Shown here one piece after another: positions 1 to 64,000 of a stretch of 64,000 nucleotides of DNA. How positions within the stretch are numbered: position 1 is the first letter of the stretch; every line of letters starts with the position of its first letter. A program made the position numbers and the translations under genes. Source of the stretch: an uncultured Gammaproteobacteria bacterium (GTDB taxonomy: Bacteria; Patescibacteriota; Microgenomatia; JAMCZE01); assembly GCA_964609775.1 (NCBI GenBank), contig CAZSSJ010000001.1, positions 22,858 through 86,857 on the forward strand. Reading direction: 5' to 3'. The notes below the pieces were generated by a model. The model was not told the DNA's origin. It worked only from the letters and a program-made list of their open reading frames with translations, and did not search any database.

Positions 1-2
1 AA

Positions 3-581
3 AGGCAACTCGGGCGGGTGGGGGAGAAAGGCTGGGATGTGTTGCACTCGGCCATTAAGAAGTCGCAGGCGATGGTCGGGCAGGCGGAACTTGAGAGTCT
101 AGAGCAAAGAGCAAAGAGTGATTTGGAGATTAAGAAGTTTGAGGAAAAATACCAGGAGGAGATTCAATTGACGGCGAGTGAAGTCCAGCAGGCGTTTCTT
201 TCGGAAGTGGCGAAGGCGTCGGGGGTGTTTAAAGACTATTTAGGAGAGCTTAAGAAAACGTCAGAAGACGAAAGCAAGGCGCTTCGGGAAGAGATGGCGG
301 CGAGGGTGGCCAAGGTGAGTGCGGCGGTTGAGGAGCAGGTGAAATTGGAGTTAAAGACGGTGGAAGAACGGTCGGTGCTGGCGATGGAAGCGGAAGTGGG
401 GGCTATGAGAACGGCTGTTGAAGAGTATAGGAAGAAGCGTTTGGAACAAATCGACAGGGATATTGTGGAGGTGGTGGAAAAGGTGGCTAAGGAGTATTTG
501 CGCAGGGAAATTCCGGTGAAAAATCAGATGGAACTGGTTTATGAAAGCCTCGAGAGAGCTAAAGAGGAAAAGTTTTTTTAG
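3..581 (+). CDS. atpF: F-type ATP synthase subunit b, C-terminal part (5' end outside window)
   Basis: Frame is open from the window edge. Long E/K/A-rich coiled coil typical of the b stalk. Lies directly upstream of the delta-alpha-gamma-beta-epsilon genes. Confidence 0.55.
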   Translation, partial: RQLGRVGEKGWDVLHSAIKKSQAMVGQAELESLEQRAKSDLEIKKFEEKYQEEIQLTASEVQQAFLSEVAKASGVFKDYLGELKKTSEDESKALREEMAARVAKVSAAVEEQVKLELKTVEERSVLAMEAEVGAMRTAVEEYRKKRLEQIDRDIVEVVEKVAKEYLRREIPVKNQMELVYESLERAKEEKFF

Positions 582-592
582 AAAGGTGAGAT

Positions 593-1003
593 GTGACTGA
601 TATTGTTAGTTCCATTTTGAGGGATTGTTACACTCGGACCGAAGCCTTGGCGAAATTGCGGGAATTGCGGGAAGCGGCTATGGATGAGGGACGGGCGGAG
701 GCGAGGCGAAAAGACGGGGAAGGAAACATTGAGGAAGAGCTGGAAACGGCGAGAGAGGAAATTGAGAAACAGGATGTCCTGACAATTTACCTCCCGGTGG
801 AGCTGTCTTTTGCCCAGATAGAGGAGCTGGGCCAAAAGGTCCGGCAGATTGTTCAGGAGGACATCCTTTTAGATCTCAGGCGGGATGAAAGACTCATTGG
901 AGGGTGCGCGCTGGCATTTAGAGGAAAATACCGGGATTTTTCCTTACGGGTGCAATTTGAGCAAGGGAGAGAATTTCTGAGGGGATTAGTTTTGAAGGAG
1001 TGA
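593..1003 (+). CDS. atpH: ATP synthase delta (OSCP)-like subunit, short form
   Basis: Sits between b and alpha. C-terminal RLIGGCALAFRGKYRDFSLRVQFE resembles the OSCP C-terminus. GTG start. Confidence 0.5.
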   Translation: MTDIVSSILRDCYTRTEALAKLRELREAAMDEGRAEARRKDGEGNIEEELETAREEIEKQDVLTIYLPVELSFAQIEELGQKVRQIVQEDILLDLRRDERLIGGCALAFRGKYRDFSLRVQFEQGREFLRGLVLKE

Positions 1004-1015
1004 GGGGAGAAGACT

Positions 1016-2554
1016 ATGGCCGGAAGTAAAAAAAAAGTTAGTGGCGAGAGCGGGGAAATTGGCTTCGTTCGGGCGGCGAAGGGTTTTTTGATTCGACTCG
1101 ACGGGTTGCCCAGTGTCAAGATTAATGACGTGATTGTGGCGGAAAGTGGAGCTTTGGCGTATGTTTCTTCGATCCTGCCGAGCTTTGTGGAAGCCTTTGT
1201 TCTTGGGGGGCAAACGGTTTCTGTGGGCGAGGCGTTTCGGCCAACGGGGCGGAGTTTGGGCCTGGCCGTCGGAGACTTTCTTCTGGGTCGAGTGGTTGGG
1301 CCGATGGGGGAAGTGCTGGACGGCTTGGGGAAGATGGATGCGGCGGGGGCGAAGGAATTTCCCCTGGAGAAGCTGGCCGTCGGAGTGGCTTACCGGGAGT
1401 TTATTACCCGGCCCCTTCTGACAGGCATTACGGTTGTGGACACCCTGTTTCCGCTGGGGATGGGCCAGAGGGAACTGGTTATTGGGGATCCGCGGTCGGG
1501 GAAGAGTTCGTTTCTGATGGAGGTGATTTTAAACCAAGCAAAGAGTGGAGTGATTTGTGTTTATGGAGCGATCGGCCGGCCGGTGACTTTCGTGCGGGGG
1601 TTTATGGATTTGATTTTGGGAAGCGGAGAGACGGCGAAAAACACGGTTATGGTGGCGAGGTTTTCGACGGACAGTGCGCCACTTGTCTCTCTGACGCCAA
1701 AGGCGGCGATGGCCGTGGGGGAATATTTTTCGGGCATGGGAAAGGACGTCCTGGTGGTTTTGGATGACATGGGGACTCACGCCAAGGCCTATCGGGAAAT
1801 GGCCCTCCTTTCGGAACGGTTTCCCGGAAGGGAGGCCTATCCAGGAGACATTTTTCATGAGCAGGCGGCGATTTTGGAGCGGGCAGGAAACTTTAATGAC
1901 CAGGGGGGAGGAGGATCGATTACGGCCTTGCCAGTGATTGAGTTGCCGACCGATGACTTTGTCAATTATATTCCGACTAATCTCATGGGGATGACCGATG
2001 GACATCTGCTGTTTAATACCAGTTTACGGGCCCAGGGGCGGCGGCCGGCGATTGACGTTTCGCTGTCTGTGTCCCGGGTGGGGGCCCAGACGCAGAACCA
2101 GACGCAAAACCGGCTGGGAATCAAAGTCAAGGAAACCCTAGCCCGGGCGGATGAGTTGTCAACTCTTGTGGGTTTTGGCGGAGAACTGCCGCCGTCGACC
2201 CAGCTGGTTATTAACCAAGGGAGTTTACTGCGCGAGTTTTTTAGTCAGCCGGGAGGGGTCAGTTTGAGTGTGGCCGAACAGATCATCCTTTTGTCTTTGC
2301 CATTTATCAGATATCTGGGAGACAAGGACCGAACCTTTGTCGGGCGAAACAAGGCGATTTTGCTCCAGGCTTTTCGGGAAGACCCGGAGCTTGTGAAATT
2401 TAGCCAAGAGGTAACTAAGCTGGCTTTTGGTGACGTCCAGGCCGGTTTAGAGAAAATTTCCGGTCGGATCAAGGAGTGGGTGGAGAAACGGTCGGGGGTT
2501 GACAGGGAGAAAGTGGAAGTGGTCGATCGGGAGACGTGGTTACCTGACATCTAA
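1016..2554 (+). CDS. atpA: ATP synthase F1 alpha subunit
   Basis: 512 aa. Walker A GDPRSGKSS, alpha-type core (LVVLDDMGTHAKAYREMALL, EAYPGDIFHEQAAILERA), operon context. Confidence 0.95.
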   Translation: MAGSKKKVSGESGEIGFVRAAKGFLIRLDGLPSVKINDVIVAESGALAYVSSILPSFVEAFVLGGQTVSVGEAFRPTGRSLGLAVGDFLLGRVVGPMGEVLDGLGKMDAAGAKEFPLEKLAVGVAYREFITRPLLTGITVVDTLFPLGMGQRELVIGDPRSGKSSFLMEVILNQAKSGVICVYGAIGRPVTFVRGFMDLILGSGETAKNTVMVARFSTDSAPLVSLTPKAAMAVGEYFSGMGKDVLVVLDDMGTHAKAYREMALLSERFPGREAYPGDIFHEQAAILERAGNFNDQGGGGSITALPVIELPTDDFVNYIPTNLMGMTDGHLLFNTSLRAQGRRPAIDVSLSVSRVGAQTQNQTQNRLGIKVKETLARADELSTLVGFGGELPPSTQLVINQGSLLREFFSQPGGVSLSVAEQIILLSLPFIRYLGDKDRTFVGRNKAILLQAFREDPELVKFSQEVTKLAFGDVQAGLEKISGRIKEWVEKRSGVDREKVEVVDRETWLPDI

Positions 2555-2641
2555 TCATCAATCATCAATCATCAATGATCAATCATCAATCATCAATCAT
2601 CAATGATCAATCATCAATCATCAATCATCAATGATCAATCT
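2553..2641. repeat. Hierarchical heptamer tandem repeat (ATCATCA x3 + ATGATCA) x3, 28-bp super-period
   Basis: Read directly. The G variants at 2577, 2605 and 2633 are exactly 28 nt apart. Fills the atpA-atpG spacer starting at the atpA stop codon. Confidence 0.9.
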
Positions 2642-2703
2642 CAAGAGTAATTTTAGCGAGGGACTTAAGCAGTCTGGGGCGGGGATTGCTGAGGAAGTGA
2701 CAG

Positions 2704-4908
<2,205 letters not shown>

Positions 4909-4909
<1 letters not shown>

Positions 4910-5036
4910 TTTGAAATTTGAAATTTGAAATTTGAATTGAATTTTTAATTTTCTAATGGCTCAAGGTTTAAAGCATTGAAAATTGAATCATTTGATATTG
5001 ATTTCAAATTGAAAATTGTAAATTTCAAATTGAACA
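4909..5036. repeat. AT-rich spacer with TTTGAAA heptamer repeats and an inverted TTCAAAT arm (long imperfect hairpin)
   Basis: Left arm aatttgaaatttgaaatttgaaatttgaa; right arm gatttcaaattgaaaattgtaaatttcaaattgaa. A related element sits at 46182-46274. Confidence 0.8.
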
Positions 5037-5306
5037 GTGGATACTTTACAAGTTCGGATAGTCTCGCCGAAAGGTGAAGTTTTTAAGGGTGAGGCGACGG
5101 CGGTGTCGTCGAGAAATTCGGTGGGAAATTTTGACATTCTTCCCCAACATGCTAATTTTGTGACTTTGGTGAGGAGCGAGAAGATTGTGGTCAGGCTAAT
5201 TTCCGGAAAGGCAGTGGAATTTAAATATGACCTGGCAATTGTGCACGCGGGTTTGGGAAAGGTGGACATTTATACCGACGTTCCGGAGGAAATGACGGCG
5301 AAGTAG
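5037..5306 (+). CDS. atpC: ATP synthase F1 epsilon subunit, beta-sandwich domain only
   Basis: 89 aa. LQVRIVSPKGEVFKGEATAVSSRNSVGNFDILPQHANFVT matches the epsilon N-domain. No C-terminal helical hairpin is encoded. Confidence 0.8.
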   Translation: MDTLQVRIVSPKGEVFKGEATAVSSRNSVGNFDILPQHANFVTLVRSEKIVVRLISGKAVEFKYDLAIVHAGLGKVDIYTDVPEEMTAK

Positions 5307-5773
5307 GTTTTGACTTCAGACGGCAAAGAGACAAGATTTTGGCTACAGGCTTCTAGGGTGGCCGGGTGAGGAGAATTGGAGACGAGGCGAGATTCTTATG
5401 ACGAGATGAAAAGACGGTTCGAAAGGTAAGTTGGCTGATGCAAATTGAGATGGTTTGATAGATGTGATATGAGCGGTTAATTTACCTTTTGTTTGAGAAT
5501 TTGAAGATCAATCTTGGCAGGGGTTGGGGTTTAGGCAAAAGAGATTGGGAAAAAGTGGTAAGAGGTCAAAGGGCCTCATGTTTGGGCAAATTTTGGGCCA
5601 GAAAGAAGGTGTTTCTCCGAAGGATTTCTTCACTATAACTTATTCTCCAGGTTTAGGAGATGACATTAAAAATTGCCGAGGCCCGAGGGGTTTTGAGAAA
5701 AAAGGAAAGCGGATCGCATAAATTTTCATCAGTAAAGTTGGATAGGAAATGAGTTCTAAGTGAATCTAGTATC

Positions 5774-5803
5774 TTGACAAATCTGGGTAAATCTCTTTAT
5801 TCT
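5774..5803 (+). promoter_or_regulatory. Candidate sigma70-type promoter for the giant gene
   Basis: TTGACA at 5774-5779, a 17-18 nt spacer, then TTATTC/TATTCT. It would give a leader of about 135 nt. Confidence 0.3.
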
Positions 5804-5945
5804 GATTATGTGAAAAGTTTTATTAGTATGTGTCACGAATTAAATTATTTAATTTGCAGCCCCACGACGCTCATGTTTGCGCCATGCACTACGTGTATGC
5901 TCGCAAGCAATCGCTTTGCGGGGCAAGGCCTGAGAAACTGCCAGA

Positions 5946-8900
5946 GTGGATAGGAACAAAGCAAAGGGAAAGTACAAGAAGCTTTTAAAGATCGGCGAGG
6001 CTGCGGCTGTTCTTGGCGTTTCCATTGACACGCTGCGCCGGTGGGACCAGGAAGGCAAGTTGAGTTCAATTAAGACCCCCGGGGGGACGAGATATTACTC
6101 CCTGGGCGATTTGCGCAAGATTAACCCTGAAGTCGGGGAGATTATCAAAACAGAAAAGCAGGAAAGGGCGTTTGACCTGACAGCTCTTTCTGAGGAGGCG
6201 AGGCGGGAATATTTGGAAAGCCCGATTGGAAGCCGGGGTGGCCAGCTTGCTCGACCAGGTCAGTCAAAGCGCATCAGTGGGGTCAGTTACCCGAGTCAGG
6301 TGGCGAAAGAAGCAGAGGCTGGGCTTCGAGCGAGAAAGCTGGCCTTGGGGGCGGCTTTGGCTGCAGTTGTTATAGGGTTGGTAGCGACTGGGGTTGTGGC
6401 GCTTCGAGGGACAGGATTGTTTAGGGGGGATTTGGTGAAGACCGGGAGTGAGAGGGAAGGTGCGGGTGAGGTTCTAGCTATTACCGCAGGGAAGAGCTTT
6501 TTGGAGATCGGGGCGGAGACGGTGTTTAAGGATCGGGTCGACTTTGGCGGTTCGGCCGACGGCTTTTCCGTTTTTGGGGGAGACACGGTGTCGCGGCGGC
6601 TGACGGTGACGGGGGCGGATGTGGCCTTAGACCAATCTCTGACGGCATCGTCTTCGCCGACGTTTGCTTCTTTGAAGCTTAGCGGGACGAGTGATCAGAT
6701 TGTGGTTGGGGGAAACGGAACGCTGACTTGGACACCAACGGCGGCGCGGACGGTGACATTTCCCGACGCGACTGGAACGGTTGTTCTGGACACGGCCACT
6801 CAAACCCTGTCAAACAAGTCACTTTCCGGATCAAGTAACACCTTCACGAACATTCCGAATTCGGCGCTGTCGAACTCGAAGATTACCATCAATGCGGGAA
6901 CAAATCTGGGAGGCGGAGGGGATGTGTCCTTGGGATCGAGTGTAACCATTGACCTGGATGACGCTATTTCCCTGACGTCGGCGACTTTTTCCGGGACGCT
7001 GGGGGTCGGGGGAACGGCTTCGGTCGGCGGGCAGATCATTCTTGACGGAGCGACCGCGGAGATTAACGCCACGAATAACCGGCCGCTGGACTTGGGGTTT
7101 GAGAACACCGGGGCGGTGCGGTTTTTGAACTCGACCAACTATGTTGACAGCAATAATAACTTGTATATCAACGGAGTGTTGGTCGCGGGGCCGACGACAC
7201 AAGGTTATTGGCAGAGGAATTCCGGGGCTTTGGCCCCGACGAATATTACGGACTCTTTGGTCGTCGGGGGGACGGCGACGGCGTCGGGAAAGTTTCAAGT
7301 CTACGGACTGTCGGCTCTTAATCCGGTGGCGAGCATTTCGGGGAGTTCATCGAAGGCCGCGTTCATCGTAGATAACACTGTTGGGGATTTGTTTACCGCT
7401 TCCTCCTCCGGCCTCAACCGTTTTGTGATTACCCAGAATGGAAATGTGGGGATTGGGACAAGCGCTCCGGCCTATAAGCTCGATGTCAACGGGTCGACGA
7501 ATATTGCTAATGGGTTGACGATTGCGGCCGGGAACTTGACTTTGACCGGGTCGCAGTCAATTGACGCGACGGGGATTTTGTCCATCGGGACTTCTAACCA
7601 AACATCGCTTCTTATCGGCCGGGTTGGGGCGCCGACGACGATCTACGGCTCGTCGGTGACGATCAGCTCGAGCACGTTTAGCTCCAATGCGGCGACGATT
7701 TCCGGGACGCTCGGCGTCGGGGGCGAAGCTTCGTTTTCGGCCAAAATTATTCTGGATTCGCCAACCTCGGAGATTAATGCCACGAACAGGCGCTATTTGG
7801 ATCTGGGGTTCATGAACACCGGCGGCGTGCGCTTTCTTAATGACACAAACTACATCACTCCGAGCGGGGATCTGTATTTAGCCGGCAGTTTGATCAGTTC
7901 CGGGACACAGGCGGGCTTCTGGCAGCGGCCGGCGAGCACCGGAGCCCTGGCCCCGATAAATATTACTGACTCACTGCTGATCGGCGGCACGGCGACAAGT
8001 TCAGCAAAATTTCAAGTCTATGGTCTCTCAGCGTTAAATCCGGTGGCGTCAATTTCGGCTTCGTCGGCAGTCGCCGGGCTCATGGTGGACAACACCGTCG
8101 GGGATTTGTTTACGGCAAGCTCATCGGGCTTAAACCGGTTTGTGATTACCCAGAATGGAAATGTGGGGATTGGGACGACGGCTCCAGTTGGACTGCTTGA
8201 TGTCGCGGCAACGGCCCCCTTCGTTATCACTTCGGCGGGCCAGGTCGGCATCGGGACGACGAGCCCGGTGGGACTTCTTCATGTTCAGGGAGCGTGTGTC
8301 ACGGGAGACACGCTGATTCGAGTCCGGCGTAGGAAGAAGAAGAAAAATGGTGACTGGGAAGATGAATGGCTTGATTTGCCAATTAAGCAGCTTAAGGCGG
8401 GGGATGAAGTGATGACACTGGATGAAAGGACGGGGGAGTTTACTACCTCAGTGGTTCGGGAACTCATGGACAAAGGGATTAAAACGACCTTTAAACTGAT
8501 GACCGCTGACGGCAAATCCATCCGGACAACAGCGGAACATCCTTATTTGGTGCAGGAAAGTGGCAGCCCGGACAGTAATTTCCTCTCTGGACTGACTTTT
8601 GCTTCAGTGAAAAAGATCTCCCAAGATTACTATTTCACTGTCTTGTCGGGCCGGAAGGTGGCTGTTAAAGCATTGGACGGCGAGATTGTGCATTTCACTA
8701 GCGAAGGGTTCTCTCATATTACTCACGAGAAGAAGAGCGAATTTGAAATAATGACGAGACTTTTTGCTCTGTCTAAAGTTTTGACGGTTCTGGAAACAGG
8801 TGTCAAAGTTTCTCAGAAAGACAGAAAGATCGTTAACGGCAAAGTTAATGATTATTGGACTTTGGAGGAAGTTGTTGAGGGCGTTTTAACTAAAGTTGTT

Positions 8901-11900
8901 GTCAGGTCGATTGAGGACGGGCCGAAGCAATTTTTGTCAGTTGTTTGGAAGGATAAGACTCCGGAAGCCACAAAAAATGTGGGGGACGTTGCCTCTCGCA
9001 TATTGCAGCGACGTGGACGAATGGTTACGTCTCAACGTAGGGCCCACGAGAAGTTTTATACCACAATTCTGGCCGATTTGTCAAGAGGGGTCTGGGGATA
9101 TAGAGGGATTTCCTTAGCGCAAGACTTAGTTTCCAAAAAGAAATGGGTTAAAGTGCGGTTTTTGAAACCCGGCATGGAGATCGCTACTTTCGGGCCTGAT
9201 GGCCGAATTTCCTGGCAGAAGATTGAGTCCATTGAGAAAGTGGGAGAGGAGCAGGTTTATGACATCGAAGTGGAAAACACTCACAATTTTGTGGCCGGGC
9301 ACTATATAGACAACACCAACCAGAGGGCCCTAATTTCACAGGAAGGAGAGATTCTACTTCGTTATCTGTCTTTTGAACAAAAGGAAGCCGAGGAACAGGG
9401 CGATCATGACCAAAGCAAAACCAATTTGGAAACGATTGAAAAATTCTGTCAGGTCAATCATGATTTTTTGCTCCAACTGTCCAAAATAACCGCCGACAGT
9501 AGACAAATTGTAGCCGAACCAATATTGCCTGTCAACACCCAGGCGTCCTTAATGGCGAAAAGTCCCAAGAGCAGTCCGGCTGCCAAGTCGATAAATAAGG
9601 AAGAAAAAATCTTGAGAACGGAAACCCTCATCGAGGAGAGTATAGAAAAGGTGGAGAACCTTGTCAATCGTTACAGGAAAGGCGAAATTCGGTTCGGTGG
9701 CATTGTGGCGCATAACACGACGGGGAAGGCATTGGTGGATCTGAACTACACCGGGACGGATCAGGCAATTTTGACAGCTTCTGTTTCGGGGACCACGAAA
9801 TTTGTCATTAACAATTCCGGTCAAGTGGGAGTGGGAACCGGAGCAAACAACAATACTTTGCTGGCGGATGTGGATTTGCGGACGCTGACGAACACGGTTC
9901 CGGTGGCTTCAATTGCCGGAAGCACGGGAGTGGCAGCCTTGGTGGTGGACAACGTTTCCGGGGATTTATTTACAGCCAGTAGTTCGGGTTTGAGTCGTTT
10001 TGTGATAGATAGGGGAGGGAATGTGGGGATTTCCTCGACGGCGCCGTCACAGAAACTGGACGTGGTTGGGGCGGTGCGGTTGGGAGCTAACGGGGGGGCC
10101 AATGACATTTTGAACACGACGGTTGGGGGAAGTGCCCCGAGCGGGGTTTTGTATTGGGGAAACAGGACGCTGTGTGACACTTCCGGCAACTGTTCGGGAG
10201 TCGGGGGGATTGTGGCCGGGAGCGGAGTCCAATATTACATTAGCAAATGGACTGATGCTTCCGGCACGACAATCGGCGATTCACTGCTGTATGACCCGGG
10301 CACGTCGGTGGGACTCAACACCACCTCGCCGGCGGCGATTTTTGACATTCGGGGCACGCAGGGAACTTCGGCTCTCTCCGGGACTTTGCCGGTGGCCAGC
10401 ATTTCCGGGAAAACAAGTTTTGCGGCGGTGGTGGTGAACAACGATTCGACGGTCGGGGACCTCTTCACGGCTTCGGCGTCGGGGTTAAGCCGGTTTGTCA
10501 TCACCAATACGGGCAACGTGGGCATTGGCACGGCACTTCCGGCCCAGTTGCTCTCGGTCGCCGGGGCGATCCAGTTAGGGAGCGGTTTGGGAGCAAATGA
10601 TGTTCTGAATACTGCTGCTGCCGGGGGGGTGCCGTCGGGACTGCTCTATTGGGGCAGCCGGGAAGTCTGTGATGCTTCGGGCAACTGCGCCGGAGTGGGC
10701 GGGCAGGTCCAGGGGACGGGAACCCAAAACTATATTACCAAGTGGAACAATGCCGGGGGAACGGCGATCGGGGATTCGCTGCTGTATGATTCCGGCTCGG
10801 CGGTGGGTCTGGGAACAACCTCGCCTTTGGGGACACTCCATGTGGTTGGGCAGTGCGTCGTCTCTGGCACAAGGATTCGGCGGCGACGCCGTCGCCGAGG
10901 CTATGGCGCCCGAGGGGCGGAAGAGTGGGTTGAGGAGGAAGTGCCAATTGAGGAGATTGAGCCGGACGATGAAATTGTGTCATTGAACGTTGAGAAGGGG
11001 CGGTTTGAGTGGCACAAGGTGGAAAAGACCCTTAATAAGGGGCTGCTTGCCGGGATGGCCCTTTCGACTTCGACGGGGAAGAGAATCGTGACCACGGGCA
11101 AACATCCATACCTGATGATCGACAAACCGGAAATTACTCAAGGGACTTTTGAGGTTGACCAATCGATTAAAGTGGAAGATTTGGGCAAGGCGACAATTGT
11201 GGGCTTTGCTTTGGGAAAACTGGCCTTTGCGGTGAAACTTCGACAACAGGACAAAAAGTTGATCCGTAGTGGTTTTCAGAAAGCCGGTAAGGAAGATCTC
11301 TTTGCTCCTTTGACCTTTGCCAATGTAGTGGTTAATCTCTTCCGGGCGGCCCAGATCTATCCGGCTAGAATCGCGCTTGATGAAGAATACACCGGCTTTT
11401 TCGGGGAGATTAAAGATATTATTAAAAAGTCCTTCCCGGATGCAGAGGTTTTTGAGACTAATCTGAAAGATTCTTCAGCTGCTCATCAAAGGGTCTGGGC
11501 GGTCAACAAAGGGAGAGCGAAAGAGGATGTCCTCTTGGTTCTTGAGGGCGGAGAATTAAAAGAAAGGCCGGGAGTTAAATCAACTCTGAGCGGAAGACCT
11601 TTGCCCCTGAATGGTTACAGGGGGACCAGTCAACCCATCGGCCTTTACTATGGTGAATTCTATCACCGAGGGGCGAATTTGTCAACCCCTTCGACAAGCT
11701 CAGGGTTGATAGCGAGAAAGACCGAGCTATCAAGGGCTCGATGGGCCAAAGCTGGAGATATTAGGGTCGGTCAGTATGTGGCGACGGAGGATGGGTTTGA
11801 GAAAGTGACGGGGATTTCTGACGCCGGCCGGGTGCTGATGTACGACCTTTCCGTTGCTAACACCCACAACTTCCTCGCCAACGGGATTGTGGCCCATAAC

Positions 11901-14900
11901 ACCGGGACGATGGCGATCGCGACGGTTTCGGGGGCGACGTCTTTTGCGGCCCTCACCGTGGATAACTCCGGCGTCGGGGATTTGTTTACGGCCAGTTCGT
12001 CTGGCTTAAACAGGTTCGTGATTACCCAGAACGGCAACGTCGGCATCGGGACGACGGCTCCAGTTGGACTGCTTGATGTCGCGGCAACGGCCCCCTTCGT
12101 TATCACTTCGGCGGGCCAGGTCGGCATCGGGACGACCTCGCCGGTGGGACTGCTGCATGTCCAGGGGGCGTGTGTGACGGGGGACACATTGTTGAAACGA
12201 CGGCGTAAGAAATGGCGGACACGCAGGTCCGCCCCTACGGAAATGGGACCGGATCCAGAAGGGGATGCTGAATCCACCAAAAAATCCGCTTACGCGGACT
12301 TGGTAAACCAGATCGGCTTGCTAAATGGCTGGCTTGATACCCTTACGGGTAATATATCAGATGGTGATGAAATTGTCAAGGATCAGATGGGCATGGACCT
12401 GCCGGGAGTTGAACCCGGTAGGCTTGGGGTATCAAGCCAGCCTAGCAAACCTGCCAGGCCCATGCCAATGAATAGTATAGCAGACGATGGTGACTATTAC
12501 TGGGAAGATGTGCGGATTGATGAAATTGAGGCGGGGGATGAAGTGATGACCCTGGATGAAAAGAGCGGGGAGTTTGTAGCCAGCACGGTTAAACAATTGA
12601 TGGTGATGGGGAATAAAAAGATCATTAAACTGACAACCGAGAGTGGAAAGACCATTCGGACAACGGAAAAACACCCTTATCTGGTCAAGGTCAAAGGAGA
12701 AAATCAGAAAACAGCCTTCGCTTTCATTGATGAAACAGGAATTACACTTGATCCCGGCCAACACCATCTTGGGGTGGGGGCTCTTAATAAAAAGGAGGAT
12801 GGTGCCTTAAAAGACACGTTTTGTCAAGGGGGAGGGAAGGTGTTTTGGCGTCAAGTTTCAACTCTCAAACCGGGAATGTTGATCGCGACAGTTGATGGCT
12901 TTGAGAAGATTATCAGGATTGAGGAACTGCCCGAGGAGATGGTTTATGACATTGAAGTGGAAAACACCCACAATTTTGTGGCCGGGCACTATGTCGACCA
13001 GGCTTCACAGACGGCGTTAAAAGCGGAGGAGGAAAAGTTTCTCTGTCTTTATCAACAAAACACGTTAACGAGAGAGTTTTCTCTTTTCGACCTTACCGAA
13101 GAAAATCCAAGCCAGAAAAAGGGCAATAAGCCCCAATCCAACTCCTATCCAGGCAGCGATATAAAATTGATCCAAAGTGGTGATCATATGTTTTCAAATA
13201 GCCAGTCTTCTAATTTGATGGCTATCCAGCTACAGAGCGTAGCAAAGATGAGGTTTGCTGTCAAGGCCAAGATGGGGTTGGACGAAGCGAATGATGCAAA
13301 AGCACCAAATATGAACCCAGTGGATAGGTTTGAGAGTATAGATGAAACTACCTTGACTTGGCTAGGGCGAATATTAAAAGAAAACTCCATTAACTTGACT
13401 TTAGACGAAGCGCTTTGTCTTATCAATAAATATGAGTCTGGGGAAATTGTTTATGGGGGCATTGTGGCGCATAACACGACGGGGAAGGCCCTGGCGAATC
13501 TGAACTACACCGGAACCGATCAGGCAATCTTTACAGCTTCTCAGGGAGGAGTGTTGAAGTTTTCTCTTAATGGCATCGGAACAGAGCATACGGCTTCGGT
13601 GGCGGGGACAACGTCTAAGGCGGCTCTGATTGTGGACAACACAATCGGGGATTTGTTCACGGCCTCGTCATCGGGCTTGGCTCGCTTTGTGATAACACAA
13701 AGCGGCAATGTGGGGATTGGGTCCGCCGCTCCCAGCGTCGCTCTGGATGTCACCGGAGCGGGGAAGACGAGTGGGGCCTTTACGGTGGGGAATAATTTGA
13801 CGGTGACGGCCGGGGGCCTCACGGTGACGGCCGGGAACATTGCCCTGACGGGGTCGCAGACGATTGACGGGACCGGGACGCTGACAATTGGCGGCACTTC
13901 GCAGACGTCGCTGGCGTTGGGGAGGAGCGGGGCGCAGACGACGATTTCCGGCGGGCCGGTGGTCGTCAACGGCGCTTCCTTTGCCTCGGCAGGGACAACG
14001 ACATTCACCGGCGGGAATGTGGGGATCGGGACGACGACGGTGACGGATTTTGCTTTGGAGATGGGCGGGAGCATCGGGCCGGTGACGACCGATCAATATG
14101 ATTTGGGGTCGGCCGCTCTCGAATGGAATAATTTGTATGTCAAAAACATTATTTCAACGGGGACGACGGCCGGATTTTGGCAGCGGGCGTCGGGGGTGCT
14201 GGCTCCGCAGAACATTACAGACTCGCTGATTATTGGCGGGACGGCAACATCCTCCGGGAAATTCCAAGTTTACGGCCTATCGGCTCTTAATCCAGTGGCG
14301 AGCATTTCCGGGTCTTCGGCAGTGGCCGCGCTTATGGTCGATAACACAGTGGGAGATTTATTTACGGCCTCATCGTCGGGACTAAATCGGTTTGTGATTA
14401 CTCAAAATGGAAATGTGGGGATTGGGAGCACGGTTCCTGTATCACGGCTTGATACAGGAGGAGGAACAATTTCACTTAATGGTGGGTGGTTGTCGAATGA
14501 TGGTGGAGCTGAAGGTGTGTTTGTTAAAACAGACGGGAATGTGGGTATCGGGACAAGTGCACCAGCCTATAGGCTTGATGTCGTCCACACCACACCGACT
14601 GCGGCAAATGGCAGTGTGTCACCAGATCAAATAGGATTGAGGGTTAACAGGGCCCACTATGTTGGGACCCCTGGACCCTACCCTAATGCTGTTTATGGCG
14701 TTTTGGGTCAAGGCCAAGCAGGTCAGGGGAGTGCCAGTGTGTCTTATTCCAATACGGTGGGTGCTAGAGGTGTGGCTGGACAAGCAATTGTCAATGTTAC
14801 GGGTGGTGCCAGTGTTACGGGTGCAAGTTCATTGTATGCGTTGAATGCTACGATTACTGCTGGAACTTTATCTAATCAATATGGATTATATGTTGAGTCG

Positions 14901-17900
14901 TTATCCGGGGCCTCCAACAATTATGGAGTTTATGTTGCTGGTAATAATTCCTCGTATTTTGGCGGCAACGTCGGCATCGGGACGACGAGCCCGGTGGGAC
15001 TGCTGCATGTCCAGGGGGCGTGCGTGACGGGGGACACCTTGTTAAAAAGACGACGGAAGCGGAAGAGCAAATATGGTGATTGGGAGGAAGACTATTGGGA
15101 AGACATTAGAATTGATGAGATCGAGGCGGGAGACGAAATATTAACTTTTGACGAAACCACTGGCGGATTTACTGCTTCTCAGGTTAGGGAGCTTATGGAT
15201 ATGGGTAAAAAGACCACGTTTAAGTTGGTAACGGAGGGCGGAAAGGAAATTCGGACGACAGCGAACCATCCTTACTTGGTCAAGTCAGCCAATACGAGTA
15301 ATTTCTTCAATGAGACTTTTAAAGTTGTGGCAGAAATTGCCAGGGCCTATTACTTTGCCACTTTAACGTCCTGGGATCCGATTGCTCCGGCCCTGAATAA
15401 TGAGAGAATAAGTATTTCTGAGGAAGGATGGCATCATCTTCATCATAAAGCCAGAAGCAGGGGAGAAATGTTGACGAGGTATTTTGCACTTCCCAAAGCG
15501 GCCGCTCTTCTTGCCAGCAAAGAAGCTCGCGTGACTTATGAACCCGGTGGGGATGGGGTCTCCGAGTTTTGGTCCCTTTATGGAACAGTTGATGATGTTC
15601 AGGTTAAGGTGGTTGTCCGATCAGTCAATAAAGGTCCGAAGTACTTTTACTCTGTCATCTGGAAGAGCGAAGTTAAAGAAGACACTAAAAAAAGAGCTGC
15701 CTCCTGCTTGTATCCGCAGTGTGGGGGAGTGATTACCCCTCAGCTCTTTAATGAGAGGATTATAGACCAGATGAGTGACTTTGTCAAGAAACGAAAGAGA
15801 GACTACCAGCTGGGCTCGTATCTCTCTGGGGAAGATTCTACTACTAAGTGGGTGAAAGTCAAACAATTAAAGCCCGGGATGGAAATTGCCACGGTGGGCG
15901 GGGATGACCAGATTTCTTGGCAGAAGATCAAATCTATTGAAAAAATCGGGGAAGAACAAGTCTTCGACATCGAAGTGGAAAACACCCACAATTTTGTGGC
16001 CAATGGGATTGTGGCGCATAACACGACGGGGAAGGCCTTGGCGAATTTGAACTATACGGGGACGGATCAGGCGATTTTCACCGCTTCGCAGGGGGGAACG
16101 TTGAAGTTTGCTTTGAATGGGACGGGGACGGATTTTACCGCCAGCGTCGCCGGGACGACTTCGAAGGCGGCTCTCATTGTGGACAACACCGTCGGGGATT
16201 TGTTTACGGCCAGCTCCAGTGGCTTAAACAGATTCGTGATTACCCAGAATGGAAATGTGGGCATTGGAATGGCGACGCCTTCTGCTACATTGGAAGTTAG
16301 AAAAGGTCCAATTCCCTCAACATTTGATTCATCTCTTGCTCTCTATTCTGCTGGTCAGTTTGTCAACACGAACACTAACTGGTATGACACGGAATTAAAT
16401 TTACTTGATACTAGGGACCAAGCTGCAGGAGTTGGCGGAAGGCTTGCTTTCGGTGGCGTTTATAGACAAGTTGGGACTACCAATGTAACAACCTTTGCGG
16501 CGATTGGCGGTTATAAAGAGAATTCTACTAGTGGTGATTATGCTGGATATCTCTCGTTTGAAACCAGACCTAACGGTGGAATTTTTACTGAACAGATGAG
16601 AGTTTCTAGTGCTGGCAACGTCGGCATCGGGACGACGAGCCCGGTGGGACTGCTGCATGTTCAGGGGGCGTGCGTGACAGGGGATACTCTGATTCGAGTA
16701 AGACGGCGCAAGAAGAAGAAGAATGGCGAGTGGGAAGATGAATGGCTGGACGTTCCCATTAAAGATATTCAAGCTGGGGACGAAGTGGCCACTCTGGACG
16801 AAAAGACGGGAGAATTCATCGTCTCCAAGGTTAAACAATTAATGAACATGGGGAGAAAAGTGGTCTTTGAACTTTTGACTGAGTCAGGAAAAGTCGTTAA
16901 AACTACAGAAAATCATCCGTATTTGGTTGACCAATCAGGGAAACAAATGGTCTCTGATCTCAGTGCTATCCAGAAGGAAACTTATGAGTTTGCTGAGAAG
17001 TTAGGAAAGAAATACTATGTGAACAACTTGGCTGGCAGGAAGGTTAAGTCTAGGGCTTTGGGCGAATTTGTCGAGTTTAGTCATTCTGGCTGGAACCATT
17101 TTGTGGAGAAAAGCCATTCAATTAATGAACTTATTACTCGATTCTTTGCTTTGCCTCGGGTGGTTACAGTTATCAGATCTAGTCCCCATGTCACTTCATA
17201 TAACATAGTCGAGAAAAAAGACATGACGATTGAATATTGGGAGTTGCAGGAAATTATTGACCATGTTCTTGTTAAAGTTCTAGTCTGCGCTGTTGATGGT
17301 GGACCGAAGTTTTTCTTGACGTGCACTTGGCTCGGGACAAAAGAGAATGAAGGGGTCAAACCAACTAAAAAAGAGCTGTCTCTCTCGCCTAGATCCCGCG
17401 AAATGCAGGACCAGTTGGGTCGACGTCGGGAACTGGTTATCCCTCAGCTCTTTAGTAGGGTGATTATACCAAAGAAAGTCAAGTGGGTCAAGGTCAAGGA
17501 TTTGACTGTAGGTGTGACTATTGCTACCAAAGATGGCTGGGAGAAAGTAGTTTCCATTAAAAAATTGGATGAACAACAAGTTTATGACATTGAAGTGGAA
17601 AACACCCACAATTTCGTGGCCAATGGGATCGTGGCGCATAACACGACGGGCAAGGCCTTGGTGGATCTGAACACCACCGGAGATCAGGCGGTCTTTACGG
17701 CTTCAGTTTCTGGAACGACGAAATTTGTGATTAACAATTCGGGGCAGGTGGGAGTAGGGACGGGGGCAAACAACAATACCCTTTTGGCGGATGTGGATTT
17801 GCGGACGCTGACAAACACTGTACCGGTGGCTTCAATTTCCGGAAGCACCGGAGTGGCAGCATTGGTGGTGGACAATGTTTCCGGCGATGTGTTTACGGCG

Positions 17901-20900
17901 TCAACTTCGGGATTGAGCCGGTTTGTGATTGACAAGAACGGAAATGTGGGGATCGGGAGTTCGGCTCCAGGATACAAACTGGATGTTTCGGGAACGGCTC
18001 ATGTCACCGGAGCAGTCACTTTAGATACGGCCCTGACGGTGGCCAATGGGGGGACGGGAGCCCAGACATTCACAGACAACGGCGTGCTCTTTGGCAACCT
18101 GACGGCCGCCATTGGAGCGACGGCCGAAGGAGCGACCGGGCAGTGCCTCATCGGGAACACCGGGAGCGCGCCATCATGGTCAGCATGTACCACGGCCTCA
18201 GGGCAGTTGTGGCAGGAAGCTTTGGGAGTGGTCGCGCCGCTGAACATCACGGATTCCCTGATTATTGGGAAGATCGCGACACCCAGCGGGGCCATTACCT
18301 CGGGCAGCATGCAGATTTACGGGGTGAACAACCTGACCCCGGTCGCCTCTATTTCGGGGGTCAGTGCGGTGGCGGCGCTCATCGTGGACAACACCGGCGG
18401 GGATGTCTTCACGGCCAGCACTTCGGGACTGACCAGATTTGTGATTGACAAGAACGGCAACGTCGGGATTGGGACAACGAGCCCGGATTATCCACTTGTA
18501 GTAGTAGGGACAGCTTCTGACGGAACACGGACACTTGAGGTAAAAAATTCAGTTGCTGGTAGTATATCTAATTTCCAAGTAACAGGTGATGGTGTCAACG
18601 CTCGCCTTATGGCGTTGTCTAGTTCGTATTCATCATCCGGGGCTTATGCTGCTGATACAGTTGTCTTAGACGACGATCAGGGTTACGCTGCTGGCCTTAC
18701 ACTACTTGCCCGTAATTCAAGTGGGTATATCCGAATGTTTACAGGCGGTTTTGATGACGGAAATGAGCGTCTGAGAATTAACAGCACTGGCAACGTCGGC
18801 ATCGGGACGACGAGTCCGGTGGGACTGCTGCATGTTCAGGGACAATGCGTCATTGCCGGAACAAAAATTAAAAGAAGAAAGAAGAAAGAAAAAAGAAGAA
18901 AGCAAGACACTGCCGGAACGGGGCCGGATCCGGTCGGCGATTGGGACTATGAAGATGTTCCCATCGAACAGATCGAACCGGATGATGAGATTCTTTCCCT
19001 AAACCAGGAAAAGGGCCAGTTTGAGTGGCACAAGGTGGAACAAACCATGAATAAAGGACTCCTGCCGGCCTTGGCTCTGACAACTTCTACTGGAAAGAGA
19101 ATTGTCACGACGGCAAAACATCCATATTTGGCGATCGATCGGCCGGAAACTACTCAAGGGACTTTTGAGGTGGATCAATCAATCAAGATCGAGAATTTGG
19201 GGGCGGCAAGCATTATAGGGTTTGCCCTGGGGAAACTAGCTTTTGCCGTTAAGCTGCCGCAGAAGGATAAGAAGATTATTCTCGCTCGTTATCAGAAGAA
19301 GAACCAAAAAGATGTTTTTGCCCATGAGACTTTTGCCCGATGTGTGGTTGCCGCCTTTAAGATTGCCCGGATTTATCCAGCGAGAATTGCTCTCGATGAA
19401 GAATACACCAGTTACTTCCGAAGAATCGAGAGCGTTATTAAGGAAAGTTTCCCTGACAGCGAGATTTTTCAAACCAACCTTAAGGATGGTTCCGCCGCCC
19501 ACAAAAAGGTCTGGGCTGTTAATAGGGGAATTTTAAGAGAGGATGCTGTTCTAAGTTTGGAATCGGGAGAATTAAAAGAAAGGCCGGGGGTTAAATCAAC
19601 CTTCAGAATGCCTTTGCCCCTGGTTGGTTACAGGGGGACCAGTCATCCACACGGCCTTTACTATGGAGAATTCTACTCCACGGAGCGGGAATTGTCAAGA
19701 GCAAAGTGGGTTAAGGCCGCGGAGGTTAGGAAAGGGATGTGTGTGGCGACGGAGGATGGTTTTGAGAAGGTCACAGGGATTTCCGATGCGGGGCAGGTGG
19801 CGATGTATGATCTGCAAATTGCCAACACTCACAATTTTGTGGCCAATGGGATTGTGGCGCATAACACGACGGGGAAGGCCCTGGTGGATCTGAACACCAC
19901 CGGGGACCAGGCGGTGTTCACCGCCAGTGTTTCCGGAAACACCAAGTTTGTGATTAACAATTCAGGACAGGTGGGAGTGGGAACCGGAGCAAACAACAAC
20001 ACGCTGCTGGCCGATGTGGATTTGCGGACGCTGACAAACACGGTTCCGGTGGCTTCAATTGCCGGGAGCACGGGGGTGGCGGCTCTGGTTGTGGACAATA
20101 CAGCCGGGGATCTTTTCACCGCCTCGTCAAGTGGGCTATCAAGATTTGTGATTGACAAGAACGGGAATGTGGGGATTGGGACGGCGGCGCCGACGGCTCT
20201 GGTGTCTTTAGCTAACTCGAACTATACGACGCAAAACATGTTGAACGTGGCGGGGACGTCGACAGGGTTGACGACCGGGTCACTGGCGAGTTTTGACTGG
20301 AGTCCGACGGACTGGTCGACCTCGAGCGGGAATTTGGTGAATATTAATCTTGGCAGTTTGGCCGACACGACGGGAAACATCTTTAATATTTCCGATGACG
20401 GCAGCTCGATCTTCTCGGTTTCGCCGCAGCAGATTGTCAACTCGTTGCCAACGTCATTTAATGCCGCCGGAGATGTGGCGATTGCCTATGACATTAATTT
20501 CACCAATCCGACGGCATCATACATTAAATCTGCTGCACCCATGTATTTGCAGGCAGGGGAGCTATTTAATTCCTCGGATTTGACGTTGAAGACCTTTAAC
20601 AAAGGCTTGATTGTTCTGGATCCAGATGAAGCGGTCACAATTGATGGGGCGGCTTCTGTGTCGGGGCAGCTCATGGTCGGCAGTACGACAGCGGCGCCGG
20701 CGCAGTTTGGCAAGTTCTATGTGACGGACTCTAACACGGCCACTTCTTCAGCCTTCATTGAAAACACTAACACAGCTGCAGCAATTTCGGGTTTGGTCAT
20801 TAAGCTGGGGAGTACGACCCTGGACACCACCTCGCATTTTGTTAATTTTCTTGATTTGAACGGCAAGATGATTGGCAACATTCGGGCAGCTAACACGACA

Positions 20901-21923
20901 ACGGTTGCTTATCAGACAAGCGGAATTGCGGATTTTGGGGAATGGATGAAAGTTTCTTCGGATTTGACTAATTTGTCTAATTGGACCAATTTGGTTTCTC
21001 CGGGGACGATTGTTTGTCAAAGCGCGGATGGGGTGGAGCCCTGCGAGGCGAGTGAGTCGGCGAGGATGGCGGGGGTGACTTCTGACACGACGGCGTTTTT
21101 GGGAGGAGAGGAGAAAGACGGAAGCGTGGTTGTCGGAATGTTGGGACAAATTCGAGTGAAGATCGCAACGGACTCAGCGCAAATTGAGCCGGGTGACGCG
21201 ATTGGGGTGGCGATCGCCGGTTTGGGAAAGAAAATTACGTCACGGGGATATGTGGTCGGCCGGGCGATGGAATCATGGTCCTCCGGACAAGAGAAAGTCT
21301 TAGTTTATGTCAACCCCGGTTACTTTGAGGGCCCCGAGTCGCAGCTGGCGTCGAAACTCTCGGTGGATGAGATTCAGGAACAGGTGGCGTCGATCAGTGC
21401 AAATTTGACTAATTTGTCTAATTGGTCCAATTTGAACAGCGACGAATTTGCGACGGTTTCGGGAAACCTGAAAGTTTTGGGAATGACGGAGCTTTCCAAC
21501 ACGACGATTGGCGGGTCGCTCACTGTGGGACTGGTCCATGTTGATGATTTGCTGGGCGATGTTTCCGGTTTGAATGGGAGTTTGAGTTTGCAAAACGGGA
21601 TGCTGACAATTAGTCAAATTGGACAAATTGGTCAAATTGGGGTTAACGGCGATTTGACAGTTTCCGGGGAGTTGACGGCGAAGAAGATTAACGTGCCGAC
21701 GGGAGTGGCTGGGGCCTCGGCGGGCAAGGCGACGATTCTTGCTGGACAAAGCGAAATTGAGATTACGACCAGCGCGCTTAGTGCTAATTCCTTGATTTTT
21801 GCGACACCGGAAGACGTGCCGGTGGCCGTCTCGACGACCAAGACAGCGACAGACAAGTTTAAGATCAAACTGGACTCCCCTGCGGGGGCAAACATCAAAA
21901 TTAATTGGTGGATAATCAATTAG
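5946..21923 (+). CDS. Giant repetitive surface protein (5,325-aa precursor; 3,069 aa after removal of six inteins)
   Basis: Single uninterrupted ORF with a GTG start. Many ...DLFTASSSGLNRFVITQNGNVGIGT... repeats. C-terminal ...GMLGQIRVKIATDSAQIEPGDAIG... module. Confidence 0.9.
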   Translation: MDRNKAKGKYKKLLKIGEAAAVLGVSIDTLRRWDQEGKLSSIKTPGGTRYYSLGDLRKINPEVGEIIKTEKQERAFDLTALSEEARREYLESPIGSRGGQLARPGQSKRISGVSYPSQVAKEAEAGLRARKLALGAALAAVVIGLVATGVVALRGTGLFRGDLVKTGSEREGAGEVLAITAGKSFLEIGAETVFKDRVDFGGSADGFSVFGGDTVSRRLTVTGADVALDQSLTASSSPTFASLKLSGTSDQIVVGGNGTLTWTPTAARTVTFPDATGTVVLDTATQTLSNKSLSGSSNTFTNIPNSALSNSKITINAGTNLGGGGDVSLGSSVTIDLDDAISLTSATFSGTLGVGGTASVGGQIILDGATAEINATNNRPLDLGFENTGAVRFLNSTNYVDSNNNLYINGVLVAGPTTQGYWQRNSGALAPTNITDSLVVGGTATASGKFQVYGLSALNPVASISGSSSKAAFIVDNTVGDLFTASSSGLNRFVITQNGNVGIGTSAPAYKLDVNGSTNIANGLTIAAGNLTLTGSQSIDATGILSIGTSNQTSLLIGRVGAPTTIYGSSVTISSSTFSSNAATISGTLGVGGEASFSAKIILDSPTSEINATNRRYLDLGFMNTGGVRFLNDTNYITPSGDLYLAGSLISSGTQAGFWQRPASTGALAPINITDSLLIGGTATSSAKFQVYGLSALNPVASISASSAVAGLMVDNTVGDLFTASSSGLNRFVITQNGNVGIGTTAPVGLLDVAATAPFVITSAGQVGIGTTSPVGLLHVQGACVTGDTLIRVRRRKKKKNGDWEDEWLDLPIKQLKAGDEVMTLDERTGEFTTSVVRELMDKGIKTTFKLMTADGKSIRTTAEHPYLVQESGSPDSNFLSGLTFASVKKISQDYYFTVLSGRKVAVKALDGEIVHFTSEGFSHITHEKKSEFEIMTRLFALSKVLTVLETGVKVSQKDRKIVNGKVNDYWTLEEVVEGVLTKVVVRSIEDGPKQFLSVVWKDKTPEATKNVGDVASRILQRRGRMVTSQRRAHEKFYTTILADLSRGVWGYRGISLAQDLVSKKKWVKVRFLKPGMEIATFGPDGRISWQKIESIEKVGEEQVYDIEVENTHNFVAGHYIDNTNQRALISQEGEILLRYLSFEQKEAEEQGDHDQSKTNLETIEKFCQVNHDFLLQLSKITADSRQIVAEPILPVNTQASLMAKSPKSSPAAKSINKEEKILRTETLIEESIEKVENLVNRYRKGEIRFGGIVAHNTTGKALVDLNYTGTDQAILTASVSGTTKFVINNSGQVGVGTGANNNTLLADVDLRTLTNTVPVASIAGSTGVAALVVDNVSGDLFTASSSGLSRFVIDRGGNVGISSTAPSQKLDVVGAVRLGANGGANDILNTTVGGSAPSGVLYWGNRTLCDTSGNCSGVGGIVAGSGVQYYISKWTDASGTTIGDSLLYDPGTSVGLNTTSPAAIFDIRGTQGTSALSGTLPVASISGKTSFAAVVVNNDSTVGDLFTASASGLSRFVITNTGNVGIGTALPAQLLSVAGAIQLGSGLGANDVLNTAAAGGVPSGLLYWGSREVCDASGNCAGVGGQVQGTGTQNYITKWNNAGGTAIGDSLLYDSGSAVGLGTTSPLGTLHVVGQCVVSGTRIRRRRRRRGYGARGAEEWVEEEVPIEEIEPDDEIVSLNVEKGRFEWHKVEKTLNKGLLAGMALSTSTGKRIVTTGKHPYLMIDKPEITQGTFEVDQSIKVEDLGKATIVGFALGKLAFAVKLRQQDKKLIRSGFQKAGKEDLFAPLTFANVVVNLFRAAQIYPARIALDEEYTGFFGEIKDIIKKSFPDAEVFETNLKDSSAAHQRVWAVNKGRAKEDVLLVLEGGELKERPGVKSTLSGRPLPLNGYRGTSQPIGLYYGEFYHRGANLSTPSTSSGLIARKTELSRARWAKAGDIRVGQYVATEDGFEKVTGISDAGRVLMYDLSVANTHNFLANGIVAHNTGTMAIATVSGATSFAALTVDNSGVGDLFTASSSGLNRFVITQNGNVGIGTTAPVGLLDVAATAPFVITSAGQVGIGTTSPVGLLHVQGACVTGDTLLKRRRKKWRTRRSAPTEMGPDPEGDAESTKKSAYADLVNQIGLLNGWLDTLTGNISDGDEIVKDQMGMDLPGVEPGRLGVSSQPSKPARPMPMNSIADDGDYYWEDVRIDEIEAGDEVMTLDEKSGEFVASTVKQLMVMGNKKIIKLTTESGKTIRTTEKHPYLVKVKGENQKTAFAFIDETGITLDPGQHHLGVGALNKKEDGALKDTFCQGGGKVFWRQVSTLKPGMLIATVDGFEKIIRIEELPEEMVYDIEVENTHNFVAGHYVDQASQTALKAEEEKFLCLYQQNTLTREFSLFDLTEENPSQKKGNKPQSNSYPGSDIKLIQSGDHMFSNSQSSNLMAIQLQSVAKMRFAVKAKMGLDEANDAKAPNMNPVDRFESIDETTLTWLGRILKENSINLTLDEALCLINKYESGEIVYGGIVAHNTTGKALANLNYTGTDQAIFTASQGGVLKFSLNGIGTEHTASVAGTTSKAALIVDNTIGDLFTASSSGLARFVITQSGNVGIGSAAPSVALDVTGAGKTSGAFTVGNNLTVTAGGLTVTAGNIALTGSQTIDGTGTLTIGGTSQTSLALGRSGAQTTISGGPVVVNGASFASAGTTTFTGGNVGIGTTTVTDFALEMGGSIGPVTTDQYDLGSAALEWNNLYVKNIISTGTTAGFWQRASGVLAPQNITDSLIIGGTATSSGKFQVYGLSALNPVASISGSSAVAALMVDNTVGDLFTASSSGLNRFVITQNGNVGIGSTVPVSRLDTGGGTISLNGGWLSNDGGAEGVFVKTDGNVGIGTSAPAYRLDVVHTTPTAANGSVSPDQIGLRVNRAHYVGTPGPYPNAVYGVLGQGQAGQGSASVSYSNTVGARGVAGQAIVNVTGGASVTGASSLYALNATITAGTLSNQYGLYVESLSGASNNYGVYVAGNNSSYFGGNVGIGTTSPVGLLHVQGACVTGDTLLKRRRKRKSKYGDWEEDYWEDIRIDEIEAGDEILTFDETTGGFTASQVRELMDMGKKTTFKLVTEGGKEIRTTANHPYLVKSANTSNFFNETFKVVAEIARAYYFATLTSWDPIAPALNNERISISEEGWHHLHHKARSRGEMLTRYFALPKAAALLASKEARVTYEPGGDGVSEFWSLYGTVDDVQVKVVVRSVNKGPKYFYSVIWKSEVKEDTKKRAASCLYPQCGGVITPQLFNERIIDQMSDFVKKRKRDYQLGSYLSGEDSTTKWVKVKQLKPGMEIATVGGDDQISWQKIKSIEKIGEEQVFDIEVENTHNFVANGIVAHNTTGKALANLNYTGTDQAIFTASQGGTLKFALNGTGTDFTASVAGTTSKAALIVDNTVGDLFTASSSGLNRFVITQNGNVGIGMATPSATLEVRKGPIPSTFDSSLALYSAGQFVNTNTNWYDTELNLLDTRDQAAGVGGRLAFGGVYRQVGTTNVTTFAAIGGYKENSTSGDYAGYLSFETRPNGGIFTEQMRVSSAGNVGIGTTSPVGLLHVQGACVTGDTLIRVRRRKKKKNGEWEDEWLDVPIKDIQAGDEVATLDEKTGEFIVSKVKQLMNMGRKVVFELLTESGKVVKTTENHPYLVDQSGKQMVSDLSAIQKETYEFAEKLGKKYYVNNLAGRKVKSRALGEFVEFSHSGWNHFVEKSHSINELITRFFALPRVVTVIRSSPHVTSYNIVEKKDMTIEYWELQEIIDHVLVKVLVCAVDGGPKFFLTCTWLGTKENEGVKPTKKELSLSPRSREMQDQLGRRRELVIPQLFSRVIIPKKVKWVKVKDLTVGVTIATKDGWEKVVSIKKLDEQQVYDIEVENTHNFVANGIVAHNTTGKALVDLNTTGDQAVFTASVSGTTKFVINNSGQVGVGTGANNNTLLADVDLRTLTNTVPVASISGSTGVAALVVDNVSGDVFTASTSGLSRFVIDKNGNVGIGSSAPGYKLDVSGTAHVTGAVTLDTALTVANGGTGAQTFTDNGVLFGNLTAAIGATAEGATGQCLIGNTGSAPSWSACTTASGQLWQEALGVVAPLNITDSLIIGKIATPSGAITSGSMQIYGVNNLTPVASISGVSAVAALIVDNTGGDVFTASTSGLTRFVIDKNGNVGIGTTSPDYPLVVVGTASDGTRTLEVKNSVAGSISNFQVTGDGVNARLMALSSSYSSSGAYAADTVVLDDDQGYAAGLTLLARNSSGYIRMFTGGFDDGNERLRINSTGNVGIGTTSPVGLLHVQGQCVIAGTKIKRRKKKEKRRKQDTAGTGPDPVGDWDYEDVPIEQIEPDDEILSLNQEKGQFEWHKVEQTMNKGLLPALALTTSTGKRIVTTAKHPYLAIDRPETTQGTFEVDQSIKIENLGAASIIGFALGKLAFAVKLPQKDKKIILARYQKKNQKDVFAHETFARCVVAAFKIARIYPARIALDEEYTSYFRRIESVIKESFPDSEIFQTNLKDGSAAHKKVWAVNRGILREDAVLSLESGELKERPGVKSTFRMPLPLVGYRGTSHPHGLYYGEFYSTERELSRAKWVKAAEVRKGMCVATEDGFEKVTGISDAGQVAMYDLQIANTHNFVANGIVAHNTTGKALVDLNTTGDQAVFTASVSGNTKFVINNSGQVGVGTGANNNTLLADVDLRTLTNTVPVASIAGSTGVAALVVDNTAGDLFTASSSGLSRFVIDKNGNVGIGTAAPTALVSLANSNYTTQNMLNVAGTSTGLTTGSLASFDWSPTDWSTSSGNLVNINLGSLADTTGNIFNISDDGSSIFSVSPQQIVNSLPTSFNAAGDVAIAYDINFTNPTASYIKSAAPMYLQAGELFNSSDLTLKTFNKGLIVLDPDEAVTIDGAASVSGQLMVGSTTAAPAQFGKFYVTDSNTATSSAFIENTNTAAAISGLVIKLGSTTLDTTSHFVNFLDLNGKMIGNIRAANTTTVAYQTSGIADFGEWMKVSSDLTNLSNWTNLVSPGTIVCQSADGVEPCEASESARMAGVTSDTTAFLGGEEKDGSVVVGMLGQIRVKIATDSAQIEPGDAIGVAIAGLGKKITSRGYVVGRAMESWSSGQEKVLVYVNPGYFEGPESQLASKLSVDEIQEQVASISANLTNLSNWSNLNSDEFATVSGNLKVLGMTELSNTTIGGSLTVGLVHVDDLLGDVSGLNGSLSLQNGMLTISQIGQIGQIGVNGDLTVSGELTAKKINVPTGVAGASAGKATILAGQSEIEITTSALSANSLIFATPEDVPVAVSTTKTATDKFKIKLDSPAGANIKINWWIIN
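5982..6404 (+). other. N-terminal MerR/excisionase-type HTH (aa 13-58) plus a single TM helix (aa 132-153) of the giant protein
   Basis: LLKIGEAAAVLGVSIDTLRRWDQEGKLSSIKTPGGTRYY matches the HTH_17/MerR pattern. LALGAALAAVVIGLVATGVVAL is a hydrophobic span. Confidence 0.6.
8295..9716 (+). mobile_element. Intein 1 (474 aa): class-A insert plus a 133-aa insertion between blocks F and G
   Basis: Starts CVTGDTLI after LHVQGA. Block B TTAEHPYLV, block F VYDIEVENTHNFVAG, ends GGIVAHN followed by Thr. Confidence 0.85.
10854..11900 (+). mobile_element. Intein 2 (349 aa): class-B insert
   Basis: Starts CVVSGTRI after LHVVGQ. Block B TTGKHPYLM, block F MYDLSVANTHNFLA, ends NGIVAHN followed by Thr. Confidence 0.85.
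12171..13475 (+). mobile_element. Intein 3 (435 aa): about 100-aa insertion after block A and a 157-aa insertion between blocks F and G
   Basis: Starts CVTGDTLL. Block B TTEKHPYLV, block F VYDIEVENTHNFVAG, ends GGIVAHN followed by Thr. Confidence 0.85.
15021..16022 (+). mobile_element. Intein 4 (334 aa): class-A insert
   Basis: Starts CVTGDTLL. Block B TTANHPYLV, block F VFDIEVENTHNFVA, ends NGIVAHN followed by Thr. Confidence 0.85.
16671..17642 (+). mobile_element. Intein 5 (324 aa): class-A insert
   Basis: Starts CVTGDTLI. Block B TTENHPYLV, block F VYDIEVENTHNFVA, ends NGIVAHN followed by Thr. Confidence 0.85.
18846..19865 (+). mobile_element. Intein 6 (340 aa): class-B insert
   Basis: Starts CVIAGTKI after LHVQGQ. 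Block B TTAKHPYLA, block F MYDLQIANTHNFVA, ends NGIVAHN followed by Thr. Confidence 0.85.
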
Positions 21924-21971
21924 GCTGGCTTGCCCTGAGCTTGTCGAAGGGTGGATTGTGAATTAACGAAA

Positions 21972-24900
21972 ATGAAACAAATTAGACGGATTAGACTAAT
22001 TGGTCTAATTAGGCCAATTTGGGCAAAAAAATTAGGGATTTTTTTGCTCTCGGCGACGATTATCGTCGCCGGACTGCTCGTTTTCTGGGTGAACAGGAAC
22101 GGGGGGAAGGTCGAGGCGGCGTGGTTTGATGATTCCTGGGGCTACCGGCAGATTATAACTCTCACCAATAACGGGTCGACGCAGACGGATTATCAGGTGC
22201 AGGTGGTGGTGGGGACGGGCGATCTTATTGCCGCGGGGAAGATGCAATCTGACTGCAATGATTTGCGGTTTACGGATCTTTCCGGAAAGGTCCTTTCCTA
22301 TTGGACGGAATATTGCCGGTCAGGGGCGGGGAAAAATTCCTCGGTTTGGGTGACGATTCCCACCCTGACAACGACACCGGCACCTATATATATGTATTAC
22401 GGAAACCCGTCTGCGGCAACGGCGAGCACGTTTCGGTCTTTGCCGACGGGGATTAATTTGGGGGATGGGGCCGATGGGGCGGCGACTGTTTCGGGGACGG
22501 TGAACTTTAATTCGACGACGATTTCCGGACGGACGGAGGCTGATGGAGTCAATCCGGCGTCAACGGTGCTGACGGCGCTGGGGAGCACGACGATTACGGC
22601 GACGGCTGCGGCGGGGCTTTCCGTCGGGGATGAGGTTTTGATTATTAATCTTCAGGGGACGACTTCTGATTACGGAAATGTGGGAAAGTATGAAACGGCA
22701 AGGGTGACGGCGATTAATGGAGCTGTTTTAACTCTTAACCATCCTCTTGTTAATGCCTATGATGGGACGACACAAAAAATCATGGTCCAGCGGGTGCCGA
22801 ACTATTCGAGCGTGACGGTGTGCACGGGCAGCGCCGATCCGGTGGCCGGGTGTGCTTCGGCAGGAACGTTGAATCCTGCATCGTGGTCGAGCGGAAACGG
22901 GACAGGAGGGGTGGTCATGCTACGGGCCACGGGGACGGTGAATGTGGCGGCGTCGGGGAGCATTTCTGGAGCAGGTTTAGGTTATGCGGGAGGGGCGGGA
23001 GGCCCGGCGGGAGCAAAGGGCGGATATGGGGGAGACAGCTATGATGGGGATAATCCGCGAGGCGGATGTGCGGATTCAAGCTGTACGGCCGGGGTGGGTG
23101 GCGGGAAATCTGGGTCGGCGACCGGAGCTTCGCCAAATAGCGGTGGAACCCGCGGTGGAGGCGGCGGAGGGGGATCTGACGGGGCGACTAACGGGACTGG
23201 CGGCGGGGCGGCCGGAGGCGGCGGGGGTTATGGCGGAGGCGGAGGCGGAGGCGGAGCCAATGGTGATGGCTATGTGGCTCTTCCAAGCACTGCGAATGGA
23301 GGAACGGGCGGAAGTGGAGGCTCAACAGGAACTTCTGCGGGTGGTGGAGGAGGGGGTTGCCGGGACAATGATGGTGATAACACAGCCGGGGCCAACGGGG
23401 GAAATGCCGGCAGTGCCGGGTCAAATGGTAGTGCGAGCTGTTCGGGGACGGCAGGCACGGGGGGCGAAGTAGGGTCGGGAGCAACGAGCGGAAGCGGGGG
23501 CGGAGGGGCTGGAGGAGGTCTTGGTTCGGGCGGCGGGGGCGGAGGCGGAGGAACGTATGGCACGGCGGCTTTGACGACAATTTTTTTGGGAAGCGGCGGC
23601 GGGGGCGGTGGAGGGACAACAGCAGGAGTGGACTTTGCCGGAGCAGCCGGGGCGGCAGGCGGAGGAATCGTTTACATCAGTGCCGGGACAGTGACAGTCG
23701 CCGGGGCAGCTTCGGCCAACGGAGCCGATGGGACCACTCCTGACGCGCAAACTGGCAGTGGGGGGGCCGGGGCCGGAGGATCAGTTTTTATTTCAGGAGC
23801 CACAGTGACGCTGGGGAGCAGCTTAGTTTCAGCAACCGGAGGAGCTGCAGGTGCAGCTGATCAGGCAATCGCCGGATCCGGCGGAGGCGGAGTAGGACGG
23901 ATTGCGGTGAATTATTCAACGAGCACCGGTTCGACTAATCCTTCAGCTGGATCCACCTCCACATTGCCGGTCGCCGGGTCGCCATCGACGGAAGAAAAAG
24001 GCAACGGGCCGGTGGCTTTCTGGCACCTTGACGACGGCCAGGGAACAGTAGCCCAAGATTCAACGACGAATGGAAATGCTGGGACACTTTCGGGAACAAC
24101 TCTGCCCAGCTGGCAGACGGAGGACTTGTGCGTTTCGGGCAAGTGTCTCTATTTTAATGGGATTACTTCCAATGTGACGGCGGGGACAGTGAATGCGGTG
24201 CAAACCGTGTCTTTCTGGGTCAGGCCGGCGAGTGTTTCGGCCTCACTGGTGCAGTTGGCAAGCGGGGTCGATGTTAAAGCGGCTTCAGGAGTAGTCGGGA
24301 CTGACGGCTTTACTGCACCGACGATCTATGTCAACGGGGCCAAGGTGACAGGCAGCTCGGCGACGCCGTTTGCAGCCAGTCAATGGAATTTTGTGACGGT
24401 GACGACGGGGACAGGGATTACAGCAAATGCCATTACCTTGGGGAAAATGCAGACGGGAGTGTTAAACGGGTTTTTGGATGAAGTGAAACTCTATCACTAT
24501 GCCCGGAGTGCGGCGCAGGTGAAGGCAGATTATGCCAATTCGGGAATTAATAAAGGGACGGGAAGTGTTCTGGGGGCGGATCCGGATCAAGTGAATCGGA
24601 CGTTATCAAATGGGCTAGTTGGGTATTGGAAGATGGATGAAAGCGGGGCTGGTAGCTGCACAGGCGGAGCCAATGACAGCTGCGATTCATCCGGCAACGG
24701 CAATGACGGCAACTGGGTTAATCAAGCAGCGAACACGGGAGGAAAGTTCGGTAATGGAGTTATCTTTGACGGCGTCAATGACACGGTCGATGTGGCCCAA
24801 TCCAGCAGTCTTAATGGAGTAACCGATGACATTACCGTCTCGGCCTGGATCAAAACCACCGCTACAGGCGGGGGTCTGACCGACAATACATTTATCAGCA

Positions 24901-27900
24901 AAGAGACAGCGGGTTGCGGTTCAGGCTATAGCGACTGGTTTATCCATTTATTAAACGGCACCGTCAAGTTCTGGACATCCGGATCAGAGTGTACGGCCGT
25001 GGCATCCAATGCCACAGTCAATGACGGCAGTTGGCATCTCGTGACCGTGACACGAAAAAGATCAGACGGCAATCATATTATCTATATTGACGGGCAGTAT
25101 GATACTTCAAAAATCGGAAATACCGGTTCAATCGGCAACGCGGAAGATCTTTATTTCGGAACCATAAACGGAACGGCATCAGACTATACCGGTAGTCTCG
25201 ACGAAGTCCGGATCTATAACCGTGTCCTGTCTCCTGCCGAAGTCTCCATTCTTTACCAGTTTGCCGCCGGGCCGGTGGGGTATTGGAAGATGGAGGAAGG
25301 GGCGGGAACAACGGCCGCGGATTCCAGCGGCAATGGCTATACCACGGCGGCATTTACGGGAAACACCGCTTGGACAGCGGGGAAATTTGGCAAAGGGCTG
25401 ACCTTTGACGGAGACGGAGATTACGCCAGCATTACGGATGCTTCCGGAGTAAAGATTGATCTTGGGGCAACGACCGATTCATATACAGTCTCCGGGTGGG
25501 CAAAGACGTCGACCGATGGTTCGGGTAATGCCACGATCGTGGAGAAAAATGATGGATCTGGAGCCTATCCGTTTAGCTTGTATCTGAATTCTTCGGAACA
25601 TGCCTGTTTTCAGATTTCCGACGGGACCAATGCGCCTTCGGCCTGCGGATCGACGGCTTTGAGTGATGGCGCTTGGCATTATCTCACGGGCGTGCGGGAT
25701 GTTGGAGCAGACAAGGTCTATATTTATGTTGACGGGGTGCAGATCAATTCGGCGACGGATTCGACCACGGCCACAGCGGCCAATGGCGATGACACATCAA
25801 TCGGAAACGGCGGAACCTCTTATACAACGAATGATTTTACCGGACAAATTGACGAGGTGAGGATTTACAACTATTCGCGCAGCCCAAAACAAATTATAGA
25901 AGACTTAAATGTCGGGCACCCGACTGGGGGAAGTCCAATCGGCACAGCACATGGCTACTGGAAATTTGATGATGGGCGGGGAACGACAGCTTATGATTCC
26001 GGGGCCAGCCCGAATAATGGAGTTCTAACCAGTATGAACTTAGTGACCTCAGTTGGTATTTCCGGCTGGAACCCGAATGGGAAGTTTAATAAGGCATTAT
26101 CGTTTGACGGGAGCAATGATAACGTGGACTTCGGGGATCTTTCCTACACTGAAGGTGCTTCCAGTTTAAGCTGGAGTTTTTGGGTTAATCCGAATTCGGT
26201 CGCGGCGACGAAGTGTTTGTGGTGTAAATATAATAATGCGGCAACAGAGCGGTCGTGGGCGATTGAAAGCGGAACAACTAATGCTTCGGCGATTAGGGCC
26301 ACGCTGCCAACGAGCACGACGGAAGCGGATGGCACAACATACGGAGAAACACCGACCGGACAACTTAGTGTCGGAGTTTGGACCCACGTGGCAGTGGTCT
26401 ATGACGGAAATGCTTCAGGTAATTTGAACCGGCTGAAGATATATATTAATGGTGTTAAGCAGAATCTGGCTTTTGCCGGGACGATTCCGGCAACGACTCA
26501 GGCCACCACTTCCACGGCTAACGCTGGCGAAAGCTCCGATGGAGCCAGAAATTTTTCAGGCACACTTGATGAGATGAAGATCTACGGCGGGGCGCTGACA
26601 GAGGCTGAAGTGAAGTTGGATTATAACCGAGGGTCGGCAATTTCTTTGGGAGTTTTGGGAACTTCGACGGCCGACGGGAAGACCGCGTCAAGTTCGGCTG
26701 GGTCGGCTTATTGCCTGCCGGGAGATACCACAACGTGTAACCCGCCGGTGGCGGAGTGGCCTTATGAAGAAGGCCAGGGGACGAGCGTGGCTGACACGAG
26801 CGGAAACAACAACACGATGACTCTAAGCGCCGCCAGTCAATGGACGCATGGAGTCATCGGTCGCGGCATCACCTTCAACGGCACGAGCGACACGGCTGAT
26901 TACGGAGATGTGAATAATAAATTTGACAGCGTGACCAAGCTCACGGTGACGGCTTGGTTTAAGAAACCAAGCGTCGGGGGAAAAGTTTATATTGCCACGA
27001 AGGGCAGCGGCGCCAACGCGACACGTTTTGAACTGTCGGCTTTAACTGATGGTTTGATCTATTTTGTTGTCAGAAACGGGGTGTTATCGACAGCGTCCAC
27101 ATATAGCAATGACACGAATTGGCACCATGTGGCGCTGGTTTTTGATGGGACCCAAACGGGCAATGCCAATCGGTTGAAGGGGTTTATTGATGGCACGGCG
27201 CGCGCTCTGACTTTCTCAAACACTGTTCCGAGCTCGACGGGAAACTATGGCACCGCGAAGCTTTATTCCGGCTATCATGAATGGTTTAACCTGTATTCGG
27301 CCGGATATGTTGACCAGATGCGGGTTTTTGATTACCCCTTGACAGCGGCTCAAGTGGCCAACAACTATAACCGCGGCCTGCCTGCATCCTGGTGGAAGTT
27401 TGATGAGTGTCAGGGAACGGTAGCCAATGACTCAATCGCAACCATATCGGGTACGCTAAACGGTGGGACACCGGGAGACTGTAATACCGCAAGTACTGCC
27501 TGGGCCAATGGAAAAACAGGAAAGTTTAATTACTCATTAAAATTTGGCACTACACCCGATCTTACTACAGTGACTTCGACCAGTACGTATCCTTTTAGCC
27601 AAGTCAGCAGCCCTCCGGTATCATGGGGCGGATGGTTTTATCCGACTAGTTCGGTAAACAGTCAGGCATTTATCGATAAAAAGGATCAATTCCGGCTTTA
27701 CACCGACGGATCCGGAAATGCAATCTGCGGGGTGGCAACGGCTGCCGGATCCTACACCGATGCCTCATCGGTGACAGCTCCGATAACCTTAAATACCTGG
27801 AATCATGTACTTTGCACTTATGATGGTACCACTAGCTTGAAAACCTATGTAAATGGAATATTAAAAAATACTTCAACCATCTCTGTCGATATGTTTCTCA

Positions 27901-28067
27901 CGACAACCACATTGTATGTAGGCCAACTCAATGACGCTTCTAACCAGTTTACAGGCCAGGCAGATGATATAAAAATATGGGCATATTCTTTGACTGCTTA
28001 CCAGGTGCGGATGGAGTTTAACCAAAGCAGTGCTGTTAGGTTTGGGCCTAGTTCCGGGGCTCCCTGA
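21972..28067 (+). CDS. Large membrane-anchored DUF2341 / Gly-rich / multi-LamG (concanavalin-like) protein
   Basis: The ORF opens at 21951 (GTG), but the ATG at 21972 gives MKQIRR...LGIFLLSATIIVAGLLVFWV. DUF2341-like WGYRQIITL...DLRFTD...VWVTIP...IYMYYGN. Many LamG repeats ending ...DEVRIYNR.LS..EV. Confidence 0.85.
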   Translation: MKQIRRIRLIGLIRPIWAKKLGIFLLSATIIVAGLLVFWVNRNGGKVEAAWFDDSWGYRQIITLTNNGSTQTDYQVQVVVGTGDLIAAGKMQSDCNDLRFTDLSGKVLSYWTEYCRSGAGKNSSVWVTIPTLTTTPAPIYMYYGNPSAATASTFRSLPTGINLGDGADGAATVSGTVNFNSTTISGRTEADGVNPASTVLTALGSTTITATAAAGLSVGDEVLIINLQGTTSDYGNVGKYETARVTAINGAVLTLNHPLVNAYDGTTQKIMVQRVPNYSSVTVCTGSADPVAGCASAGTLNPASWSSGNGTGGVVMLRATGTVNVAASGSISGAGLGYAGGAGGPAGAKGGYGGDSYDGDNPRGGCADSSCTAGVGGGKSGSATGASPNSGGTRGGGGGGGSDGATNGTGGGAAGGGGGYGGGGGGGGANGDGYVALPSTANGGTGGSGGSTGTSAGGGGGGCRDNDGDNTAGANGGNAGSAGSNGSASCSGTAGTGGEVGSGATSGSGGGGAGGGLGSGGGGGGGGTYGTAALTTIFLGSGGGGGGGTTAGVDFAGAAGAAGGGIVYISAGTVTVAGAASANGADGTTPDAQTGSGGAGAGGSVFISGATVTLGSSLVSATGGAAGAADQAIAGSGGGGVGRIAVNYSTSTGSTNPSAGSTSTLPVAGSPSTEEKGNGPVAFWHLDDGQGTVAQDSTTNGNAGTLSGTTLPSWQTEDLCVSGKCLYFNGITSNVTAGTVNAVQTVSFWVRPASVSASLVQLASGVDVKAASGVVGTDGFTAPTIYVNGAKVTGSSATPFAASQWNFVTVTTGTGITANAITLGKMQTGVLNGFLDEVKLYHYARSAAQVKADYANSGINKGTGSVLGADPDQVNRTLSNGLVGYWKMDESGAGSCTGGANDSCDSSGNGNDGNWVNQAANTGGKFGNGVIFDGVNDTVDVAQSSSLNGVTDDITVSAWIKTTATGGGLTDNTFISKETAGCGSGYSDWFIHLLNGTVKFWTSGSECTAVASNATVNDGSWHLVTVTRKRSDGNHIIYIDGQYDTSKIGNTGSIGNAEDLYFGTINGTASDYTGSLDEVRIYNRVLSPAEVSILYQFAAGPVGYWKMEEGAGTTAADSSGNGYTTAAFTGNTAWTAGKFGKGLTFDGDGDYASITDASGVKIDLGATTDSYTVSGWAKTSTDGSGNATIVEKNDGSGAYPFSLYLNSSEHACFQISDGTNAPSACGSTALSDGAWHYLTGVRDVGADKVYIYVDGVQINSATDSTTATAANGDDTSIGNGGTSYTTNDFTGQIDEVRIYNYSRSPKQIIEDLNVGHPTGGSPIGTAHGYWKFDDGRGTTAYDSGASPNNGVLTSMNLVTSVGISGWNPNGKFNKALSFDGSNDNVDFGDLSYTEGASSLSWSFWVNPNSVAATKCLWCKYNNAATERSWAIESGTTNASAIRATLPTSTTEADGTTYGETPTGQLSVGVWTHVAVVYDGNASGNLNRLKIYINGVKQNLAFAGTIPATTQATTSTANAGESSDGARNFSGTLDEMKIYGGALTEAEVKLDYNRGSAISLGVLGTSTADGKTASSSAGSAYCLPGDTTTCNPPVAEWPYEEGQGTSVADTSGNNNTMTLSAASQWTHGVIGRGITFNGTSDTADYGDVNNKFDSVTKLTVTAWFKKPSVGGKVYIATKGSGANATRFELSALTDGLIYFVVRNGVLSTASTYSNDTNWHHVALVFDGTQTGNANRLKGFIDGTARALTFSNTVPSSTGNYGTAKLYSGYHEWFNLYSAGYVDQMRVFDYPLTAAQVANNYNRGLPASWWKFDECQGTVANDSIATISGTLNGGTPGDCNTASTAWANGKTGKFNYSLKFGTTPDLTTVTSTSTYPFSQVSSPPVSWGGWFYPTSSVNSQAFIDKKDQFRLYTDGSGNAICGVATAAGSYTDASSVTAPITLNTWNHVLCTYDGTTSLKTYVNGILKNTSTISVDMFLTTTTLYVGQLNDASNQFTGQADDIKIWAYSLTAYQVRMEFNQSSAVRFGPSSGAP

Positions 28068-28151
28068 CCATAGTGAAAGCGAGCTTTGGTTGCGGTCCTC
28101 GCACGCTCGACAGCTGAGGGTGAATGTTGTTTTCAGCTCGCGGCTGCGGGC

Positions 28152-28202
28152 CTAAACCAAGGAAGCGCAGTTAGATTTGGACCCAATACGGGGGCGCCTT
28201 AA
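28152..28202 (+). pseudogene. Orphan 3' remnant of a LamG-type gene (LNQGSAVRFGPNTGAP-stop)
   Basis: Translates to the same tail as the true C-terminus at 28020-28067 (FNQSSAVRFGPSSGAP), with mostly synonymous differences and a TAA stop. Confidence 0.6.
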
Positions 28203-29320
28203 GTTAGAAATTCAGAAAAGTTTTCTTTGGTGACCGGGGTCCAGGTGGAGTTAGGATAGGTTTGACGCCAGGTCACTGGAGGAGAGTTTCTGCTCTTTTG
28301 CCATTTGATTTCAAAGGCGTTAAGAGTTCCTTGGGATTCTTCAATATAGTCGATTTCTTGTTTAGACCAGGTTCTCCAGAAATAAGTGTTTGGGGTTAAA
28401 CCGAGATTGCCGTTTCTTTTGAATCTTTCGGTGATAAGGAAATTTTCCCAGAGGGCGCCAGTATCGGAGCGCAGTGCAAGAGGGTTAAAGTTGTTGATGA
28501 TTGCATTTCTGATGCCGGTGTCCCAGAAGTATATCTTCCGAGATTTGTTAATTTCTTTTCTTAGGTTCCTTGAGAGTGGAGGAAGACGGAATATCACAAA
28601 AGCCAACTCAAGAAGTCTCGTGTAGGAAGAGATAGTTTCCTTGTCTACCTCGAGAAGGTTGGCCAGCTCGGTGAAATGGACCTCGCTGCCAATTTGGAGA
28701 GCGAGGGCTTGCAGAAGCTTTTCTAAAAGCTCTGGTGCTTTTAGTTGACGGTATTCTAAGGAATCTTTATAAAGGTAGTTTTTGTAGATCGATTTGATGG
28801 TTTCCTCGGCGGACTGCCCTCCCAGGCTGACAATTTCCGGGTAGGAACCATAGATCATTCTTGTTTCTAGAAGTCTAGCTGTTTCGATTTGGTCAGGATA
28901 GATTTCGGCCAGTGAGAGCGGGCTGAGGATAAACTCATAAGTGCGGCCGGTTAAGGGCTCCTTAATTTTATTGGAAAGATCGAAAGAGCTGCTACCCGTG
29001 GCAATTACTTGCAGCTTGGGGGCGTTATCGACAAGGAGTTTGAGGGTTAGTCCGATGTTTAGCACTCTTTGGGCTTCGTCGATGATGACGAGTTTGTTTT
29101 TGCCGATTAAGCTTTTGAGTTCAGAGGAGGTTTTGTCCGTGAGAGCTCTTCTTACATCTGGTTCGTCACAGTTTAAATAAGAACTTTCTTCGGGGAATTT
29201 CTTCTTAATCTCTTGGACTAGAGTGGTTTTGCCCACCCGTCGCGGGCCGTAAATTATGATTACCTTTCCTCTAAAGAGGTGGTCTTCAATTCGTGGCTGG
29301 ATTGATCTCTTAAATAGCAT
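28199..29320 (-). CDS. AAA_14/DUF4143-family ATPase
   Basis: 373 aa. Walker A GPRRVGKTT, Walker B LVIIDEAQ, C-terminal DUF4143-like region. Confidence 0.75.
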   Translation of the reverse strand: MLFKRSIQPRIEDHLFRGKVIIIYGPRRVGKTTLVQEIKKKFPEESSYLNCDEPDVRRALTDKTSSELKSLIGKNKLVIIDEAQRVLNIGLTLKLLVDNAPKLQVIATGSSSFDLSNKIKEPLTGRTYEFILSPLSLAEIYPDQIETARLLETRMIYGSYPEIVSLGGQSAEETIKSIYKNYLYKDSLEYRQLKAPELLEKLLQALALQIGSEVHFTELANLLEVDKETISSYTRLLELAFVIFRLPPLSRNLRKEINKSRKIYFWDTGIRNAIINNFNPLALRSDTGALWENFLITERFKRNGNLGLTPNTYFWRTWSKQEIDYIEESQGTLNAFEIKWQKSRNSPPVTWRQTYPNSTWTPVTKENFSEFLT

Positions 29321-29343
29321 GATTTCGGTGGTTTTACTCTCCT

Positions 29344-29372
29344 AAATTACTATAATTTAGGCGGTTTGTCAA
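29344..29372 (-). promoter_or_regulatory. Candidate promoter of the ATPase gene
   Basis: Minus strand reads TTGACA-N17-TAATTT, followed by AGGAGAG and then the ATG at 29320. Confidence 0.4.
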
Positions 29373-29393
29373 GGACCAAGAAAGTCTCGCCTT

Positions 29394-29507
29394 GGTCCTG
29401 CTCCAGAGGTGAAGGTGTGGAACTATGCCTTGACCCCATATCAAGTGAGGACTGAATATAACCAATCGGGTGCAGTGAGATTTGGCCCAACAACTGGTGC
29501 TCCCTAG
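29394..29507 (+). pseudogene. Orphan 3' remnant of a LamG-type gene (GPAPEVKVWNYALTPYQVRTEYNQSGAVRFGPTTGAP-stop)
   Basis: Aligns with GQADDIKIWAYSLTAYQVRMEFNQSSAVRFGPSSGAP at the end of the 2,038-aa gene. TAG stop and no upstream gene body. Confidence 0.7.
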
Positions 29508-29521
29508 ATTGTTGGGATGCC

Positions 29522-29555
29522 TTTCCTGAGGGGTGGTCTCGGGAAGAAATTTTTC
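29522..29555 (+). terminator. Hairpin plus T-run downstream of the LamG remnant
   Basis: TTCCTGAG-gggtggt-CTCGGGAA stem-loop followed by gaaattttt. A homologous hairpin is at 49114-49140. Confidence 0.5.
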
Positions 29556-29618
29556 TCTCTTGACAGGGCTAGTTGGGCCTGTCATTCTTAATTAAATAAG
29601 CAGCCTGGAGTTGTTCTC

Positions 29619-32600
29619 TTGAAAAAACATCTAAGCTTAATCATCTTCTTTGTCTTCATCTTTTCAGGCTTTTTCGTGTTTGCGCCGGCGCCGCTTTGGG
29701 CTTCCGGGGCGACCTATTATGTGGCGACTTCCGGCAGTGACACTAATTCCGGCACGCAAAGTGCGCCCTGGGCCACGCTCCAAAAAGCCCTCGGGAGCAT
29801 TTCCTCCGGCGACATGGTCATCATCCGCGGAGGCATCTATCGTCAGCCCGGCAGCATGATTGGCTACCCCTACAAATCCTTCGGCCCAGCCGGAACGGCG
29901 GGCAATTTGACCACCTTCAAATCTTATCCCGGAGAACGAGTTATCATCACCGGTCCAAACAACGACCTTATCCAAATTGCCGTTGCCGACTATGTTCGGA
30001 TTGACAGCCTCTGGTTTGGCGGGGATTATGTCACCGGTATCAAAGGTCCGGTGTTTCAAATTTCCGGCGTCGGCAAAGAAATTGTCAACAACACCTTTTT
30101 CAATTGGCCCTCGGGCCCGCTGATGGGTTGGGGAGAAAACGTCCTTTTTCAAGGAAATCGGCTCGTCAACACCGGCCGGGATGTGCACACCGCGGGAACC
30201 TATTTCTCTTCGGGATATGCGACTGACGGAAAGTTGTCTAATCACATCATTGCTGACCACAACATCTACATTGGCAACAACATTTCCGCCGGTTATGGCT
30301 TCCAGTTTTGGCATGGCGGCAAGTCCATGATCGCGACCCGAAACTTTGTGGCCGGTCATTCCTGGGGGAGCGCCATAGACGGAGACAGCCAGCTGTGGGC
30401 TAATAATTTTTATTGGAAGCAAACCGGAAAAGATTCAGACATTGACACCGTCATTAATCCCTATGGTCCTCTGTCCGGTGGTTCTAATCAAAAGTATATC
30501 AATAATATCTTTGGGCCCTCCGCCTGGTTTTATTATGCTAACGCCTGGAAAGCCACTCAGGCAGAAATCGATACCAAACTATCTAATAATGCTTTCACTG
30601 ACGATCCCTCCTATCTGCCGGGATCCGGTGGTCCCACCTGTAAAAAGCCCTGCGGAGTAAGTCCATACGTCTTTCATCAAGGGCAAGAAAGTGCGGAAAT
30701 TGGTATCAGTGCGGCAGCTCTGGATAAGGCAGTTGGGACAATCAGTCAGGCTTTTCTAAACCCGCTGGACACTATCTATAGCGACACCACGGTTGAATCA
30801 AGTTTTCAACAGATTCGCTCGGCGCAAGTTCCAACCACGAGCCCCCTATACCGTAAAGGACTGCCTTGGTTCGGACAAGCCATCGACATTGGCTGGAACG
30901 TTCCGGCGCCAGCCTCCGTTTGCGACTATTGGGCCGCTTTCACCAAGCTTGGTCTCAAGCACTATGATAAATACGGTAGTGTTCTTCCTGACTATTCCTG
31001 CACTAGTCCTACACCACCTCCGCCGCCACCGCCACCACCGCCGCCGTCGACAGTGACGGGCGACGTTAATGGTGACGGCAAGGTTGATTTTGCCGACCTC
31101 CAAGCCCTGCTCTTAAACATCCTGGGGACAGTCACGGCGCAACTTGATCTCATTGTCGATGGCAAAATTAATTCGTTGGACTTTGCCGTTTCCTCGGGAG
31201 AAATCATTAATGCTAATCCGCCGCCGCCCGGCGACACTCAAGCTCCAGTCACTGTCATCACCGCGCCAGCTGGTGGTCAAACGGTCAGTGGGACTTTTTC
31301 CGTCGTGGCGAGCGCGACGGATAACGTCGGGGTGACAAAAGTGGAGTTCTATATTGACGGGGCGATTAAAAACACTGACACGGGTGTTCCCTACGGATTT
31401 AATCTGGACACGACCCAACTGACTAATGCCGCGCACACGGTTTATTCCAAGGCCTATGACGCTGCCGGCAACGTAGGGAGCTCATCAAGCATCACTTTCA
31501 CGGTCAGCAACACCGCCCCGCCGCCCCAAACCATGACTTTGAATTTGTCCTCGTATTTTGGCGGCTCGGGTGAAGACAGTGCTCGCGACGTGGTCACCGA
31601 TTCCCAAGGCAATGCCTACGTGGTGGGCGGCCTGGGATCAGCAACGATCCAGACAACCCAAACTTTTAAAAAAACCGGTACCTGCGCTGTTTCCTGGACG
31701 GGTAACGGCGGCAAGGACATGGACGCCTATGTCATGAAAATCAGCCCGACTAACCAGCTTGTCTGGTCAACCAGGATCGGCGGGCCGTGCTATGACCGGT
31801 CGTATGGCGTGGAGCTCGATTCCTCGGGAAACATCTACTTGACCGGCCGGGCCGGGCCGAATTTCCCCACGACCAGCGGGACTTTCCAGCCGGGTTTCTA
31901 CGGCTTTAATTCCGGCAGCGCCTATGGTGAGCAGAACGCTTTTGTGGCCAAAGTTTCCCCAACGGGAGCTCTTGTTTGGGCGAGCTACGTCGGCTCGACA
32001 GACGGCAACCGGGACATCGCCGTTGACGGCAGTGGGGATGTCTATATTGGCACCGGCTTTAATTCGGCGACGCAAAAGCCACTAAGCGGGCTTGCCTGGT
32101 TTAGCTCGGCCATTAGCAAGGCTTTTCAAGTGGTGAACAATCGCGGTTTTGAGGGCTTGATTGTCAAAATTAAGTCTGACGGGTCGCAGGTGGTGTGGGC
32201 CAGTTTCTACGGCGGCACGGGTAATGAGGGAGCCACGCCGTCAATCAGAGTGGATAGGAACGGCTACGTTTATTACCTCACCAACACAACTTCGACTAAT
32301 CTGCCCGTAAAAAACGCTTTCAAATCGACTCTCGGGGGGACGATCGACATGGCCCTCGTTAAATTCCATTTTGACTCGGGGGTGGGGAAACTGGTCACCG
32401 ACTATTCGACCTATTTTGGCGGCAGTGATGTCGAGTTTACCGAAACCCACGGTCTGGCCGTGGACGTATCGGGAAACGCCTATATAGCCGCGACCACCAA
32501 ATCTACGAACCTGACGACGACCACGGGGGCTTACCAACGAACCTATGGCGGCTCAGGGGGAAGCGGAAACTATCCGGGGGACGGCTTTGTGGCGAAATTT

Positions 32601-32993
32601 TCCCCCACGGGGACACTTCTTTCGGCCACCTATCTGGGGGGGTCCTCAGGGGAGGGCCTGGAGGGCACGGCCCTTGATTCTTCGGGTAATGTCTTTGTCT
32701 CGGGGGCGACCTATTCAACAAACTTCCCGACGAGTTCCGGAGCCTTTCAAACAAGTAATAAGGGCAGAGCTGACGTTTTTGCGGCGAAACTTTCGCCGGA
32801 TCTCAAAAGTCTTCTTTTCAGCACCTACCTGGGCGGCACGGGCGATGACCTGGGTCGGTCAGCAACGGTCGATTCTGCGGGCAACTTCCTGGTGGTGGGA
32901 CTCGAATATTCTTCCAATTTGCCGACGAAAAGTGCTTTCCAGATAACCTATGGGGGAGCCGGGGATGAGTTAATTTCTAAATTTGGTCCTTAA
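29619..32993 (+). CDS. Secreted multidomain protein: right-handed beta-helix, poly-Pro linker, dockerin-like module, Ig-like domain, SBBP beta-propeller repeats
   Basis: TTG start after GGAG, then a signal peptide. YYVATSGSDTNSGTQSAPWATLQKA is a beta-helix N-cap. DVNGDGKVDFAD and DLIVDGKINSLD are dockerin-like. Repeats of the DSSGN.Y..G....NFPT..GAFQ type. Confidence 0.75.
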   Translation: MKKHLSLIIFFVFIFSGFFVFAPAPLWASGATYYVATSGSDTNSGTQSAPWATLQKALGSISSGDMVIIRGGIYRQPGSMIGYPYKSFGPAGTAGNLTTFKSYPGERVIITGPNNDLIQIAVADYVRIDSLWFGGDYVTGIKGPVFQISGVGKEIVNNTFFNWPSGPLMGWGENVLFQGNRLVNTGRDVHTAGTYFSSGYATDGKLSNHIIADHNIYIGNNISAGYGFQFWHGGKSMIATRNFVAGHSWGSAIDGDSQLWANNFYWKQTGKDSDIDTVINPYGPLSGGSNQKYINNIFGPSAWFYYANAWKATQAEIDTKLSNNAFTDDPSYLPGSGGPTCKKPCGVSPYVFHQGQESAEIGISAAALDKAVGTISQAFLNPLDTIYSDTTVESSFQQIRSAQVPTTSPLYRKGLPWFGQAIDIGWNVPAPASVCDYWAAFTKLGLKHYDKYGSVLPDYSCTSPTPPPPPPPPPPPSTVTGDVNGDGKVDFADLQALLLNILGTVTAQLDLIVDGKINSLDFAVSSGEIINANPPPPGDTQAPVTVITAPAGGQTVSGTFSVVASATDNVGVTKVEFYIDGAIKNTDTGVPYGFNLDTTQLTNAAHTVYSKAYDAAGNVGSSSSITFTVSNTAPPPQTMTLNLSSYFGGSGEDSARDVVTDSQGNAYVVGGLGSATIQTTQTFKKTGTCAVSWTGNGGKDMDAYVMKISPTNQLVWSTRIGGPCYDRSYGVELDSSGNIYLTGRAGPNFPTTSGTFQPGFYGFNSGSAYGEQNAFVAKVSPTGALVWASYVGSTDGNRDIAVDGSGDVYIGTGFNSATQKPLSGLAWFSSAISKAFQVVNNRGFEGLIVKIKSDGSQVVWASFYGGTGNEGATPSIRVDRNGYVYYLTNTTSTNLPVKNAFKSTLGGTIDMALVKFHFDSGVGKLVTDYSTYFGGSDVEFTETHGLAVDVSGNAYIAATTKSTNLTTTTGAYQRTYGGSGGSGNYPGDGFVAKFSPTGTLLSATYLGGSSGEGLEGTALDSSGNVFVSGATYSTNFPTSSGAFQTSNKGRADVFAAKLSPDLKSLLFSTYLGGTGDDLGRSATVDSAGNFLVVGLEYSSNLPTKSAFQITYGGAGDELISKFGP

Positions 32994-32997
32994 ATCT

Positions 32998-34257
32998 ATG
33001 ATAAATTTAACTATGCCACAAATGCCAGAGCGCTTTTCCAGGTCCGGAGTTATTCCGATTAAACTTGTTATTCTCCTTTTATTGCTGGCGCTGCCGCTGC
33101 TGCTTCTGGCGTTGAACTCGAAGACGAATCTTTTAGGCCTGGCTGGAGCTTCGGCCAACCTGGCAGTCTATCCGGCCACCCAAGCTAATGTGGTCGTCGG
33201 GGACCCCGTCTCTTTCACTGTTTCGCTGACGACCGGTGGGGCCAGCGTCCGGGGAGCGGACGTGATCATTAACTACGACAAGACAAAGTTGGCTCTGGTG
33301 GACATTACGCCCAATGACGCTTCCTTTAAAACCTTTGGCCCGCAAACCGCCGGGGGAGTCTTCGATGCTTCTCGGGTTATCAGTGTGGCCAGTCAAAGCG
33401 GCCGGATTGAGTTTAGCTCTTTGGCCTTTGATCCGTCGCAATCAGGTAACGGTCAGCAAGGCTTGACGGCGCTTTTTAACGGCACGACGACGCTAGTCAA
33501 TCTCAAGTTCCTGGCGCTCTCCGCCGGCAGCAATATTCCCCTGACTTTTGGCTACACCGCCAGCAGCACGACCGATTCGAATGTGGCTCTGGACGGCGGC
33601 CAGGACGTCTTGGGCTCGGTCACAAACGCCGCGATTACGATTGTCAATCCCACGGTCCAAGATAGCCAGGCTCCAACAACAGCGGTGACGACGCCAACGG
33701 CCGACCAAACAGTGGCCGGGACGGTGATCCTTGCCGCCACAGCCACAGACAACGTGGGGGTGACAAAAGTGGAGTTTGTCCTGGACGGAGCGGTCAGGGG
33801 TTCGGACACCACTTCTCCCTACACTCTTTCCTGGGACTCAAAGACGGTTTCGGACGGCAGCCACTCCGTCCTGACCAAAGCCTATGACGCGGCCGGCAAT
33901 GTGGGCACTTCGCCAGCTATTAGCTTTAAAGTGGTTAACACGGTTGTGAGCAAGACGATGAGAGTGAGCCAGATTGTTTATGAAGTCCGCGGCCAAAAGC
34001 TTGATGATGGGGTTCTGGTTGTCGATGCGGCCGGCAAGGGGCTGGGCGGAGCCCTGGTTTCCCGAACGGTGACTAACGAGGCCCAGACTCTGACCTATAA
34101 ACTCTCTTCCAAAACGGCGACTAACGGTTGGACCGGCTCAACCATCACCAAAAAAGCCGCCCCGGGGTGCTATTCGGAGAAAATCACCGCCGTCACTCTC
34201 TCCGGCTACACCTTTGATGGTGTTACTCCGCAAAACCAATATTGCACCAAGAGGTAG
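32998..34257 (+). CDS. Secreted cohesin-like plus Ig-like domain protein
   Basis: The ORF opens at 32983; ATGs occur at 32998 and 33013. TM/signal IKLVILLLLLALPLLLLAL. VVVGDPVSFTVSL..GASVRGADVIINYDKTKLALVDI resembles a cohesin. The Ig-like DNVGVTKVEFVLDG is shared with neighbouring genes. Confidence 0.6.
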   Translation: MINLTMPQMPERFSRSGVIPIKLVILLLLLALPLLLLALNSKTNLLGLAGASANLAVYPATQANVVVGDPVSFTVSLTTGGASVRGADVIINYDKTKLALVDITPNDASFKTFGPQTAGGVFDASRVISVASQSGRIEFSSLAFDPSQSGNGQQGLTALFNGTTTLVNLKFLALSAGSNIPLTFGYTASSTTDSNVALDGGQDVLGSVTNAAITIVNPTVQDSQAPTTAVTTPTADQTVAGTVILAATATDNVGVTKVEFVLDGAVRGSDTTSPYTLSWDSKTVSDGSHSVLTKAYDAAGNVGTSPAISFKVVNTVVSKTMRVSQIVYEVRGQKLDDGVLVVDAAGKGLGGALVSRTVTNEAQTLTYKLSSKTATNGWTGSTITKKAAPGCYSEKITAVTLSGYTFDGVTPQNQYCTKR

Positions 34258-34273
34258 AAAGTTAGCCTATGAT

Positions 34274-36073
34274 ATGAGGCAAGAGAGAGCCTTTAGAAAG
34301 AGATTGTTTTGGAGGCGGGGTTTGACTTCAGTTCTGGCGCCGGTGGCTCTTTTTTTGGTTTTGATTCTGGGAGTGGTGGCGATTAATTTCGGGCTGAATT
34401 CATCAACGAGTCCGGAGCCACGAGCCGACGGAGGGACAAATGTCGTTGTGACCGGAACAGTGCAGCGGTCGCCATGGCTGCGGCTGCGGAAACCGGACTA
34501 TCGGCTGGTCAAGACGGATAATGGCAAGGACTACTATTTGACCACGACCAGCACGGGAATTAATCTCCGGACCTATGAGGGGAAAAAAGTCGTTGTGACA
34601 GGGACGGAGACAACGACGGCTAAGTGGGGGCTGACGCTGTTTGTCAAGGACATTAAGGTGTTTGTGGCCCCGCCGCCACCATATCCGGCGCAGAAGAAGG
34701 TGGACACCTCAAAGACGGTGATGTATCAAGTGTGGTTGAATTATTACGCCCAGAATGTCTCCGAGGATCAGCCGTCGATGGTGGTGTTTGAGAATGCGGC
34801 CCGGAGGTTGCCGGACCTGGCGAAGATGGGCGTGACCACAATTCAGCTTTCGCCGGTGCACCCGTTTTTGTCAGGGACGACCATTGGGTCGCCATATGGT
34901 TCACGGGACTACTATGACGTCAATCCGGGTTATGCCGGGTTCACAAATCCACAAACCGATCCGGGAACGAAAAGTGAGCGGATCGCCGCCTTTAAAAAAT
35001 ATGTTGAGGCGGCCCACGGTCAGGGGATGAAGGTGATCATGGACTGTGTCTATCACAGCACCGATGCCCGCAATGTTCTGGTGGCGGCGTATCCGGAATA
35101 TTACAAACATAATGCCGACGGCCGTTTTGTCCAGAATCAATACGGGTTTTATGTTTTGGACTACGCTCAATCCGAGCTTGTCGACTATATGATTTCGATG
35201 GTGAAATACTGGAAACAGACGGTGGGAGTGGACGGGTGTCGGGCGGACGTGGCGACGATGGTGCCGCTTGCTTTCTGGGCAGCCTTAAATAACGAGATGA
35301 AAAAGATTGATCCCGGGTGGCTCATGATTGCGGAAACGACAGCAAATCTGGTTTCGTATAGCGGGCCGTACAGCGGTCCGGGATATAAGGGGGAAACGTA
35401 TGACAAGATCTATGGTTTTGACGGGATATATGGGGTGACTTATATGCTGGCTTCACGGGCGATTCTTAACGGAAGTCGCATGGCTGATGTCCTGGAGACG
35501 GCCTGGGAGTTTCCGCAAAACGGCACGGCAGCGGTTCCGGGAGGAATTTTTTACCGGTCGGTGGACAATCATGATCAGCGGCCAAGAGCAACGCTTCTGG
35601 CTGGAGGGAATGCCGGGATGGTGGCTTCGGTGGCGGTCAACTTGACGCTTGACGGGATTCCGTTTATTTTTAATGGCCAGGAGATCGGGGATGTGGCGCC
35701 GACGAGCATTGCGGTTCAAAGATTTATTTCCTGGAGTCATCCGCTTGCACCCCAGAATGGAGAGGCTTTTGAGAAACTGATTTCACTTCGACGAAATCGT
35801 CCGGCTTTAAACAGCGGGACGACAGTTTGGCTTGATAATTCAAATCCGGCAGGAGTTGTGTCGTATGTCAGGCAGAGCGGGAGTGACCGGGTGTTGGTGG
35901 TGGCGAATCTTTCGGGGACAGACTGGAGCGGAACGGTGAGCGGAACAACGGGAGCAAGCCTTAGTGGCCAGGGAAAAGATCTCATCTCCGGTCTGAGCGT
36001 GTCTTCGGCGGTTAACAACGTGATGACGCTTTCACTCCCGGCCTATTCTTATGTTGTTATCCAAATTCAGTAG
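34274..36073 (+). CDS. Alpha-amylase family (GH13) glycosidase with N-terminal TM anchor
   Basis: GVDGCRADVATMVP (region II), IAETT, DNHDQ. The ORF opens at 34214, but the ATG at 34274 precedes the TM helix. Confidence 0.8.
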   Translation: MRQERAFRKRLFWRRGLTSVLAPVALFLVLILGVVAINFGLNSSTSPEPRADGGTNVVVTGTVQRSPWLRLRKPDYRLVKTDNGKDYYLTTTSTGINLRTYEGKKVVVTGTETTTAKWGLTLFVKDIKVFVAPPPPYPAQKKVDTSKTVMYQVWLNYYAQNVSEDQPSMVVFENAARRLPDLAKMGVTTIQLSPVHPFLSGTTIGSPYGSRDYYDVNPGYAGFTNPQTDPGTKSERIAAFKKYVEAAHGQGMKVIMDCVYHSTDARNVLVAAYPEYYKHNADGRFVQNQYGFYVLDYAQSELVDYMISMVKYWKQTVGVDGCRADVATMVPLAFWAALNNEMKKIDPGWLMIAETTANLVSYSGPYSGPGYKGETYDKIYGFDGIYGVTYMLASRAILNGSRMADVLETAWEFPQNGTAAVPGGIFYRSVDNHDQRPRATLLAGGNAGMVASVAVNLTLDGIPFIFNGQEIGDVAPTSIAVQRFISWSHPLAPQNGEAFEKLISLRRNRPALNSGTTVWLDNSNPAGVVSYVRQSGSDRVLVVANLSGTDWSGTVSGTTGASLSGQGKDLISGLSVSSAVNNVMTLSLPAYSYVVIQIQ

Positions 36074-36306
36074 AATTTTTCGGGTTCAGACGGGATGGCA
36101 AAAGTTGAATTTGAGTTTAAACAATTAAATTTCCTTTATTCTTCTGCCTCTGCTCCTTTAAGATATGTTTGGTTTTTTGATTCCTCTGCTGACGCTGCTG
36201 TTTGTTTTGACCGCACGTTCTGGGCGAGACGGACAGATTGTGAAGACGGTGACGCCGGCGGTGGTGATGATTTTTCTTTTGGCTTCGGGAGGTGAGAGCG
36301 GGAAAC

Positions 36307-36335
36307 TTGACTCCATCCAAATTTTTTGCTAATAT
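36307..36335 (+). promoter_or_regulatory. Candidate promoter of the second ATPase gene
   Basis: TTGACT-N17-TAATAT, then a 22-nt leader containing TTGACtgtgGTCAA before the ATG at 36358. Confidence 0.45.
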
Positions 36336-36357
36336 TCCTTGACTGTGGTCAAAACAG

Positions 36358-37566
36358 ATGCAAGCCTTAATTGAAACCTACCATCGTTTACTTTCGGAAA
36401 TAGTACCGTCCTACTGGCGCCGGTTCTATGACGAGTTTGTCATGGATAGCCGGATGGTCGGCATTGTTGGGGCAAGAGGGGTGGGAAAGACCACGTTTCT
36501 TGTTAGCTATCTGCGGGAACACTACGGCGGTTCGGACAGGTCACTCTACGTCTCGGCGGACAACCTCTATTTTGTGGAGCATACTTTGATTGAAGTGGCG
36601 GATCAATTTGTCAAGGACTTCGCCGGGGAGATTTTGTGCATTGACGAGATTCACCGCTATAGGAATTGGAATCAGGAACTGAAAAATATTTACGACTCCT
36701 ACCCTAAACTGTCAGTAATATTTTCAGGGAGTTCGAGTGTTGATCTGGTGAAAGGGAAGTATGATCTATCCCGCCGGGCTAACTTGAAAACGATGTATGG
36801 CTTTTCCTTCCGGGAATATCTGGAGGTTTGGGAGAAAGCTAAATACCCGATTCTGACGCTGGCGGAAATTCGCACTAATCACACGATGTATGCTCAGGAA
36901 TTAATGAAGACGCCAAAAATCCTTGGTTATCTGAAACAGTATCTTAAGGGAGGTTACTACCCGACGTTTTTGGAAATGGGGAGCTACGGCGCCTATCAAA
37001 GCAGCCTGCGGGGGATTATTGACAAGATTATCTTTGAAGATATCAGTAGTTTTTATTCTTTAAATACCTCTAATTTGGACACTCTTAAGAAGATAATTTA
37101 TTTCTTTGGGACTGCCCAGCCCGGGACTGTTAACATCAACCGCCTGGCCGGAAGTTTAAAGAAGGACTATACCACAATTGCGGAGTATGTGCAGATTTTA
37201 AGAGATACCGGACTTCTTCGTTTTCTCCGGCGGAACAAACAAGGCCATGCTTTAGTGCGGGATGCAGAAAAGATTTATCTGGACAATCCGAATCTCCTTT
37301 ACGCTGTTAATCAGGAGGTAGGGAAGGAGCCACTGGTTGGAGTTTCGCGGGAGCTCTTTGTGATTGGCAGTTTGGAAAACGCAGACTACCACGTGTTTTT
37401 TTCTGAGGCGGCGGACGTTGAATGCGACGGGCACCTTTTTGAGATTGGGGGGAAGAACAAAACCGCCTCGCAGTTGAAAGGGAAAGAAGGATATTTAATT
37501 AGTGATGATGTCCTTGTTGGCGACTCCAGAACCATTCCCCTTTATTTGTTTGGGTTTTTGTCTTAA
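36358..37566 (+). CDS. AAA_14/DUF4143-family ATPase (second copy)
   Basis: 402 aa. Walker A GARGVGKTT, Walker B ILCIDEIH, DUF4143-like C-terminus. Confidence 0.75.
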   Translation: MQALIETYHRLLSEIVPSYWRRFYDEFVMDSRMVGIVGARGVGKTTFLVSYLREHYGGSDRSLYVSADNLYFVEHTLIEVADQFVKDFAGEILCIDEIHRYRNWNQELKNIYDSYPKLSVIFSGSSSVDLVKGKYDLSRRANLKTMYGFSFREYLEVWEKAKYPILTLAEIRTNHTMYAQELMKTPKILGYLKQYLKGGYYPTFLEMGSYGAYQSSLRGIIDKIIFEDISSFYSLNTSNLDTLKKIIYFFGTAQPGTVNINRLAGSLKKDYTTIAEYVQILRDTGLLRFLRRNKQGHALVRDAEKIYLDNPNLLYAVNQEVGKEPLVGVSRELFVIGSLENADYHVFFSEAADVECDGHLFEIGGKNKTASQLKGKEGYLISDDVLVGDSRTIPLYLFGFLS

Positions 37567-37621
37567 TCGGTGGTTGATTTTTCAACTGGGGGTTTTTGTT
37601 TGGCCTCGAAAGATGAGGATT

Positions 37622-37670
37622 GGGAAATGAAAATGTTCCATGAGTTGCGATCGCGTTTTATGGAACAAAA
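37622..37670. repeat. Palindromic element copy 1 (GGGAAATG..ATGTTCCATG..GCGATCGC..TTATGGAACA)
   Basis: The 8-bp arms TGTTCCAT and ATGGAACA flank a central GCGATCGC. Lies between two convergent gene ends. Confidence 0.8.
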
Positions 37671-37736
37671 ATGCAAGATACAGAGTGGGGAAGTTGAGGA
37701 AAAAATTACCTTGTTGGCACTAGTGTGCAAGTTGGG

Positions 37737-38414
37737 TTATTTTAGGATTTGGGGTCTTAAGCTTCGGGCGAGGGATTCATAGAATTTCTCCATGGCTTTT
37801 TGGTCAAAGGGGACGAGCATTTTGGGAAGATTCGTTATTTCCGCGGCCTTGAGGAAGCTTTGGGCCGTTTTAATAGTGTCTGTGGTGACGACGAATTTTT
37901 GGTCAGCACTGGTGAGGAGATCGGCTGCTGTCCAGTTTGTTTCTTTGATAATTAAGTAGAGGTCGACGTAATCTCGTTCACGGGCTTTGGTGCGGATCGT
38001 GTGGATCTTGTTGACGGCAATGTCGTAGAGGCTATCAATTTCGAGGCCGCGCCACCTGATTCCCGGTTTTAGACGGTTGAAGGAGTAGTGGTTAAAGTCG
38101 ACCTTGAAACGGCTGTTGTCAGGGTAGCGGAAGAAATATGTGTAGAAACCAAGGTCGTCATCGACGCTAACGTGACGGTATTCGAGGATACTTTGATTCC
38201 TTTTGATCCATTCAGTAACACGGTCGCCATTAAAGGAGCGATCGGTGAAGAAATCCAAATCGTAGGATTCCCGGTGGTGGAGGTACCAGCTGGCCAGACC
38301 GGTGCCGCCGCTTAAGTAGAAGTTATCGAGGAGATATTTTTCCTGAAGTACCAGGTCCAGAAATTGCTTCTGTCGAAGGCTAAGTCCTTCTCCTTGCGCC
38401 AGGGTTTGTTCCAT
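37737..38414 (-). CDS. Nucleotidyltransferase AbiEii/AbiGii-toxin-like protein (copy 1)
   Basis: FYLSGGTGLASWYLHHRESYDLDFF NTase motif. Paralog of 39317-39991. Confidence 0.6.
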   Translation of the reverse strand: MEQTLAQGEGLSLRQKQFLDLVLQEKYLLDNFYLSGGTGLASWYLHHRESYDLDFFTDRSFNGDRVTEWIKRNQSILEYRHVSVDDDLGFYTYFFRYPDNSRFKVDFNHYSFNRLKPGIRWRGLEIDSLYDIAVNKIHTIRTKARERDYVDLYLIIKETNWTAADLLTSADQKFVVTTDTIKTAQSFLKAAEITNLPKMLVPFDQKAMEKFYESLARSLRPQILK

Positions 38415-38608
38415 AGGTAGAATTCTAGCACCTTTTTCTTGTCAGGATTGAGACGATCTTTGATTTTGAACCAGGCTTTCCGGAGCTCCTTTTCCTCGAT
38501 TTTTTCGCCCTCAAGGCCATAGTTTATACGCTGGACCAAGCGCCAGAGTTTATATTCTTTAGGATGGTTTTTTTTTAAGGCTTCCTCGTCAGTGTTCCAA
38601 TTGATCAT
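38312..38608 (-). CDS. Small partner protein of AbiEii-like copy 1 (possible antitoxin)
   Basis: MINWNTDEEALKK..YKLWRLVQRINYGLEGEK is a paralog of 39123-39389. Overlaps the NTase ORF by 103 nt. TATAAT-N7-ATG. Confidence 0.55.
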   Translation of the reverse strand: MINWNTDEEALKKNHPKEYKLWRLVQRINYGLEGEKIEEKELRKAWFKIKDRLNPDKKKVLEFYLWNKPWRKEKDLAFDRSNFWTWYFRKNISSITST

Positions 38609-38719
38609 TAAATAGATTATACCTCTTAAGGAAAAGCGGGGAGGGAGGGGCGGATTTGGCAGGAAGGTTGTCGCAGCAATCTGCCGTGTGGCAGTCTGTC
38701 GGCCCAGGGAAAGAGAGCT

Positions 38720-39004
38720 TCAGGTTGCTATGATGGTTGATTTGCGACCAAAGTCGTCTTGCCAGATTTTGAGTTTTTGCCCTTTCGGATAGTGTGTCGT
38801 CACATCATTTCTTGAGTCTGGATATAGTTGGCTGACATTAAATCCTTCGCCTGGTGCCAGGGAAATGATTTCAAGTGGACTTTGTGCATCGGAAGATAAT
38901 TCCCACTTTTTTTCTCCTTGAGACAGTTCCCGGGGAAAACGGAATTTGGGTAACAGGCCTCCTTCTGGATGCCAAAAATTGTCATACTCTATCTTACAGG
39001 TCAT
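38720..39004 (-). CDS. Small hypothetical protein A (94 aa) behind the shared promoter module
   Basis: ATG lies 6 nt after the GAGAAT of the module. No family recognised. Confidence 0.5.
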   Translation of the reverse strand: MTCKIEYDNFWHPEGGLLPKFRFPRELSQGEKKWELSSDAQSPLEIISLAPGEGFNVSQLYPDSRNDVTTHYPKGQKLKIWQDDFGRKSTIIAT

Positions 39005-39039
39005 AGCCTTATTCTCTCTCTCTCTGCTTAATTTGTCAA
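39005..39039 (-). promoter_or_regulatory. Shared promoter module, copy A: TTGACA-N17[(GA)n]-GAGAAT-N6-ATG
   Basis: Minus strand reads TTGACAAATTAAGCAGAGAGAGAGAGAATAAGGCTATG. Confidence 0.6.
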
Positions 39040-39122
39040 GCTACGCTTGACAAAACCAGCCCCGGCGTTTTTTGTCGAGTTTGGGAGGGGCGGGTGAGCC
39101 TGATTTATGGTAAAATATGCTT

Positions 39123-39389
39123 ATGCTTAACTGGTCCACTGACGAAAAAGCCTTCAAGAAAAAAGACCCTAAGGGCTACAAATTGTGGAGGTTAACTCAG
39201 CTCATAAACTTCGGTCTTGACGGGGAAAAACTGTCGGAAAAAGAAGTCAGAAAAGCCTGGCCGAAGATCAAGGACAGGCTCGATCCCTACAAGGGCCGTT
39301 TGCTGGAGTTTCTTATATGGGGAAAACAATACTCACTCCCAAACAATATCAGTTTCTGGAACTGGCCGCTGCCGACCCAAAAATCGTAG
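39123..39389 (+). CDS. Small partner protein of AbiEii-like copy 2
   Basis: MLNWSTDEKAFKK..YKLWRLTQLINFGLDGEK. TAAAAT (39111-39116)-N6-ATG at 39123; the track ORF starts at 39117. Confidence 0.55.
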   Translation: MLNWSTDEKAFKKKDPKGYKLWRLTQLINFGLDGEKLSEKEVRKAWPKIKDRLDPYKGRLLEFLIWGKQYSLPNNISFWNWPLPTQKS

Positions 39390-39991
39390 CGAATTTCTAT
39401 CTCACTGGCGGCACGGCTCTGTCAGAATTTTATCTCCACCACCGCCTCTCTGAAGACATCGATCTTTTTTGCCCGAAAGAAGAAGTCGATCAAAAATTCG
39501 TAGAAATTTTCCTCAAAAAAATCTCACCAAAGATGGCAATCCAATATCTCCGCCCGACCGTATTCTTGGGTCTTGTCAGTTACAAATTGGTCTTCACGGA
39601 CAAAACAGAATTGAAAGTAGATTTTAACTATTACCCTTTCCTCCAAATCGATAGTGGTACCAAATTTAATAATCTGAGTGTCGACAGCCTTTATGATATT
39701 GCGGCAAACAAACTGCACACTCTTTTTATGAGACCACGATCGCGCGATTACGTGGATCTTTATTTTATTCTCCAGCAAGAAAATTATCCGTTAGAAAAGC
39801 TGATAATCGACGCCAAAATCAAGTTCGACTGGCACATTGATAACACGACTCTCGCCAGTCAATTCTCAAGAGTGCAAGATTTAGTTTCAACCGATTTACC
39901 AAAAATGCTCGTTCCTTTTGATCAAGAAAAGATGGAAAAATTTTTTCTTGATCTGGCGAAATCGCTCAAAGGAAAGATATTTAAAGAGTGA
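39317..39991 (+). CDS. Nucleotidyltransferase AbiEii/AbiGii-toxin-like protein (copy 2)
   Basis: FYLTGGTALSEFYLHHRLSEDIDLF. Overlaps the partner ORF by 73 nt. Confidence 0.6.
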   Translation: MGKTILTPKQYQFLELAAADPKIVANFYLTGGTALSEFYLHHRLSEDIDLFCPKEEVDQKFVEIFLKKISPKMAIQYLRPTVFLGLVSYKLVFTDKTELKVDFNYYPFLQIDSGTKFNNLSVDSLYDIAANKLHTLFMRPRSRDYVDLYFILQQENYPLEKLIIDAKIKFDWHIDNTTLASQFSRVQDLVSTDLPKMLVPFDQEKMEKFFLDLAKSLKGKIFKE

Positions 39992-40045
39992 GCAGGGTTG
40001 GGGCAAATTGCTTCGGAAAGCAGGGGCAGGTGGCTGACAGACACC

Positions 40046-40291
40046 TTAATAATTATCAAGAATTTTTTTGGCCTTTATTTTTCGTTTTTCTGCTTCTGGA
40101 CTGATTTTTAATTTTTGGTCGAATGGCGCTTTTTGGTAGTAGGGATGGCTGTATTTTGGAGTTTTGCTAAATTTCTCTGGCACGTTCTTCCAGCCACATG
40201 TAAGAAGTACTCTCGTCGCTGGACGCGGTTTGATTGGTTTTATTAAGTGAAGAGATTGTTCAGACACCCCTTCAGACACCCCTTCAGACAC
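40046..40291 (-). CDS. Small hypothetical protein B (81 aa), GTG start, N-terminal (SEGV)n from a 12-bp tandem repeat
   Basis: GAGAAT-N6-GTG. An ATG 2 nt upstream opens only a 16-codon frame. No family recognised. Confidence 0.35.
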   Translation of the reverse strand: MSEGVSEGVSEQSLHLIKPIKPRPATRVLLTCGWKNVPEKFSKTPKYSHPYYQKAPFDQKLKISPEAEKRKIKAKKILDNY

Positions 40292-40336
40292 ATGTTTATT
40301 CTCTCTCTCTCTCTCTCTCTCTGCTTAATTTGTCAA
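40292..40336 (-). promoter_or_regulatory. Shared promoter module, copy B: spacer 27 nt, (TC)11 on the plus strand
   Basis: TTGACAAATTAAGC + long (AG)n + GAGAAT. Confidence 0.5.
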
Positions 40337-40375
40337 GTTGGGACTGGCTGGGAATCGGAGGAAGGAAATCGCATC

Positions 40376-40404
40376 TTGACATCATTGCATCTTGATGAGA
40401 AAAT
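40376..40404 (+). promoter_or_regulatory. vapBC promoter giving a leaderless mRNA
   Basis: TTGACA-N17-GAAAAT-N6-ATG(40411). Confidence 0.55.
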
Positions 40405-40410
40405 GTGGGT

Positions 40411-40665
40411 ATGAACACAGTCAGAACGACGATTTCGCTGGAGGCGGATTTACACCGGCAAGTTTTGGCACAGGCCAACAACCTGGGCTTGTCCATGAGC
40501 GAAGTTGTTAACAAGCGACTGATGAATCCTAACTTCGGGAAGAGCCGGGCCCAGATTGAGGAAAAAATTGCTGAGGACCGGCGCTTTTTCAGGCAGTTGT
40601 CTCACAAGGGAAGAAAAGTTGATTTAGTTAAGGCTTTGAGAGAGGACCGGGACCGTGACAGTTGA
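40411..40665 (+). CDS. vapB: RHH/CopG-type antitoxin
   Basis: MNTVRTTISLEADLHRQVLAQANNLGLSMSEVVNKRL. Directly precedes and overlaps a PIN gene. The track ORF starts at 40405. Confidence 0.7.
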   Translation: MNTVRTTISLEADLHRQVLAQANNLGLSMSEVVNKRLMNPNFGKSRAQIEEKIAEDRRFFRQLSHKGRKVDLVKALREDRDRDS

Positions 40666-41074
40666 CAGGTTTGTCATTGACGCCAGCGTGGTTTTGGAAT
40701 GGGTGGAAACGAAAGAGTCGCCTCAAAAACAGAGGGCGCTTGGTCTCTATGAGCGGCTGGTGAAAGGTGAGGTGGCTTTTTCGGCGCCTTCATTTCTTCT
40801 GGTTGAGGTCATTAATGTGCTTTATTGGAAGAAAAGAAACACGGTTGAGGAGATCAGAGACTTTGTTGACCGGGTCAAGACTTCGGGGATTAATTTTGTT
40901 GACGGCGCGTTTTCAGCTGACGCCAGTGATGAGCTTCTGGATGCAGTTGGAAAGCATGAGATTACAGCCTATGACGCACAGTATGTGATTCTGGCAAAGA
41001 AGCTGGGAGTGAAGCTCCTGACGTTTGATGAGAAGTTGTTGGGGATTAAAGAAGTGGGTGCGGGGGAATGGTAG
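40655..41074 (+). CDS. vapC: PIN-domain toxin
   Basis: FVIDASVVLEW ... ITAYDAQYVILAKKLGVKLLTFDEKL. Confidence 0.8.
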   Translation: MTVDRFVIDASVVLEWVETKESPQKQRALGLYERLVKGEVAFSAPSFLLVEVINVLYWKKRNTVEEIRDFVDRVKTSGINFVDGAFSADASDELLDAVGKHEITAYDAQYVILAKKLGVKLLTFDEKLLGIKEVGAGEW

Positions 41075-41080
41075 AGAGAC

Positions 41081-41473
41081 CTACCATATTTCCTGTGGTC
41101 CATATTCCTGGTCGAAATCTTTTTGAGCTAAGCGAACATATTTCTCTTCGGTAATCTGCCAAGAGGTGCCGTCTCCCTTTGGATCCCATTCGGTGCGTAA
41201 TAGAACAGTGTTTGGTGTGCGGGTTTTCCAGCGAGATTCGCGAATGTCCGGCCTTTTTGTTCGAACCGCTTCATCATATTCATCGTATTTTCGACCCGTT
41301 AGTCCTATTCTTTCTTGAGCTAATCGACGGCCTTCTTCAGTCCAAGGACGAAATTCAATTCTCCTTCCTTGTTGGCCAGGTCCAAAACCAAGATTTGGAT
41401 GGAGAAAATAATCAAGTTCTATTTTATCCTGCTCAAATAGAGCTTGTGTCTCCGGCGATTGATTTACGGACAT
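41081..41473 (-). CDS. Small hypothetical protein C (130 aa), intact paralog of G
   Basis: Shares EGRRLAQERIGLTGRKY and TPNTVLLRTEWDPKGD with 48494-48877. Its stop is 6 nt from the vapC stop. Confidence 0.6.
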   Translation of the reverse strand: MSVNQSPETQALFEQDKIELDYFLHPNLGFGPGQQGRRIEFRPWTEEGRRLAQERIGLTGRKYDEYDEAVRTKRPDIRESRWKTRTPNTVLLRTEWDPKGDGTSWQITEEKYVRLAQKDFDQEYGPQEIW

Positions 41474-41508
41474 GGCCTTATTCTCTCTCTCTCTTCCTAA
41501 AAAGTCAA
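41474..41508 (-). promoter_or_regulatory. Shared promoter module, copy C (TTGACT variant): spacer 17, N6, ATG
   Basis: TTGACTTTTTAGGAAGAGAGAGAGAGAATAAGGCCATG. Confidence 0.6.
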
Positions 41509-41597
41509 ATTTGGTTGGGCCGGAAAAGTGGTCGTGTCTTATTTATGCGATCGCATTTTTAAGAAGTCAGTTGGTTGATAAGAGAAGATAGGATAAA

Positions 41598-41626
41598 TTG
41601 ACATTATTAATTGATTCGACTATAAT
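41598..41626 (+). promoter_or_regulatory. Consensus promoter of the wHTH/NTase pair
   Basis: TTGACA-N17-TATAAT, then a leader with AAGAGG before the ATG at 41647. Confidence 0.6.
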
Positions 41627-41646
41627 CGAAAAGAGGCATAAAACAT

Positions 41647-42234
41647 ATGAAGAAAATCGAACTCATTTGGCGGGAGATTCTAGAGAACGGACAGAAAGAT
41701 CCCGTTTTTGAACAGAAGGAGCTGGCGTCAAGACTGGGATTGTCCACGAGCACGGTTTTTGCGGCGCTTGAGCCATTGAGAGCAATTGGAGCGGTAACGG
41801 TTGGCGGCCGGGGGTTTCGGTTGACTAATTTTTCCAAAGTGCTCTTCTTTTGGGCGACGCATCGAAATTTGGCCAAAGATATCGTTTACAAAACGAGGGT
41901 TGATCTGCCAATGGTCGAAATTGAGGGCCTGGTTGACAACGAAACGATTTACGGGGCATATAGTGCCGGCCGCAGGCTTCTGGGGCAGGCTCCGGCTGAC
42001 TATGACAAAGTCTATCTTTATGCCTCAAAAACAGACAATTTGATCAGGAGATTTCCGAGGGCGGGGGGGGCAGCCAACGTTTTTGTCCTGCAGGCTGATC
42101 CGGGCTTGCCGGCTTTTGGCAAAATGACCCCGGTGTCGCAGACGTTTGTTGATTTGTGGAATTTGCCGGACTGGTTTGCGCAGGATTTTTTGGAGGCTTT
42201 AAAGGAGAAATTTTATGGCGGATTATTATCATGA
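41647..42234 (+). CDS. Winged-HTH protein (AbiEi/MarR-like; candidate antitoxin or regulator)
   Basis: QKELASRLGLSTSTVFAALEPLRAIGAV HTH. Overlaps the downstream NTase-fold gene by 20 nt. Confidence 0.5.
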   Translation: MKKIELIWREILENGQKDPVFEQKELASRLGLSTSTVFAALEPLRAIGAVTVGGRGFRLTNFSKVLFFWATHRNLAKDIVYKTRVDLPMVEIEGLVDNETIYGAYSAGRRLLGQAPADYDKVYLYASKTDNLIRRFPRAGGAANVFVLQADPGLPAFGKMTPVSQTFVDLWNLPDWFAQDFLEALKEKFYGGLLS

Positions 42235-42826
42235 TTTAGTGACTGACAAGAGTTGGAAGACTTTGCAGGAACTTAAGAGCCAGGTGGATTTTGTGCTCAT
42301 CGGCGGGTGGGCGGTTTATTTATATACAAAAGCTTTGAAGTCGAAAGACATTGACATTATTGTCAATTTTGACCAACTGGACAGATTAAGGAGTCAATTT
42401 GAGGTCGTCAAAAATGAGCGGTTGAAGAAATATGAAGCGAGGCGCGAGGAAGTCCAGATTGATGTCTATTTGCCGCACTTCAGCGAAATTGGAGTGCCCA
42501 TTGAGGAGGTTGTCAAAAGGGTCGTTTCCCGGGAGACGTTTGTGGTTCCGGTGCCGGAGGCGCTTCTCATTTTGAAGCAGTTTATTTTGGGGCAGAGGGG
42601 GCTGTCGGCCAAGGGCCAAAAAGACCGACTGGACATCTTGTCGATCCTCCTTTCGGTTGAGGTGAACTTTAGGGAATATCGCAAATTAACGCAGGCGTGG
42701 GGCTTGACTTCTTTTCCTTCGGAGCTGGCGGAACTTGTTTCGACAACGGTCAGAATTCCGGAGCTATCGGTTGATGAGTATCAATGGTCGAAGGTGAAAA
42801 AGAAGGTTTTGAACTTGGTGGCTTAG
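42215..42826 (+). CDS. Nucleotidyltransferase-fold protein (candidate toxin partner)
   Basis: LIGGWAVYLY...SKDIDIIV matches the G[GS]-x-D.D minimal NTase motif. Confidence 0.5.
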   Translation: MADYYHDLVTDKSWKTLQELKSQVDFVLIGGWAVYLYTKALKSKDIDIIVNFDQLDRLRSQFEVVKNERLKKYEARREEVQIDVYLPHFSEIGVPIEEVVKRVVSRETFVVPVPEALLILKQFILGQRGLSAKGQKDRLDILSILLSVEVNFREYRKLTQAWGLTSFPSELAELVSTTVRIPELSVDEYQWSKVKKKVLNLVA

Positions 42827-42888
42827 CGTCGGGTTTTTAGTTGTCTCCCGTGTTTAGATTTGTGGTCCGAGAGCTTGAGAATATGACA

Positions 42889-43344
42889 TTAGTTTTGAGG
42901 TTGGAGCATTTTGATGAGACTGCCTAGTCTTGCTGCTTGATCTTCGCCGATCGTTGATGCAGTCTGGGCTGCACCGAGGAATTCTTCACGTAGAAATTGT
43001 CTTTCAGGGTTCCTTCCTAGGGCTACTGCGTCCTTTCCCTCTGCTGAGGCCGCGCTTTCGAGCCATTTTGCCTGGTCTATTTTCAGATAATTTATTGCTT
43101 TTTGCCTGGCAGCCGGGTCGTTGTTTTTTAATCCCGTGGCAATCTGTTCGATTACTGCGCGGCCAGCTTCGTACATGGCCCGGATTTCCCCTTGATCATC
43201 GCCCCAACCCTCGCCTGCTTTTTCAGCCGCCTCAAGCTCATGCTCAAAGTAGGTTATCGGATTAGCGTAGATTTCGTTCGATTCGGCTTCGTACCAATGA
43301 GGGAATCTGCCAGTTTGAGTTGTTTTTTCTGTTCTGTCAGCCAT
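42889..43344 (-). CDS. Small hypothetical protein D (151 aa from the ATG at 43344)
   Basis: GGAGGT lies 7 nt upstream of the ATG. The track ORF starts at a TTG at 43359. No family recognised. Confidence 0.5.
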   Translation of the reverse strand: MADRTEKTTQTGRFPHWYEAESNEIYANPITYFEHELEAAEKAGEGWGDDQGEIRAMYEAGRAVIEQIATGLKNNDPAARQKAINYLKIDQAKWLESAASAEGKDAVALGRNPERQFLREEFLGAAQTASTIGEDQAARLGSLIKMLQPQN

Positions 43345-43395
43345 TTGAATTACCTCCAAGGTCTATTGTCTCTCTCTCTCTTCCTAAAAAGTCAA
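43345..43395 (-). promoter_or_regulatory. Shared promoter module, copy D (TTGACT variant): spacer 19, -10 GACAAT, SD-containing leader
   Basis: TTGACTTTTTAGGAAGAGAGAGAGAGACAATAGACCTTGGAGGTAATTCAAATG. Confidence 0.55.
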
Positions 43396-43440
43396 ATTTT
43401 GGCTTTGCGTTTTGGCTACGAAGTTGATATACTCTGAGAA

Positions 43441-43716
43441 ATGCAAACTACGCTTCTTAACTACCGAATCATTGTTGAGCCCGACAGCCAAACTGGAACA
43501 GGCAAGCTTGGATACACAGCCTATGCACCCACCTTGGGAGTGGCTGATGATGGAAAGACAATTGAAGAGGCAATTAAAAATGTTCGGGGCGCAATTGAAG
43601 CATTTGTGGAAAGTTTGATCGTTGATGGGCAACCAGTGCCAACAGACCGAGTGGAGCAAGATCTTGTGGCGACGGCACAAATTTCGGTTAACGGCCCGGT
43701 TCAATTCGCTTTTTAA
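43441..43716 (+). CDS. hicB: HicB-family antitoxin
   Basis: YRIIVEPDSQTGTGKLGYTAYAPTLGVADDGKTIEEAIKNVRGAIEAFVESL. TATACT-N7-ATG. Confidence 0.75.
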   Translation: MQTTLLNYRIIVEPDSQTGTGKLGYTAYAPTLGVADDGKTIEEAIKNVRGAIEAFVESLIVDGQPVPTDRVEQDLVATAQISVNGPVQFAF

Positions 43717-43937
43717 TGCCTGAGATTCCTCAAATTAAACCTCGGAATGTGGAAAAAGTGCTACTGAAAAGAGGTTTTGTCGGCCGGACAACAAAAAGCA
43801 GTCATGTTGTTTTTGTTCATAAGGATGGCAGGCGCACAGTTGTTCCGGTTCACAATAAACCGGTGAGCACAGGAACTCTTCGGGCAATCCTTCGCCAGGC
43901 AAAGATTTCCGTGGAGGAGTTTTTGGAGGAAGTTTAA
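43716..43937 (+). CDS. hicA: HicA-family mRNA interferase toxin
   Basis: KPRNVEKVLLKRGFVGRTTKSSHVVFVHKDGRRTVVPVHNKPVSTGTLRAILRQAKI. Confidence 0.8.
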   Translation: MPEIPQIKPRNVEKVLLKRGFVGRTTKSSHVVFVHKDGRRTVVPVHNKPVSTGTLRAILRQAKISVEEFLEEV

Positions 43938-44374
43938 TTGGGAGATGGGGTTTCTGGTGGACTTGAGAACTTTTCTAGTTGTTTTGCTAGAGCCCTGAAA
44001 CCTGACAAAAACCATGTCTCGCCTTCATCCTCACTTTTTTTTGGTTCGAGACCGTACTCTTCAGACATTGCGTTGACAACTCCTGAGAAGTCGTTCAGGG
44101 TCTGAGCAGTTCTGAGGGCGTCTTGCCACAACTGTATACCTTGTTCCGCTGCCGCATACATTGCTGGGTCGTCTTGTGGATCTACACGGTTCCTGATTAT
44201 TAGCTCATTATTGAGTCTTGTTTGGGCGAGCAGAATTGCATCCTGCCGAGCTTTTCGGTCGGATACCGATTTTCCAACATATCTGTTTCTAAACTCAGCT
44301 GGTAGTCTGTTTTCCAGAACTGCCCAAGCTTTCCTGGGATTAAAGTTCTCTTCAACATTATTTTTTTCTGACAT
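43934..44374 (-). CDS. Small hypothetical protein E (146 aa)
   Basis: The ATG follows GAGAAT-N7. Its 3' end overlaps the hicA stop by 4 nt. No family recognised. Confidence 0.5.
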   Translation of the reverse strand: MSEKNNVEENFNPRKAWAVLENRLPAEFRNRYVGKSVSDRKARQDAILLAQTRLNNELIIRNRVDPQDDPAMYAAAEQGIQLWQDALRTAQTLNDFSGVVNAMSEEYGLEPKKSEDEGETWFLSGFRALAKQLEKFSSPPETPSPN

Positions 44375-44420
44375 TTGTTTTATTCTCTCTCTCTCTCTCT
44401 CTCTCTGCTTAATTTGTCAA
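44375..44420 (-). promoter_or_regulatory. Shared promoter module, copy E: spacer 27 nt, (TC)11
   Basis: TTGACAAATTAAGC + (AG)n + GAGAATAAAACAAATG. Confidence 0.5.
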
Positions 44421-44455
44421 GCTTGGACAATCCAGAATGGCCCAGGAGAATTTTA

Positions 44456-44496
44456 GGGAAAATGTTCGATGTTTTGTGATCGCGTTTTATGGAACA
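44456..44496. repeat. Palindromic element copy 2 (left arm and core each degenerate by one base)
   Basis: GGGAAAATGTTCGATGTTTTGTGATCGCGTTTTATGGAACA. Sits between the ruvB stop and module E. Confidence 0.75.
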
Positions 44497-44577
44497 AAAT
44501 GTTGGGTGGGAGAACGGCGTGGATTTTGTGTCAATCTGGACGAGAGGTTTCTTGGGGCAGTAGCAGTGGTGGGGATG

Positions 44578-45612
44578 TCAGAGAAGTTTTTCCTGGCCGG
44601 CACTGACTGGCGGGGTTTTGCCGAGGTGGAAATAGGCAGCCGGAGTGGTCATCCGGCCGCGGGGGGTACGTTTGACAAAACCGATCTGCATCAGATAGGG
44701 TTCGACAACTTCTTGAAGGGTGCCGATGTCTTCAGAAAGAGTGGCGGCAAGGGTTTCCAGGCCAACCGGGCCGCCACCGAATTTGTCGATGATGGCCAGG
44801 AGAAAGCGGCGGTCGGAGTCGTCGAGGCCCAGAGGATCAACTTCCAGAATGTCCAAAGCCCTGGTGAGCATTTCGGAGGTGACGGTGCCGGTGCCATGGA
44901 CTTGAGAATAGTCGCGGACCCGTTTCAGGAGCTTGAGGGCAATTCGGGGAGTGCCCCGGGCGCGCTTGGCCAGCTCCAGAGCAGCCCCTTGGGCAATGGG
45001 CAGATCAAGCTTCACCGCGGCTTTCTTAGCAATTTCCGTCAAGTCTTCCGGACTATAAAAAGAGAGCCGGTGGGTGATGCCGAAACGGTCGCGAAGAGGG
45101 GCGGAGATTAAGCCAATGCGGGTCGTGGCGCCGACGATGGTGATGTGGGGAAGTTCCAGGCGAAGGGTTCGGGCGGAGGGACCCTTACCCACGACAATGT
45201 CGAGGGCGAAGTCCTCCATGGCCGGATAGAGCGTCTCTTCAACAACTTTGCTCAGGCGGTGAATTTCGTCAATGAAAAGAATGTCGCCCGGTTCGAGATT
45301 GGTGAGGATTGAGGCCAGATCACCGGCCCGTTCGATGGCCGGTCCGGAGGTGACGCGAATGTTGGTGCCCATTTCCCGGGCAATTAAATGGGAAAGGGTG
45401 GTTTTTCCCAAGCCCGGAGGTCCGTAGAGCAGAGTGTGCTCCATGGGTTCGGAGCGTTTTTTGGCGGCGGAAAGGCCGATTTGAAGAGATTGCTTGACTT
45501 TCTCCTGGCCGATGAATTCATCCCAGGCGGCAGCCCGAAGGGAGTTGAAAAGTTTTTCCTCGTCGGGACTTTTTTCGCTGAGGTCTTTAGATCCTGGATC
45601 GGCTTTTTTCAT
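44578..45612 (-). CDS. ruvB: Holliday junction branch-migration ATPase RuvB
   Basis: [23 protein letters not shown], full-length RuvB-like sequence. Confidence 0.95.
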
Positions 45613-46181
45613 TTGAGTTTAGAGAGAGATTTTAAAGCAAAACGGATCTGGTCTTCAATGGCGATTGTTTCCGGGGGAAGGTTTTTGGTTGCTTGCCGGG
45701 CTTCGGAAGGTGAATAGCCCATGGATTCTAAAGCGTCGAGAAGTTCGGAAGTGGCGGAACCGCCCGTGAGATCGAGGTCGGAAAGGCTGCCCAGTTTGGA
45801 TTTTAATTCAATGATGATTTTCTGAGCGTTTTTTTTGCCCAGGCGGGGGACAAGGGTGAAGAAAGTCTCATCGGCTTTAATGATGGCCTGTTTAACCGGA
45901 TCAACACCTTTGTCCAGGACAAGGAGAGCGGTCCGTGGGCCAATCCCGGAGACACTAAGAAGCATTTTAAAGAGGTTTAAACCTTCGGTGTTTGGGAAGC
46001 CAAAGAGGTCAAGGGCGTCTTCGCGGACGTGGGTGTGAATGTGCAGGTCAAGCGGCTCGCCAAGGGAAAGCCTTGAGAGAATTGAGGAGGGAAGAAAGAC
46101 ATGATAGCCCACGCCGCCAACCAGAAGAGTGACAGAATCAAAGTTTTTTTGTTTAACCGAGCCTTGAAGAAAACTGATCAT
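45609..46181 (-). CDS. ruvA: Holliday junction DNA helicase subunit RuvA
   Basis: MISFLQGSV...GVGYHVF...[10 protein letters not shown]. Overlaps ruvB by 4 nt. Confidence 0.9.
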
Positions 46182-46274
46182 TGATTAATTTGAAATTTGA
46201 AATTTTAAATTTGAAATCAATTTTCAATTTAAAATGTTTCAATTTCAAAACCAGACATTTTTAAAACCCGTACA
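46182..46274. repeat. AT-rich TTTGAAA/TTCAAAT palindromic spacer (same family as 4909-5036)
   Basis: aatttgaaatttgaaattttaaatttgaaat faces attttcaatttaaaatgtttcaatttcaaaa. Confidence 0.8.
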
Positions 46275-46763
46275 TTATTTTTGAGCGAGGCGCATTTTGT
46301 AACTAAATGAATGAGTGATGGCGACGGCCAGAGCGTCGGCGGCGTCGTCGGGCCTCGGAACGGTCTTTAAATTCAGAACTGATTTTACCATCATTTGGAT
46401 CTGATATTTATCGGCCCGGCCGTAGCCTGTCAGAGCCTGTTTAATTTGAAGAGGGGTGTAGGAATGGAGAGACAGACTTTTGAGTTGGGCGCAGAGGAGA
46501 ACAATGCCGCGAGACTGGCCGACAGCCAGAGCGGTTTTGGCGTTGGCGGCAAAAAATAGCTCCTCGACAGCCAGGGTGTGGGGGTGATGGGTGGTGATGA
46601 GTTTTTCCAGAAAGCGAAAAATGATTTCCAGACGCTCCTCTTCGGGGAGGTGGGCGGCGGTTTCCTGACAGCCGAAATCGATGAGATCAAGCCTGCCTTG
46701 ATCATCTTTAATGAGCCCCCAACCGAGGCGGGCAAAACCGGGATCAATGCCCAAAATTTTCAT
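46275..46763 (-). CDS. ruvC: Crossover junction endodeoxyribonuclease RuvC
   Basis: MKILGIDPGFARLGWGLI..., RuvC length and motifs. Confidence 0.9.
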   Translation of the reverse strand: MKILGIDPGFARLGWGLIKDDQGRLDLIDFGCQETAAHLPEEERLEIIFRFLEKLITTHHPHTLAVEELFFAANAKTALAVGQSRGIVLLCAQLKSLSLHSYTPLQIKQALTGYGRADKYQIQMMVKSVLNLKTVPRPDDAADALAVAITHSFSYKMRLAQK

Positions 46764-46775
46764 AGGGCTATTATA
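46764..46775 (-). promoter_or_regulatory. Perfect -10 box placing the ruvC ATG at the predicted transcription start (leaderless)
   Basis: Minus strand reads TATAAT-agccct-ATG. No SD is possible in 6 nt. Confidence 0.45.
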
Positions 46776-46825
46776 TGTCAGTTTGCAGGAAAGACCGGGC
46801 GACGGGATGAAGCAGAAGAAGTGGC

Positions 46826-47104
46826 TTAAGTTTTTAAGCAGTTGGCGTTTTGCTGGAGGGTCCTCTCACTTATTCTTGAGATTGAAGATAGGCTAGCTCC
46901 CCCTTCCGTGCTGCCGAATCCCCCACAAGAGATTGCTTCAGGACTGGTTTCCTTAAATAGGGGGCAGCTTAGGCAGTATCTTCGGAACAGCTCTGACGGA
47001 CCGAAGAATTCAGGGTCTTCATAGGACACTATTAGCAGAAAGCCGGCATAGTCACTGGTCGGGGAGTATCGTATTGTTGCTTCAGGCTGCTCGACTTCTA
47101 ACAT
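46826..47104 (-). CDS. Small hypothetical protein F (92 aa)
   Basis: The ATG follows GAGAAT-N7 of the module. No family recognised. Confidence 0.45.
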   Translation of the reverse strand: MLEVEQPEATIRYSPTSDYAGFLLIVSYEDPEFFGPSELFRRYCLSCPLFKETSPEAISCGGFGSTEGGASLSSISRISERTLQQNANCLKT

Positions 47105-47140
47105 GGCCTTTATTCTCTCTCTCTCTGCTTAATTTGTCAA
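47105..47140 (-). promoter_or_regulatory. Shared promoter module, copy F: spacer 17, N7, ATG
   Basis: TTGACAAATTAAGCAGAGAGAGAGAGAATAAAGGCCATG. Confidence 0.6.
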
Positions 47141-47164
47141 GTTGGGACAGTTCAATGAGTCTTT

Positions 47165-47205
47165 GGGGAAATGTTCCATGGAATGCGATCGCGTTTTATG
47201 GAACA
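47165..47205. repeat. Palindromic element copy 3 (best-preserved)
   Basis: GGGGAAATGTTCCATGGAATGCGATCGCGTTTTATGGAACA, in the divergent region between gene F and fic. Confidence 0.8.
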
Positions 47206-47291
47206 GGGGGTTGATTTTTGACGGCAGTCAAAATTTGTATTGGGAACAAAATCTTATATAATCTAATATAGTCGCTATATGAGATTTAACT

Positions 47292-48365
47292 ATGGCTGAT
47301 ATTAATCGATTTGACCAGCGGCTGGAGAATTTGCCGTCAGGAATTTGGGCTAGGGTTGCCCGGATTGATGAGCTGAAGGGGAGGTTTGTGGCGGGAGCAG
47401 AGCTTGGGCCGCAAGCTTTAAAGGGGCTCCGAAGATCGGTTCTGGTGACTTCTTCCGGAGCCTCGACCCGGATTGAGGGAGCCAAACTTTCTGATGAGGA
47501 CGTGGAGAAAATGATGCGGGGCATTGATATTGTGAAGTTTGCTAACCGGGACAAACAAGAGGTCCAAGGCTACTTTGAGCTGTTACAAAATGTGTTTGCT
47601 TCCTGGGAGGATTTGAGTCTTTCAGAAGGAACGATCAAACATTTTCACCAAGAGCTTCTGAAGTACGTGGAGAAGGACAAGTTACATCGGGGAGAGTATA
47701 AGCACGACGAGAACAAAGTGGAAATGATCAACGAGGCAGGGGAGTCGGTTGGATTGTTGTTTGATACGACTCCAGCTTACCTTACACCAAAAGAAATGCT
47801 CGAGCTCGTGGAGTGGACACAAGGGGCACTTGAAGAGAAAAGATTCCACACCCTGCTCATTATTGGAAATTTCCTGGTGGAGTTTCTCAATATTCACCCG
47901 TTTACTGACGGAAACGGCCGTTTGTCACGGATCTTAACCAATGTGCTTCTTGTTAAGGCAGGCTACGCATTTATGCCTTATGTTTCACACGAGAAGCTTG
48001 TTGAGGGCAATAAGCCAGATTACTATCTGGCCTTAAGAAGTAGCCAGCGAACTTTTAAGGCACCCGGGGAGACGGTTGTTCCTTGGCTGGATTTCTTTCT
48101 CGCAGTTCTTCTTAAACAGGCGCAGACGGCAGTCGATTTACTCTCGGCGGCCACTATTGAACGGACGCTGTCAACAAAACAAATAGTTGTTTGGCAATAC
48201 CTTCAATCGAAGGAGGAGGCTACTCCGGGAGAGGTTGCCAGTCAAACGGGAGTGCCCCGGCCAACAGTTAATCAGGCCTTGGGTAAACTGGTGCGGCTCA
48301 AAATGGTTGAAAAGATTGGTTTGGGCCGGGCGACGAGATACCGGAAGCAAAGGCGAGAAATATAA
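47292..48365 (+). CDS. fic: Fic/DOC family protein with C-terminal wHTH
   Basis: Fic motif HPFTDGNGRLSR. C-terminal ...EVASQTGVPRPTVNQALGKLV. Confidence 0.85.
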   Translation: MADINRFDQRLENLPSGIWARVARIDELKGRFVAGAELGPQALKGLRRSVLVTSSGASTRIEGAKLSDEDVEKMMRGIDIVKFANRDKQEVQGYFELLQNVFASWEDLSLSEGTIKHFHQELLKYVEKDKLHRGEYKHDENKVEMINEAGESVGLLFDTTPAYLTPKEMLELVEWTQGALEEKRFHTLLIIGNFLVEFLNIHPFTDGNGRLSRILTNVLLVKAGYAFMPYVSHEKLVEGNKPDYYLALRSSQRTFKAPGETVVPWLDFFLAVLLKQAQTAVDLLSAATIERTLSTKQIVVWQYLQSKEEATPGEVASQTGVPRPTVNQALGKLVRLKMVEKIGLGRATRYRKQRREI

Positions 48366-48493
48366 TCCCCTCGTGTTAGACTGATTGGGGTTCGAGTTTT
48401 GAATGAAAGCTTGGGGTGAGGCTTCTGATTTTTGATGAGAAGTTGTTGGGGATTAGGGATGTGACTGTGGAGAAGCTCCCGGATTGATCAGAG

Positions 48494-48877
48494 CTATTTA
48501 GGTTCGTGGCGGGAATATTCTTCCTCGAAGTCTTCAGGTGGGAGCCGGACATATCTTTCTTCTTTCGTCGGCCAAGTGTCGTCTCCTTTTGGATCCCATT
48601 CTGTCCGTCGCAGGACCACGTTTGGGGTGCAGGTTTCCAGAACAGACTTGCGGGCGAGGCCAAATTCTTGGTCAAAAGTTACTTCCTGGTATTTTCGGCC
48701 GGTTAGACCTATTCTTTCTTGGGCAAGTTGACGCCCTTCCGAAGTGTGAGGAGTAAAGTCCACCCACTTGCCTGCTTGGGTAGGTCCAAGTCCTAGCTCG
48801 GCGGTTAGGAACTATTCCAGGCGACCTTTGTCGTCTTTAATTTGTTGTTCATTTCTTTCTTGAGAGATTGCAGACAT
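48494..48877 (-). pseudogene. Small gene G, paralog of C, interrupted by an in-frame TAG at 48812-48814
   Basis: From the ATG at 48877: MSAISQERNEQQIKDDKGRLE-stop-FLTAELGLGPTQAGKWVDFTPHTSEGRQLAQERIGLTGRKY... The stop aligns with the Tyr of ...IELDYFLHPNLGFGP in C. Confidence 0.6.
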
Positions 48878-48912
48878 GGCTTTATTCTCTCCCTCTCTTC
48901 CTAAAAAGTCAA
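48878..48912 (-). promoter_or_regulatory. Shared promoter module, copy G (TTGACT variant, interrupted GA tract): spacer 17, N6
   Basis: TTGACTTTTTAGGAAGAGAGGGAGAGAATAAAGCCATG. Confidence 0.55.
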
Positions 48913-48936
48913 ATTTGGACAGTCCGGGAGGGTTCT

Positions 48937-48976
48937 GGGGAAATGTTCAATGAAACGCGATCGCGAGTGTGGAACG
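48937..48976. repeat. Palindromic element copy 4 (degenerate)
   Basis: GGGGAAATGTTCAATGAAACGCGATCGCGAGTGTGGAACG. Confidence 0.7.
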
Positions 48977-49044
48977 ACTGTCGAACTTGGGTGGAGAGAT
49001 GAGAAAAGTGACACAAATTGCGCTAGTGTGAATTTTGTGTCAAT

Positions 49045-49140
49045 TTGGAGTGAGTTAATTTAACCGTATTGGGGTACGGATCTGGAGGGCCATCAGGTAG
49101 GTTGCTGCGACGACCTTCCTGAGGAGTGGTCTCAGGAGGG
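49045..49140 (+). pseudogene. Decayed LamG 3' remnant plus conserved hairpin
   Basis: About 80% identity by eye between 49098-49140 and 29505-29546, including tag-(a/g)ttg.tg...TTCCTGAGG.GTGGTCTC.GGA. The upstream gagttaatttaacc resembles gagtttaacc of the true gene end. Confidence 0.45.
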
Positions 49141-49194
49141 CTGCTGGTACTGGCAGTTGGGTTTGCAAGGCGAGGGTGTAGAGTCTCTGTTTTA

Positions 49195-50262
49195 TTATTT
49201 GAGAAGACTCTCTTGATAGAGAGGGCTTTCTACAACCTGCTTCCAGGCGGCAACAGCGTTTGGTGATGATTGGAGACGATAATCGCGGCCGGAACCATCC
49301 CTTGAGTTAAACCAGACAGCTACTTTAACCTTCGGGAGCTTTTCAGGGATCGTTGTGAGAAATCCCTGTTTTATCCAATTCGCCTGAGCCATCGGATCAT
49401 CGGGATTTGCCATTGCACCAACTTCCCAAAGAATCATCGGACGAGAAGAAAAGCCAGTAACAAAGTCATAGGTGGATTTGAACTCATCTTCGAGCGACCG
49501 CCAATTATTTTGAGCATTGCTGTAGCCGTCTAAGGCGACCCAGTCAACATAGTTGTCGCCGGGATAGAGCTCTTTAAAGATGCCTCCATACGTATTCAAG
49601 TTGTCATCGCTAAGGACACTGGCGCACCAAACAAACTGGACATTAGTGGCTTTTTCCCGGCGAAAAATGTCGACAATGTGCTTCCAGGCGGCGACAAAAT
49701 CTGCCGGATTGGTGTTGCCATTGACACTATAGCCCCACGGATACCAAGTGCCATCCATTTCGTGGAGAAAACGAAGAATGAAGGGATAATGGTAGGCGGC
49801 CGCGTCTTTGGCAAATTGAGTAATATATTGGTCATGTCGGCCGGAGGCAATTGCCTTCCAAGAATAATCTGTTTGGTTAATGGCTTGTTGCCGATCTGGA
49901 TAGGCCTCTATTGACCCTTTTGACGGACTCCAGGTTATTCCGGGCATAATACCCCGGGTTCGGAATTCATCGAGCATCGGAGGGTAAAATGGAATGTAGC
50001 TTCCGTCTAAGCGTTTCCACGTGGTTGGCTGCCAGGCAAAAGCGGGTTTTCTGCCAGCCTCTTTAATGTACCTGTCGATATTATCTCCCGAAGTATCTTT
50101 TTGGGGTTGATAGATTCCTAGGGCTATCCCCGAGGAAGGAATGATCGGAGACTGATCATTACGAAGTTCCGACAAATTGGGGGAGCGAAAAAGCCTCGGC
50201 AGCTGTGAAAGGACCAGAATACCGGCGACCGTGATTATGGCAACCAATAAGTATTTGTGCAT
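49195..50262 (-). CDS. Secreted GH26-like glycoside hydrolase
   Basis: N-terminal TM/signal. YPFILRFLHEMDGTWYPWGY, YPGDNYVDWVALDGYS, ILWEVGA. Confidence 0.6.
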   Translation of the reverse strand: MHKYLLVAIITVAGILVLSQLPRLFRSPNLSELRNDQSPIIPSSGIALGIYQPQKDTSGDNIDRYIKEAGRKPAFAWQPTTWKRLDGSYIPFYPPMLDEFRTRGIMPGITWSPSKGSIEAYPDRQQAINQTDYSWKAIASGRHDQYITQFAKDAAAYHYPFILRFLHEMDGTWYPWGYSVNGNTNPADFVAAWKHIVDIFRREKATNVQFVWCASVLSDDNLNTYGGIFKELYPGDNYVDWVALDGYSNAQNNWRSLEDEFKSTYDFVTGFSSRPMILWEVGAMANPDDPMAQANWIKQGFLTTIPEKLPKVKVAVWFNSRDGSGRDYRLQSSPNAVAAWKQVVESPLYQESLLK

Positions 50263-50299
50263 GTTTTAGTTATTGAGTGTTTATATTAAAATAATTGGT

Positions 50300-53257
50300 T
50301 TAATTGACAAAGACGGTGATGGAGTTGGTGGCAGATTTACCTGAGGAGTCAGTGACCTTGGCGGTGACGAGGTATTGGCCGCTCGGGACGGATGAGCCGA
50401 GAGTGACAGAACAGGAGTAGGGAAAAGTGGTGTCGGTGCATTTCAGACTATCTTTAACATAGAACTCAACTTTGGTCACAGGAAGGCTGCTTTCAACCTG
50501 GGTAGTGGCAGTGGTGTTTTTCTTGACGAGACTGCCGTTTGTGGGCGAGTTGATCTTGATGGTCAGGATCGAAGCGGTCGGGTCGAGTGAGGTGGCGGGA
50601 CTTCTGGTTGGGCTTTCGGATGGAGGAGTTGGTGCGGGGTTTGATGAGAGCGCCACAACGGGAGTGGGAGCCGAGGCGGTGGGGGCGAGGGAGTTAAAAA
50701 GATTTCCTTGATAGAGAGGGCTGGCGACCACCTGTTTCCAGGCGTTAAGAGAATTTTGGGAAGAATCAACTGCATAGTTCACTGTTTTTCTGTCATTAAT
50801 GGAGTTGAACCAGTTGACCATCTTAACATCGGGAAATAGTTGCGGAATAGTAGTTAAAAATCCCTGGGTAATCCAGTTGGCTTTAGCCATCGAGTCTTTG
50901 GGATCTTCCGACGCTCCAACTTCATAAAAAGCCATCCGCCGGTGGGTAAAAGTTTTTAAGAATTGGTAAGCAGGTTGAAAGTCATCCTGAAGAGAACGCT
51001 TGGTCGATGCCGGATTGCTATAACCATCCAGAGCGATCCAATCAACATAGTCGTCTCCGGGATAAAGTTGCTTAAGAACGTCTTTGTATTGATCAATCCG
51101 GCTGGGAGTCAGGACACTGGCAGCCCAGCACCAGGCAAACTGGACATTAGTGGCTCCTTCTTTCCTGAAGATATCTACGACGTGTTTCCAGGCGGCAACA
51201 AAATCAGCGGGATTTGTGTTTCCATTGACTGAATATCCCCACGGGTACCAATTGCCATCCATTTCCGCAAACACTCGTACAATAAAAGGATAGTGATAGG
51301 CGGCAGCATCTTTGGCAACCTGGGTGATATACGCATCATGCATCCCTGAGTTGATTGCTTGCCAAGAAAAATCCGGCTGATTTTCATTCAGTGCCGATCC
51401 CTTTGATGCATCCCAGTTTAAGCCGGGCATAATTCCCCTTGTCCGGAACTGGTCCAGGAGACGAGGATCAAATTGCTGATAGGCGCCGGTATTGGGGTTC
51501 TGCCATTTAACCGAAAACCAGGCAAAAGCAGGCTTCCTGCCAACCTCTTTAGTGTATTGGTCTACGGCAGTGCCGTGACCGAAGGGGTCTGCGGCCGGTT
51601 GATAGACACCGAGGGATATGCCATTGGAGCCGGTTGGAGAGGGGCGGCACCAGCCTTCGGCTGGTTCGGGCAGAAGACAGGCGGGCTTGGAATCAAGGCA
51701 AGCGGGGCGGGGTTTACAAGTTGTTGGAGGTGGTGGGAGGGGATTTGTCTGTTGAGGTTCGACAAAGACGGGTGATTTGGTCAGTTGGATAGTATTGGTG
51801 CTGATAGTGCTTTCTTTGCCGGTCACATCGGTGACTTGGGCACCGGTGAAGGGCAGGGTGACGGTGGCATTATCGCTTTCAGACCAGAGAATGTAGATGT
51901 CCTTGCCATGATTAGAGAATTCATAGGCCCGGACATTGCTTCCCAAAGAAAGTTTTTGCTGGAAAGAACCGTCCGTGAGCTTATCTGAGATGACTTTAAA
52001 GGCGGCGGCGGCGGGGCGGGGGGTGCCGGAATTGTCAATTAAGCCGACGTGGGCTTCACTGATGGCGAAATCGGTCATGGTCCAGTAGACAAACCGGTCA
52101 ACTTTTCCAGCAAAGCCAATGACCATTTTCCGGACCAGTTCCCGGGCGTGCTCGTCTGGGTCGTAGCCCTTTCCCGGGGCGCCGCGCCAGCCGTACCAGG
52201 CTTCCCACCAGGAAATCGGCTTGTCGTCGCCGACGCCTTTAAGGCTGGTGTGCAGATATTCCAGGACTTTTTCCAGGTTCTGCCAGGGAGCGCCGTTGTG
52301 GATTTGGAGCTTGTCAATATATTTATGATTGGCAAAAATGTTGTTTTCCCAGGCAATGGTGTCCTGAACACCCGGGGCAGCGAGGGTTTGTTTAAGCTCG
52401 TCGATGGTATTAAAGTGAACTGTTTGGCCGGCTTTCTCCTGATGAGCGGTATAGGAGTTGGCGAAGTCGAGGGCTTCCTGGTTGCGGCCTTCGTTCACAA
52501 GCCAGTTGGCCGTTAAATAGCCCAGACCTTCATAGGACATGCCGGCGTCGGTGACGACGGCGTTGGGGTCGGCGGCGTGGACAGCTTTGGAGGCATTTTG
52601 CAACAGTTTGGTATAGTCTTCCCGGCTGGCGCCCCAATTGCCTGGCCAGTGAGCCTCGTTTTCGACGGAATAGTGGGTGATTTTGCCTTTATAGTGTTTG
52701 GTCACTTCGTAGACAAATTTATAGTAGTCGTCCCAGTTTTTTGGGGGCATGGAGTGATTGCCGGAGAGCTTGATGTCCGGCGGGAAGGGCTGAGTGGCCC
52801 AGGAGGCATTGGAAACAAGGTGGACCATGATTTCCTGGCCGCAACTTTCGTAGCTGTCGACCCAATTGTCAAACTGTTTCCAGACCCACTGATTACGGTT
52901 AACGGGTTGAATGCGGGCCCAGGAGAGGACGAGCCAGTTGACAGTCGAACCGTTGGTTGTGAGAGTTTCACAAAATTTGTCTTTTTGACTGCCGAGGGCT
53001 TGATCGATGGGGGCTCCAGTGCCTATCAGGAGGCCGGTCCTTGGCGGCTGGCTTTTGCCCACTCCGGGTTTAGTCGGAAAGATAGAGTTAGATCTAATAG
53101 CTTCCTCAACGTTTGAGGCGAGGTTTTTAGCTGCTTGGGTTATTTTAGTGACTTCCTGGCGGATCTGGGGACTTTGTTTGTAGGCAGTGAGACCCAGCAG
53201 GGTGGTGGCGGCAAGGATTATTGGTATGAAGATGAAGGCGAAGCCAGATTGTTTCAT
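50300..53257 (-). CDS. Secreted multidomain glycosidase: TIM-barrel GH (GH5/39-like), GH26-like domain, Pro/Ser linker, Ig-like domain
   Basis: HYSVENEAHWPGNW is a NE acid/base-like motif. The second half is a paralog of 49195-50262 (YPFIVRVFAEMDGNWYPWGY). C-terminal VEFYVKD...VTAKVTDSSGKSATNSITVFV. Confidence 0.65.
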   Translation of the reverse strand: MKQSGFAFIFIPIILAATTLLGLTAYKQSPQIRQEVTKITQAAKNLASNVEEAIRSNSIFPTKPGVGKSQPPRTGLLIGTGAPIDQALGSQKDKFCETLTTNGSTVNWLVLSWARIQPVNRNQWVWKQFDNWVDSYESCGQEIMVHLVSNASWATQPFPPDIKLSGNHSMPPKNWDDYYKFVYEVTKHYKGKITHYSVENEAHWPGNWGASREDYTKLLQNASKAVHAADPNAVVTDAGMSYEGLGYLTANWLVNEGRNQEALDFANSYTAHQEKAGQTVHFNTIDELKQTLAAPGVQDTIAWENNIFANHKYIDKLQIHNGAPWQNLEKVLEYLHTSLKGVGDDKPISWWEAWYGWRGAPGKGYDPDEHARELVRKMVIGFAGKVDRFVYWTMTDFAISEAHVGLIDNSGTPRPAAAAFKVISDKLTDGSFQQKLSLGSNVRAYEFSNHGKDIYILWSESDNATVTLPFTGAQVTDVTGKESTISTNTIQLTKSPVFVEPQQTNPLPPPPTTCKPRPACLDSKPACLLPEPAEGWCRPSPTGSNGISLGVYQPAADPFGHGTAVDQYTKEVGRKPAFAWFSVKWQNPNTGAYQQFDPRLLDQFRTRGIMPGLNWDASKGSALNENQPDFSWQAINSGMHDAYITQVAKDAAAYHYPFIVRVFAEMDGNWYPWGYSVNGNTNPADFVAAWKHVVDIFRKEGATNVQFAWCWAASVLTPSRIDQYKDVLKQLYPGDDYVDWIALDGYSNPASTKRSLQDDFQPAYQFLKTFTHRRMAFYEVGASEDPKDSMAKANWITQGFLTTIPQLFPDVKMVNWFNSINDRKTVNYAVDSSQNSLNAWKQVVASPLYQGNLFNSLAPTASAPTPVVALSSNPAPTPPSESPTRSPATSLDPTASILTIKINSPTNGSLVKKNTTATTQVESSLPVTKVEFYVKDSLKCTDTTFPYSCSVTLGSSVPSGQYLVTAKVTDSSGKSATNSITVFVN

Positions 53258-53301
53258 TGGGGATTAATGTCAGTCGAGTTTAAGGCAGAAAGCCTTGGTT
53301 G

Positions 53302-54333
53302 TCAATCTAAGATTTCTTCATCCGGTTCGTTAGCCTGTTTTTGGAGTAGAGGGAAATCGACAGTGGTGACGGCGTTTTTCGTGATGGGAAAGAGACCGGG
53401 ACTCACAGCAATGAAACCCTTGGGGGCCGAGGGGGACCACTTCTTCAAAAGTAGCTGCTTCCCACTTTTGCAGTAGAAATAGTTATTGCCAGTGGGGATT
53501 TTGACCGGGCGGTTGATGCCGGCACAGGTCTCAAATTTAAAGCCTGCCGGGATGAGCGGTTTTTTAATTTTATAGTCGCCGGTAGGAATTTCCCCAAAAG
53601 AGTAGTTTTCTTTGCCGGTGTTTTTTCCGGAATCAAGGATGGCGACTAGTGTGTTTGCGCCAGAGTCGACTTTAGTCAGAGTTAAACTGGCTTTTTTGAC
53701 CGAGGGTTCGACGGACTCGGCGTTTTTTCTGGCGTTGTGGTCGGTTTCGTCGTCATGCCAGATGTAGCCTGTCAGGGGGCCTTTGTCCGAGGCGGTTTGG
53801 ATTTTTTCGACCTGGATTTCGCAGGTGGAGTTGTTTTGAGCGGAGGGGTACCAGAGACTCGCGTTAGTGCCGCAGGTAGTTTTAGAGACCTTCCAATTCG
53901 AGGGAAGGTTAGTGCTGCCGGTTTCAGGGCAACTCGTACAAAGAGTGATTTGGTAGCCGGCGCCAGTTGTTGAGTCAGACCAGGTGGCACAGCCGGCGCC
54001 GTTGCAGGCGGAAGGACTGTAGGTTTGGACACGGCCTTTTTGGCAGACCGGGTCGGAGCAGGAGGCGTTGCAGCCGGTTGGACAAGCGGACATGAAGGTG
54101 GCGCGGACACTCACTTGGCTGGGGTATTTCTGGCCAGTGGCCCGGTCTTTTATTTTAATCGTCAGCGGGTTTCCGAAGGGTGGTGGCGGGGGGGGCGGGG
54201 GGGGGGGGGGGGGGCGGGCTTTGCTCGTAGCCGGAACAAAGCAAGGGAGCCGTGTTGCTGCAGTAGGAGTTGTAGTCCGAATAGGCAGGCTTGATGAGTC
54301 CGGAAGTGAGGCAAGTTTTGACGTCCGGAACAC
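53302..54333 (-). CDS. Cys-rich / SdrD-B (CnaB-like) domain region; probably the C-terminal part of the upstream M64-like gene
   Basis: Its first 40 residues are low-complexity and read the alternate frame of 54155-55594. Real-looking sequence starts after the shared poly-Pro (FGNPLTIKIKDRATG...). GYIWHDDETDHN...YSFGEIPTGDYKIK. Confidence 0.5.
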   Translation of the reverse strand: MFRTSKLASLPDSSSLPIRTTTPTAATRLPCFVPATSKARPPPPPPPPPPPPFGNPLTIKIKDRATGQKYPSQVSVRATFMSACPTGCNASCSDPVCQKGRVQTYSPSACNGAGCATWSDSTTGAGYQITLCTSCPETGSTNLPSNWKVSKTTCGTNASLWYPSAQNNSTCEIQVEKIQTASDKGPLTGYIWHDDETDHNARKNAESVEPSVKKASLTLTKVDSGANTLVAILDSGKNTGKENYSFGEIPTGDYKIKKPLIPAGFKFETCAGINRPVKIPTGNNYFYCKSGKQLLLKKWSPSAPKGFIAVSPGLFPITKNAVTTVDFPLLQKQANEPDEEILD

Positions 54334-55594
54334 ACCAGTTGGTGGTCCAGACGTAAGAGGAATCTCCGATCATGGGAGTCCCCGAGGGAATTGGGGCGAA
54401 GAGATTGATGGCGCCACGCATGGCGGGCTCGTCAACGGGGTCAAGGTGATAACCGGATTCTGACCAGAGTGTCTCCATAATGCAGCTGCCAGAGGTGGAT
54501 TTGTAACGGTTGGTGTAGGTGCAGATGGTGTAGCAGTTTGTTCCGGGGATTCCTGACCATTTGCCACAAGCAGAAGAGGTATCACAGTTTGCGTGAATGT
54601 TTCGGTTGGGGTTGGTTTCAATTTTGTTGTAATCATATTCATCATTTAAGTTTCCGATGCCATGACCTAATTCATGATAGAGGGTAAGTCCGGGAAAAGG
54701 CAGATTTGATTGTGATCGTGACATGAGGGCATACTTGATTGGCGGATAATAGGACCAGCCAATCTTGTCGTCGATGCCTTCAAGAATAACAATGAAGTCG
54801 TAGTTGGTTTGGGAAGCGATGTTGTAGATTAAAGCACTGTCGCAATCAAGATTTTCAGCGTTATTAAAACTGTTACACAAGATTTGATCGTTGTGGATTT
54901 TCGCGAATCTGATTTTTGATCGATATTCGTTCCAAGGTGACTGAGCCAGGAGGAAGTTAGTCATACTGCTAACGTCCGCATCAAATAGGTCAAAGTCGGA
55001 ATAGCGGTCGCTTATAAAGGTAAGGTCAAGGTAACCGTCAGAGGAAAGACCCGACTGGGGAGCCGGAGTGTTAGATGACTTGACAACATAACTTTTTTTA
55101 AGGATTGCCGATTGAATCTTTAGGCTGTCTAAGACTTGGGTCTTTTTTGGCTGGCTATGGCGAATTTGGATTGTAGCGCCCGTTTGGTAAGGGAAAGAGA
55201 TTACCACTCGGGGCTCGGAAAAAATCTTATCCTGTCTATTGATTTGTTTTTTTTCAGAAGCGAAAGTTTCGATGGCGAGACTGTCAGTAAATTTAATGCT
55301 TGCTTTCCAGGTGGTTTTTCCGTTTAAAACTTGTTCGATTTCATCAGTTTCACTGTCAGTTTTTTGGTTTGGCAAGTAGGGGGTATAGCCATTGTTGGCG
55401 AGGGCTTTTTGAATGGAGATTTTGCCGGTGGTGGGGTTTTTGGTTAAGACGAGGATGAGGTTGGTGTCTGCTTTGAGGCCAGTAGCTTTGTCTTGGAGAC
55501 GGGTTTGTTGGGTGACAATAAATAGAGTTGCACCTAGGAGGGGGAGGAGGAGAAGGACGAGAGTGAGGCTGAGGGTGGCGGCACCTTTTTTCAT
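54155..55594 (-). CDS. Secreted M64 (IgA-peptidase-like) zinc metalloprotease, truncated by a frame change in the poly-C tract
   Basis: Signal peptide. HELGHGIGNLNDEYDY matches the M64-type HExxHxxxxLxDEY. Ends 15 codons after the poly-Pro. Confidence 0.65.
   Translation of the reverse strand: MKKGAATLSLTLVLLLLPLLGATLFIVTQQTRLQDKATGLKADTNLILVLTKNPTTGKISIQKALANNGYTPYLPNQKTDSETDEIEQVLNGKTTWKASIKFTDSLAIETFASEKKQINRQDKIFSEPRVVISFPYQTGATIQIRHSQPKKTQVLDSLKIQSAILKKSYVVKSSNTPAPQSGLSSDGYLDLTFISDRYSDFDLFDADVSSMTNFLLAQSPWNEYRSKIRFAKIHNDQILCNSFNNAENLDCDSALIYNIASQTNYDFIVILEGIDDKIGWSYYPPIKYALMSRSQSNLPFPGLTLYHELGHGIGNLNDEYDYNKIETNPNRNIHANCDTSSACGKWSGIPGTNCYTICTYTNRYKSTSGSCIMETLWSESGYHLDPVDEPAMRGAINLFAPIPSGTPMIGDSSYVWTTNWCVPDVKTCLTSGLIKPAYSDYNSYCSNTAPLLCSGYEQSPPPPPPPAPPATTLRKPADD
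54188..54218. repeat. G8-C-G18-C-G3 homopolymer tract (poly-Pro codons on the minus strand)
   Basis: Read directly: G run 54188-54195 and G run 54197-54214. Confidence 0.95.
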
Positions 55595-55651
55595 GGGTAT
55601 AGTTATAGTATTTAGATTATTACTCCCACAAGGCCTGTCAAGGGTTCAGGA

Positions 55652-55794
55652 TTGACAGTAAGATGGCCGACTAGTAAGATTAGACCGTATGAATGGTCGT
55701 GTTTTGCTTTTGGCTCTCCTTCAAAGCTCGCAATAGCGGGGAAGGTTTGTTGGCAAAACACATCTTAATCCCGCAAAAGGCGGGATTTTTTGTT
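55652..55794 (+). promoter_or_regulatory. Promoter plus structured ~110-nt transcript ending in an intrinsic terminator (cis-leader of the 4HB-leuS operon, or a small RNA)
   Basis: TTGACA(55652)-N17-TAAGAT(55675). 9-bp stem GTGTTTTGC(55699)/GCAAAACAC(55753). Inner CTCGC-aata-GCGGG hairpin. No plus-strand gene lies upstream. Confidence 0.45.
55767..55794 (+). terminator. Rho-independent terminator
   Basis: AATCCCGC-aaaag-GCGGGATT followed by TTTTGTT, 12 nt before the ATG at 55806. Confidence 0.7.
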
Positions 55795-55805
55795 AGGATT
55801 AGCCT

Positions 55806-56408
55806 ATGGATCAGGAAAATTGGGGGAATCAGGGAGATCAGTTTAAGAAAGCGGGCTACCAGTATCTGTTGGCTTGGAAAATAACTGTTCCCATTTATGA
55901 TTACACTGTCATTTTTTGCAGGAAGTATCGCAGATTGCTCTCTTCTGAGCGGACTTATGACCAGATGGTGCAGGCGGCCAGAAGCGGGACACAAAATGTT
56001 CCGGAGGGAAATCAACAGGCAAGTCTTGAAGGCTACATCAAATTGACTGGTGTTAACAAAGCCTCATTGGAGGAACTATTGAGGGATTTCCTGGCGTTTG
56101 CCAGACAGAATCAGATTCCAATTTGGTCAAAGGAAAGGTGTGTCAGGGAAATTAGGGAAATTGGGGAGATCTGGGGGATTCTTAAAAATAATAAAACGCT
56201 CCCTGACGATCCCAATTTCCCGAATTTCCCTGACAAATTGGAGATCGGCGTCAATTTAATGATAACATTGGTCCATCAAGCAATTTTTCTTCAAGGGAAA
56301 TTAAAGGAGTCTTTGGAGAAAAAGTTCATCGAGGAAGGTGGTTTTAGAGAGAACTTGTTTAGAAAGAGAATGGACTGGCGAAGGAGGCAGAATGGACAGG
56401 AAGTATGA
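55806..56408 (+). CDS. Four-helix-bundle protein (23S rRNA IVS / Avd-like family) with C-terminal suffix domain
   Basis: YQYLLAWKITVPIYDYTVIFCRKY...TYDQMVQAARSGTQNVPEG...ASLEELLRDF matches the family pattern from memory. Confidence 0.55.
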   Translation: MDQENWGNQGDQFKKAGYQYLLAWKITVPIYDYTVIFCRKYRRLLSSERTYDQMVQAARSGTQNVPEGNQQASLEGYIKLTGVNKASLEELLRDFLAFARQNQIPIWSKERCVREIREIGEIWGILKNNKTLPDDPNFPNFPDKLEIGVNLMITLVHQAIFLQGKLKESLEKKFIEEGGFRENLFRKRMDWRRRQNGQEV

Positions 56409-58977
56409 ACCGGCAGAGATAGAGAAGAAGTGGCCCTCCTTCGCCAAGGCTTCGGACGGGCAAGCAGGACGTTATAACCATCGGGAGATTGAGCATAAGT
56501 GGCAGGAGGTGTGGGAAAAAGAGAAACTATATCTAACTCCAAAACCTGATGCCGAGCATCCGAAGAGATACATTTTGGATATGTTTCCCTACCCGTCGGG
56601 GGCGGGACTTCATGTTGGGCATATGGAAGGCTACGTGGCCACGGATGTTATTGTCAGATACCTGCGGATGAAGGGGCTTTCGGTTCTTCACCCGATGGGC
56701 TGGGACGCGTTTGGCCTGCCGGCCGAGAATTATGCGATTAAAGAAGGAATTGCCCCTGATAAGTCGACGCACGAGAATATCAAGAATTTTAAGTATCAGC
56801 TTCAACTTTTGGGACTGTCTTATGATTGGTCCAAAGAAATAGATACATCTAGCCCGAAGTATTACAAATGGACACAGTGGTTGTTTACGCTGCTGTTTAA
56901 AAAGGGCTTAGCCTATAAAAAGAAAGCGCCGGCGAATTGGTGCCCCAAGGACGAAACGGTGCTGGCCAACGAGCAGGTGGTTGATGGGAAATGCGAACGG
57001 TGCGGGACGGCGGTAGTGCAAAAGGAATTGGAGCAGTGGTTTTTTAAGATTACGGATTATGCGGATAAGCTGATTTCCGGTCTGGACAAAGTCGATTGGC
57101 CGGAATCGACCAAGACGCAGCAGGTTAACTGGATTGGGAAGAAAGAGGGCATCGAAATTACTTATGAGGTGGTAGGTGTTCCTGACGAAATTACTGTTTT
57201 TACGACTGCTCCGGTTAACTTTGGGATGACCTTTTTGGTTTTAGGACCAGAACACCATTTCGTCCAGAAAATTATTTCTGGTGAAATTAAGATTTCTTCT
57301 GAGACTCAAAAAGAAGTTAAGGATTATGTTGAGGCGGCGGGTAAAAAGACAGAACTGGAGAGGATCGCTGCGGGTAGGGAGAAGACAGGGGTGTTTACCA
57401 CTTTATATGCAATTAACTCCATTAATGGTAAAAAAGTGCCGATTTATGTGACTGATTTTGTTTTAGGGCATGTGGGTACTGGTGCGGTTCAAGGTTGCCC
57501 GGCGCATGATCTTAAAGACTTTCAGTTTGCAAAGAAGTTTAACTTGCCGATCGTTAGAGTTGTTGAGGGTCCCGATGGTGATGCTGGACCGGTAGAGAGA
57601 GAAGATCAGATTATTGAAAAGGGAATGCGGGGTACATTTATTAATTCAGAGTTTTTGAACGGCTTGAGTTTTGAGGGAGGACTGCAAAAGACGATGGACT
57701 ATTTTGTTGAAAAAGGCGTTGGTAGGAGGGTGGTGACCTATCACATTCGGGATTGGCTGATTTCGAGGCAGAGATATTGGGGGTGCCCGATCCCGATGGT
57801 GTTTTGCGAAAAAGACAGCTGGCAGCCTGTTCCTGATTCAGAACTACCTATTTTGTTACCAACTGATATAGATTTTCGACCGACCGGGGAATCACCGATT
57901 GCCAGATCAGGGTCTTTCCAAAAAGGGGTAAGGTGCCCGGTTTGCGGGGAGGCAGCCAAGCGGGAGGTAGACACCATGGACACTTACGTCGACTCCTCAT
58001 GGTATTTTTACCGCTTTGTAGATCCGGATAATAACAAAAAATTCGCTTCGAAGAAGGCTCTCGAAACATGGATGCCGGTGGACATTTATGTTGGCGGCGG
58101 GCATGTGGTCCAGCACCTGCTGTTTGCCCGATTCTTCCACAAAGTTCTCGTCGATGCAGGATATATTAAGGGTGATGGCGCTGGTGAGCCTTTCCTAAAG
58201 CTTAGAGCGCCGGGATGGATTTTGGGCCCGGACTCTCGCAAGATGAGCAAGCGCTGGGCGAACGTTATCACTCCGGAGGAAGTGGTTGCCAAACATGGAG
58301 CGGACACGATGCGGATGTATGAGATGTTTATGGCGCCGTTTGAAGTCGATAAACCGTGGAATGTCAACTCGGTGGCTGGGGTGCAGCGCTTTTTGAGCCG
58401 AATTTACGGTTTGTTTGAAAGATCTTATCAGTTGAAGGACGCAGTTGCTGGCGAAGCAATGGCTCGTGAGATTAATAAATTGGTTTTTAAGGTCGGCAAA
58501 GATATTGAGGGTTTCAAGTTCAATACGGCAGTGGCTGCCATGATGGAGTTTGTGAATCAGGTACAGGCAGGATTGAAGACGAAGGAGCAGGGTGAAGGAA
58601 GCTACACCTGGAGAGTGGTTTGGGAGAAGTTTCTGACCGTTTTGGCGCCGTTTGCGCCGCATTTGGCGGAGGAGCTGTGGTCCCACTTCGCCAAGGCTTC
58701 GCGGGACAAGCATGGATATGTTTCTGTCCATCAGCAGTCGTGGCCGGAGGTTGATGAGAAATATCTGGGCCAGGAAAGCAGGACGATCGTGGTGTCGATT
58801 AATGGCAAGGCGAGAGCGACATTGAAAATGAGCAATGGGCAATCCTCAATGAGCAATAGCCAGGAGGAGGTTGAGAAGTTGGCGAGAGGAGATCAGAATG
58901 TGGCGAAGTGGCTGGAAGGGAAAGAGGTTAAGAAAGTGGTCTACGTACCAGGCAAGATTGTCAACTTCGTCGTTTAA
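56392..58977 (+). CDS. leuS: Leucine--tRNA ligase
   Basis: FPYPSGAGLHVGHMEGY (HIGH region), KMSKRW (KMSKS). ATG at 56392 after GAAGGAGG; the track ORF opens at 56338. Confidence 0.95.
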   Translation: MDRKYEPAEIEKKWPSFAKASDGQAGRYNHREIEHKWQEVWEKEKLYLTPKPDAEHPKRYILDMFPYPSGAGLHVGHMEGYVATDVIVRYLRMKGLSVLHPMGWDAFGLPAENYAIKEGIAPDKSTHENIKNFKYQLQLLGLSYDWSKEIDTSSPKYYKWTQWLFTLLFKKGLAYKKKAPANWCPKDETVLANEQVVDGKCERCGTAVVQKELEQWFFKITDYADKLISGLDKVDWPESTKTQQVNWIGKKEGIEITYEVVGVPDEITVFTTAPVNFGMTFLVLGPEHHFVQKIISGEIKISSETQKEVKDYVEAAGKKTELERIAAGREKTGVFTTLYAINSINGKKVPIYVTDFVLGHVGTGAVQGCPAHDLKDFQFAKKFNLPIVRVVEGPDGDAGPVEREDQIIEKGMRGTFINSEFLNGLSFEGGLQKTMDYFVEKGVGRRVVTYHIRDWLISRQRYWGCPIPMVFCEKDSWQPVPDSELPILLPTDIDFRPTGESPIARSGSFQKGVRCPVCGEAAKREVDTMDTYVDSSWYFYRFVDPDNNKKFASKKALETWMPVDIYVGGGHVVQHLLFARFFHKVLVDAGYIKGDGAGEPFLKLRAPGWILGPDSRKMSKRWANVITPEEVVAKHGADTMRMYEMFMAPFEVDKPWNVNSVAGVQRFLSRIYGLFERSYQLKDAVAGEAMAREINKLVFKVGKDIEGFKFNTAVAAMMEFVNQVQAGLKTKEQGEGSYTWRVVWEKFLTVLAPFAPHLAEELWSHFAKASRDKHGYVSVHQQSWPEVDEKYLGQESRTIVVSINGKARATLKMSNGQSSMSNSQEEVEKLARGDQNVAKWLEGKEVKKVVYVPGKIVNFVV

Positions 58978-59026
58978 CCGTTTTTATCTGTGTAAAATGA
59001 ATTCAGAAGATAATGAGTTAAGATCT

Positions 59027-59344
59027 TTATCCCTTAGGTTTTATTTTGGGCTTCAGATTTGTATCTAAGTTGAGCTTTGAGAGAATTTCGTTTATGCCTT
59101 CGTCTCCTGGATGAAAATGTTTCCAACCATCATCTCGAGTGTATCCTCTCTCAGACCCGGTTCCGCGGCTTGCGAGTCTGATATAGAATACCGTTTCACT
59201 GTTGTCGTATAAAGTTAAACTGCCAGACCAGATTCCATCGCCACCGGCAAAAGCACGACTAGGATCAAGAGCAATCATATCTGCGTGGTTTAAAGAAACA
59301 GTTCTCACGATAGTTGGACGATCTTTTTGGTCTGGATCTTTCAT
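59027..59344 (-). CDS. Small hypothetical protein H (105 aa)
   Basis: The ATG follows GAGAAT-N7 of the module. Divergent from phd-relE. No family recognised. Confidence 0.5.
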   Translation of the reverse strand: MKDPDQKDRPTIVRTVSLNHADMIALDPSRAFAGGDGIWSGSLTLYDNSETVFYIRLASRGTGSERGYTRDDGWKHFHPGDEGINEILSKLNLDTNLKPKIKPKG

Positions 59345-59378
59345 TTCGCCTATTCTCTCTCTCTGCTTCTTTTGTCAA
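59345..59378 (-). promoter_or_regulatory. Shared promoter module, copy H: spacer 15, N7, ATG
   Basis: TTGACAAAAGAAGCAGAGAGAGAGAATAGGCGAAATG. Like copy A, it is followed upstream by the palindrome TTGTCAAGC-nnn-GCTTGACAA. Confidence 0.55.
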
Positions 59379-59468
59379 GCCCAGCTTGACAAAACTAGCC
59401 CTGGCGTTATTTGTCAAGTCCGGGCGGGCTGGAGATGGAGTGGCTGGAGATGGAGAGTAAATGCAATA

Positions 59469-59497
59469 TTGACAAAGCGTACGGTTTGACGTACGAT
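59469..59497 (+). promoter_or_regulatory. phd-relE promoter giving a leaderless mRNA
   Basis: TTGACA-N17-TACGAT-N6-ATG(59504). Confidence 0.55.
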
Positions 59498-59503
59498 TGT
59501 GGT

Positions 59504-59788
59504 ATGAATACGACGACTTTACCCCAAAATTTGACCGTGAGTCAGGCTCGTGCGAATCTTTATGATTTGATTGAAGAAGTGGGTTCGAAGTTGCGTCGAT
59601 TTGTCATTTCTCACAAGGGAAGGCCGACGGCGGTGGTGATGCCTGTGGAGGATTTGGAAAGTTGGGACGAAACGTTGGAGATTATGGCGAACAAGAAGTT
59701 GATGAGGTCTATTAAAAAGGCTCAAAGGGAATATGGGCGCGGTGAGGCAATTAGTTTTGAGGAAGTCAAGAAAAAATTGGGTATATGA
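59504..59788 (+). CDS. phd: Phd/YefM-family antitoxin
   Basis: LTVSQARANLYDLIEEVGSKLRRFVISHKGRPTAVVMPVEDLESWDETLEI. The track ORF opens at 59411. Confidence 0.8.
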   Translation: MNTTTLPQNLTVSQARANLYDLIEEVGSKLRRFVISHKGRPTAVVMPVEDLESWDETLEIMANKKLMRSIKKAQREYGRGEAISFEEVKKKLGI

Positions 59789-60036
59789 GACTTCAGTTTT
59801 CAAAAGATGCCCTAAAACAACTGGAAAAGATATCCCGAAACGAGGCTAAAAAGATTACCAGGAAACTGGAACAACTCGAAACTGAGCCCCTCGTTGGCAA
59901 GAAACTGGCTGGGGAGCTAGCCGATCAGTTTTCACTGCGAGCCTGGCCTTACAGAATCATTTATCAGGTTTATCCGAAAGCACAGACTGTGTTGATAATA
60001 CACATTGAGCATCGGCAGGGAGTTTACAAAAATTGA
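59785..60036 (+). CDS. relE: RelE/ParE-family toxin
   Basis: 83 aa. ...LRAWPYRIIYQVYPKAQTVLIIHIEHRQGVY. 4-nt overlap with phd. Confidence 0.8.
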   Translation: MRLQFSKDALKQLEKISRNEAKKITRKLEQLETEPLVGKKLAGELADQFSLRAWPYRIIYQVYPKAQTVLIIHIEHRQGVYKN

Positions 60037-60796
60037 GCTGTTTTGCGATCTTGTGAGGGGGTTGATTTTCTTACATCGGGGTGTTACTTCTAATTTGGTG
60101 ACTAATCCACAAGATGTTCACAAGTCCGGGGATGCGGGAAATGTTTCGCCCTTGCAATTTACGACGCAGTTGCCGCGGTTAATGCCGCTTGGAGTGGCGG
60201 CTCTGGGAATTTTGCTGATCGGCGTAGGGATTTTTTGGGAATACTTCAAAACGCATCAGAATCCATCAAGTAAAAATAGCAGTCAAAAGTTAGTTGTTGG
60301 GGAGGAAGGAATGGTGGCAAGTGTGGCGGGAGTGAAAAACCAAGTGAAAGGAAGAACAATCTTTGTTGATGTCTCTGGGGCTGTGGAAAAACCTCAAGTT
60401 GTGGAAGTGCCATATGATTCCCGCGTAAAGGATGTGCTTATTGCCGCAGGTGGTTTGACCCCGAAAGCTGACCGAAATTATGTATCTAAGTCAATCAATT
60501 TAGCTCAGAAGGTTCAAGATGGCACGAAGATCTATGTTCCGGCTCAGGGCGAGATGGTCTCTGTTTCAGCGCCTCAAGTCTCAGGGAATTCAGGGCAATT
60601 AGGGATACAGGGAAATTTAATAAACATTAATGAAGCAAGTGAGTCAGAACTCGATTCATTGCCGGGAGTGGGGCCGGTGACGGCGCAGAAGATAATTTCA
60701 GGCAGGCCCTATCAGGAGGTGTCGGAACTGGTGAGTAAGAAGATTGTTAATCAGTCGGTTTTTGACAAAATCAGGGATAAGGTCGCAGCCTATTAG
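60005..60796 (+). CDS. comEA: ComEA-like DNA-binding competence protein (TM, SLBB-like domain, tandem HhH)
   Basis: INEASESELDSLPGVGPVTAQKIISGRPYQEVSELV. The start is uncertain: the track ORF overlaps relE, and internal GTG/ATG candidates lie at 60099-60182. Confidence 0.75.
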   Translation: MSIGREFTKIELFCDLVRGLIFLHRGVTSNLVTNPQDVHKSGDAGNVSPLQFTTQLPRLMPLGVAALGILLIGVGIFWEYFKTHQNPSSKNSSQKLVVGEEGMVASVAGVKNQVKGRTIFVDVSGAVEKPQVVEVPYDSRVKDVLIAAGGLTPKADRNYVSKSINLAQKVQDGTKIYVPAQGEMVSVSAPQVSGNSGQLGIQGNLININEASESELDSLPGVGPVTAQKIISGRPYQEVSELVSKKIVNQSVFDKIRDKVAAY

Positions 60797-60801
60797 CTTT
60801 C

Positions 60802-62037
60802 ATGAATATTAAGAAGACTTGGATAGGACTTCTTCTCGTTCTCGGGCTGCGGTTTGGCCAGTATTATTATCAGCTGCCGGAAAGGGTCGGCGGGGAAGTA
60901 GTGACGATCCGAGGAGTGTTAGGAAGTGAGCCGGCCCAGGCGAATGGGCGGCAAACCTTGAGCCTGGATGGGCTGTATGTTTCCGTGCGGACGCCGCCGG
61001 AATTTCATTATGGTGACGAGGTGATGGTCGAAGGCAAACTGTTGTGTTACGATACCTTCAGATGTATTAGAGGACGGATTGAGCGAGCAAGAGTGAGTTT
61101 AGTGGCACAAGATCAAGGCGGGCTTTTGGGGAGGTGGGGCTACCTGGCGAGGATGAAGTTTCAGGACGTCTACTTTGGCTCTTTGAAAAGAGAAGAAGCC
61201 AATCTTTTATCCGGGGTCCTTGTGGGGAGCATCGGTTTAGACAGGACCTTTAAAGAGAAGCTGGCGAATGTGGGTTTGACTCACGTCGTGGCGGCCTCAG
61301 GAATGAATTTGACATTGTTTGTAGGGTTTTTGATCGGTTTTTTCAAGTATTTTCACTGGAGTAGACCTTTGTCGGCGGTATTTTCGATCGGAGCTGTTGT
61401 CTTGTATGCGATAATTGCCGGATTTGCTCCGGCGATTGTCCGAGCCGGACTGATGGTGGGAGGGGTTTTGATCGGGTTGAGTCTGGGGAGAAAAGGAGGG
61501 GGTTGGTGGGGGTTGGTAATGGCTGGGTATTTAATGCTATGGGTTGATCCGAGACTAATAGTCGACTTCAGTTTTTTGTTGTCCTTTGCCTCAATGATGG
61601 GCCAGATTGTTCTTAGCACTTGGAAGATTCATTTGCCAAATGTTTTTAAGTGGCTGGCTGAGAATATTTTGCAAAGTGTTATGGCGATTGTGTTCACTCT
61701 GCCGATAATCATCATCGGGTTTGCCCGATTTTCACTCATTTCCATGATTTCGAACCTCCTGGTTTTGTGGACAATTGAACCACTGATGATTCTGGGGGGT
61801 CTGGCTGGAATCGTTGGTCTGGTTTTGCCGGAACTTGCTAAACTCATTTTAATTCCCGCAGGAGTTCTTCTTGATTACTTCCTTTCTGTCGTAAAAATTC
61901 TCGGAACGGGTGAAAATTTCCTTTTAAGGGTCTCCGGGTTCAACGGGCTTATGGCCGTCGGTTACTATTTAATCCTTGCTGGTGTGTATTACTACTTAAT
62001 GTACTATAAAACCCCAAAGCATACCAATAAGGTGTAA
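60802..62037 (+). CDS. comEC: ComEC/Rec2-family competence channel (membrane domain only)
   Basis: Polytopic membrane protein. GLTHVVAASGMNLTLF motif. Confidence 0.8.
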   Translation: MNIKKTWIGLLLVLGLRFGQYYYQLPERVGGEVVTIRGVLGSEPAQANGRQTLSLDGLYVSVRTPPEFHYGDEVMVEGKLLCYDTFRCIRGRIERARVSLVAQDQGGLLGRWGYLARMKFQDVYFGSLKREEANLLSGVLVGSIGLDRTFKEKLANVGLTHVVAASGMNLTLFVGFLIGFFKYFHWSRPLSAVFSIGAVVLYAIIAGFAPAIVRAGLMVGGVLIGLSLGRKGGGWWGLVMAGYLMLWVDPRLIVDFSFLLSFASMMGQIVLSTWKIHLPNVFKWLAENILQSVMAIVFTLPIIIIGFARFSLISMISNLLVLWTIEPLMILGGLAGIVGLVLPELAKLILIPAGVLLDYFLSVVKILGTGENFLLRVSGFNGLMAVGYYLILAGVYYYLMYYKTPKHTNKV

Positions 62038-62134
62038 TGTTCTATCCTTGGCGTCGGAACAGGAGTCTGGCGCTGCCGAGAGAAATCCCCGGCACTTGGG
62101 CAGGAAGTCATGTAAAAAGGCACTGCTGGTCAGG

Positions 62135-62163
62135 TTGGATTAGAGAGAAAGGAGTTATATAAT
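62135..62163 (+). promoter_or_regulatory. Candidate promoter upstream of the YerC-like gene
   Basis: TTGGAT-N17-TATAAT. 7 nt downstream is an ATG opening a 6-codon mini-ORF (MNKVQV). Confidence 0.45.
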
Positions 62164-62249
62164 CGAAACGATGAACAAAGTTCAAGTTTAAGGCCAGCTC
62201 GTCGAGCCGCATGATTAAAGTTGCGAAGTAGTGTGTTACACTTATAGAT

Positions 62250-62265
62250 GATGAATCGATTGATC
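62250..62265. promoter_or_regulatory. Operator-like palindrome, copy 1 (one mismatch)
   Basis: GATGAATCGATTGATC, 24 nt upstream of the TTG at 62289. Confidence 0.45.
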
Positions 62266-62288
62266 GTCGGTTTCTGTATCACTAGCAT

Positions 62289-62753
62289 TTGAAAAGTATG
62301 CCCCAGGTTAGCAGAAGGTTGATTTCGAATTTATTACAGCAAAAGATGAATCAGGTTTTGTGGAACGGCCTGACGAAACTTGACAGCAAGGATTTTGTAG
62401 CTGAGTTTTTGAATGACATTTTGACTTCGACTGAAAGGGTCATGATGACTAAGAGGCTGGCAATGGCGGTGCTTTTGCTTCGAGGTTGGGACCAGGAGGC
62501 GATTAGCTCATATCTTAAAGTTTCAACCTCGACGGTGAGGGGAGTCAAGAAGGTTTTGAAACACGGTGGTGATGGTTACCGGAAGATTGTAGCCAGAATT
62601 GAGAGAGATAAGGAGTGGGAGAAGATAAAATTGGACCTTGGTCAGGCACTGGAGGAAATCGTTGCCGGAAGGGTTGGGGCTAATTGGAAAACGAGTAAAT
62701 CAGCAGTGGCTCGCAAGTATCGGGAACTGAGGGAAAAGAAGAAAGTTTTGTAG
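62289..62753 (+). CDS. TrpR-like YerC/YecD-family regulator
   Basis: FLNDILTSTERVMMTKRLAMAVLLLRGWDQEAISSYLKVSTSTVRGV. TTG start, or the ATG at 62298. Confidence 0.6.
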   Translation: MKSMPQVSRRLISNLLQQKMNQVLWNGLTKLDSKDFVAEFLNDILTSTERVMMTKRLAMAVLLLRGWDQEAISSYLKVSTSTVRGVKKVLKHGGDGYRKIVARIERDKEWEKIKLDLGQALEEIVAGRVGANWKTSKSAVARKYRELREKKKVL

Positions 62754-62780
62754 GTGATTCTTTTTGATCTACATAACGCT

Positions 62781-62796
62781 GATGAATCGATTCATC
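62781..62796. promoter_or_regulatory. Operator-like perfect 16-bp palindrome, copy 2
   Basis: GATGAATCGATTCATC, 9 nt upstream of the cupin ATG at 62805. Confidence 0.5.
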
Positions 62797-62804
62797 ATTC
62801 ATTA

Positions 62805-63140
62805 ATGTATCAGATTACATCTGTGAAGCAAGTAAAAAGATCGGAAGCTAAGGTGAGTAAAGTTACTGATGCTTGTTTTGCCGTTGAGTATCCGTTGATG
62901 GATAAGCCAATCCATGGGGCGGTAATTGAGATTTCGGGACGATATCCTGACATTGGATTCAGCCGGAATGAGGTGTGTATTGAGCTGGCTTACGTCATTT
63001 CCGGTAGGGGAAAACTGGGTTGACGTGGCGGGGCAATTGAGTTTAACGCGGGAGACCAACTGGTGATTGAGCCGGGGGAGGACTTTAAAGAACCCGTCGA
63101 TCGAAATATTTTTGTGATGATTATATGGCAGAAATGGTAA
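62805..63140 (+). pseudogene. Cupin-fold protein gene with an in-frame TGA at 63021-63023
   Basis: ...IELAYVISGRGKLG-TGA-RGGAIEFNAGDQLVIEPGEDF... The same frame continues 38 codons to the TAA at 63138. Confidence 0.5.
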
Positions 63141-64000
63141 AAAAGATAGAAGTTTCTTATCACTTGAAAGAGGAGATTGCTAAGGCGGCGAATGGTTTAT
63201 TTGAGGGCCTGAACCTCACTCCTGAGCAGGTTTTTTTGGAGCATCCCGGGAGCGAAGACCACGGTGACTATTCAACAAATGTGGCGTTGCAGCTGGCTAA
63301 AACGATAGGGGCTAGGGGCGAGGGGCTAGCAGCTAGTCGTTTTTCATCGAGGGAGATGGCGGAGAAAATTGTCGGGGTTTTCAAACAAAGTGTATCAGAG
63401 AGTGCATCAAAGGATGTCAAAAAAGAAGGAGAGCCCCACTCTGCTAAAGCTTCGTTAGGGGCGCTCTTTGAGCGATTTGAGGTTGCAGGACCTGGGTTTA
63501 TTAATTTTTGGTTGACGAAAGAGTTTTTGGTTGGGGAAGTTGGGGAGATCCATGAGAAAAATGAGGGATATGGGGGAAATGAGGAATATGGGGGGAAGCG
63601 GATTATGGTCGAGTTTGCCCACCCGAACACGCATAAGGAAATGCACATTGGCCACATGCGGACACTCATTACTGGTGAAGCATTGTCGAGAATTCTTCAG
63701 GCGTCGGGTGCCAAAATCTTTCGGGCGAACTATCAAGGAGACATTGGTCCGCACGTAGCTAAGGCAATCTGGGGAACAAAGCTCGTTTTGGCTGAAAGGA
63801 AGATGAACTTCGATCAGGCTGAAAAACTGTCTCTTAAAGAAAAGGCTCATCTTCTGGGTCAGGGGTATGTTCGGGGCAATCAGGAGTACGAAACCCATAA
63901 GGAAGAAATTGATCAGTTAAACAGCAAAATCTATCATAAGGATCCTGAAATCGTGCCAGTTTATGAAAGAACAAGAAAATGGAGTTTAGACTATTATAAG
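63125..64000 (+). CDS. argS: Arginine--tRNA ligase, N-terminal 292 codons (continues past the window)
   Basis: My own translation of frame 2; absent from the track because no stop is reached. ...FEVAGPGFINFWL...MVEFAHPNTHKEMHIGHMRTLITGEAL...ANYQGDIGPHVAKAIWG. Confidence 0.85.
   Translation, partial: MAEMVKKIEVSYHLKEEIAKAANGLFEGLNLTPEQVFLEHPGSEDHGDYSTNVALQLAKTIGARGEGLAASRFSSREMAEKIVGVFKQSVSESASKDVKKEGEPHSAKASLGALFERFEVAGPGFINFWLTKEFLVGEVGEIHEKNEGYGGNEEYGGKRIMVEFAHPNTHKEMHIGHMRTLITGEALSRILQASGAKIFRANYQGDIGPHVAKAIWGTKLVLAERKMNFDQAEKLSLKEKAHLLGQGYVRGNQEYETHKEEIDQLNSKIYHKDPEIVPVYERTRKWSLDYYK

Follow-up and report, generated by a model that had tools for sequence, protein, structure and literature searches.

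A promoter-like module precedes unrelated small genes interleaved with toxin-antitoxin operons in a Gottesmanbacteria genome

Introduction

In Haemophilus influenzae a (TA)n tract lies in the spacer of the divergent hifA/hifB promoters, and the vlp genes of Mycoplasma hyorhinis have conserved 5′ regions with a poly(A) spacer. In the superintegrons of Vibrio, toxin-antitoxin cassettes form part of a chromosomal array of integron cassettes. In tripartite toxin-antitoxin systems (TAC with a SecB-like chaperone, paaR-paaA-parE, omega-epsilon-zeta), the third gene belongs to a conserved family, is co-transcribed and goes only with its own toxin-antitoxin family. In phage morons and at anti-CRISPR (acr-aca) loci, a strong conserved promoter serves each of the diverse small ORFans, sometimes with an inverted-repeat operator. 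Defence and toxin-antitoxin islands are also known; to our knowledge, they have not been described as alternating regularly with ORFans that are defined as a class by their promoter. Here we analyse such an interleaved array in the genome of a groundwater Gottesmanbacteria member (candidate phyla radiation). The whole stretch of DNA analysed, 64,000 nucleotides, is called the window.

Results

Small genes and toxin-antitoxin-type operons alternate

Eight small ORFs (A-H) are present on the minus strand, and each begins directly after a common module of approximately 45 nt. A housekeeping operon lies between E and F, as the sequence-only reading had noted.

Small gene A, 38720..39004, minus strand: 94 aa, ORFan
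Small gene B, 40046..40291, minus strand: 81 aa, GTG start
Small gene C, 41081..41473, minus strand: 130 aa, sole homologue is its paralogue G
Small gene D, 42889..43344, minus strand: 151 aa, ORFan
Small gene E, 43934..44374, minus strand: 146 aa, ORFan, overlaps the hicA stop by 4 nt
ruvC-ruvA-ruvB, 44578..46763, minus strand: housekeeping operon inside the array, ruvC with its own TATAAT-N6-ATG
Small gene F, 46826..47104, minus strand: 92 aa, weakest coding signal among the eight
Small gene G, 48494..48877, minus strand: paralogue of C, interrupted by an in-frame TAG
Small gene H, 59027..59344, minus strand: 105 aa, ORFan

Six of the eight are divergent from plus-strand operons (AbiE-like, VapBC, wHTH plus nucleotidyltransferase, HicBA, Fic and Phd-ParE), and E and G have no divergent partner; this pairing, too, had been described correctly. 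The partners were confirmed with Pfam, weakly so for wHTH plus nucleotidyltransferase.

37737..38608, minus strand: 98-aa partner gene and AbiEii-like nucleotidyltransferase 1 (37737-38414; PF08843, E = 1.6e-15)
39117..39991, plus strand, divergent from A: 90-aa partner gene and AbiEii-like nucleotidyltransferase 2 (39317-39991; Pfam PF08843, E = 1.9e-19)
40411..41074, plus strand: vapB (ribbon-helix-helix type) and vapC (PIN, 40655-41074; Pfam E = 1.4e-11)
41647..42826, plus strand: wHTH (195 aa, 41647-42234) and nucleotidyltransferase (203 aa, 42215-42826), AbiE-like
43441..43937, plus strand: hicB-hicA (Pfam HicA E = 5.6e-16, HicB-like E = 9.8e-5)
47292..48365, plus strand: Fic-domain protein with a C-terminal wHTH (Pfam Fic E = 2.5e-14), single gene
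59504..60036, plus strand: phd-parE/relE (Pfam Phd and ParE/RelE)

Both AbiEii proteins, PIN, HicA/HicB and ParE/Phd score over the Pfam cut-offs and belong to type II/IV toxin-antitoxin families. The nucleotidyltransferase next to the wHTH gene is a weak DUF6036/AbiEii-like match (DUF6036 22.6 against a cut-off of 23.6; PADLOC AbiEii E = 0.0045). Counting Fic as a toxin-antitoxin operon was generous, since the Fic domain is there and a separate antitoxin gene is not. AbiEii-like operon 1, downstream of A and on its strand, is an inverted paralogue of operon 2 (inverted repeat I1). Like defence and toxin-antitoxin islands, the region clusters AbiE, VapBC, HicAB, Fic, ParE and a PDC-S01-like ATPase. 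It holds three AbiE-like operons in all, and the ATPase is of the AAA_14/PDC-S01 type.

The plus-strand operons had also been said to converge on the next small gene with almost no gap. This is true for two of five junctions (the vapC and C stops are 6 nt apart, hicA and E overlap), and the other three have gaps of 54, 62 and 128 nt.

Length, codon scores and substitution patterns show that the small ORFs are genuine genes on which purifying selection acts. The chance that a fixed start opens an ORF of 80 codons or more is 0.02 in shuffled sequence, and in seven of the eight genes, among them A by codon usage, the annotated frame ranks first of six. Between C and G, pN is 0.32 and pS 0.67; for the small genes of L010 and L029, pN/pS is 0.27/0.73. 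Gene A has no match in Pfam, PADLOC or PHROG. The ATG of module B is out of frame with gene B, gene D has a 24-nt leader with a GGAGG Shine-Dalgarno box, and for gene G the gene callers give an 89-aa product. The AlphaFold model of protein E is helical with a pLDDT of 55.

The module resembles a promoter

The consensus of the module is TTGAC(A/T)-N9-(GA)n-ATAAGGCC-ATG. It consists of TTGACA, 15-17 nt that include the (GA) tract, and GAGAAT ending 6-7 nt before the ATG.

Module A, 39005..39047, minus strand: TTGACA, 17 nt including (GA)6, GAGAAT, 6 nt, ATG; promoter match 10/12
Module B, 40292..40344, minus strand: expanded (GA)11, 27-nt spacer
Module C, 41474..41516, minus strand: TTGACT-TTTTAGGAA variant, (GA)6
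Module D with leader, 43345..43403, minus strand
Module E, 44375..44428, minus strand: expanded (GA)11
Module F, 47105..47148, minus strand: in a block with motif2 (47105..47204)
Module G, 48878..48975 including motif2, minus strand: one A-to-G change within the GA tract
Module H, 59345..59400, minus strand: TTGACA-AAAGAAGCA-(GA)5

The -35 box of module A is overlapped by a palindrome, TTGTCAAGC-N3-GCTTGACAA, and a palindrome of the same type lies upstream in module H. Modules A, C, F and G scored 9-10/12 in a promoter scan, with a spacer of 17 nt. Among 35 non-redundant modules, GAGAAT is found in 29, and in 24 the -10 ends 6-7 nt before the ATG, which would leave most transcripts without a leader. 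Leaders of 20-28 nt occur in a minority, seven copies, all of them with purine-rich, Shine-Dalgarno-like boxes such as GGAGG. ruvC, vapB, phd, hicB and both AbiE partner genes share this geometry of a -10 box, 6 or 7 nt and ATG. We read the module as a sigma-70-type promoter, with TTGAC(A/T) as the -35 box, a conserved spacer ending in (GA)n and GAGAAT as a -10-like box. The spacer is 15 nt long in 15 of the 35 copies, outside the usual sigma-70 range of 16-18 nt, and because of this short distance the true -35 box or sigma factor may be other than in this reading. The sequence of promoter spacers is normally not conserved, and the conservation of AAGCA(GA)n therefore points to a further role beyond that of a promoter.

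Several toxin-antitoxin operons have predicted leaderless promoters of their own: TTGACA-17-GAAAAT-6-ATG at vapBC and TTGACA-17-TACGAT-6-ATG at phd-parE. At the operon divergent from A, TAAAAT ends 6 nt before an ATG, and a sequence scan found a perfect TTGACA-17-TATAAT promoter at 41598-41626 before the wHTH gene.

At least 14 copies of the module are present in this genome. Further copies were found in other Microgenomates from groundwater, Shapirobacteria among them, and in other metagenome-assembled genomes; every copy precedes a small ORF (45-161 aa). Of the 36 proteins so found, nearly all are unrelated to one another, and no homologues of C, D and E occur outside their own population. 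Diverse small ORFans that are each preceded by a conserved promoter-like module, some with an inverted repeat, recall morons and acr-aca loci; in contrast to these, there is no phage context, no conserved adjacent regulator gene and no match among the 2.9 million viral contigs of IMG/VR.

The (GA)n tract varies in length

The tract sets the distance between the -35 and -10 boxes: 15 nt at n = 5, 17 nt at n = 6 and 27-31 nt at n = 11-14. Its length differs between assemblies in four genes, mostly in long tracts. The tract of B has 11 or 10 units and that of E 11 or 12 in different samples; the gene at L018/L046/L050 has 6, 7 and 6 units, the gene at L025/L027/L044/L054 has 13, 12, 14 and 14. 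The short tracts (n = 5-6) at the window locus did not vary among six assemblies, and for this reason switching may be slow. If the module is a promoter, the tract lies at the very position where a change in length would alter expression. Since it sets the spacing and slips, it probably tunes the genes, and it probably silences them when expanded.

As in the repeat-phase-variable promoters of hifA/hifB and vlp, the repeat lies between the predicted -35 and -10 boxes; its length differs between assemblies in the four genes named above. A near-identical promoter-like region before many genes of one genome, and an organism with a small, host-dependent genome, are further points in common. The differences are that the repeat here is (GA)n, that the transcripts would be leaderless, and that the genes are unrelated cytoplasmic ORFans and not a family of surface antigens. 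Moreover, the common tracts here are short (5-6 units), and in these no length change was seen at the window locus.

Inverted repeats and traces of duplication

Some modules are accompanied by a second element, motif2.

Orphan motif2, 37629..37666, minus strand: without intact module
Partial motif2 near module C, ~41540-41560
Motif2 upstream of module E, 44458..44495, minus strand: inverted repeat GTTCCAT-N18-ATGGAAC around GCGATCGC, family D4
Motif2 upstream of module F, 47173-47204, minus strand: family D5
vapC 3′-end relic of 64 nt, 48407..48470, plus strand: 81% identical to 41000-41063, family D6
Motif2 with module G, ~48945-48975, minus strand

Motif2 has the look of an operator, to which a regulator common to these copies would bind. 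The vapC relic retained in the G unit is a sign that the array has grown as its units were duplicated locally. A 33-nt inverted repeat flanks the array, and a repeat search found no recurrent 3′ element among its units.

Modules and toxin-antitoxin operons are associated and assort independently

The pairing is not a chance clustering peculiar to the window, in agreement with the sequence-only reading: it recurs at three other loci of this genome and in other metagenome-assembled genomes. Outside the window, PIN operons flank 9 of 24 modules, compared with at most 1 of 83 control genes (ORFs of 90-400 aa, with PIN counts itemised from 2 upward; odds ratio 49, Fisher p = 3e-6). The association holds for the other genomes alone (p = 1.3e-5). 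Within the window the alternation exceeds chance: in random orderings of eight module genes, seven toxin-antitoxin units and 30 other units, at least six module genes had a toxin-antitoxin unit on the given side in a fraction of 4.5e-5. All toxin-antitoxin-type operons in the annotated part of the window touch a module gene.

The members of these pairs are not fixed. One vapBC subfamily (window, L035, L053 and L021) has four small genes as partners, none related to another, and no module accompanies its nearest relative (P0004/L057). Conversely, the paralogues C and G differ in their partners, as do the homologues in L010 and L029. Other neighbours, such as recF, hrcA, pth, ppiB and genes for membrane proteins, adjoin about half of the modules; E, G, L007, L012, L025a and L051 are among the modules without a toxin-antitoxin operon. 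At L020, L029 and the second L025 module the toxin-antitoxin operon is in tandem rather than divergent.

A three-component architecture, which the sequence-only reading had proposed, is not supported, given this independent assortment across loci and related genomes. As in tripartite systems, a third small gene adjoins a toxin-antitoxin pair; unlike in these, it is divergent and unrelated between units. The third gene is not a conserved family co-varying with the toxin-antitoxin family, nor is it always present with the pair.

The other proposal, a cassette array, does not hold in the sense of an integron. Vibrio superintegrons likewise have small, mostly ORFan genes interspersed with toxin-antitoxin operons and recurring sequence between them. 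The array differs from integrons in that IntI and attC-like 3′ repeats are absent, the recurring element is promoter-like and abuts the ATG at the 5′ end, the genes lie on opposite strands and a housekeeping operon is included. No recombinase was found in the Pfam-annotated called genes over ~27-70 kb of the source contig. A looser sense, that of cassettes or accessory slots, survives.

Discussion

On balance we lean towards a promoter cassette that is independent of any toxin-antitoxin system, with both kinds of accessory unit residing at the same sites. One set of observations is not easily explained by such co-residence: isolated slots at leuS-comEA in this genome, rpsT (L008) and rnhA (L010) hold exactly one small gene and one divergent toxin-antitoxin operon, H and phd-parE in the case of leuS-comEA, and for these pairs joint insertion is more parsimonious.

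Mobile two-unit cassettes are unlikely but deserve to be considered. Module gene and divergent toxin-antitoxin operon would insert and duplicate together, stabilised by the toxin-antitoxin system, and the module would be a recombination junction that reshuffles the halves, giving an integron-like platform for capture and expression. Besides the isolated pairs, the common orientation of all array units and the flanking inverted repeat are consistent with this. The C/G duplication moved vapC end, small gene, module and motif2 together, and it is precisely at the module that toxin-antitoxin operons related to one another adjoin small genes that are not. However, no integrase, transposase or att-like repeat was found within 10 kb on either side, and presence/absence polymorphism was not seen among assemblies of the population. 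The many modules without an adjoining toxin-antitoxin operon, the tandem arrangements, ruvCAB inside the array and the absence of the module from viral contigs also argue against mobility.

Pure coincidence in a local accessory island is improbable. Clustering in a defence region with the ATPase, the AbiE-like operons and Fic would by itself raise adjacency, but the association recurs at other loci and, with the significance given above, in other genomes.

We give even less weight to a role of the product as RNA, in which an unterminated transcript from an outward-firing promoter would run antisense into the convergent toxin gene and damp the toxin. The tight ends at vapC/C and hicA/E would fit, and of the terminator-like sites only one, a weak hairpin at vapC/C, lies at a convergent junction; such sites are not clearly enriched between 37500 and 49200 (24, with 16.3 expected from shuffles). 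Against this, the ORFs are far longer than chance and under purifying selection, the other convergent junctions are wider, and the convergent neighbour of the isolated pairs is a housekeeping gene (leuS, rpsT or rnhA).

Least probable of all is a true three-component system with the small protein as regulator, chaperone or trigger of the adjacent pair. In its favour, the two are neighbours more often than expected, and they have shared promoter regions that lie back-to-back (-35 boxes 9-35 nt apart in the vapBC cases), but independent assortment, two genes without any partner, modules beside recF, hrcA, pth and ppiB, and small proteins that form no family among themselves and belong to none of the known third components have largely refuted it already.

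In the promoter-cassette reading, which we prefer, each cassette would drive a different small cytoplasmic ORFan protein, with motif2 as a putative operator on some copies, and the toxin-antitoxin operons, under their own predicted leaderless promoters, stand back-to-back with about half of the cassettes. We infer that, in a streamlined genome with few permissive sites between genes, two kinds of self-contained accessory transcription units have come to reside at the same ones. Duplication of local segments would strengthen this pattern, and the toxin-antitoxin systems may contribute by causing the neighbourhood to be retained. The association would thus reflect shared residence and not a functional trio.

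Arrangement of the array

The window lies on contig MFJK01000007.1 (assembly GCA_001780905.1, locus tags A2721_), from a Candidatus Gottesmanbacteria genome recovered from the Rifle aquifer; this group falls within Microgenomates, in the candidate phyla radiation. The arrangement of the array is essentially the same across many assemblies of the same population. The sequence-only reading had claimed a regular alternation of small genes with toxin-antitoxin-type operons, and this alternation is real and non-random: all eight ORFs were located and the partners were confirmed by Pfam.

Small genes and toxin-antitoxin-type operons of the window (operons as assigned with Pfam).
38720-39004, minus strand: small gene A
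40046-40291, minus strand: small gene B
41081-41473, minus strand: small gene C
42889-43344, minus strand: small gene D
43934-44374, minus strand: small gene E
46826-47104, minus strand: small gene F
48494-48877, minus strand: small gene G
59027-59344, minus strand: small gene H
Divergent from A, plus strand: AbiEii-like nucleotidyltransferase with a small paralogous partner gene
Downstream of A, inverted copy: AbiEii-like nucleotidyltransferase with a small paralogous partner gene
Plus strand: VapBC (PIN)
Plus strand: wHTH protein with a nucleotidyltransferase, weakly AbiEii/DUF6036-like
Plus strand: HicBA
Plus strand: Fic, a single gene with a C-terminal wHTH
Plus strand: Phd-ParE/RelE

In the annotated part of the window every toxin-antitoxin-type operon adjoins a small gene, and the observed pairing was reached in 4.5e-5 of the trials with shuffled transcription units. 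The convergent ends had been described as almost gapless. The 6-nt gap and the 4-nt overlap are correct, but the remaining convergent gaps measure 54-128 nt.

The two AbiE operons are inverted paralogues on either side of A. The genes upstream of AbiEii (38312-38608, minus strand; 39117-39389, plus strand) encode small paralogous proteins of 90-98 aa without a Pfam family, which are not the usual AbiEi wHTH antitoxin and run 73-103 nt into the annotated AbiEii starts; they may be an undescribed type of antitoxin for AbiEii. The plus-strand gene at 36358-37566 encodes an AAA_14/DUF4143-type ATPase with a match in PADLOC to the candidate defence family PDC-S01 (E = 3e-29); at another locus, L008, a similar ATPase is found close to the vapBC-module pair. 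Two giant ORFs (5325 and 2038 aa) at 5946-28067 (plus strand) occupy one third of the window. The GC skew is strongly positive throughout, pointing to the plus strand as the leading strand; all eight small genes would therefore lie on the lagging strand. Of the seven toxin-antitoxin-type operons, six then run in the direction of replication, and the inverted AbiE copy (37737-38608, minus strand) runs against it.

The shared module resembles a leaderless promoter

A conserved stretch of about 45 nt, the module, immediately precedes the start of every small gene A to H. On the minus strand it reads (GTCC)CAAC-TTGAC(A/T)-(AATTAAGCA or TTTTAGGAA)-(GA)n-ATAA(A)GGCC-ATG. A scan with the consensus promoter matched the modules of A, C, F and G (9-10 of 12) as TTGACA/TTGACT, a 17-nt spacer and GAGAAT. 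GAGAAT stops 6-7 nt short of the ATG. A -10 box is expected at this distance from its transcription start, so the mRNAs would start at the ATG. The same -10-N6/7-ATG geometry is found without a (GA) tract at ruvC (TATAAT), vapB (TTGACA-17-GAAAAT), phd (TTGACA-17-TACGAT), hicB and both AbiE partner genes. At D the module and the ATG are 24 nt apart, with a correctly spaced GGAGG. Among 35 non-redundant modules the distance from -10 box to ATG is bimodal, with 6-7 nt in 24 and 20-28 nt in seven, and all seven of the latter have a purine-rich, Shine-Dalgarno-like box. The geometry at other first genes, the GGAGG leader of D and the bimodal distances support the leaderless reading. Judged from these sequence features, the element unifying the array is probably a reused, repeat-bearing, leaderless promoter. 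We found no description of the module, or of its pairing with toxin-antitoxin systems, for candidate phyla radiation bacteria in the searchable literature. F was also considered as a leader ORF of ruvCAB; this was rejected as unnecessary, because ruvC carries its own TATAAT-N6-ATG.

The (GA) tract takes the position of the promoter spacer. In the 35 non-redundant modules, n = 5 gives a spacer of 15 nt (15 copies), n = 6 one of 17 nt (13 copies) and n = 7 one of 19 nt (two copies); expanded tracts of 11-13 units, with spacers of 27-31 nt, occur in four copies, including B and E. Tract lengths differ between samples: 11 versus 10 units at B, 11 versus 12 at E, 6, 7 and 6 at a gene of Shapirobacteria, and 13, 12, 14 and 14 at the recF-locus gene of the same genome as the window. 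The short tracts of the window locus showed no length variation among six assemblies. This pattern makes it plausible that (GA) slippage tunes or silences the promoter. The start of B (40255-40291) consists of about three copies of the 12-nt tandem repeat GTGTCTGAAGGG, which encode SEGV repeats, and the 81-aa ORF is not in the frame of the module ATG but starts at a GTG 2 nt further on. Because of the (GA)11 expansion and this out-of-frame start, B may be inactive. On another contig of the same genome (L025, 6389-6805, plus strand), a gene for a 139-aa retropepsin-like aspartyl protease (PF13975, PF13650) diverges from a module with an expanded (GA)13 tract.

Elements upstream of the module

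Some modules are preceded by a second element, motif2, an inverted repeat GTTCCAT-N18-ATGGAAC that surrounds GCGATCGC. At E, F and G it precedes the -35 box by 20-45 nt, and C has a partial copy; one further copy has no module (37629-37666) and another is present at L053, a different locus of the same genome. An RNA hairpin was rejected on inspection of five copies, since the differences between the half-sites are non-compensatory; motif2 thus looks like a putative protein-binding site. A and H have, instead of motif2, a common palindrome that overlaps the -35 box. Part of this A/H upstream sequence is present at the locus L011, where the palindrome is absent.

The palindrome GCGATCGC itself is similar to cyanobacterial HIP1 and has six copies in the window (11913, 21210, 37647, 41547, 47185 and 48957), four of which form the core of motif2. 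Beyond motif2, a conserved 22-nt box, GTGRATTTTGTGTCAATYTGGA, is found at E (44519-44540) and G (49028-49049) with 91% identity, which brings the long form of the regulatory region to about 150 nt. Both units are without a partner.

The small genes are ORFans

Apart from a few degenerate exceptions, every module has a small ORF (45-161 aa) behind it. Among the 36 distinct products only two pairs are related, C/G and L010/L029 (the latter from two loci outside the window). Searches for homologues of C and E among 5.8 billion proteins returned self or paralogue matches only, and a HMMER search with D against 1.84 billion representatives returned D itself only. The one additional hit for D, P0009, was rejected: it is an FN3-repeat protein, and nine weak repeat matches inflate its score. 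The small proteins gave no matches in Pfam, PADLOC or PHROGs.

That the small ORFs are genes follows from their length, their frame scores and pN values well below pS. In shuffled sequence a fixed start opens an ORF of 80 codons or more with a probability of about 0.02, the annotated frame is the best of six in seven of the eight small genes (all except F), and pN versus pS is 0.32 versus 0.67 for C/G and 0.27 versus 0.73 for L010/L029. Their GC3 (0.32-0.49) is below that of most toxin-antitoxin genes of the window (0.40-0.62). AlphaFold models are of low confidence (pLDDT 40 for C, 55 for E), too low to support a comparison of folds. G, the paralogue of C, has an in-frame TAG at 48812-48814, 21 codons past the module ATG, and gene callers keep only the 89-aa remainder from a GTG; G is probably a decaying copy.

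Pattern scans detected the module in 40 metagenome stretches and in six stretches of four representative metagenome-assembled genomes (six matches in total, from a set that excluded the genome of the window). Exact-sequence look-ups identified the loci L025/L027/L054 (recF locus), L053/L055 and L028/L045 as further contigs of the window's genome, which consequently has at least 14 modules. Three other loci (L018/L046/L050) belong to Candidatus Shapirobacteria. The genes behind this probable promoter form a hyper-diverse class of small ORFans in Microgenomates.

Association with toxin-antitoxin operons

Of the 24 informative modules outside the window, nine are flanked on the upstream side by a PIN toxin-antitoxin operon. 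Six of these operons are divergent (L008, L010, L021, L026, L035 and the second L053 module), and the arrangement is tandem in the other three (L020, L029 and the second L025 module). L011 further has an antitoxin relic and L016 an RnlA-like gene. Among 83 control ORFs (90-400 aa, more than 1.5 kb from any module, same loci) PIN was detected for at most one. The enrichment of PIN beside modules is significant overall (Fisher p = 3e-6) and in other genomes alone (1.3e-5), and that of toxin-antitoxin systems is about 50-fold. Other modules face recF, hrcA-grpE-dnaK, pth, ppiB, membrane protein genes or four-helix-bundle (23S rRNA IVP) genes. The association is general, not obligatory.

The pairing had also been read as a three-component architecture. 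We surveyed conservation of the trios versus shuffling and found that toxin-antitoxin pairs and small genes assort independently, the very result that the sequence-only reading had set against its own trio; these are therefore not three-component toxin-antitoxin systems. The window vapBC subfamily also includes L035, L053b, L021 and L057/L058, and its four members with a module are each located beside a different small gene. Only four vapC homologues were found, on very short contigs; the informative one, L057, has no module, and in this closest relative (P0004, 55% identity) vapBC has a divergent neighbour without any module. C faces the wHTH-nucleotidyltransferase operon and its paralogue G faces nothing. 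The L010 and L029 small proteins are homologous, yet the PIN operons beside them differ, as does their orientation, and L010 and L011 have a homologous antitoxin beside different small genes.

Growth of the array

In the G unit, 64 nt (48407-48470) are left over from a vapC 3′ end, with 81% identity to 41000-41063, and the homology extends beyond this relic to cover the small gene, the module and the GCGATCGC core of motif2. In at least one duplication, the copied segment therefore reached from the toxin end over the convergent junction up to the promoter region. A 33-nt inverted repeat (38660-38692 and 49089-49121, 27/33 complementary) brackets the array from A to G including ruvCAB. Its first 23 nt fit a degenerate pattern seen in none of 100 shuffles, its right arm, about 75 nt past the GH26 gene, is a hairpin in its own right, and matches were found in the same population only.

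The small gene/toxin-antitoxin pairs may travel together as loose two-unit cassettes, or they may merely occupy the same few permissive slots of a streamlined genome. A more far-reaching proposal, which we consider improbable, is that Microgenomates have a gene-capture system not described before, in which the module is the fixed junction for expression and recombination; ORFans would be plugged behind a repeat-switchable leaderless promoter and held by a back-to-back toxin-antitoxin operon, with the halves swapped at the module. If true, this would be a functional analogue of integron cassettes, minus the integron integrase. The units themselves are not integron cassettes, and the annotation of 10 kb to each side of the array shows no recombinase. 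A phage origin was rejected, as two patterns found no copy of the module in 2.9 million IMG/VR viral contigs; a known RNA family or a tRNA-linked island was likewise rejected, no tRNA and no Rfam family being found.

Very little is known of promoters, regulation or accessory genes in the candidate phyla radiation, whose bacteria are uncultivated. A 45-nt promoter cassette that is conserved across Microgenomates classes and used at least 14 times in one genome of about 1 Mb offers a concrete and testable way into the transcription and leaderless translation of this group. The small proteins behind the module evolve fast and form a regulon-like class that annotation pipelines count as noise, and the finding suggests simple-sequence-repeat contingency switching outside host-associated pathogens. 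The enrichment poses the testable question whether novel small genes are stabilised by toxin-antitoxin systems or travel with them; a positive answer would bear on the retention of new genes in minimal genomes.

Follow-up and report, generated by a model that had tools for sequence, protein, structure and literature searches.

The window, by which we mean the whole 64,000-nucleotide stretch analysed here, belongs to a Rifle-aquifer contig whose host is an ultra-small groundwater bacterium of the Microgenomates (CPR). It carries an AbiEii toxin–antitoxin (TA) pair with a small gene in the antitoxin position, a paralogue of that gene, and the antitoxin genes vapB, hicB and phd, together with ruvC, atpG, atpD, leuS and a series of small ORFs preceded by copies of one (GA)n-containing module (Table 1). 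The small antitoxin-position proteins and the module ORFs had no family in Pfam, PADLOC or NCBIfam, and scanning the window for Rfam families and tRNAs yielded no matches.

Gene starts with a nearby -10 hexamer

Each -10/N6-7/start string listed in the original prediction is present at its position. The 13 cases open with 12 ATG codons and one GTG, and nine of these codons are the 5′-most possible start of their ORF. Both ATG 38608, in the 98-aa antitoxin-position ORF, and ATG 43441, in hicB, are the sole possible starts, and public gene calls agree for the latter. All of the cases lie 3′ of an intergenic or divergent region, making them first in a transcription unit, with the exception of the AbiEii toxin start at 38414 inside the antitoxin ORF. 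It had been claimed that such starts leave no room for a Shine–Dalgarno (SD) sequence, and indeed just 6–7 nt separate box and ATG. Equally well founded was the claim of clear SD sites at other genes, namely atpG (GAGG-N9-GTG), atpD (GGAGG-N4-ATG), leuS (AGGAGG-N4-ATG) and module gene D. Many genes of the window have neither an SD sequence nor a nearby -10 box, including those at 36358, 47292, 50262, 53257 and 60802.

Table 1. Positions and start geometry of the features in the window (PWM rank is among 3190 scored ATG/GTG codons)
Feature	Position	Strand	Geometry and remarks	PWM rank
ruvC	46761..46775	-	TATAAT 46775-46770, N6, ATG 46763; T at -1; ATG is the 5′-most start in the ORF	15
Antitoxin-position gene, first of AbiEii TA pair, 98 aa	38606..38621	-	TATAAT 38621-38616, N7, ATG 38608	2
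Paralogous antitoxin-position gene	39108..39125	+	Extended -10 TGG-TAAAAT (39111-39116), N6, ATG 39123; T at -1	1
AbiEii toxin start	38412..38427	-	TGC-TAGAAT-N7-ATG 38414, ~100 nt within antitoxin ORF	9
vapB (antitoxin 5′ of PIN toxin)	40376..40413	+	TTGACA 40376-81, N17, (TGA)GAAAAT 40399-404, N6, ATG 40411; T at -1	8
hicB	43425..43443	+	Extended -10 TGA-TATACT (43428-33), N7, ATG 43441; without SD	10
phd	59469..59506	+	TTGACA 59469-74, N17, TACGAT 59492-97, N6, ATG 59504; T at -1	Outside top 45
Module copy A	39002..39039	-	TTGACA-N17-GAGAAT-N6-ATG 39004; 94-aa orphan ORF	32
Module copy B	40289..40336	-	TTGACA, 27-nt spacer with expanded (GA)n, GAGAAT-N6-GTG 40291	16
Module copy C	41471..41508	-	TTGACT-N17-GAGAAT-N6-ATG 41473; 130-aa orphan ORF	34
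Module copy D	43342..43395	-	-10 degraded to GAGACA; TTG 43359, then GGAGG-N8-ATG 43344; SD-led	
Module copy E	44372..44420	-	TTGACA, 27-nt spacer, GAGAAT-N7-ATG 44374; 146-aa orphan ORF	
Module copy F	47102..47140	-	TTGACA-N17-GAGAAT-N7-ATG 47104; 92-aa orphan ORF directly upstream of ruvC	21
Module copy G	48875..48912	-	TTGACT-N17-GAGAAT-N6-ATG 48877; ORF of merely 21 codons	
Module copy H	59342..59378	-	TTGACA-N15-GAGAAT-N7-ATG 59344; 105-aa orphan ORF, divergent from phd	

The geometry had also been used to move three ORF starts downstream. The shift from 39117 to 39123 is upheld by the paralogue alignment and by homologues, and that from 59411 to 59504 by the Pfam PhdYeFM domain, aligned from residue 10, and by one phd homologue (L090) in which the same geometry recurs as TTGACA-N16-TATGAT-N6-ATG. 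The shift from 40405 to 40411, at vapB, agrees with the geometry, its one basis; the GTG at 40405 is an alternative on which homology is silent. Both vapB and phd carry repeats that look operator-like: the direct repeat GCATCTTGA occurs twice across the -35 box and spacer of vapB, and CGTACG occurs twice across the spacer and -10 box of phd.

The AbiEii toxin start at 38414 is a candidate for an internal leaderless promoter, and an internal promoter would be required there. TAGAAT or TAGAGT stands at N7 in 30 of 51 homologue loci, GGAG in six and neither in 15, counts confounded by coding constraint in that the box coincides with conserved L/I-E-F codons. The paralogous toxin at 39317 has GGAG-N8-ATG, made of the same Leu-Glu codons. 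Two further candidates were set aside. The start at 55806 (TAGGAT-N6-ATG), which is located after a terminator- or attenuator-like element, was downgraded as an extra leaderless case, as the AGGA inside its hexamer stands at N7, an SD distance. A second class of starts, with a -10 box ~19–22 nt upstream and hence short SD-less leaders, was visible in the window and absent from 540 kb of related DNA, and was dropped.

Conservation among relatives and expectation by chance

The most extensive comparison comes from the small antitoxin partnered with AbiEii, for which 60 distinct metagenomic homologue loci were collected (47–74% protein identity). In 49 of them a TANNNT hexamer, mostly TATAAT, lies exactly 6 nt 5′ of the ATG, with an extended -10 (TG at -15/-14) in 37 of the 49 and a pyrimidine at -1 in 47. 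The flanks vary freely, and the 6-nt spacers comprise 42 different sequences. An SD-like 4-mer (GGAG, GAGG or AGGA between -16 and -5) was found at a single locus of the 60, and 50 had no upstream alternative start. The resulting logo reads A-16 T-15 G-14 n TATAAT N5 Y and then ATG, with no conservation upstream of -16.

Results for the remaining genes were more varied. One ruvC orthologue (L136, 65% identity) also has TATAAT-N6-ATG, a second (L135, 68%) has TATAAT-N9 on a contig where two further genes show TATAAT-N6-ATG, and two (L007 and L008) have TANNNT-N7; the geometry is missing at ruvC in most relatives examined, among them L130, L133 and many of L007–L023. In the window itself ruvC lies 62 nt downstream of module gene F on the same strand, and read-through from upstream promoters could conceivably yield leadered transcripts. 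The one hicB homologue has N9, and no relatives of hicB, phd or vapB were found in the viral contigs scanned.

The distribution of -10-to-ATG distances, proposed originally as a check, points the same way as the antitoxin family. After removal of the TA pair, strict -10 boxes were counted by their distance k before ORF-first ATGs in the 540 kb of related contigs, which gave 27 boxes at k = 6 and 17 at k = 7, as compared with 3.2 on average at each other distance. Among the genes of these relatives, ribosomal proteins L14, L15, L16 and S4, RpoA, DnaK and GrpE are SD-led, while HEPN, Fic, antitoxins, def, dus, sigma-70, rpsT and an rfbA-like gene show the leaderless geometry. The proposal that leaderless starts are enriched among accessory genes held in the window, where all five TA first genes have the geometry versus two of ~15 others, one of the two being the ambiguous 55806 (Fisher P = 0.001). 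In the relatives, however, def, dus, rpsT, sigma-70 and the rfbA-like gene share it, and the TA enrichment is therefore explained in part by the make-up of TA modules, which are autonomous units of two genes and bring their own promoters.

It might be argued that all of this is chance, in that -10-like hexamers are common in AT-rich intergenic DNA and will fall near starts, particularly where the choice of start was free. The starts at 39123, 40411 and 59504 were picked to fit the geometry, GAAAAT and GAGAAT are loose -10 matches, and TANNNT-N6/7-ATG is not over-represented in the whole window relative to shuffles (13 versus 17.9 expected, and 21 versus 17.5). A plain motif count without window-wide excess cannot settle the question, and distance profiles and the ranking of gene starts by a position weight matrix (PWM) were used instead; what is non-random is the coincidence of the pattern with real gene starts. 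With a PWM trained on the upstream regions of homologues and applied to all 3190 ATG/GTG codons of the window, six of ~20 independent first-gene starts fell in the top 1% (binomial P = 3e-8, or P = 3e-5 once the two genes with homologues in the training set are left out), P values that are inflated by the lack of phylogenetic independence among the homologue loci. The ambiguous 55806 is one of the six, and with five of 20 the excess is still far beyond chance; the -10 of phd (TACGAT) is weak by this measure. Together with these ranks, the sharp peak at k = 6–7, the box kept at exactly N6 with variable spacers in the antitoxin loci, and the want of any alternative start at nine of the 13 cases make coincidence a very remote explanation.

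Probable leaderless initiation alongside SD-led genes

A -10 box 6–7 nt from the start codon would make transcription begin at or next to that codon, leaving no 5′ UTR and no SD sequence. From the observed geometry and its conservation, and from the absence of SD sequences and of alternative starts, we infer the 5′ end and leaderless translation, and we put the probability that these sigma70-type boxes give rise to leaderless mRNAs coexisting with SD-led ones at roughly 0.8, assuming an E. coli-like promoter consensus. The original prediction of both modes in one organism is thus supported, by the antitoxin family, the 540-kb peak and the ruvC relative with TATAAT-N6-ATG. Mechanistically, the housekeeping sigma factor would bind the -10 hexamer 6–7 nt 5′ of the start codon, helped at some promoters by the TGn extension and at others by a consensus TTGACA at 17 nt. 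The first base transcribed by RNA polymerase would then be the A of the start ATG or, at some N7 sites, the base before it, and a leader of 1 nt may be present where an N7 site has A at -1. On an mRNA lacking both 5′ UTR and SD, the ribosome would have to initiate on the 5′-terminal AUG. TA pairs would as a rule have such a start at their first gene, and ruvC would have one too, with SD-led initiation serving the atp genes, leuS and operon-internal genes of the same genome.

It is also conceivable, if improbable, that the box acts in translation, as an A/U-rich signal within a longer mRNA that has a leader and no SD, as in the non-SD initiation of Bacteroidota, or that both transcript forms occur. 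SD-independent initiation on leadered mRNAs must take place to some extent, given the many window genes with neither SD nor close -10, and gene F and ruvC could share a transcript. However, TG at -15/-14 and a pyrimidine at -1 correspond to contacts and preferences of RNA polymerase and not to those of the ribosome, the distance is fixed within 1 nt, conservation ends at -16, and a consensus TTGACA lies 17 nt upstream of the box at vapB, phd and the module, all of which argues for promoters.

The leaderless reading finds close parallels in known systems. In one, the transcription start site is fixed by a start element, Y(-1)R(+1)Y(+2), whose centre lies 7–8 bp downstream of the -10 box (PMC12641261). 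A pyrimidine followed by ATG (Y-A-T) at N6 or N7 fits this element exactly, with the difference that here it also serves as the initiation codon. In Mycobacterium tuberculosis, 32 of 37 TA pairs and none of the ribosomal proteins are leaderless, growth genes are SD-led, and the leaderless transcripts start on the start codon from a TANNNT -10 without a conserved -35, with a purine start, a pyrimidine at -1 and a TGn extension on 7% of TANNNT motifs (PMC3898074, Cortes et al. 2013). A matching division appears in the present data, between TA genes with the leaderless geometry and SD-led ribosomal-protein and growth genes, but the box is near-full TATAAT and usually TGn-extended (37/49), the lineage is Patescibacteria/Microgenomates with reduced ribosomes, and the case is made by computation. 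Leaderless genes have likewise been predicted computationally in Actinobacteria and Deinococcus-Thermus, from a promoter-like signal ~10 nt upstream of the start, in the “group C” genomes of GeneMarkS-2. As there, a good part of the first genes have, in place of the SD sequence, a -10-like signal at a short and constant distance from the start codon, although the literature searched held no report of this kind for CPR/Patescibacteria.

CPR/Patescibacteria make up a large portion of bacterial diversity, with reduced ribosomes and gene expression that has been little explored by experiment. Leaderless initiation is a well-known mechanism in mycobacteria, and the novelty lies in the lineage, the mechanism itself being already known. 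No relevant report on leaderless mRNAs in CPR, Patescibacteria, Saccharibacteria or Microgenomates came to light in the literature searched, where the sole statement on CPR translation signals was that some Parcubacteria have lost the anti-SD motif (PMC9297842). An extended -10 followed by N6 and ATG would offer a rule, applicable to sequence alone, for finding promoters in CPR genomes, correcting start codons misplaced by gene callers and predicting the genes that are translated independently of an SD. Moreover, the link between leaderless starts and TA modules, known from M. tuberculosis, would then hold in a lineage far removed from it, which suggests that the link stems from the autonomy and autoregulation of TA operons in general and is not limited to actinobacteria.

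A repeated (GA)n module before orphan ORFs

Eight minus-strand copies of TTGAC(A/T)-(GA)n-GAGAAT-N6/7-start occur in the window, six with ATG and one with GTG, copy D differing. In seven of the eight, the ORF that follows is 81 codons or longer. The original prediction had counted seven of the eight genes as leaderless; the strings are as described, with the qualifications that the ORF of copy G is very short and that the spacer, in which the repeat tract lies, measures 15 (H), 17 or 27 nt (B and E) by copy. These seven genes represent one duplicated promoter-like sequence and not seven independent cases, and they are a weaker case for leaderless starts because GAGAAT lacks a T at -12 and the spacer of B and E is 27 nt. 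At copy H, a palindrome (TTTGTCAAGC..GCTTGACAAA) spans the -35. A search of 5.8 billion proteins found no homologue of protein E apart from members of the 99%-identical cluster to which it belongs. None of the first 123 related loci contained the module, which was later found solely in the ruvC relative L135, before different ORFs and with the ATG 5–6 nt after GAGAAT.

The repeat probably gives the same type of start to unrelated small orphan genes. A competing view, doubtful but to be taken seriously for the module, is that TTGACw-(GA)n-GAATAA has another role, as a regulatory element, as a junction left by recombination or by a mobile element, or as a purine-rich tract on which ribosomes load, and that transcription begins at some other place. 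The missing T-12 and the 27-nt spacers would fit this, as would the retention of (GA)n in two sequence subtypes, given that promoter spacers are usually unconstrained and the tract is unexplained by promoter function; the occurrence before unrelated ORFs in two organisms would suit a mobile or recombining unit. Against it, all ten copies have TTGAC unchanged, at a distance of exactly 17 nt from the -10 box in five of those in the window (A, C, D, F and G), the start codon follows the box by 5–7 nt in nine of the ten, and the one degraded box, in copy D, goes with a GGAGG SD. Ribosome loading in particular is at odds with a (GA)n tract that is not complementary to the CCUCC anti-SD and with a subsequent AAGG that is not conserved.

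Taking the module as a promoter, it is tempting to draw a broader and frankly speculative picture, in which leaderless initiation would be a principal, selected mode of expression of first genes in this lineage of Microgenomates, possibly tied to the reduced CPR ribosome, and in which a portable 40-bp TTGACw-(GA)n-GAGAAT-N5-7-ATG cassette with a slippage-prone spacer would drive, and may switch, the leaderless expression of rapidly replaced orphan genes lying back-to-back with TA modules. Promoters with simple sequence repeats phase-vary through their -35/-10 spacing, as in Haemophilus hif and Neisseria opc and nadA; to our knowledge, no phase-variable promoter with a GA repeat as its spacer has been described. 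The long-tract module copies differ from the known examples in being 10 nt off the optimum and not 1–2 nt, and switching here would be a possibility read from sequence. The likeness lies in a dinucleotide repeat within the -35/-10 spacer whose length varies among copies and samples, the (GA) tract of copy E having 11 or 12 units depending on the sample.

Putative promoter geometry at gene starts

All of the -10 box and start codon strings of the original prediction were found at their coordinates in the window, with 6–7 nt between hexamer and start codon (Table). Pfam identified two AbiEii toxins, each with a small gene before it, as well as a PIN toxin downstream of the 84-aa gene at 40411 and the HicB/HicA and Phd/ParE pairs. 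Operator-like repeats, judged by sequence, overlap the putative vapB and phd promoters. In 9 of 13 cases, the start codon is the sole possible start of its ORF, and the absence of room for a Shine–Dalgarno (SD) sequence is therefore independent of start choice in those nine.

Table. Start geometry and module copies in the window
Feature	Position	Strand	Sequence
ruvC	46763 (start)	minus	TATAAT-N6-ATG
antitoxin-position gene	38608 (start)	minus	TATAAT-N7-ATG
antitoxin-position paralogue	39123 (start)	plus	TGG-TAAAAT-N6-ATG
vapB, 84-aa gene	40411 (start)	plus	TTGACA-N17-GAAAAT-N6-ATG
hicB	43441 (start)	plus	TGA-TATACT-N7-ATG
phd	59504 (start)	plus	TTGACA-N17-TACGAT-N6-ATG
module copy	39002-39039	minus	TTGACw-(GA)n-GAATAA-ATG
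module copy	40289-40336	minus	TTGACA-(GA)n-GAGAAT-N6-GTG
module copy	41471-41508	minus	TTGACw-(GA)n-GAATAA-ATG
module copy	43342-43395	minus	TTGACw-(GA)n-GAGACA, then GGAGG-N8-ATG
module copy	44372-44420	minus	TTGACw-(GA)n-GAATAA-ATG
module copy	47102-47140	minus	TTGACw-(GA)n-GAATAA-ATG
module copy	48875-48912	minus	TTGACw-(GA)n-GAATAA-ATG
module copy	59342-59378	minus	TTGACw-(GA)n-GAATAA-ATG

As a bare pattern, TANNNT-N6/7-ATG is not enriched across the window; what is non-random is its position at gene starts, not its frequency. A position matrix built from the upstream regions of antitoxin homologues was applied to all 3190 ATG/GTG triplets of the window and ranked 39123 first and 38608 second, with 40411 (rank 8), the AbiEii toxin start at 38414 (9), 43441 (10) and ruvC (15) behind them, and then several module genes. 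Six of ~20 independent first-gene starts lay in the top 1% of matrix scores (P = 3e-8, or 3e-5 once the two genes with homologues in the training set are removed). One of these six, 55806, is ambiguous, and without it the count of 5/20 is still far beyond chance.

Conservation in antitoxin homologues and related DNA

The two antitoxin-position paralogues are 55% identical when aligned, and the alignment favours the proposed correction of one start from 39117 to 39123. A metagenome scan with this alignment, using patterns that constrained the N-terminal peptide and not the upstream DNA, yielded 80 loci (47–74% protein identity) with 60 distinct upstream sequences. TANNNT, nearly always TATAAT, stands exactly 6 nt before the ATG in 49 of the 60, and these 49 commonly have an extended -10 (TG at -15/-14; 37 loci) and a pyrimidine at -1 (47 loci). 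The six-base spacer itself occurs in 42 different versions, and there is no conservation upstream of -16 among the 60 sequences. Only one of them has an SD-like 4-mer, and 50 have no in-frame alternative start upstream. As counts, these loci are not phylogenetically independent. The logo (A-16 T-15 G-14 n T A T A A T N5 Y, then ATG) reads as a site recognized by RNA polymerase rather than one bound by the ribosome. In a cross-phylum study, a “start element”, Y(-1)R(+1)Y(+2), was found to set the transcription start in 93% or 79% of cases when centred 7 or 8 bp after the -10, respectively (PMC12641261). A pyrimidine plus A-T-G placed 6–7 nt past the hexamer is exactly this element, and the A of the ATG is therefore predicted to be +1.

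The geometry extends to the flanks of the homologue loci, which amount to 540 kb of related DNA. With the toxin–antitoxin (TA) pair itself left out, 27 ORF-first ATGs there have a strict -10 box at distance 6 and 17 have one at distance 7, compared with 10, 8 and 9 at distances 8–10 and a mean of 3.2 per distance elsewhere; SD 4-mers are only weakly enriched in the same DNA.

We propose that a sigma70-type promoter sets the transcription start on the start codon, and for ruvC and the TA genes we put the probability of this at 0.8 or higher. The start would be placed by the -10 box in combination with the YRY start element and with either a TGn extension or a consensus TTGACA spaced 17 nt away. 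A 1-nt leader would be equally possible at 38608, 43441, and modules E and H, where the spacer is N7 and -1 is A. The resulting mRNA would have no SD, and the ribosome would have to initiate on a 5′-terminal AUG. What was observed is the geometry, how well it is kept, and that SDs and alternative starts are missing; the 5′ end and the mode of translation are inferred. Chance co-occurrence of -10-like boxes and starts is excluded by the N6 box kept in the antitoxin loci, the distance peak in the related DNA and the matrix ranks in the window. Alternatively, the box could act as an A/U-rich ribosomal enhancer on longer transcripts, but such a role accounts neither for the pyrimidine at -1 nor for TG at -15/-14 or the upstream TTGACA. 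Leadered transcripts could possibly be made in addition to the leaderless ones.

Within the AbiEii loci, the toxin ATG lies ~100 nt inside the antitoxin ORF (38412-38427, minus; 39300-39319, plus; homologue loci L050-L130). Of 51 loci, 30 write the Leu/Ile-Glu codons before it as (TGn)TAGAAT-N7-ATG and 6 as GGAG-N8-ATG, and the window has both versions, the -10 form at 38414 and the SD form at 39317. Among the synonymous options the choice is always nTA GAA, a hint that an internal leaderless promoter may be under selection, with coding constraint as a confounder.

Initiation modes, lineage and the (GA)n module

SD-led genes are present in the same window (atpG, atpD, leuS and module copy D, as originally proposed, as well as 42215 and 39317), and beside the leaderless geometry they indicate that the organism uses both modes. 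A perfect TTGACA-17-TATAAT (41598-41626, plus) lies 20 nt before an SD-led HTH gene at 41647, and a TATAAT-N7-ATG (62158-62173, plus) has an ATG at 62171 that opens only a 6-codon ORF, with a Trp-repressor-like gene (62298) 125 nt downstream. Both look like ordinary leadered promoters of the same island.

The suggested enrichment of leaderless starts among accessory genes holds within the window, where the geometry occurs at each of the five TA first genes versus 2 of ~15 other first genes (Fisher P = 0.001), these two being ruvC and the ambiguous 55806. It is real but not exclusive, since housekeeping genes in relatives share the geometry: besides antitoxins, HEPN and Fic, it occurs at peptide deformylase, dihydrouridine synthase, sugar nucleotidyltransferase, sigma-70 and rpsT. 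The SD-led set in relatives consists mostly of ribosomal proteins L14/L15/L16/S4, RpoA, DnaK, GrpE and Ddl. Part of the TA enrichment follows from the autonomy of TA modules, which are units with promoters of their own that are probably autoregulated. The split agrees with the pattern of M. tuberculosis, where 32 of 37 TA pairs and no ribosomal proteins are leaderless (PMC3898074).

RuvC (46275-46763, minus) has an identical protein on MFJK01000007.1 (GCA_001780905.1) and several Rifle-aquifer metagenome scaffolds, and its closest species-level relatives are from Daviesbacteria, Gottesmanbacteria and Beckwithbacteria (50–60% identity); the window is therefore part of a CPR/Patescibacteria (Microgenomates) genome. 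Among the closest ruvC relatives, TATAAT-N6-ATG with T at -1 occurs at locus L136 (65% identity) and TATAAT-N9 at L135 (68%), and L133 has no comparable -10 geometry upstream, so a leaderless ruvC would be recurrent and not fixed. At locus L130, an AbiEii gene directly precedes ruvC. In uncultured Clostridia (L028-L048), two ruvC-adjoining genes, encoding a 237-aa protein starting MSGH and a 239-aa protein, keep TGnTATACT/TATAAT-N6/7-ATG across ~15 species, and the conserved geometry is thus not CPR-only.

The predicted shared module was borne out as eight minus-strand copies of TTGAC(A/T)-(GA)n-GAGAAT-N6/7-start (six ATG and one GTG), with copy D having GAGACA as its box and then a GGAGG-led ATG. 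Seven of the module genes do have the geometry, but the eight copies are one duplicated sequence and not independent cases. All copies keep TTGAC, which in 5 of the 8 window copies is 17 nt from GAGAAT; the spacer is 27 nt in copies B and E and 15 nt in copy H. L135 has two further copies (1-50, 1826-1863), each followed after 5–6 nt by an ATG that opens an ORF with no relation to those of the window, and across the two organisms the start codon is 5–7 nt past the box in 9 of 10 copies. The GA tract has 11 versus 12 units between samples. The TTGAC spacing, the start distance and the SD where the box is degraded (copy D) favour a leaderless promoter, a reading that we consider fairly probable; against it stand a GAGAAT without T at -12, the 27-nt spacer in two copies and a (GA)n tract conserved without a promoter-related reason. 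Unrelated orphan ORFs follow the copies, and each is oriented divergently to a TA or defence-type gene on the plus strand. The ORF of copy G has only 21 codons, and a search of 5.8 billion proteins gave protein E no homologue beyond the 99%-identical cluster to which it belongs.

Relation to known systems and further features of the window

Mycobacteria are an established case of leaderless mRNAs and of their link to TA modules, and the logic of the promoter is textbook knowledge. In the literature that we searched, leaderless genes were reported for none of CPR, Patescibacteria, Saccharibacteria or Microgenomates; the only related statement was that part of the Parcubacteria have no anti-SD motif (PMC9297842). 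What is new is therefore the lineage and not the mechanism, and it bears on the annotation of CPR genomes and on thinking about translation by their reduced ribosomes.

Upstream of 55806 and leuS (56392), a candidate leucine leader-peptide attenuator occupies 55652-55795 (plus). TTGACA-N17-TAAGAT-N8-ATG opens a 15-codon ORF (MNGRVLLLALLQSSQ, five Leu) within a strongly structured ~115-nt element (z = -6.45), which ends in an intrinsic terminator, CCCGCaaaagGCGGG + T7, with an upstream GCGGG that could form an antiterminator. Rfam gave full-length but sub-threshold matches to Phe_leader and Trp_leader, and the operon that follows has leuS together with a gene for a four-helix-bundle protein (TIGR04258).

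Irrespective of gene orientation, GC skew stays between +0.1 and +0.38 along almost the full 64 kb and drops to ~zero only at 30–34 kb, in agreement with the G/C strand disparity of the Microgenomates order UBA1400 (PMC7143001). Intergenic heptamer tandem arrays (2548-2644, 4908-4950, 46187-46249) lie in or beside core operons, with downstream genes that have no SD: (CATCAAT) x14 between atpA and atpG, and (AATTTGA) x4 both downstream of atpD and in the gap from ruvC to ruvA. In L133, (AAATTTC)n (about 2293-2335) stands immediately before rpsL. Finally, the stretch 5946-28067 (plus) has two giant ORFs (5325 and 2038 aa) with many internal repeats (families D1-D10) and with GTG starts that have no SD.

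Follow-up and report, generated by a model that had tools for sequence, protein, structure and literature searches.

The window, i.e. the whole 64-kb stretch of DNA that was analyzed, contains eight copies of a short module, TTGAC-W5-A(A/G)G(C/A)-(AG)n-AAT, all on the minus strand and each located upstream of a small open reading frame (Table 1). The best explanation of the module, and one to which we give somewhat better than even chances, is a sigma-70-type promoter with a dinucleotide repeat in its spacer, where expression would be varied by slippage of the repeat. Phase-variable or tunable expression of the small genes is plausible, as the module recurs and its tract lengths differ among near-identical assemblies.

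Table 1. Repeat modules, the genes that follow them and the neighboring genes. The higher coordinate of each module is the position at which its TTGAC starts.
Feature	Positions	Strand	Description
Module A	39005..39039	-	TTGACA-AATTAAGC-(AG)6.5 / GAGAAT-AAGGCT, then ATG; 17-nt spacer
Gene A	38720..39004	-	94 aa, orphan; putative leaderless start
Module B	40292..40336	-	23-nt tract, 27-nt spacer; GTG 6 nt past GAGAAT
Gene B	40046..40291	-	81 aa, orphan; N-terminus coded by three copies of GTGTCTGAAGGG
Module C	41474..41508	-	TTGACT-TTTTAGGA-(AG)6.5 / GAGAAT-AAGGCC, then ATG; 17-nt spacer
Gene C	41081..41473	-	130 aa; sole family member is paralogue G
Module D	43345..43395	-	TTGACT-TTTTAGGA-(AG)6.5 / GACAAT; 19-nt spacer; short leader with GGAGG, then ATG
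Gene D	42889..43344	-	151 aa, orphan
Module E	44375..44420	-	23-nt tract, 27-nt spacer; ATG 7 nt past GAGAAT
Gene E	43934..44374	-	146 aa, orphan; no homologues found
Module F	47105..47140	-	13-nt tract, 17-nt spacer
Gene F	46826..47104	-	92 aa, orphan
Module G	48878..48912	-	Interrupted tract AGAGAGGGAGAGA, 17-nt spacer
Gene G	48494..48877	-	C-like paralogue
Module H	59345..59378	-	TTGACA-AAAGAAGC-(AG)5.5 / GAGAAT-AGGCGAA, then ATG; 15-nt spacer
Gene H	59027..59344	-	105 aa, orphan
AbiEi-like/AbiEii toxin-antitoxin operon	39117..39991	+	Divergent from A, convergent with B; leaderless TGGTAAAAT-ATGCTT-ATG
vapB/vapC (PIN domain)	40376..41074	+	Divergent from B, convergent with C; leaderless promoter TTGACA-17-GAAAAT-6-ATG
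HTH protein and DUF6036 nucleotidyltransferase	41598..42826	+	Divergent from C, convergent with D; TTGACA-17-TATAAT, leader with RBS
hicB/hicA	43441..43937	+	Divergent from D, convergent with E, 3′ ends overlap; hicB promoter TTGCGT-17-TATACT-7-ATG, no repeat
Fic-domain protein with HTH	47292..48365	+	Divergent from F
phd/parE	59469..60036	+	Divergent from H; leaderless promoter TTGACA-17-TACGAT-6-ATG

The repeat module and its putative promoter geometry

A search of the window with the pattern TTGACWWWTTARGMAGAGAGAG, allowing up to two mismatches, gives 8 matches versus 0.00 expected from 100 dinucleotide-preserving shuffles, and all eight minus-strand modules of the preliminary description are present. 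The tract is 13 nt long in A, C, D and F, where the plus strand reads (TC)6, 23 nt long in B and E, where it reads (TC)11, and 11 nt long in H. The tract of G is also 13 nt and is the only one of the eight that is interrupted. Every dinucleotide repeat of at least five units in the 64 kb is a module tract.

The repeat is located between TTGACW and GAGAAT, the placement that is seen in promoter-spacer phase variation, with both elements assigned by motif. The best reading of the modules is as putative sigma-70-type promoters with TTGACW as the -35 and GAGAAT as the -10 sequence. A recount of the spacers, with GAGAAT taken as the -10 (GACAAT in D), gives the same lengths as reported earlier, and A, C, F and G are among the -35/17/-10 matches of a consensus scan of the region. 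The module geometry (-35, 17 nt, -10, about 6 nt, ATG) is also found at the non-repeat vapB, phd, abiE and hicB promoters of the window, which supports the sigma-70-type reading that was originally proposed. A perfect TTGACA-17-TATAAT is also present, at 41598.

A start codon 6–7 nt past the -10 had been described for all modules. This is the case in A, B (where it is GTG), C, E, F, G and H, and these seven of the eight modules display the leaderless arrangement, i.e. a -10 at 6–8 nt before the start and no RBS. Since the start codon is only 6–7 nt past the -10, the mRNAs are probably leaderless. Module D differs in that a 24-nt stretch containing GGAGG lies between its tract and the ATG.

In the proposed mechanism the -35 would be (AC)TTGACW and the spacer would consist of W4-5, AAGC (replaced by AGGA in C, D and G) and (AG)n, with the final GAGA of the tract and the AT that follows it forming the -10 GAGAAT. 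The mRNAs would begin 7–8 nt past the -10, at the A of the ATG, and would be leaderless; a minority such as D would have about 20 nt of leader containing an RBS. Because the pure tract lies within the spacer, replication slippage would shift the -35/-10 distance by 2-bp steps. A 13-nt tract would provide the 17-bp spacing of the non-repeat promoters of the organism, tracts of 11 or 15 nt would give 15 or 19 bp and are predicted to be weak, and a tract of 23–35 nt would place the -35 out of reach, so that the promoter is predicted to be off or nearly off. Expression would thus vary heritably and gene by gene, possibly with adaptive value, in a set of at least 15 small accessory genes of the genome which are interleaved with toxin-antitoxin operons.

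The small open reading frames and their neighborhood

The seven open reading frames other than G comprise 799 stop-free codons, and the annotated frame is the best scoring of the three in 7/7. Mismatches between C and G by codon position are 39/32/59, i.e. there is an excess at the third position. The median module open reading frame is 88.5 aa long, and 92% reach 60 aa or more, versus 20% for random ATGs. By these measures the module genes are real open reading frames. Their codon-usage signal is weak.

The lengths of 81–151 aa and the lack of mutual similarity, save for C and G, are borne out. Of the eight small genes first described, seven are intact. The reading frame of gene G is interrupted by a TAG at codon 22, and G thus is, from its sequence, a decaying paralogue of C. 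The duplication of C to G is segmental, as the 3′ end of vapC was copied too (positions 48407–48470). Residues 67–115 of gene C display a weak resemblance to a repeat of giant proteins. The product of gene D is all-helical in a structure prediction of low confidence.

None of the eight window proteins has a match in Pfam, PHROG or PADLOC, and no hydrophobic segment or signal-peptide-like N-terminus is found among 45 downstream proteins. The suggestion of a defense regulon is therefore speculation, as the products match no defense family and have neither a signal peptide nor a membrane segment. They are predicted to be small cytoplasmic orphans, unlike the usual phase-variable surface or restriction-modification genes. 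Thus the usual, although not defining, link of phase variation to surface, host-interaction or restriction-modification genes is not seen here.

The neighbors of the small genes (Table 1) support their location in an accessory island that also contains toxin-antitoxin and Abi modules. As for base composition and the “TA-rich island” of the preliminary description, the whole window is 50% G+C and only the 36–44.4 kb island is modestly richer in AT (G+C 0.42–0.47 versus 0.50–0.57 in the flanks). Gene F is directly upstream of ruvC-ruvA-ruvB and on the same strand, thus module F may also feed the ruvC-ruvA-ruvB operon.

Tract length, the wider family and alternative explanations

The window was compared with consensus assemblies from other samples that are 99.6–100% identical to it. 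For tract B, L006 has 21 nt, L116 has 25 nt and the others have 23 nt, with one inserted C in L112. Tract E is 23 nt, except for 25 nt in L003, and tract C is 13 nt, except for 15 nt in L007 and in L005, where AC is also lost from the -35. Some of these differences could be assembly artefacts; the L005 and L112 variants look odd. Within the 36–48 kb island all indels between assemblies fall within modules. The length heterogeneity on which the phase-variation proposal was made to depend is therefore present among near-identical genomes, as represented by consensus assemblies, and is well in excess of background indels.

Tracts A, D and F are each constant, A being 13 nt in all assemblies compared, and H is 11 nt in 8/8 contigs. 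Elsewhere in the same genome one long tract is 25, 27, 29 and 29 nt, and two short tracts on those contigs are constant. Because tracts of 11–13 nt are nearly invariant between samples, switching, if any, would be slow. The proposed reversible on/off switching is not borne out, as the 13-nt allele of B or E is absent from every sampled assembly. A change from 23 to 13 nt requires five units and B and E are long everywhere, thus simple toggling is not what is seen. Both open reading frames stay intact despite their 27-nt spacers, and so B and E could still be expressed in some other way. The two modules share 96% identity over 50 nt, thus their common length is probably inherited; other long tracts are 25–35 nt and drift by 2-nt steps, and the earlier emphasis on exactly one helical turn is not sustained.

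The search of the rest of the genome and of relatives that had been advised gives further copies. The module is present on other contigs of the same genome (L031, L040/L042 and L100; Candidatus Gottesmanbacteria RIFCSPHIGHO2_01_FULL_47_48), with tracts of 11–35 nt, in Candidatus Shapirobacteria (L018/L081/L094), and in further MAGs and metagenome contigs. These copies invariably precede small soluble, mostly unrelated orphan open reading frames, often back-to-back with toxin-antitoxin operons. Public contigs yield 85 unique pattern matches, and the family is conserved in features that the pattern did not demand: 43 of the 85 have AT directly past the tract, versus about 6% expected. In 25 of the 43 a start codon and an open reading frame of at least 40 aa are found 8–9 nt past the tract, i.e. 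6–7 nt past GAGAAT, and 32 of the 43 have a C directly before TTGAC. In 21/43 the tract measures 11 nt, which corresponds to a 15-nt spacer. As about half of the family is of this type, 17 nt is not a universal “on” setting. Spacers of 15 nt would be poor for a classical sigma-70 promoter; either the 11-nt members have low activity, or 17 nt is not the optimum throughout the lineage.

The composition of the tract bears on what it is recognized by. AAGC is present in 35/43 loci, and lineages that range from 34 to 50% G+C all have a tract of pure AG, although this apparent conservation is inflated by the search pattern, which itself demanded ARGM(AG)5.5. This is more than spacing needs, and it suggests sequence-specific recognition beyond spacing alone. 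The module may then be a conserved promoter or operator element, with repeat instability as a by-product: RNA polymerase would recognize AAGC(AG)nAATA as an extended -10-like purine element, or a lineage-specific regulator would recognize it, the genes would be co-regulated, differences in tract length within 11–15 nt would be irrelevant and long tracts would be expansions that are tolerated or do mild harm. The about equal frequency of 11-nt and 13-nt tracts, the stability of short tracts across samples and the intact B and E open reading frames are in agreement with this, as is the perfect, operator-like palindrome TTTTGTCAAGC-N3-GCTTGACAAA in which the -35 of both A and H is embedded. However no candidate regulator was found, C, D and G have AGGA and not AAGC, and a repeat of variable length is unusual as a binding site. 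The invariant parts are the -35 TTGACW and the distance from the -10 to the ATG, as in the ordinary promoters of the window. We regard this reading as rather unlikely.

The tract could also be a passenger. A single strong promoter, in some cases preceded by a palindromic terminator-like element, would have been copied before newly acquired or newly born small open reading frames, and the inherited microsatellite would slip without functional consequence. The modules within the genome are near-identical and of two sequence types, and E, F and G have about 100 bp of common upstream sequence, including the GCGATCGC palindrome. The segmental copying of C to G, the orphan status and weak codon usage of the downstream genes, and the length variation mostly in long tracts, as in any microsatellite, are also what a duplicated cassette would display. 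Nevertheless we consider a neutral repeat improbable. The tract is exactly between the -35 and -10, where in a sigma-70-type promoter a change of length cannot be without effect, its purity is kept across Gottesmanbacteria, Shapirobacteria and other MAGs, the sole interrupted tract adjoins the sole pseudogene (G), and the 64 kb has no comparable repeats outside of the modules. A very remote prospect is that transcription starts upstream and the purine-rich tract, near the start codon, is a 5′ UTR element, i.e. a pseudo-RBS, a standby site or a determinant of RNA stability. No conservation was found upstream of TTGAC among the 43 loci, and the distance from the tract end to the ATG is fixed at 8–9 nt while the tract ranges from 11 to 35 nt. 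In the variants D, L042, L061 and L043 a canonical GGAGG is found past the tract and distinct from it, thus the tract is not the RBS, and GAGAG would pair poorly with the CCUCC anti-Shine-Dalgarno sequence. The 64 kb gave 0 Rfam covariance-model matches at gathering score; no tRNA or tmRNA was found in it.

Comparison with known systems

In Actinobacteria and Deinococcus the leaderless genes have the -10 box 6–8 nt before the start codon, and M. tuberculosis is reportedly the subject of a leaderless transcriptome study (listed among the references of PMC12641261). The modules are similar in their -10 to ATG distance of 6–7 nt and absence of an RBS, as are toxin-antitoxin operons of the window. 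However the actinobacterial and Deinococcus promoters have no built-in repeat and are not confined to small orphan genes.

Chromosomal integron arrays also display dense small orphan and toxin-antitoxin genes between core genes, with a short repeat per unit. Here the repeat is a putative promoter at the 5′ end of the open reading frame and not an attC at the 3′ end, and orientation alternates. An integron cassette array was rejected: a repeat search found no common 3′ element, and convergent gene ends are only 0–63 bp apart, thus there is no room for attC. No integrase domain is present among the precomputed Pfam matches for the genes of the region.

In Mycoplasma gallisepticum a (GAA)n repeat is upstream of each vlhA (pMGA) gene, which is expressed only at n = 12. 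As in the modules, many genes of one genome have the same purine-rich repeat in the 5′ control region. The vlhA repeat differs in that it is a trinucleotide that lies before the promoter, probably acting via a binding factor, and the genes encode paralogous lipoproteins. Homopolymer spacers are found in Mycoplasma hyorhinis vlp, which has poly(A), and in Neisseria meningitidis opc, which has poly(C). In N. meningitidis porA the promoter spacer has a poly(G) tract (PMC3639595). In these three systems the length of the repeat determines how far apart the -35 and -10 are, and hence promoter strength, and in vlp several genes have a tract each. Unlike the modules, these are mononucleotide tracts that serve homologous surface-protein families, with graded or on/off expression in single-nucleotide steps.

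In the Haemophilus influenzae hifA/hifB fimbrial promoters a (TA)9-11 tract separates the -35 from the -10 (van Ham et al. 1993, summarized in PMC2651432). The likeness is in the dinucleotide repeat within the spacer, the 2-bp slippage steps and the promoter region that serves divergent genes. However hif is a single locus for a surface organelle in a host-adapted pathogen, where switching has been shown experimentally. The module described here, for which switching is a prediction, is common to at least 15 loci per genome, its (AG)n is also part of the putative -10, and it precedes putative leaderless mRNAs for small cytoplasmic orphans in a groundwater CPR bacterium. No report of promoter-spacer repeat switching in this lineage and gene class was found. 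If true, the modules would represent a variant of such switching that serves tiny orphan genes beside toxin-antitoxin modules.

The repeat-bearing module and its copies in the window

The element upstream of the eight small genes consists of TTGAC followed by A AATTAAGC, T TTTTAGGA or A AAAGAAGC, then an (AG)n tract, AAT (CAAT in D), 6–7 nt and a start codon. All eight minus-strand copies of the preliminary description (modules A–H, each lettered as the small gene behind it) are seen on reading that strand. With up to two mismatches allowed, a degenerate pattern matches the eight sites and no others, as compared with none in 100 shuffles, and in a general repeat scan all dinucleotide repeats of at least five units in the 64 kb are module tracts. 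Four modules (A, C, D and F) have a 13-nt tract, two (B and E) a tract of 23 nt and one (H) a tract of 11 nt; that of G also measures 13 nt but with a single A-to-G interruption. The -35/-10 spacers of 17, 19, 15 and 27 nt described earlier are arithmetically correct if the -35 box is TTGACW and the -10 box GAGAAT or GACAAT. The shared layout holds for the eight copies except that D differs and has a separate GGAGG and leader, and the count of eight small ORFs is qualified by G, a C-like paralogue with an in-frame stop at codon 22. The helical-turn (10-bp) phasing proposed for the long alleles fails, since B and E are near-identical copies (96% over 50 nt) and other long tracts, of 25, 27, 29, 31 and 35 nt, lack a 10-bp spacing.

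Module G lies in a segmental duplication in which the vapC 3′ end, gene C and the gene C promoter were copied. The duplicate displays 72–87% identity, one nonsense codon and the interrupted tract.

A REP-like palindrome, TGTTCCAT..GCGATCGC..ATGGAACA, is repeated upstream of three modules (E, F and G), with a further copy at 37.6 kb between convergent genes. Its core GCGATCGC is equal to the cyanobacterial HIP1 octamer. Possibly this palindrome acts as a terminator or insulator and moves together with the promoter cassette.

A perfect palindrome, TTTTGTCAAGC-N3-GCTTGACAAA, has the module -35 box as one of its arms in A and H. Some 25 nt upstream, following ...AACGCCRGGGCTRG, is another TTGACAAA box. 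A different MAG (contig L013) retains the AACGCCAGGGCTAGTTTTGTC part. From its sequence this palindrome looks like an operator common to the divergent toxin-antitoxin promoter and the module.

Coordinates of features in the window and, where a contig is named, in other public contigs
Feature	Position	Strand	Description
Tandem very large ORFs	5946-28067	plus	5325 aa and 2038 aa
REP-like palindrome copies	37619-37667, 44448-44496, 47157-47205, 48944-48964; also 41528-41554
Palindrome at module A	39032-39060
Palindrome at module H	59365-59393
abiE promoter	39100-39119		TGGTAAAAT-ATGCTT-ATG
vapB promoter	40376-40413		TTGACA-17-GAAAAT-GTGGGT-ATG
hicB promoter	43405-43443		TTGCGT-17-TATACT-7-ATG
phd promoter	59469-59506		TTGACA-17-TACGAT-TGTGGT-ATG
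HTH/nucleotidyltransferase promoter	41598		TTGACA-17-TATAAT
Gene B start	40255-40291	minus	GTGTCTGAAGGG three times in tandem (SEGV SEGV SEQ...)
Gene C residues 67-115	41129-41275		match 14 repeats in 1105-aa LPD23 (large polyvalent protein) protein, E = 9e-7, and 5 repeats in 884-aa protein, E = 1e-4
Segmental duplication	48376-48912 vs 41000-41508
ORFs overlapping at poly-C tract	53302-54333 and 54155-55594	minus	343 aa / 479 aa calls
Poly-C tract	54188-54214	minus	C18-G-C8 (poly-proline)
Inverted repeat	56141-56235		44-nt arms, 77% complementary, 7-nt loop
AACGCCAGGGCTAGTTTTGTC part, L013	~7640-7700	minus orientation
Module copy, L031	7060-7109	minus orientation	11-nt tract, CAATAAACCCATG...
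Poly-C tract, L115	1437-1460		C17-T-C5

Spread of the module and variation in tract length

The window is part of contig MFJK01000007.1 (GCA_001780905.1), from a Rifle-aquifer MAG of a Candidatus Gottesmanbacteria bacterium (Microgenomates, Candidate Phyla Radiation, CPR). Other contigs were given to the same genome (RIFCSPHIGHO2_01_FULL_47_48) by proteins in the accession series OGG184xx–OGG194xx. These carry at least seven further modules, i.e. at least 15 in all: three on contig L031 (tracts of 13, 11 and 27 nt), two on L040/L042 (13 and 35 nt) and two on L100 (13 and 13 nt). Candidatus Shapirobacteria (G+C 0.35) also has the module, as do several other MAGs and groundwater and sediment contigs, at 34–50% G+C. 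Further copies thus exist both on the genome's other contigs and in relatives, where the preliminary description proposed to look for them.

Among 85 unique public-collection matches, 43 have AT directly after the tract, completing GAGAAT (about 6% expected). Tract lengths in the 43 bona fide members are 11 nt (21 members), 13 nt (13), 15 nt (2) and 23–35 nt (7), a distribution that is a sample and not a census, the collection scan having required a tract of at least 11 nt. Family counts are likewise samples and not totals, since the metagenome scan (about 96 stretches) missed known matching contigs and the genome-contig scan did not return the source genome. A phage origin was rejected; the module pattern has no match in IMG/VR viral contigs. 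One copy on L031, a contig of the window's genome, has no ORF of at least 40 aa behind it. It has a retropepsin-like pair on one side and a VapBC pair on the other, and may be a decayed member.

Exact-protein look-ups brought up assemblies of this population made independently from other samples. Stretches of 6–20 kb match the window at 100% identity in several, and the assemblies that differ do so at the tracts. The E tract is 25 nt in contig L003, and the B tract is 21 nt in L006 and 25 nt in L116 (the rest identical over 968 bp), where the window has 23 nt. The C tract, 13 nt in the window, is 15 nt in L007, with the rest identical over 4.9 kb except for a scaffold gap, and also in L005, an odd variant that has lost AC from the -35 box and is otherwise identical over 8.4 kb. 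In L112 one C is inserted at the start of the B tract, the rest being identical over 1,592 bp. The A, D, F, G and H tracts are constant across assemblies, with H at 11 nt in each of 8 contigs. Elsewhere in the window's genome, a contig has one long tract that measures 25, 27, 29 and 29 nt across four samples and two short tracts that are steady at 13 and 11 nt; at a Shapirobacteria locus the tract is 13, 15 and 13 nt.

As read from consensus assemblies, in which a few variants may be assembly errors, the tracts are hot spots of mutation, the long ones especially. The greater instability of long tracts is as slippage would predict. The repeat-length change anticipated in the preliminary description is thus seen among near-identical assemblies (B, C and E), at the level of consensus sequences.

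The small genes and their neighbourhood

The small genes are real ORFs, although their codon usage is atypical. The seven window ORFs contain 799 stop-free codons and the annotated frame is the best-scoring of three in 7 of 7. A length of at least 60 aa is reached by 92% of module ORFs as compared with 20% of random ATGs, and C and G differ at 39, 32 and 59 sites in codon positions 1, 2 and 3. A lack of coding signal, raised earlier as a point against the proposed regulon, is thus contradicted by ORF length, frame scores and the C/G third-position excess. The ORFs were also considered as antisense to, or decay products of, known genes; this was rejected, the opposite-strand ORFs having no Pfam match. 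In gene B, a 16-codon ATG ORF in another frame overlaps the gene from 2 nt upstream, and the gene begins with a tandem repeat.

The downstream proteins number 45 distinct sequences with a median of 89 aa, and none of the 45 has a hydrophobic segment. They include only one three-member family, besides two sample variants of an L031 ORF that are identical over their overlap. The window proteins are singletons at 90% identity, and the eight have no match in Pfam, PHROGs or PADLOC, in agreement with the earlier statement that no family was recognised for them. A homologue search with gene E returns only E itself. When gene C was run in an exhaustive HMMER search, the G fragment was the sole match apart from weak repeat similarities in two giant proteins, of which one has an LPD23 domain. 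AlphaFold2 models of D and H have low confidence (pLDDT 58–59).

In the accessory island, toxin-antitoxin operons on the plus strand alternate with module genes on the minus strand. The convergent pairs are AbiE-B, VapBC-C, HTH/nucleotidyltransferase-D, HicBA-E and Fic-G; the divergent (back-to-back) pairs are A-AbiE, B-VapBC, C-HTH/nucleotidyltransferase, D-HicBA, F-Fic and H-Phd-ParE. Immediately downstream of gene F is ruvCAB. Toxin-antitoxin genes (four PIN, one MazE-like and one RnlA-like) are also frequent divergent neighbours of the module in other genomes, where a housekeeping gene sometimes takes this place. The island is not an integron array, since no attC-like 3′ repeats were found, nor an integrase domain among the precomputed Pfam matches of its genes; convergent genes also leave no room for attC between them.

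The core chromosome around the island encodes ATP synthase, giant surface-type proteins, GH26 enzymes, ruvCAB, leuS and comEA/comEC, and a tandem pair of very large ORFs is found on the plus strand. G+C is 50% across the window and only the 36–44.4 kb island is modestly AT-richer, which amends the preliminary description. Just upstream of the leuS start region is an inverted repeat with no Rfam match. A poly-C tract lies in the overlap of two ORFs. L115, a near-identical contig assembled from a different sample, has 4 nt less in this tract and a single called gene of 762 aa. The length difference reflects either phase variation by an intragenic repeat in a large protein, which has a weak Peptidase_M64 match, or an assembly error in a homopolymer.

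Promoter reading, proposed mechanism and known systems

Four toxin-antitoxin operons (AbiE, VapBC, HicBA and Phd-ParE) have a -10 box 6–7 nt before the ATG, lack a ribosome-binding site and appear leaderless. The HTH/nucleotidyltransferase pair is preceded by a perfect promoter and a leader with a ribosome-binding site. These non-repeat promoters make it evident that the organism employs ordinary -35/-10 promoters, with spacers of 17 nt and leaderless starts, and a module with a 13-nt tract matches their geometry exactly. In 25 of the 43 members a start codon with an ORF of at least 40 aa is found 8–9 nt past the tract, and a short leader bearing GGAGG or GAGGTG is seen in about ten others. 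The tract follows AAGC in 35 of the 43, and TTGAC has a C before it in 32; further upstream of TTGAC no conservation is found among the 43. The distance from tract end to ATG is constant whatever the tract length, thus tract length directly sets the -35/-10 distance. The reading we favour, and infer from these patterns, is that of a -35 box, a repeat-bearing spacer, a -10 box and a leaderless start. The sequence-level evidence likewise points to sigma-70-type leaderless promoters in Microgenomates.

Three other candidates were set aside. A sigma-H-like AGGA...GAAT promoter, a lead for C, D and G, does not fit the spacing, and most members have AAGC. For a divergent opposite-strand promoter using the module -35 box, distances to the divergent start codons are inconsistent. 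A search for structured RNA or tRNA at the repeats gave no Rfam matches and no ARAGORN genes.

In the best-supported model, which we hold with slightly better than even confidence, promoter strength would be set by slippage of the spacer repeat. A tract near 13 nt would give an active promoter, one of 11 or 15 nt a weak promoter and one of 23 nt or more a silent promoter. Three points speak against a simple toggle: no sample has a short B or E tract, the numerous 15-nt spacers need explaining, and the short tracts seldom change. A rather unlikely alternative is that polymerase or a regulator reads the tract as a sequence-specific element, its instability being a by-product. That it is a neutral microsatellite carried as a passenger in a duplicated promoter cassette is less probable again. 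A transcribed 5′ UTR element is highly improbable and, together with a ribosome-binding site, was rejected as the main reading: the fixed distance from tract end to ATG, the AT after the tract, the position of the start codon, the leadered members with their own GGAGG downstream and the unconserved sequence upstream of TTGAC all argue against it.

A broader form of the slippage model is possible, though we consider it doubtful. The module may be a lineage-wide portable contingency promoter in Microgenomates, i.e. a fixed -35/AAGC/(AG)n/GAGAAT/leaderless-ATG cassette repeatedly placed before fast-evolving, unrelated small cytoplasmic proteins beside toxin-antitoxin/Abi modules. Cell lineages would then express differing random subsets of a large accessory repertoire, e.g. 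host/phage-interaction proteins.

To our knowledge, repeat-driven phase variation is known almost only in host-adapted pathogens, with surface structures or restriction systems under its control. Homopolymer promoter spacers occur in Mycoplasma vlp and Neisseria porA/opc, and M. gallisepticum has a multigene (GAA)n system. A literature search found no report tying CPR, Microgenomates or Gottesmanbacteria to repeat-bearing promoters or phase variation. In these uncultured ultra-small groundwater bacteria the principle of repeat-driven switching appears to be built into the promoter cassette of many unrelated orphan genes. If the contingency-promoter reading is true, this would be the first phase-variable regulon described in the CPR and the first repeat-bearing promoter serving many non-homologous genes. 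It would provide CPR bacteria with a mechanism of population-level heterogeneity and would make many small proteins of unknown function one coherent, probably conditionally useful set beside toxin-antitoxin modules. The simple signature TTGAC-N5-AAGC-(AG)n-AATA-N5-6-ATG would then find module genes and let their predicted on/off state be read directly from metagenomes.

The closest known case is Haemophilus influenzae hifA/hifB, where a (TA)n tract is located in the promoter spacer (PMC2651432). Unlike hifA/hifB, vlp, porA/opc and the M. gallisepticum system, here one module is common to many non-homologous genes, the repeat forms part of the -10 box, the starts are predicted to be leaderless, the products are cytoplasmic orphans and the host is a CPR lineage.
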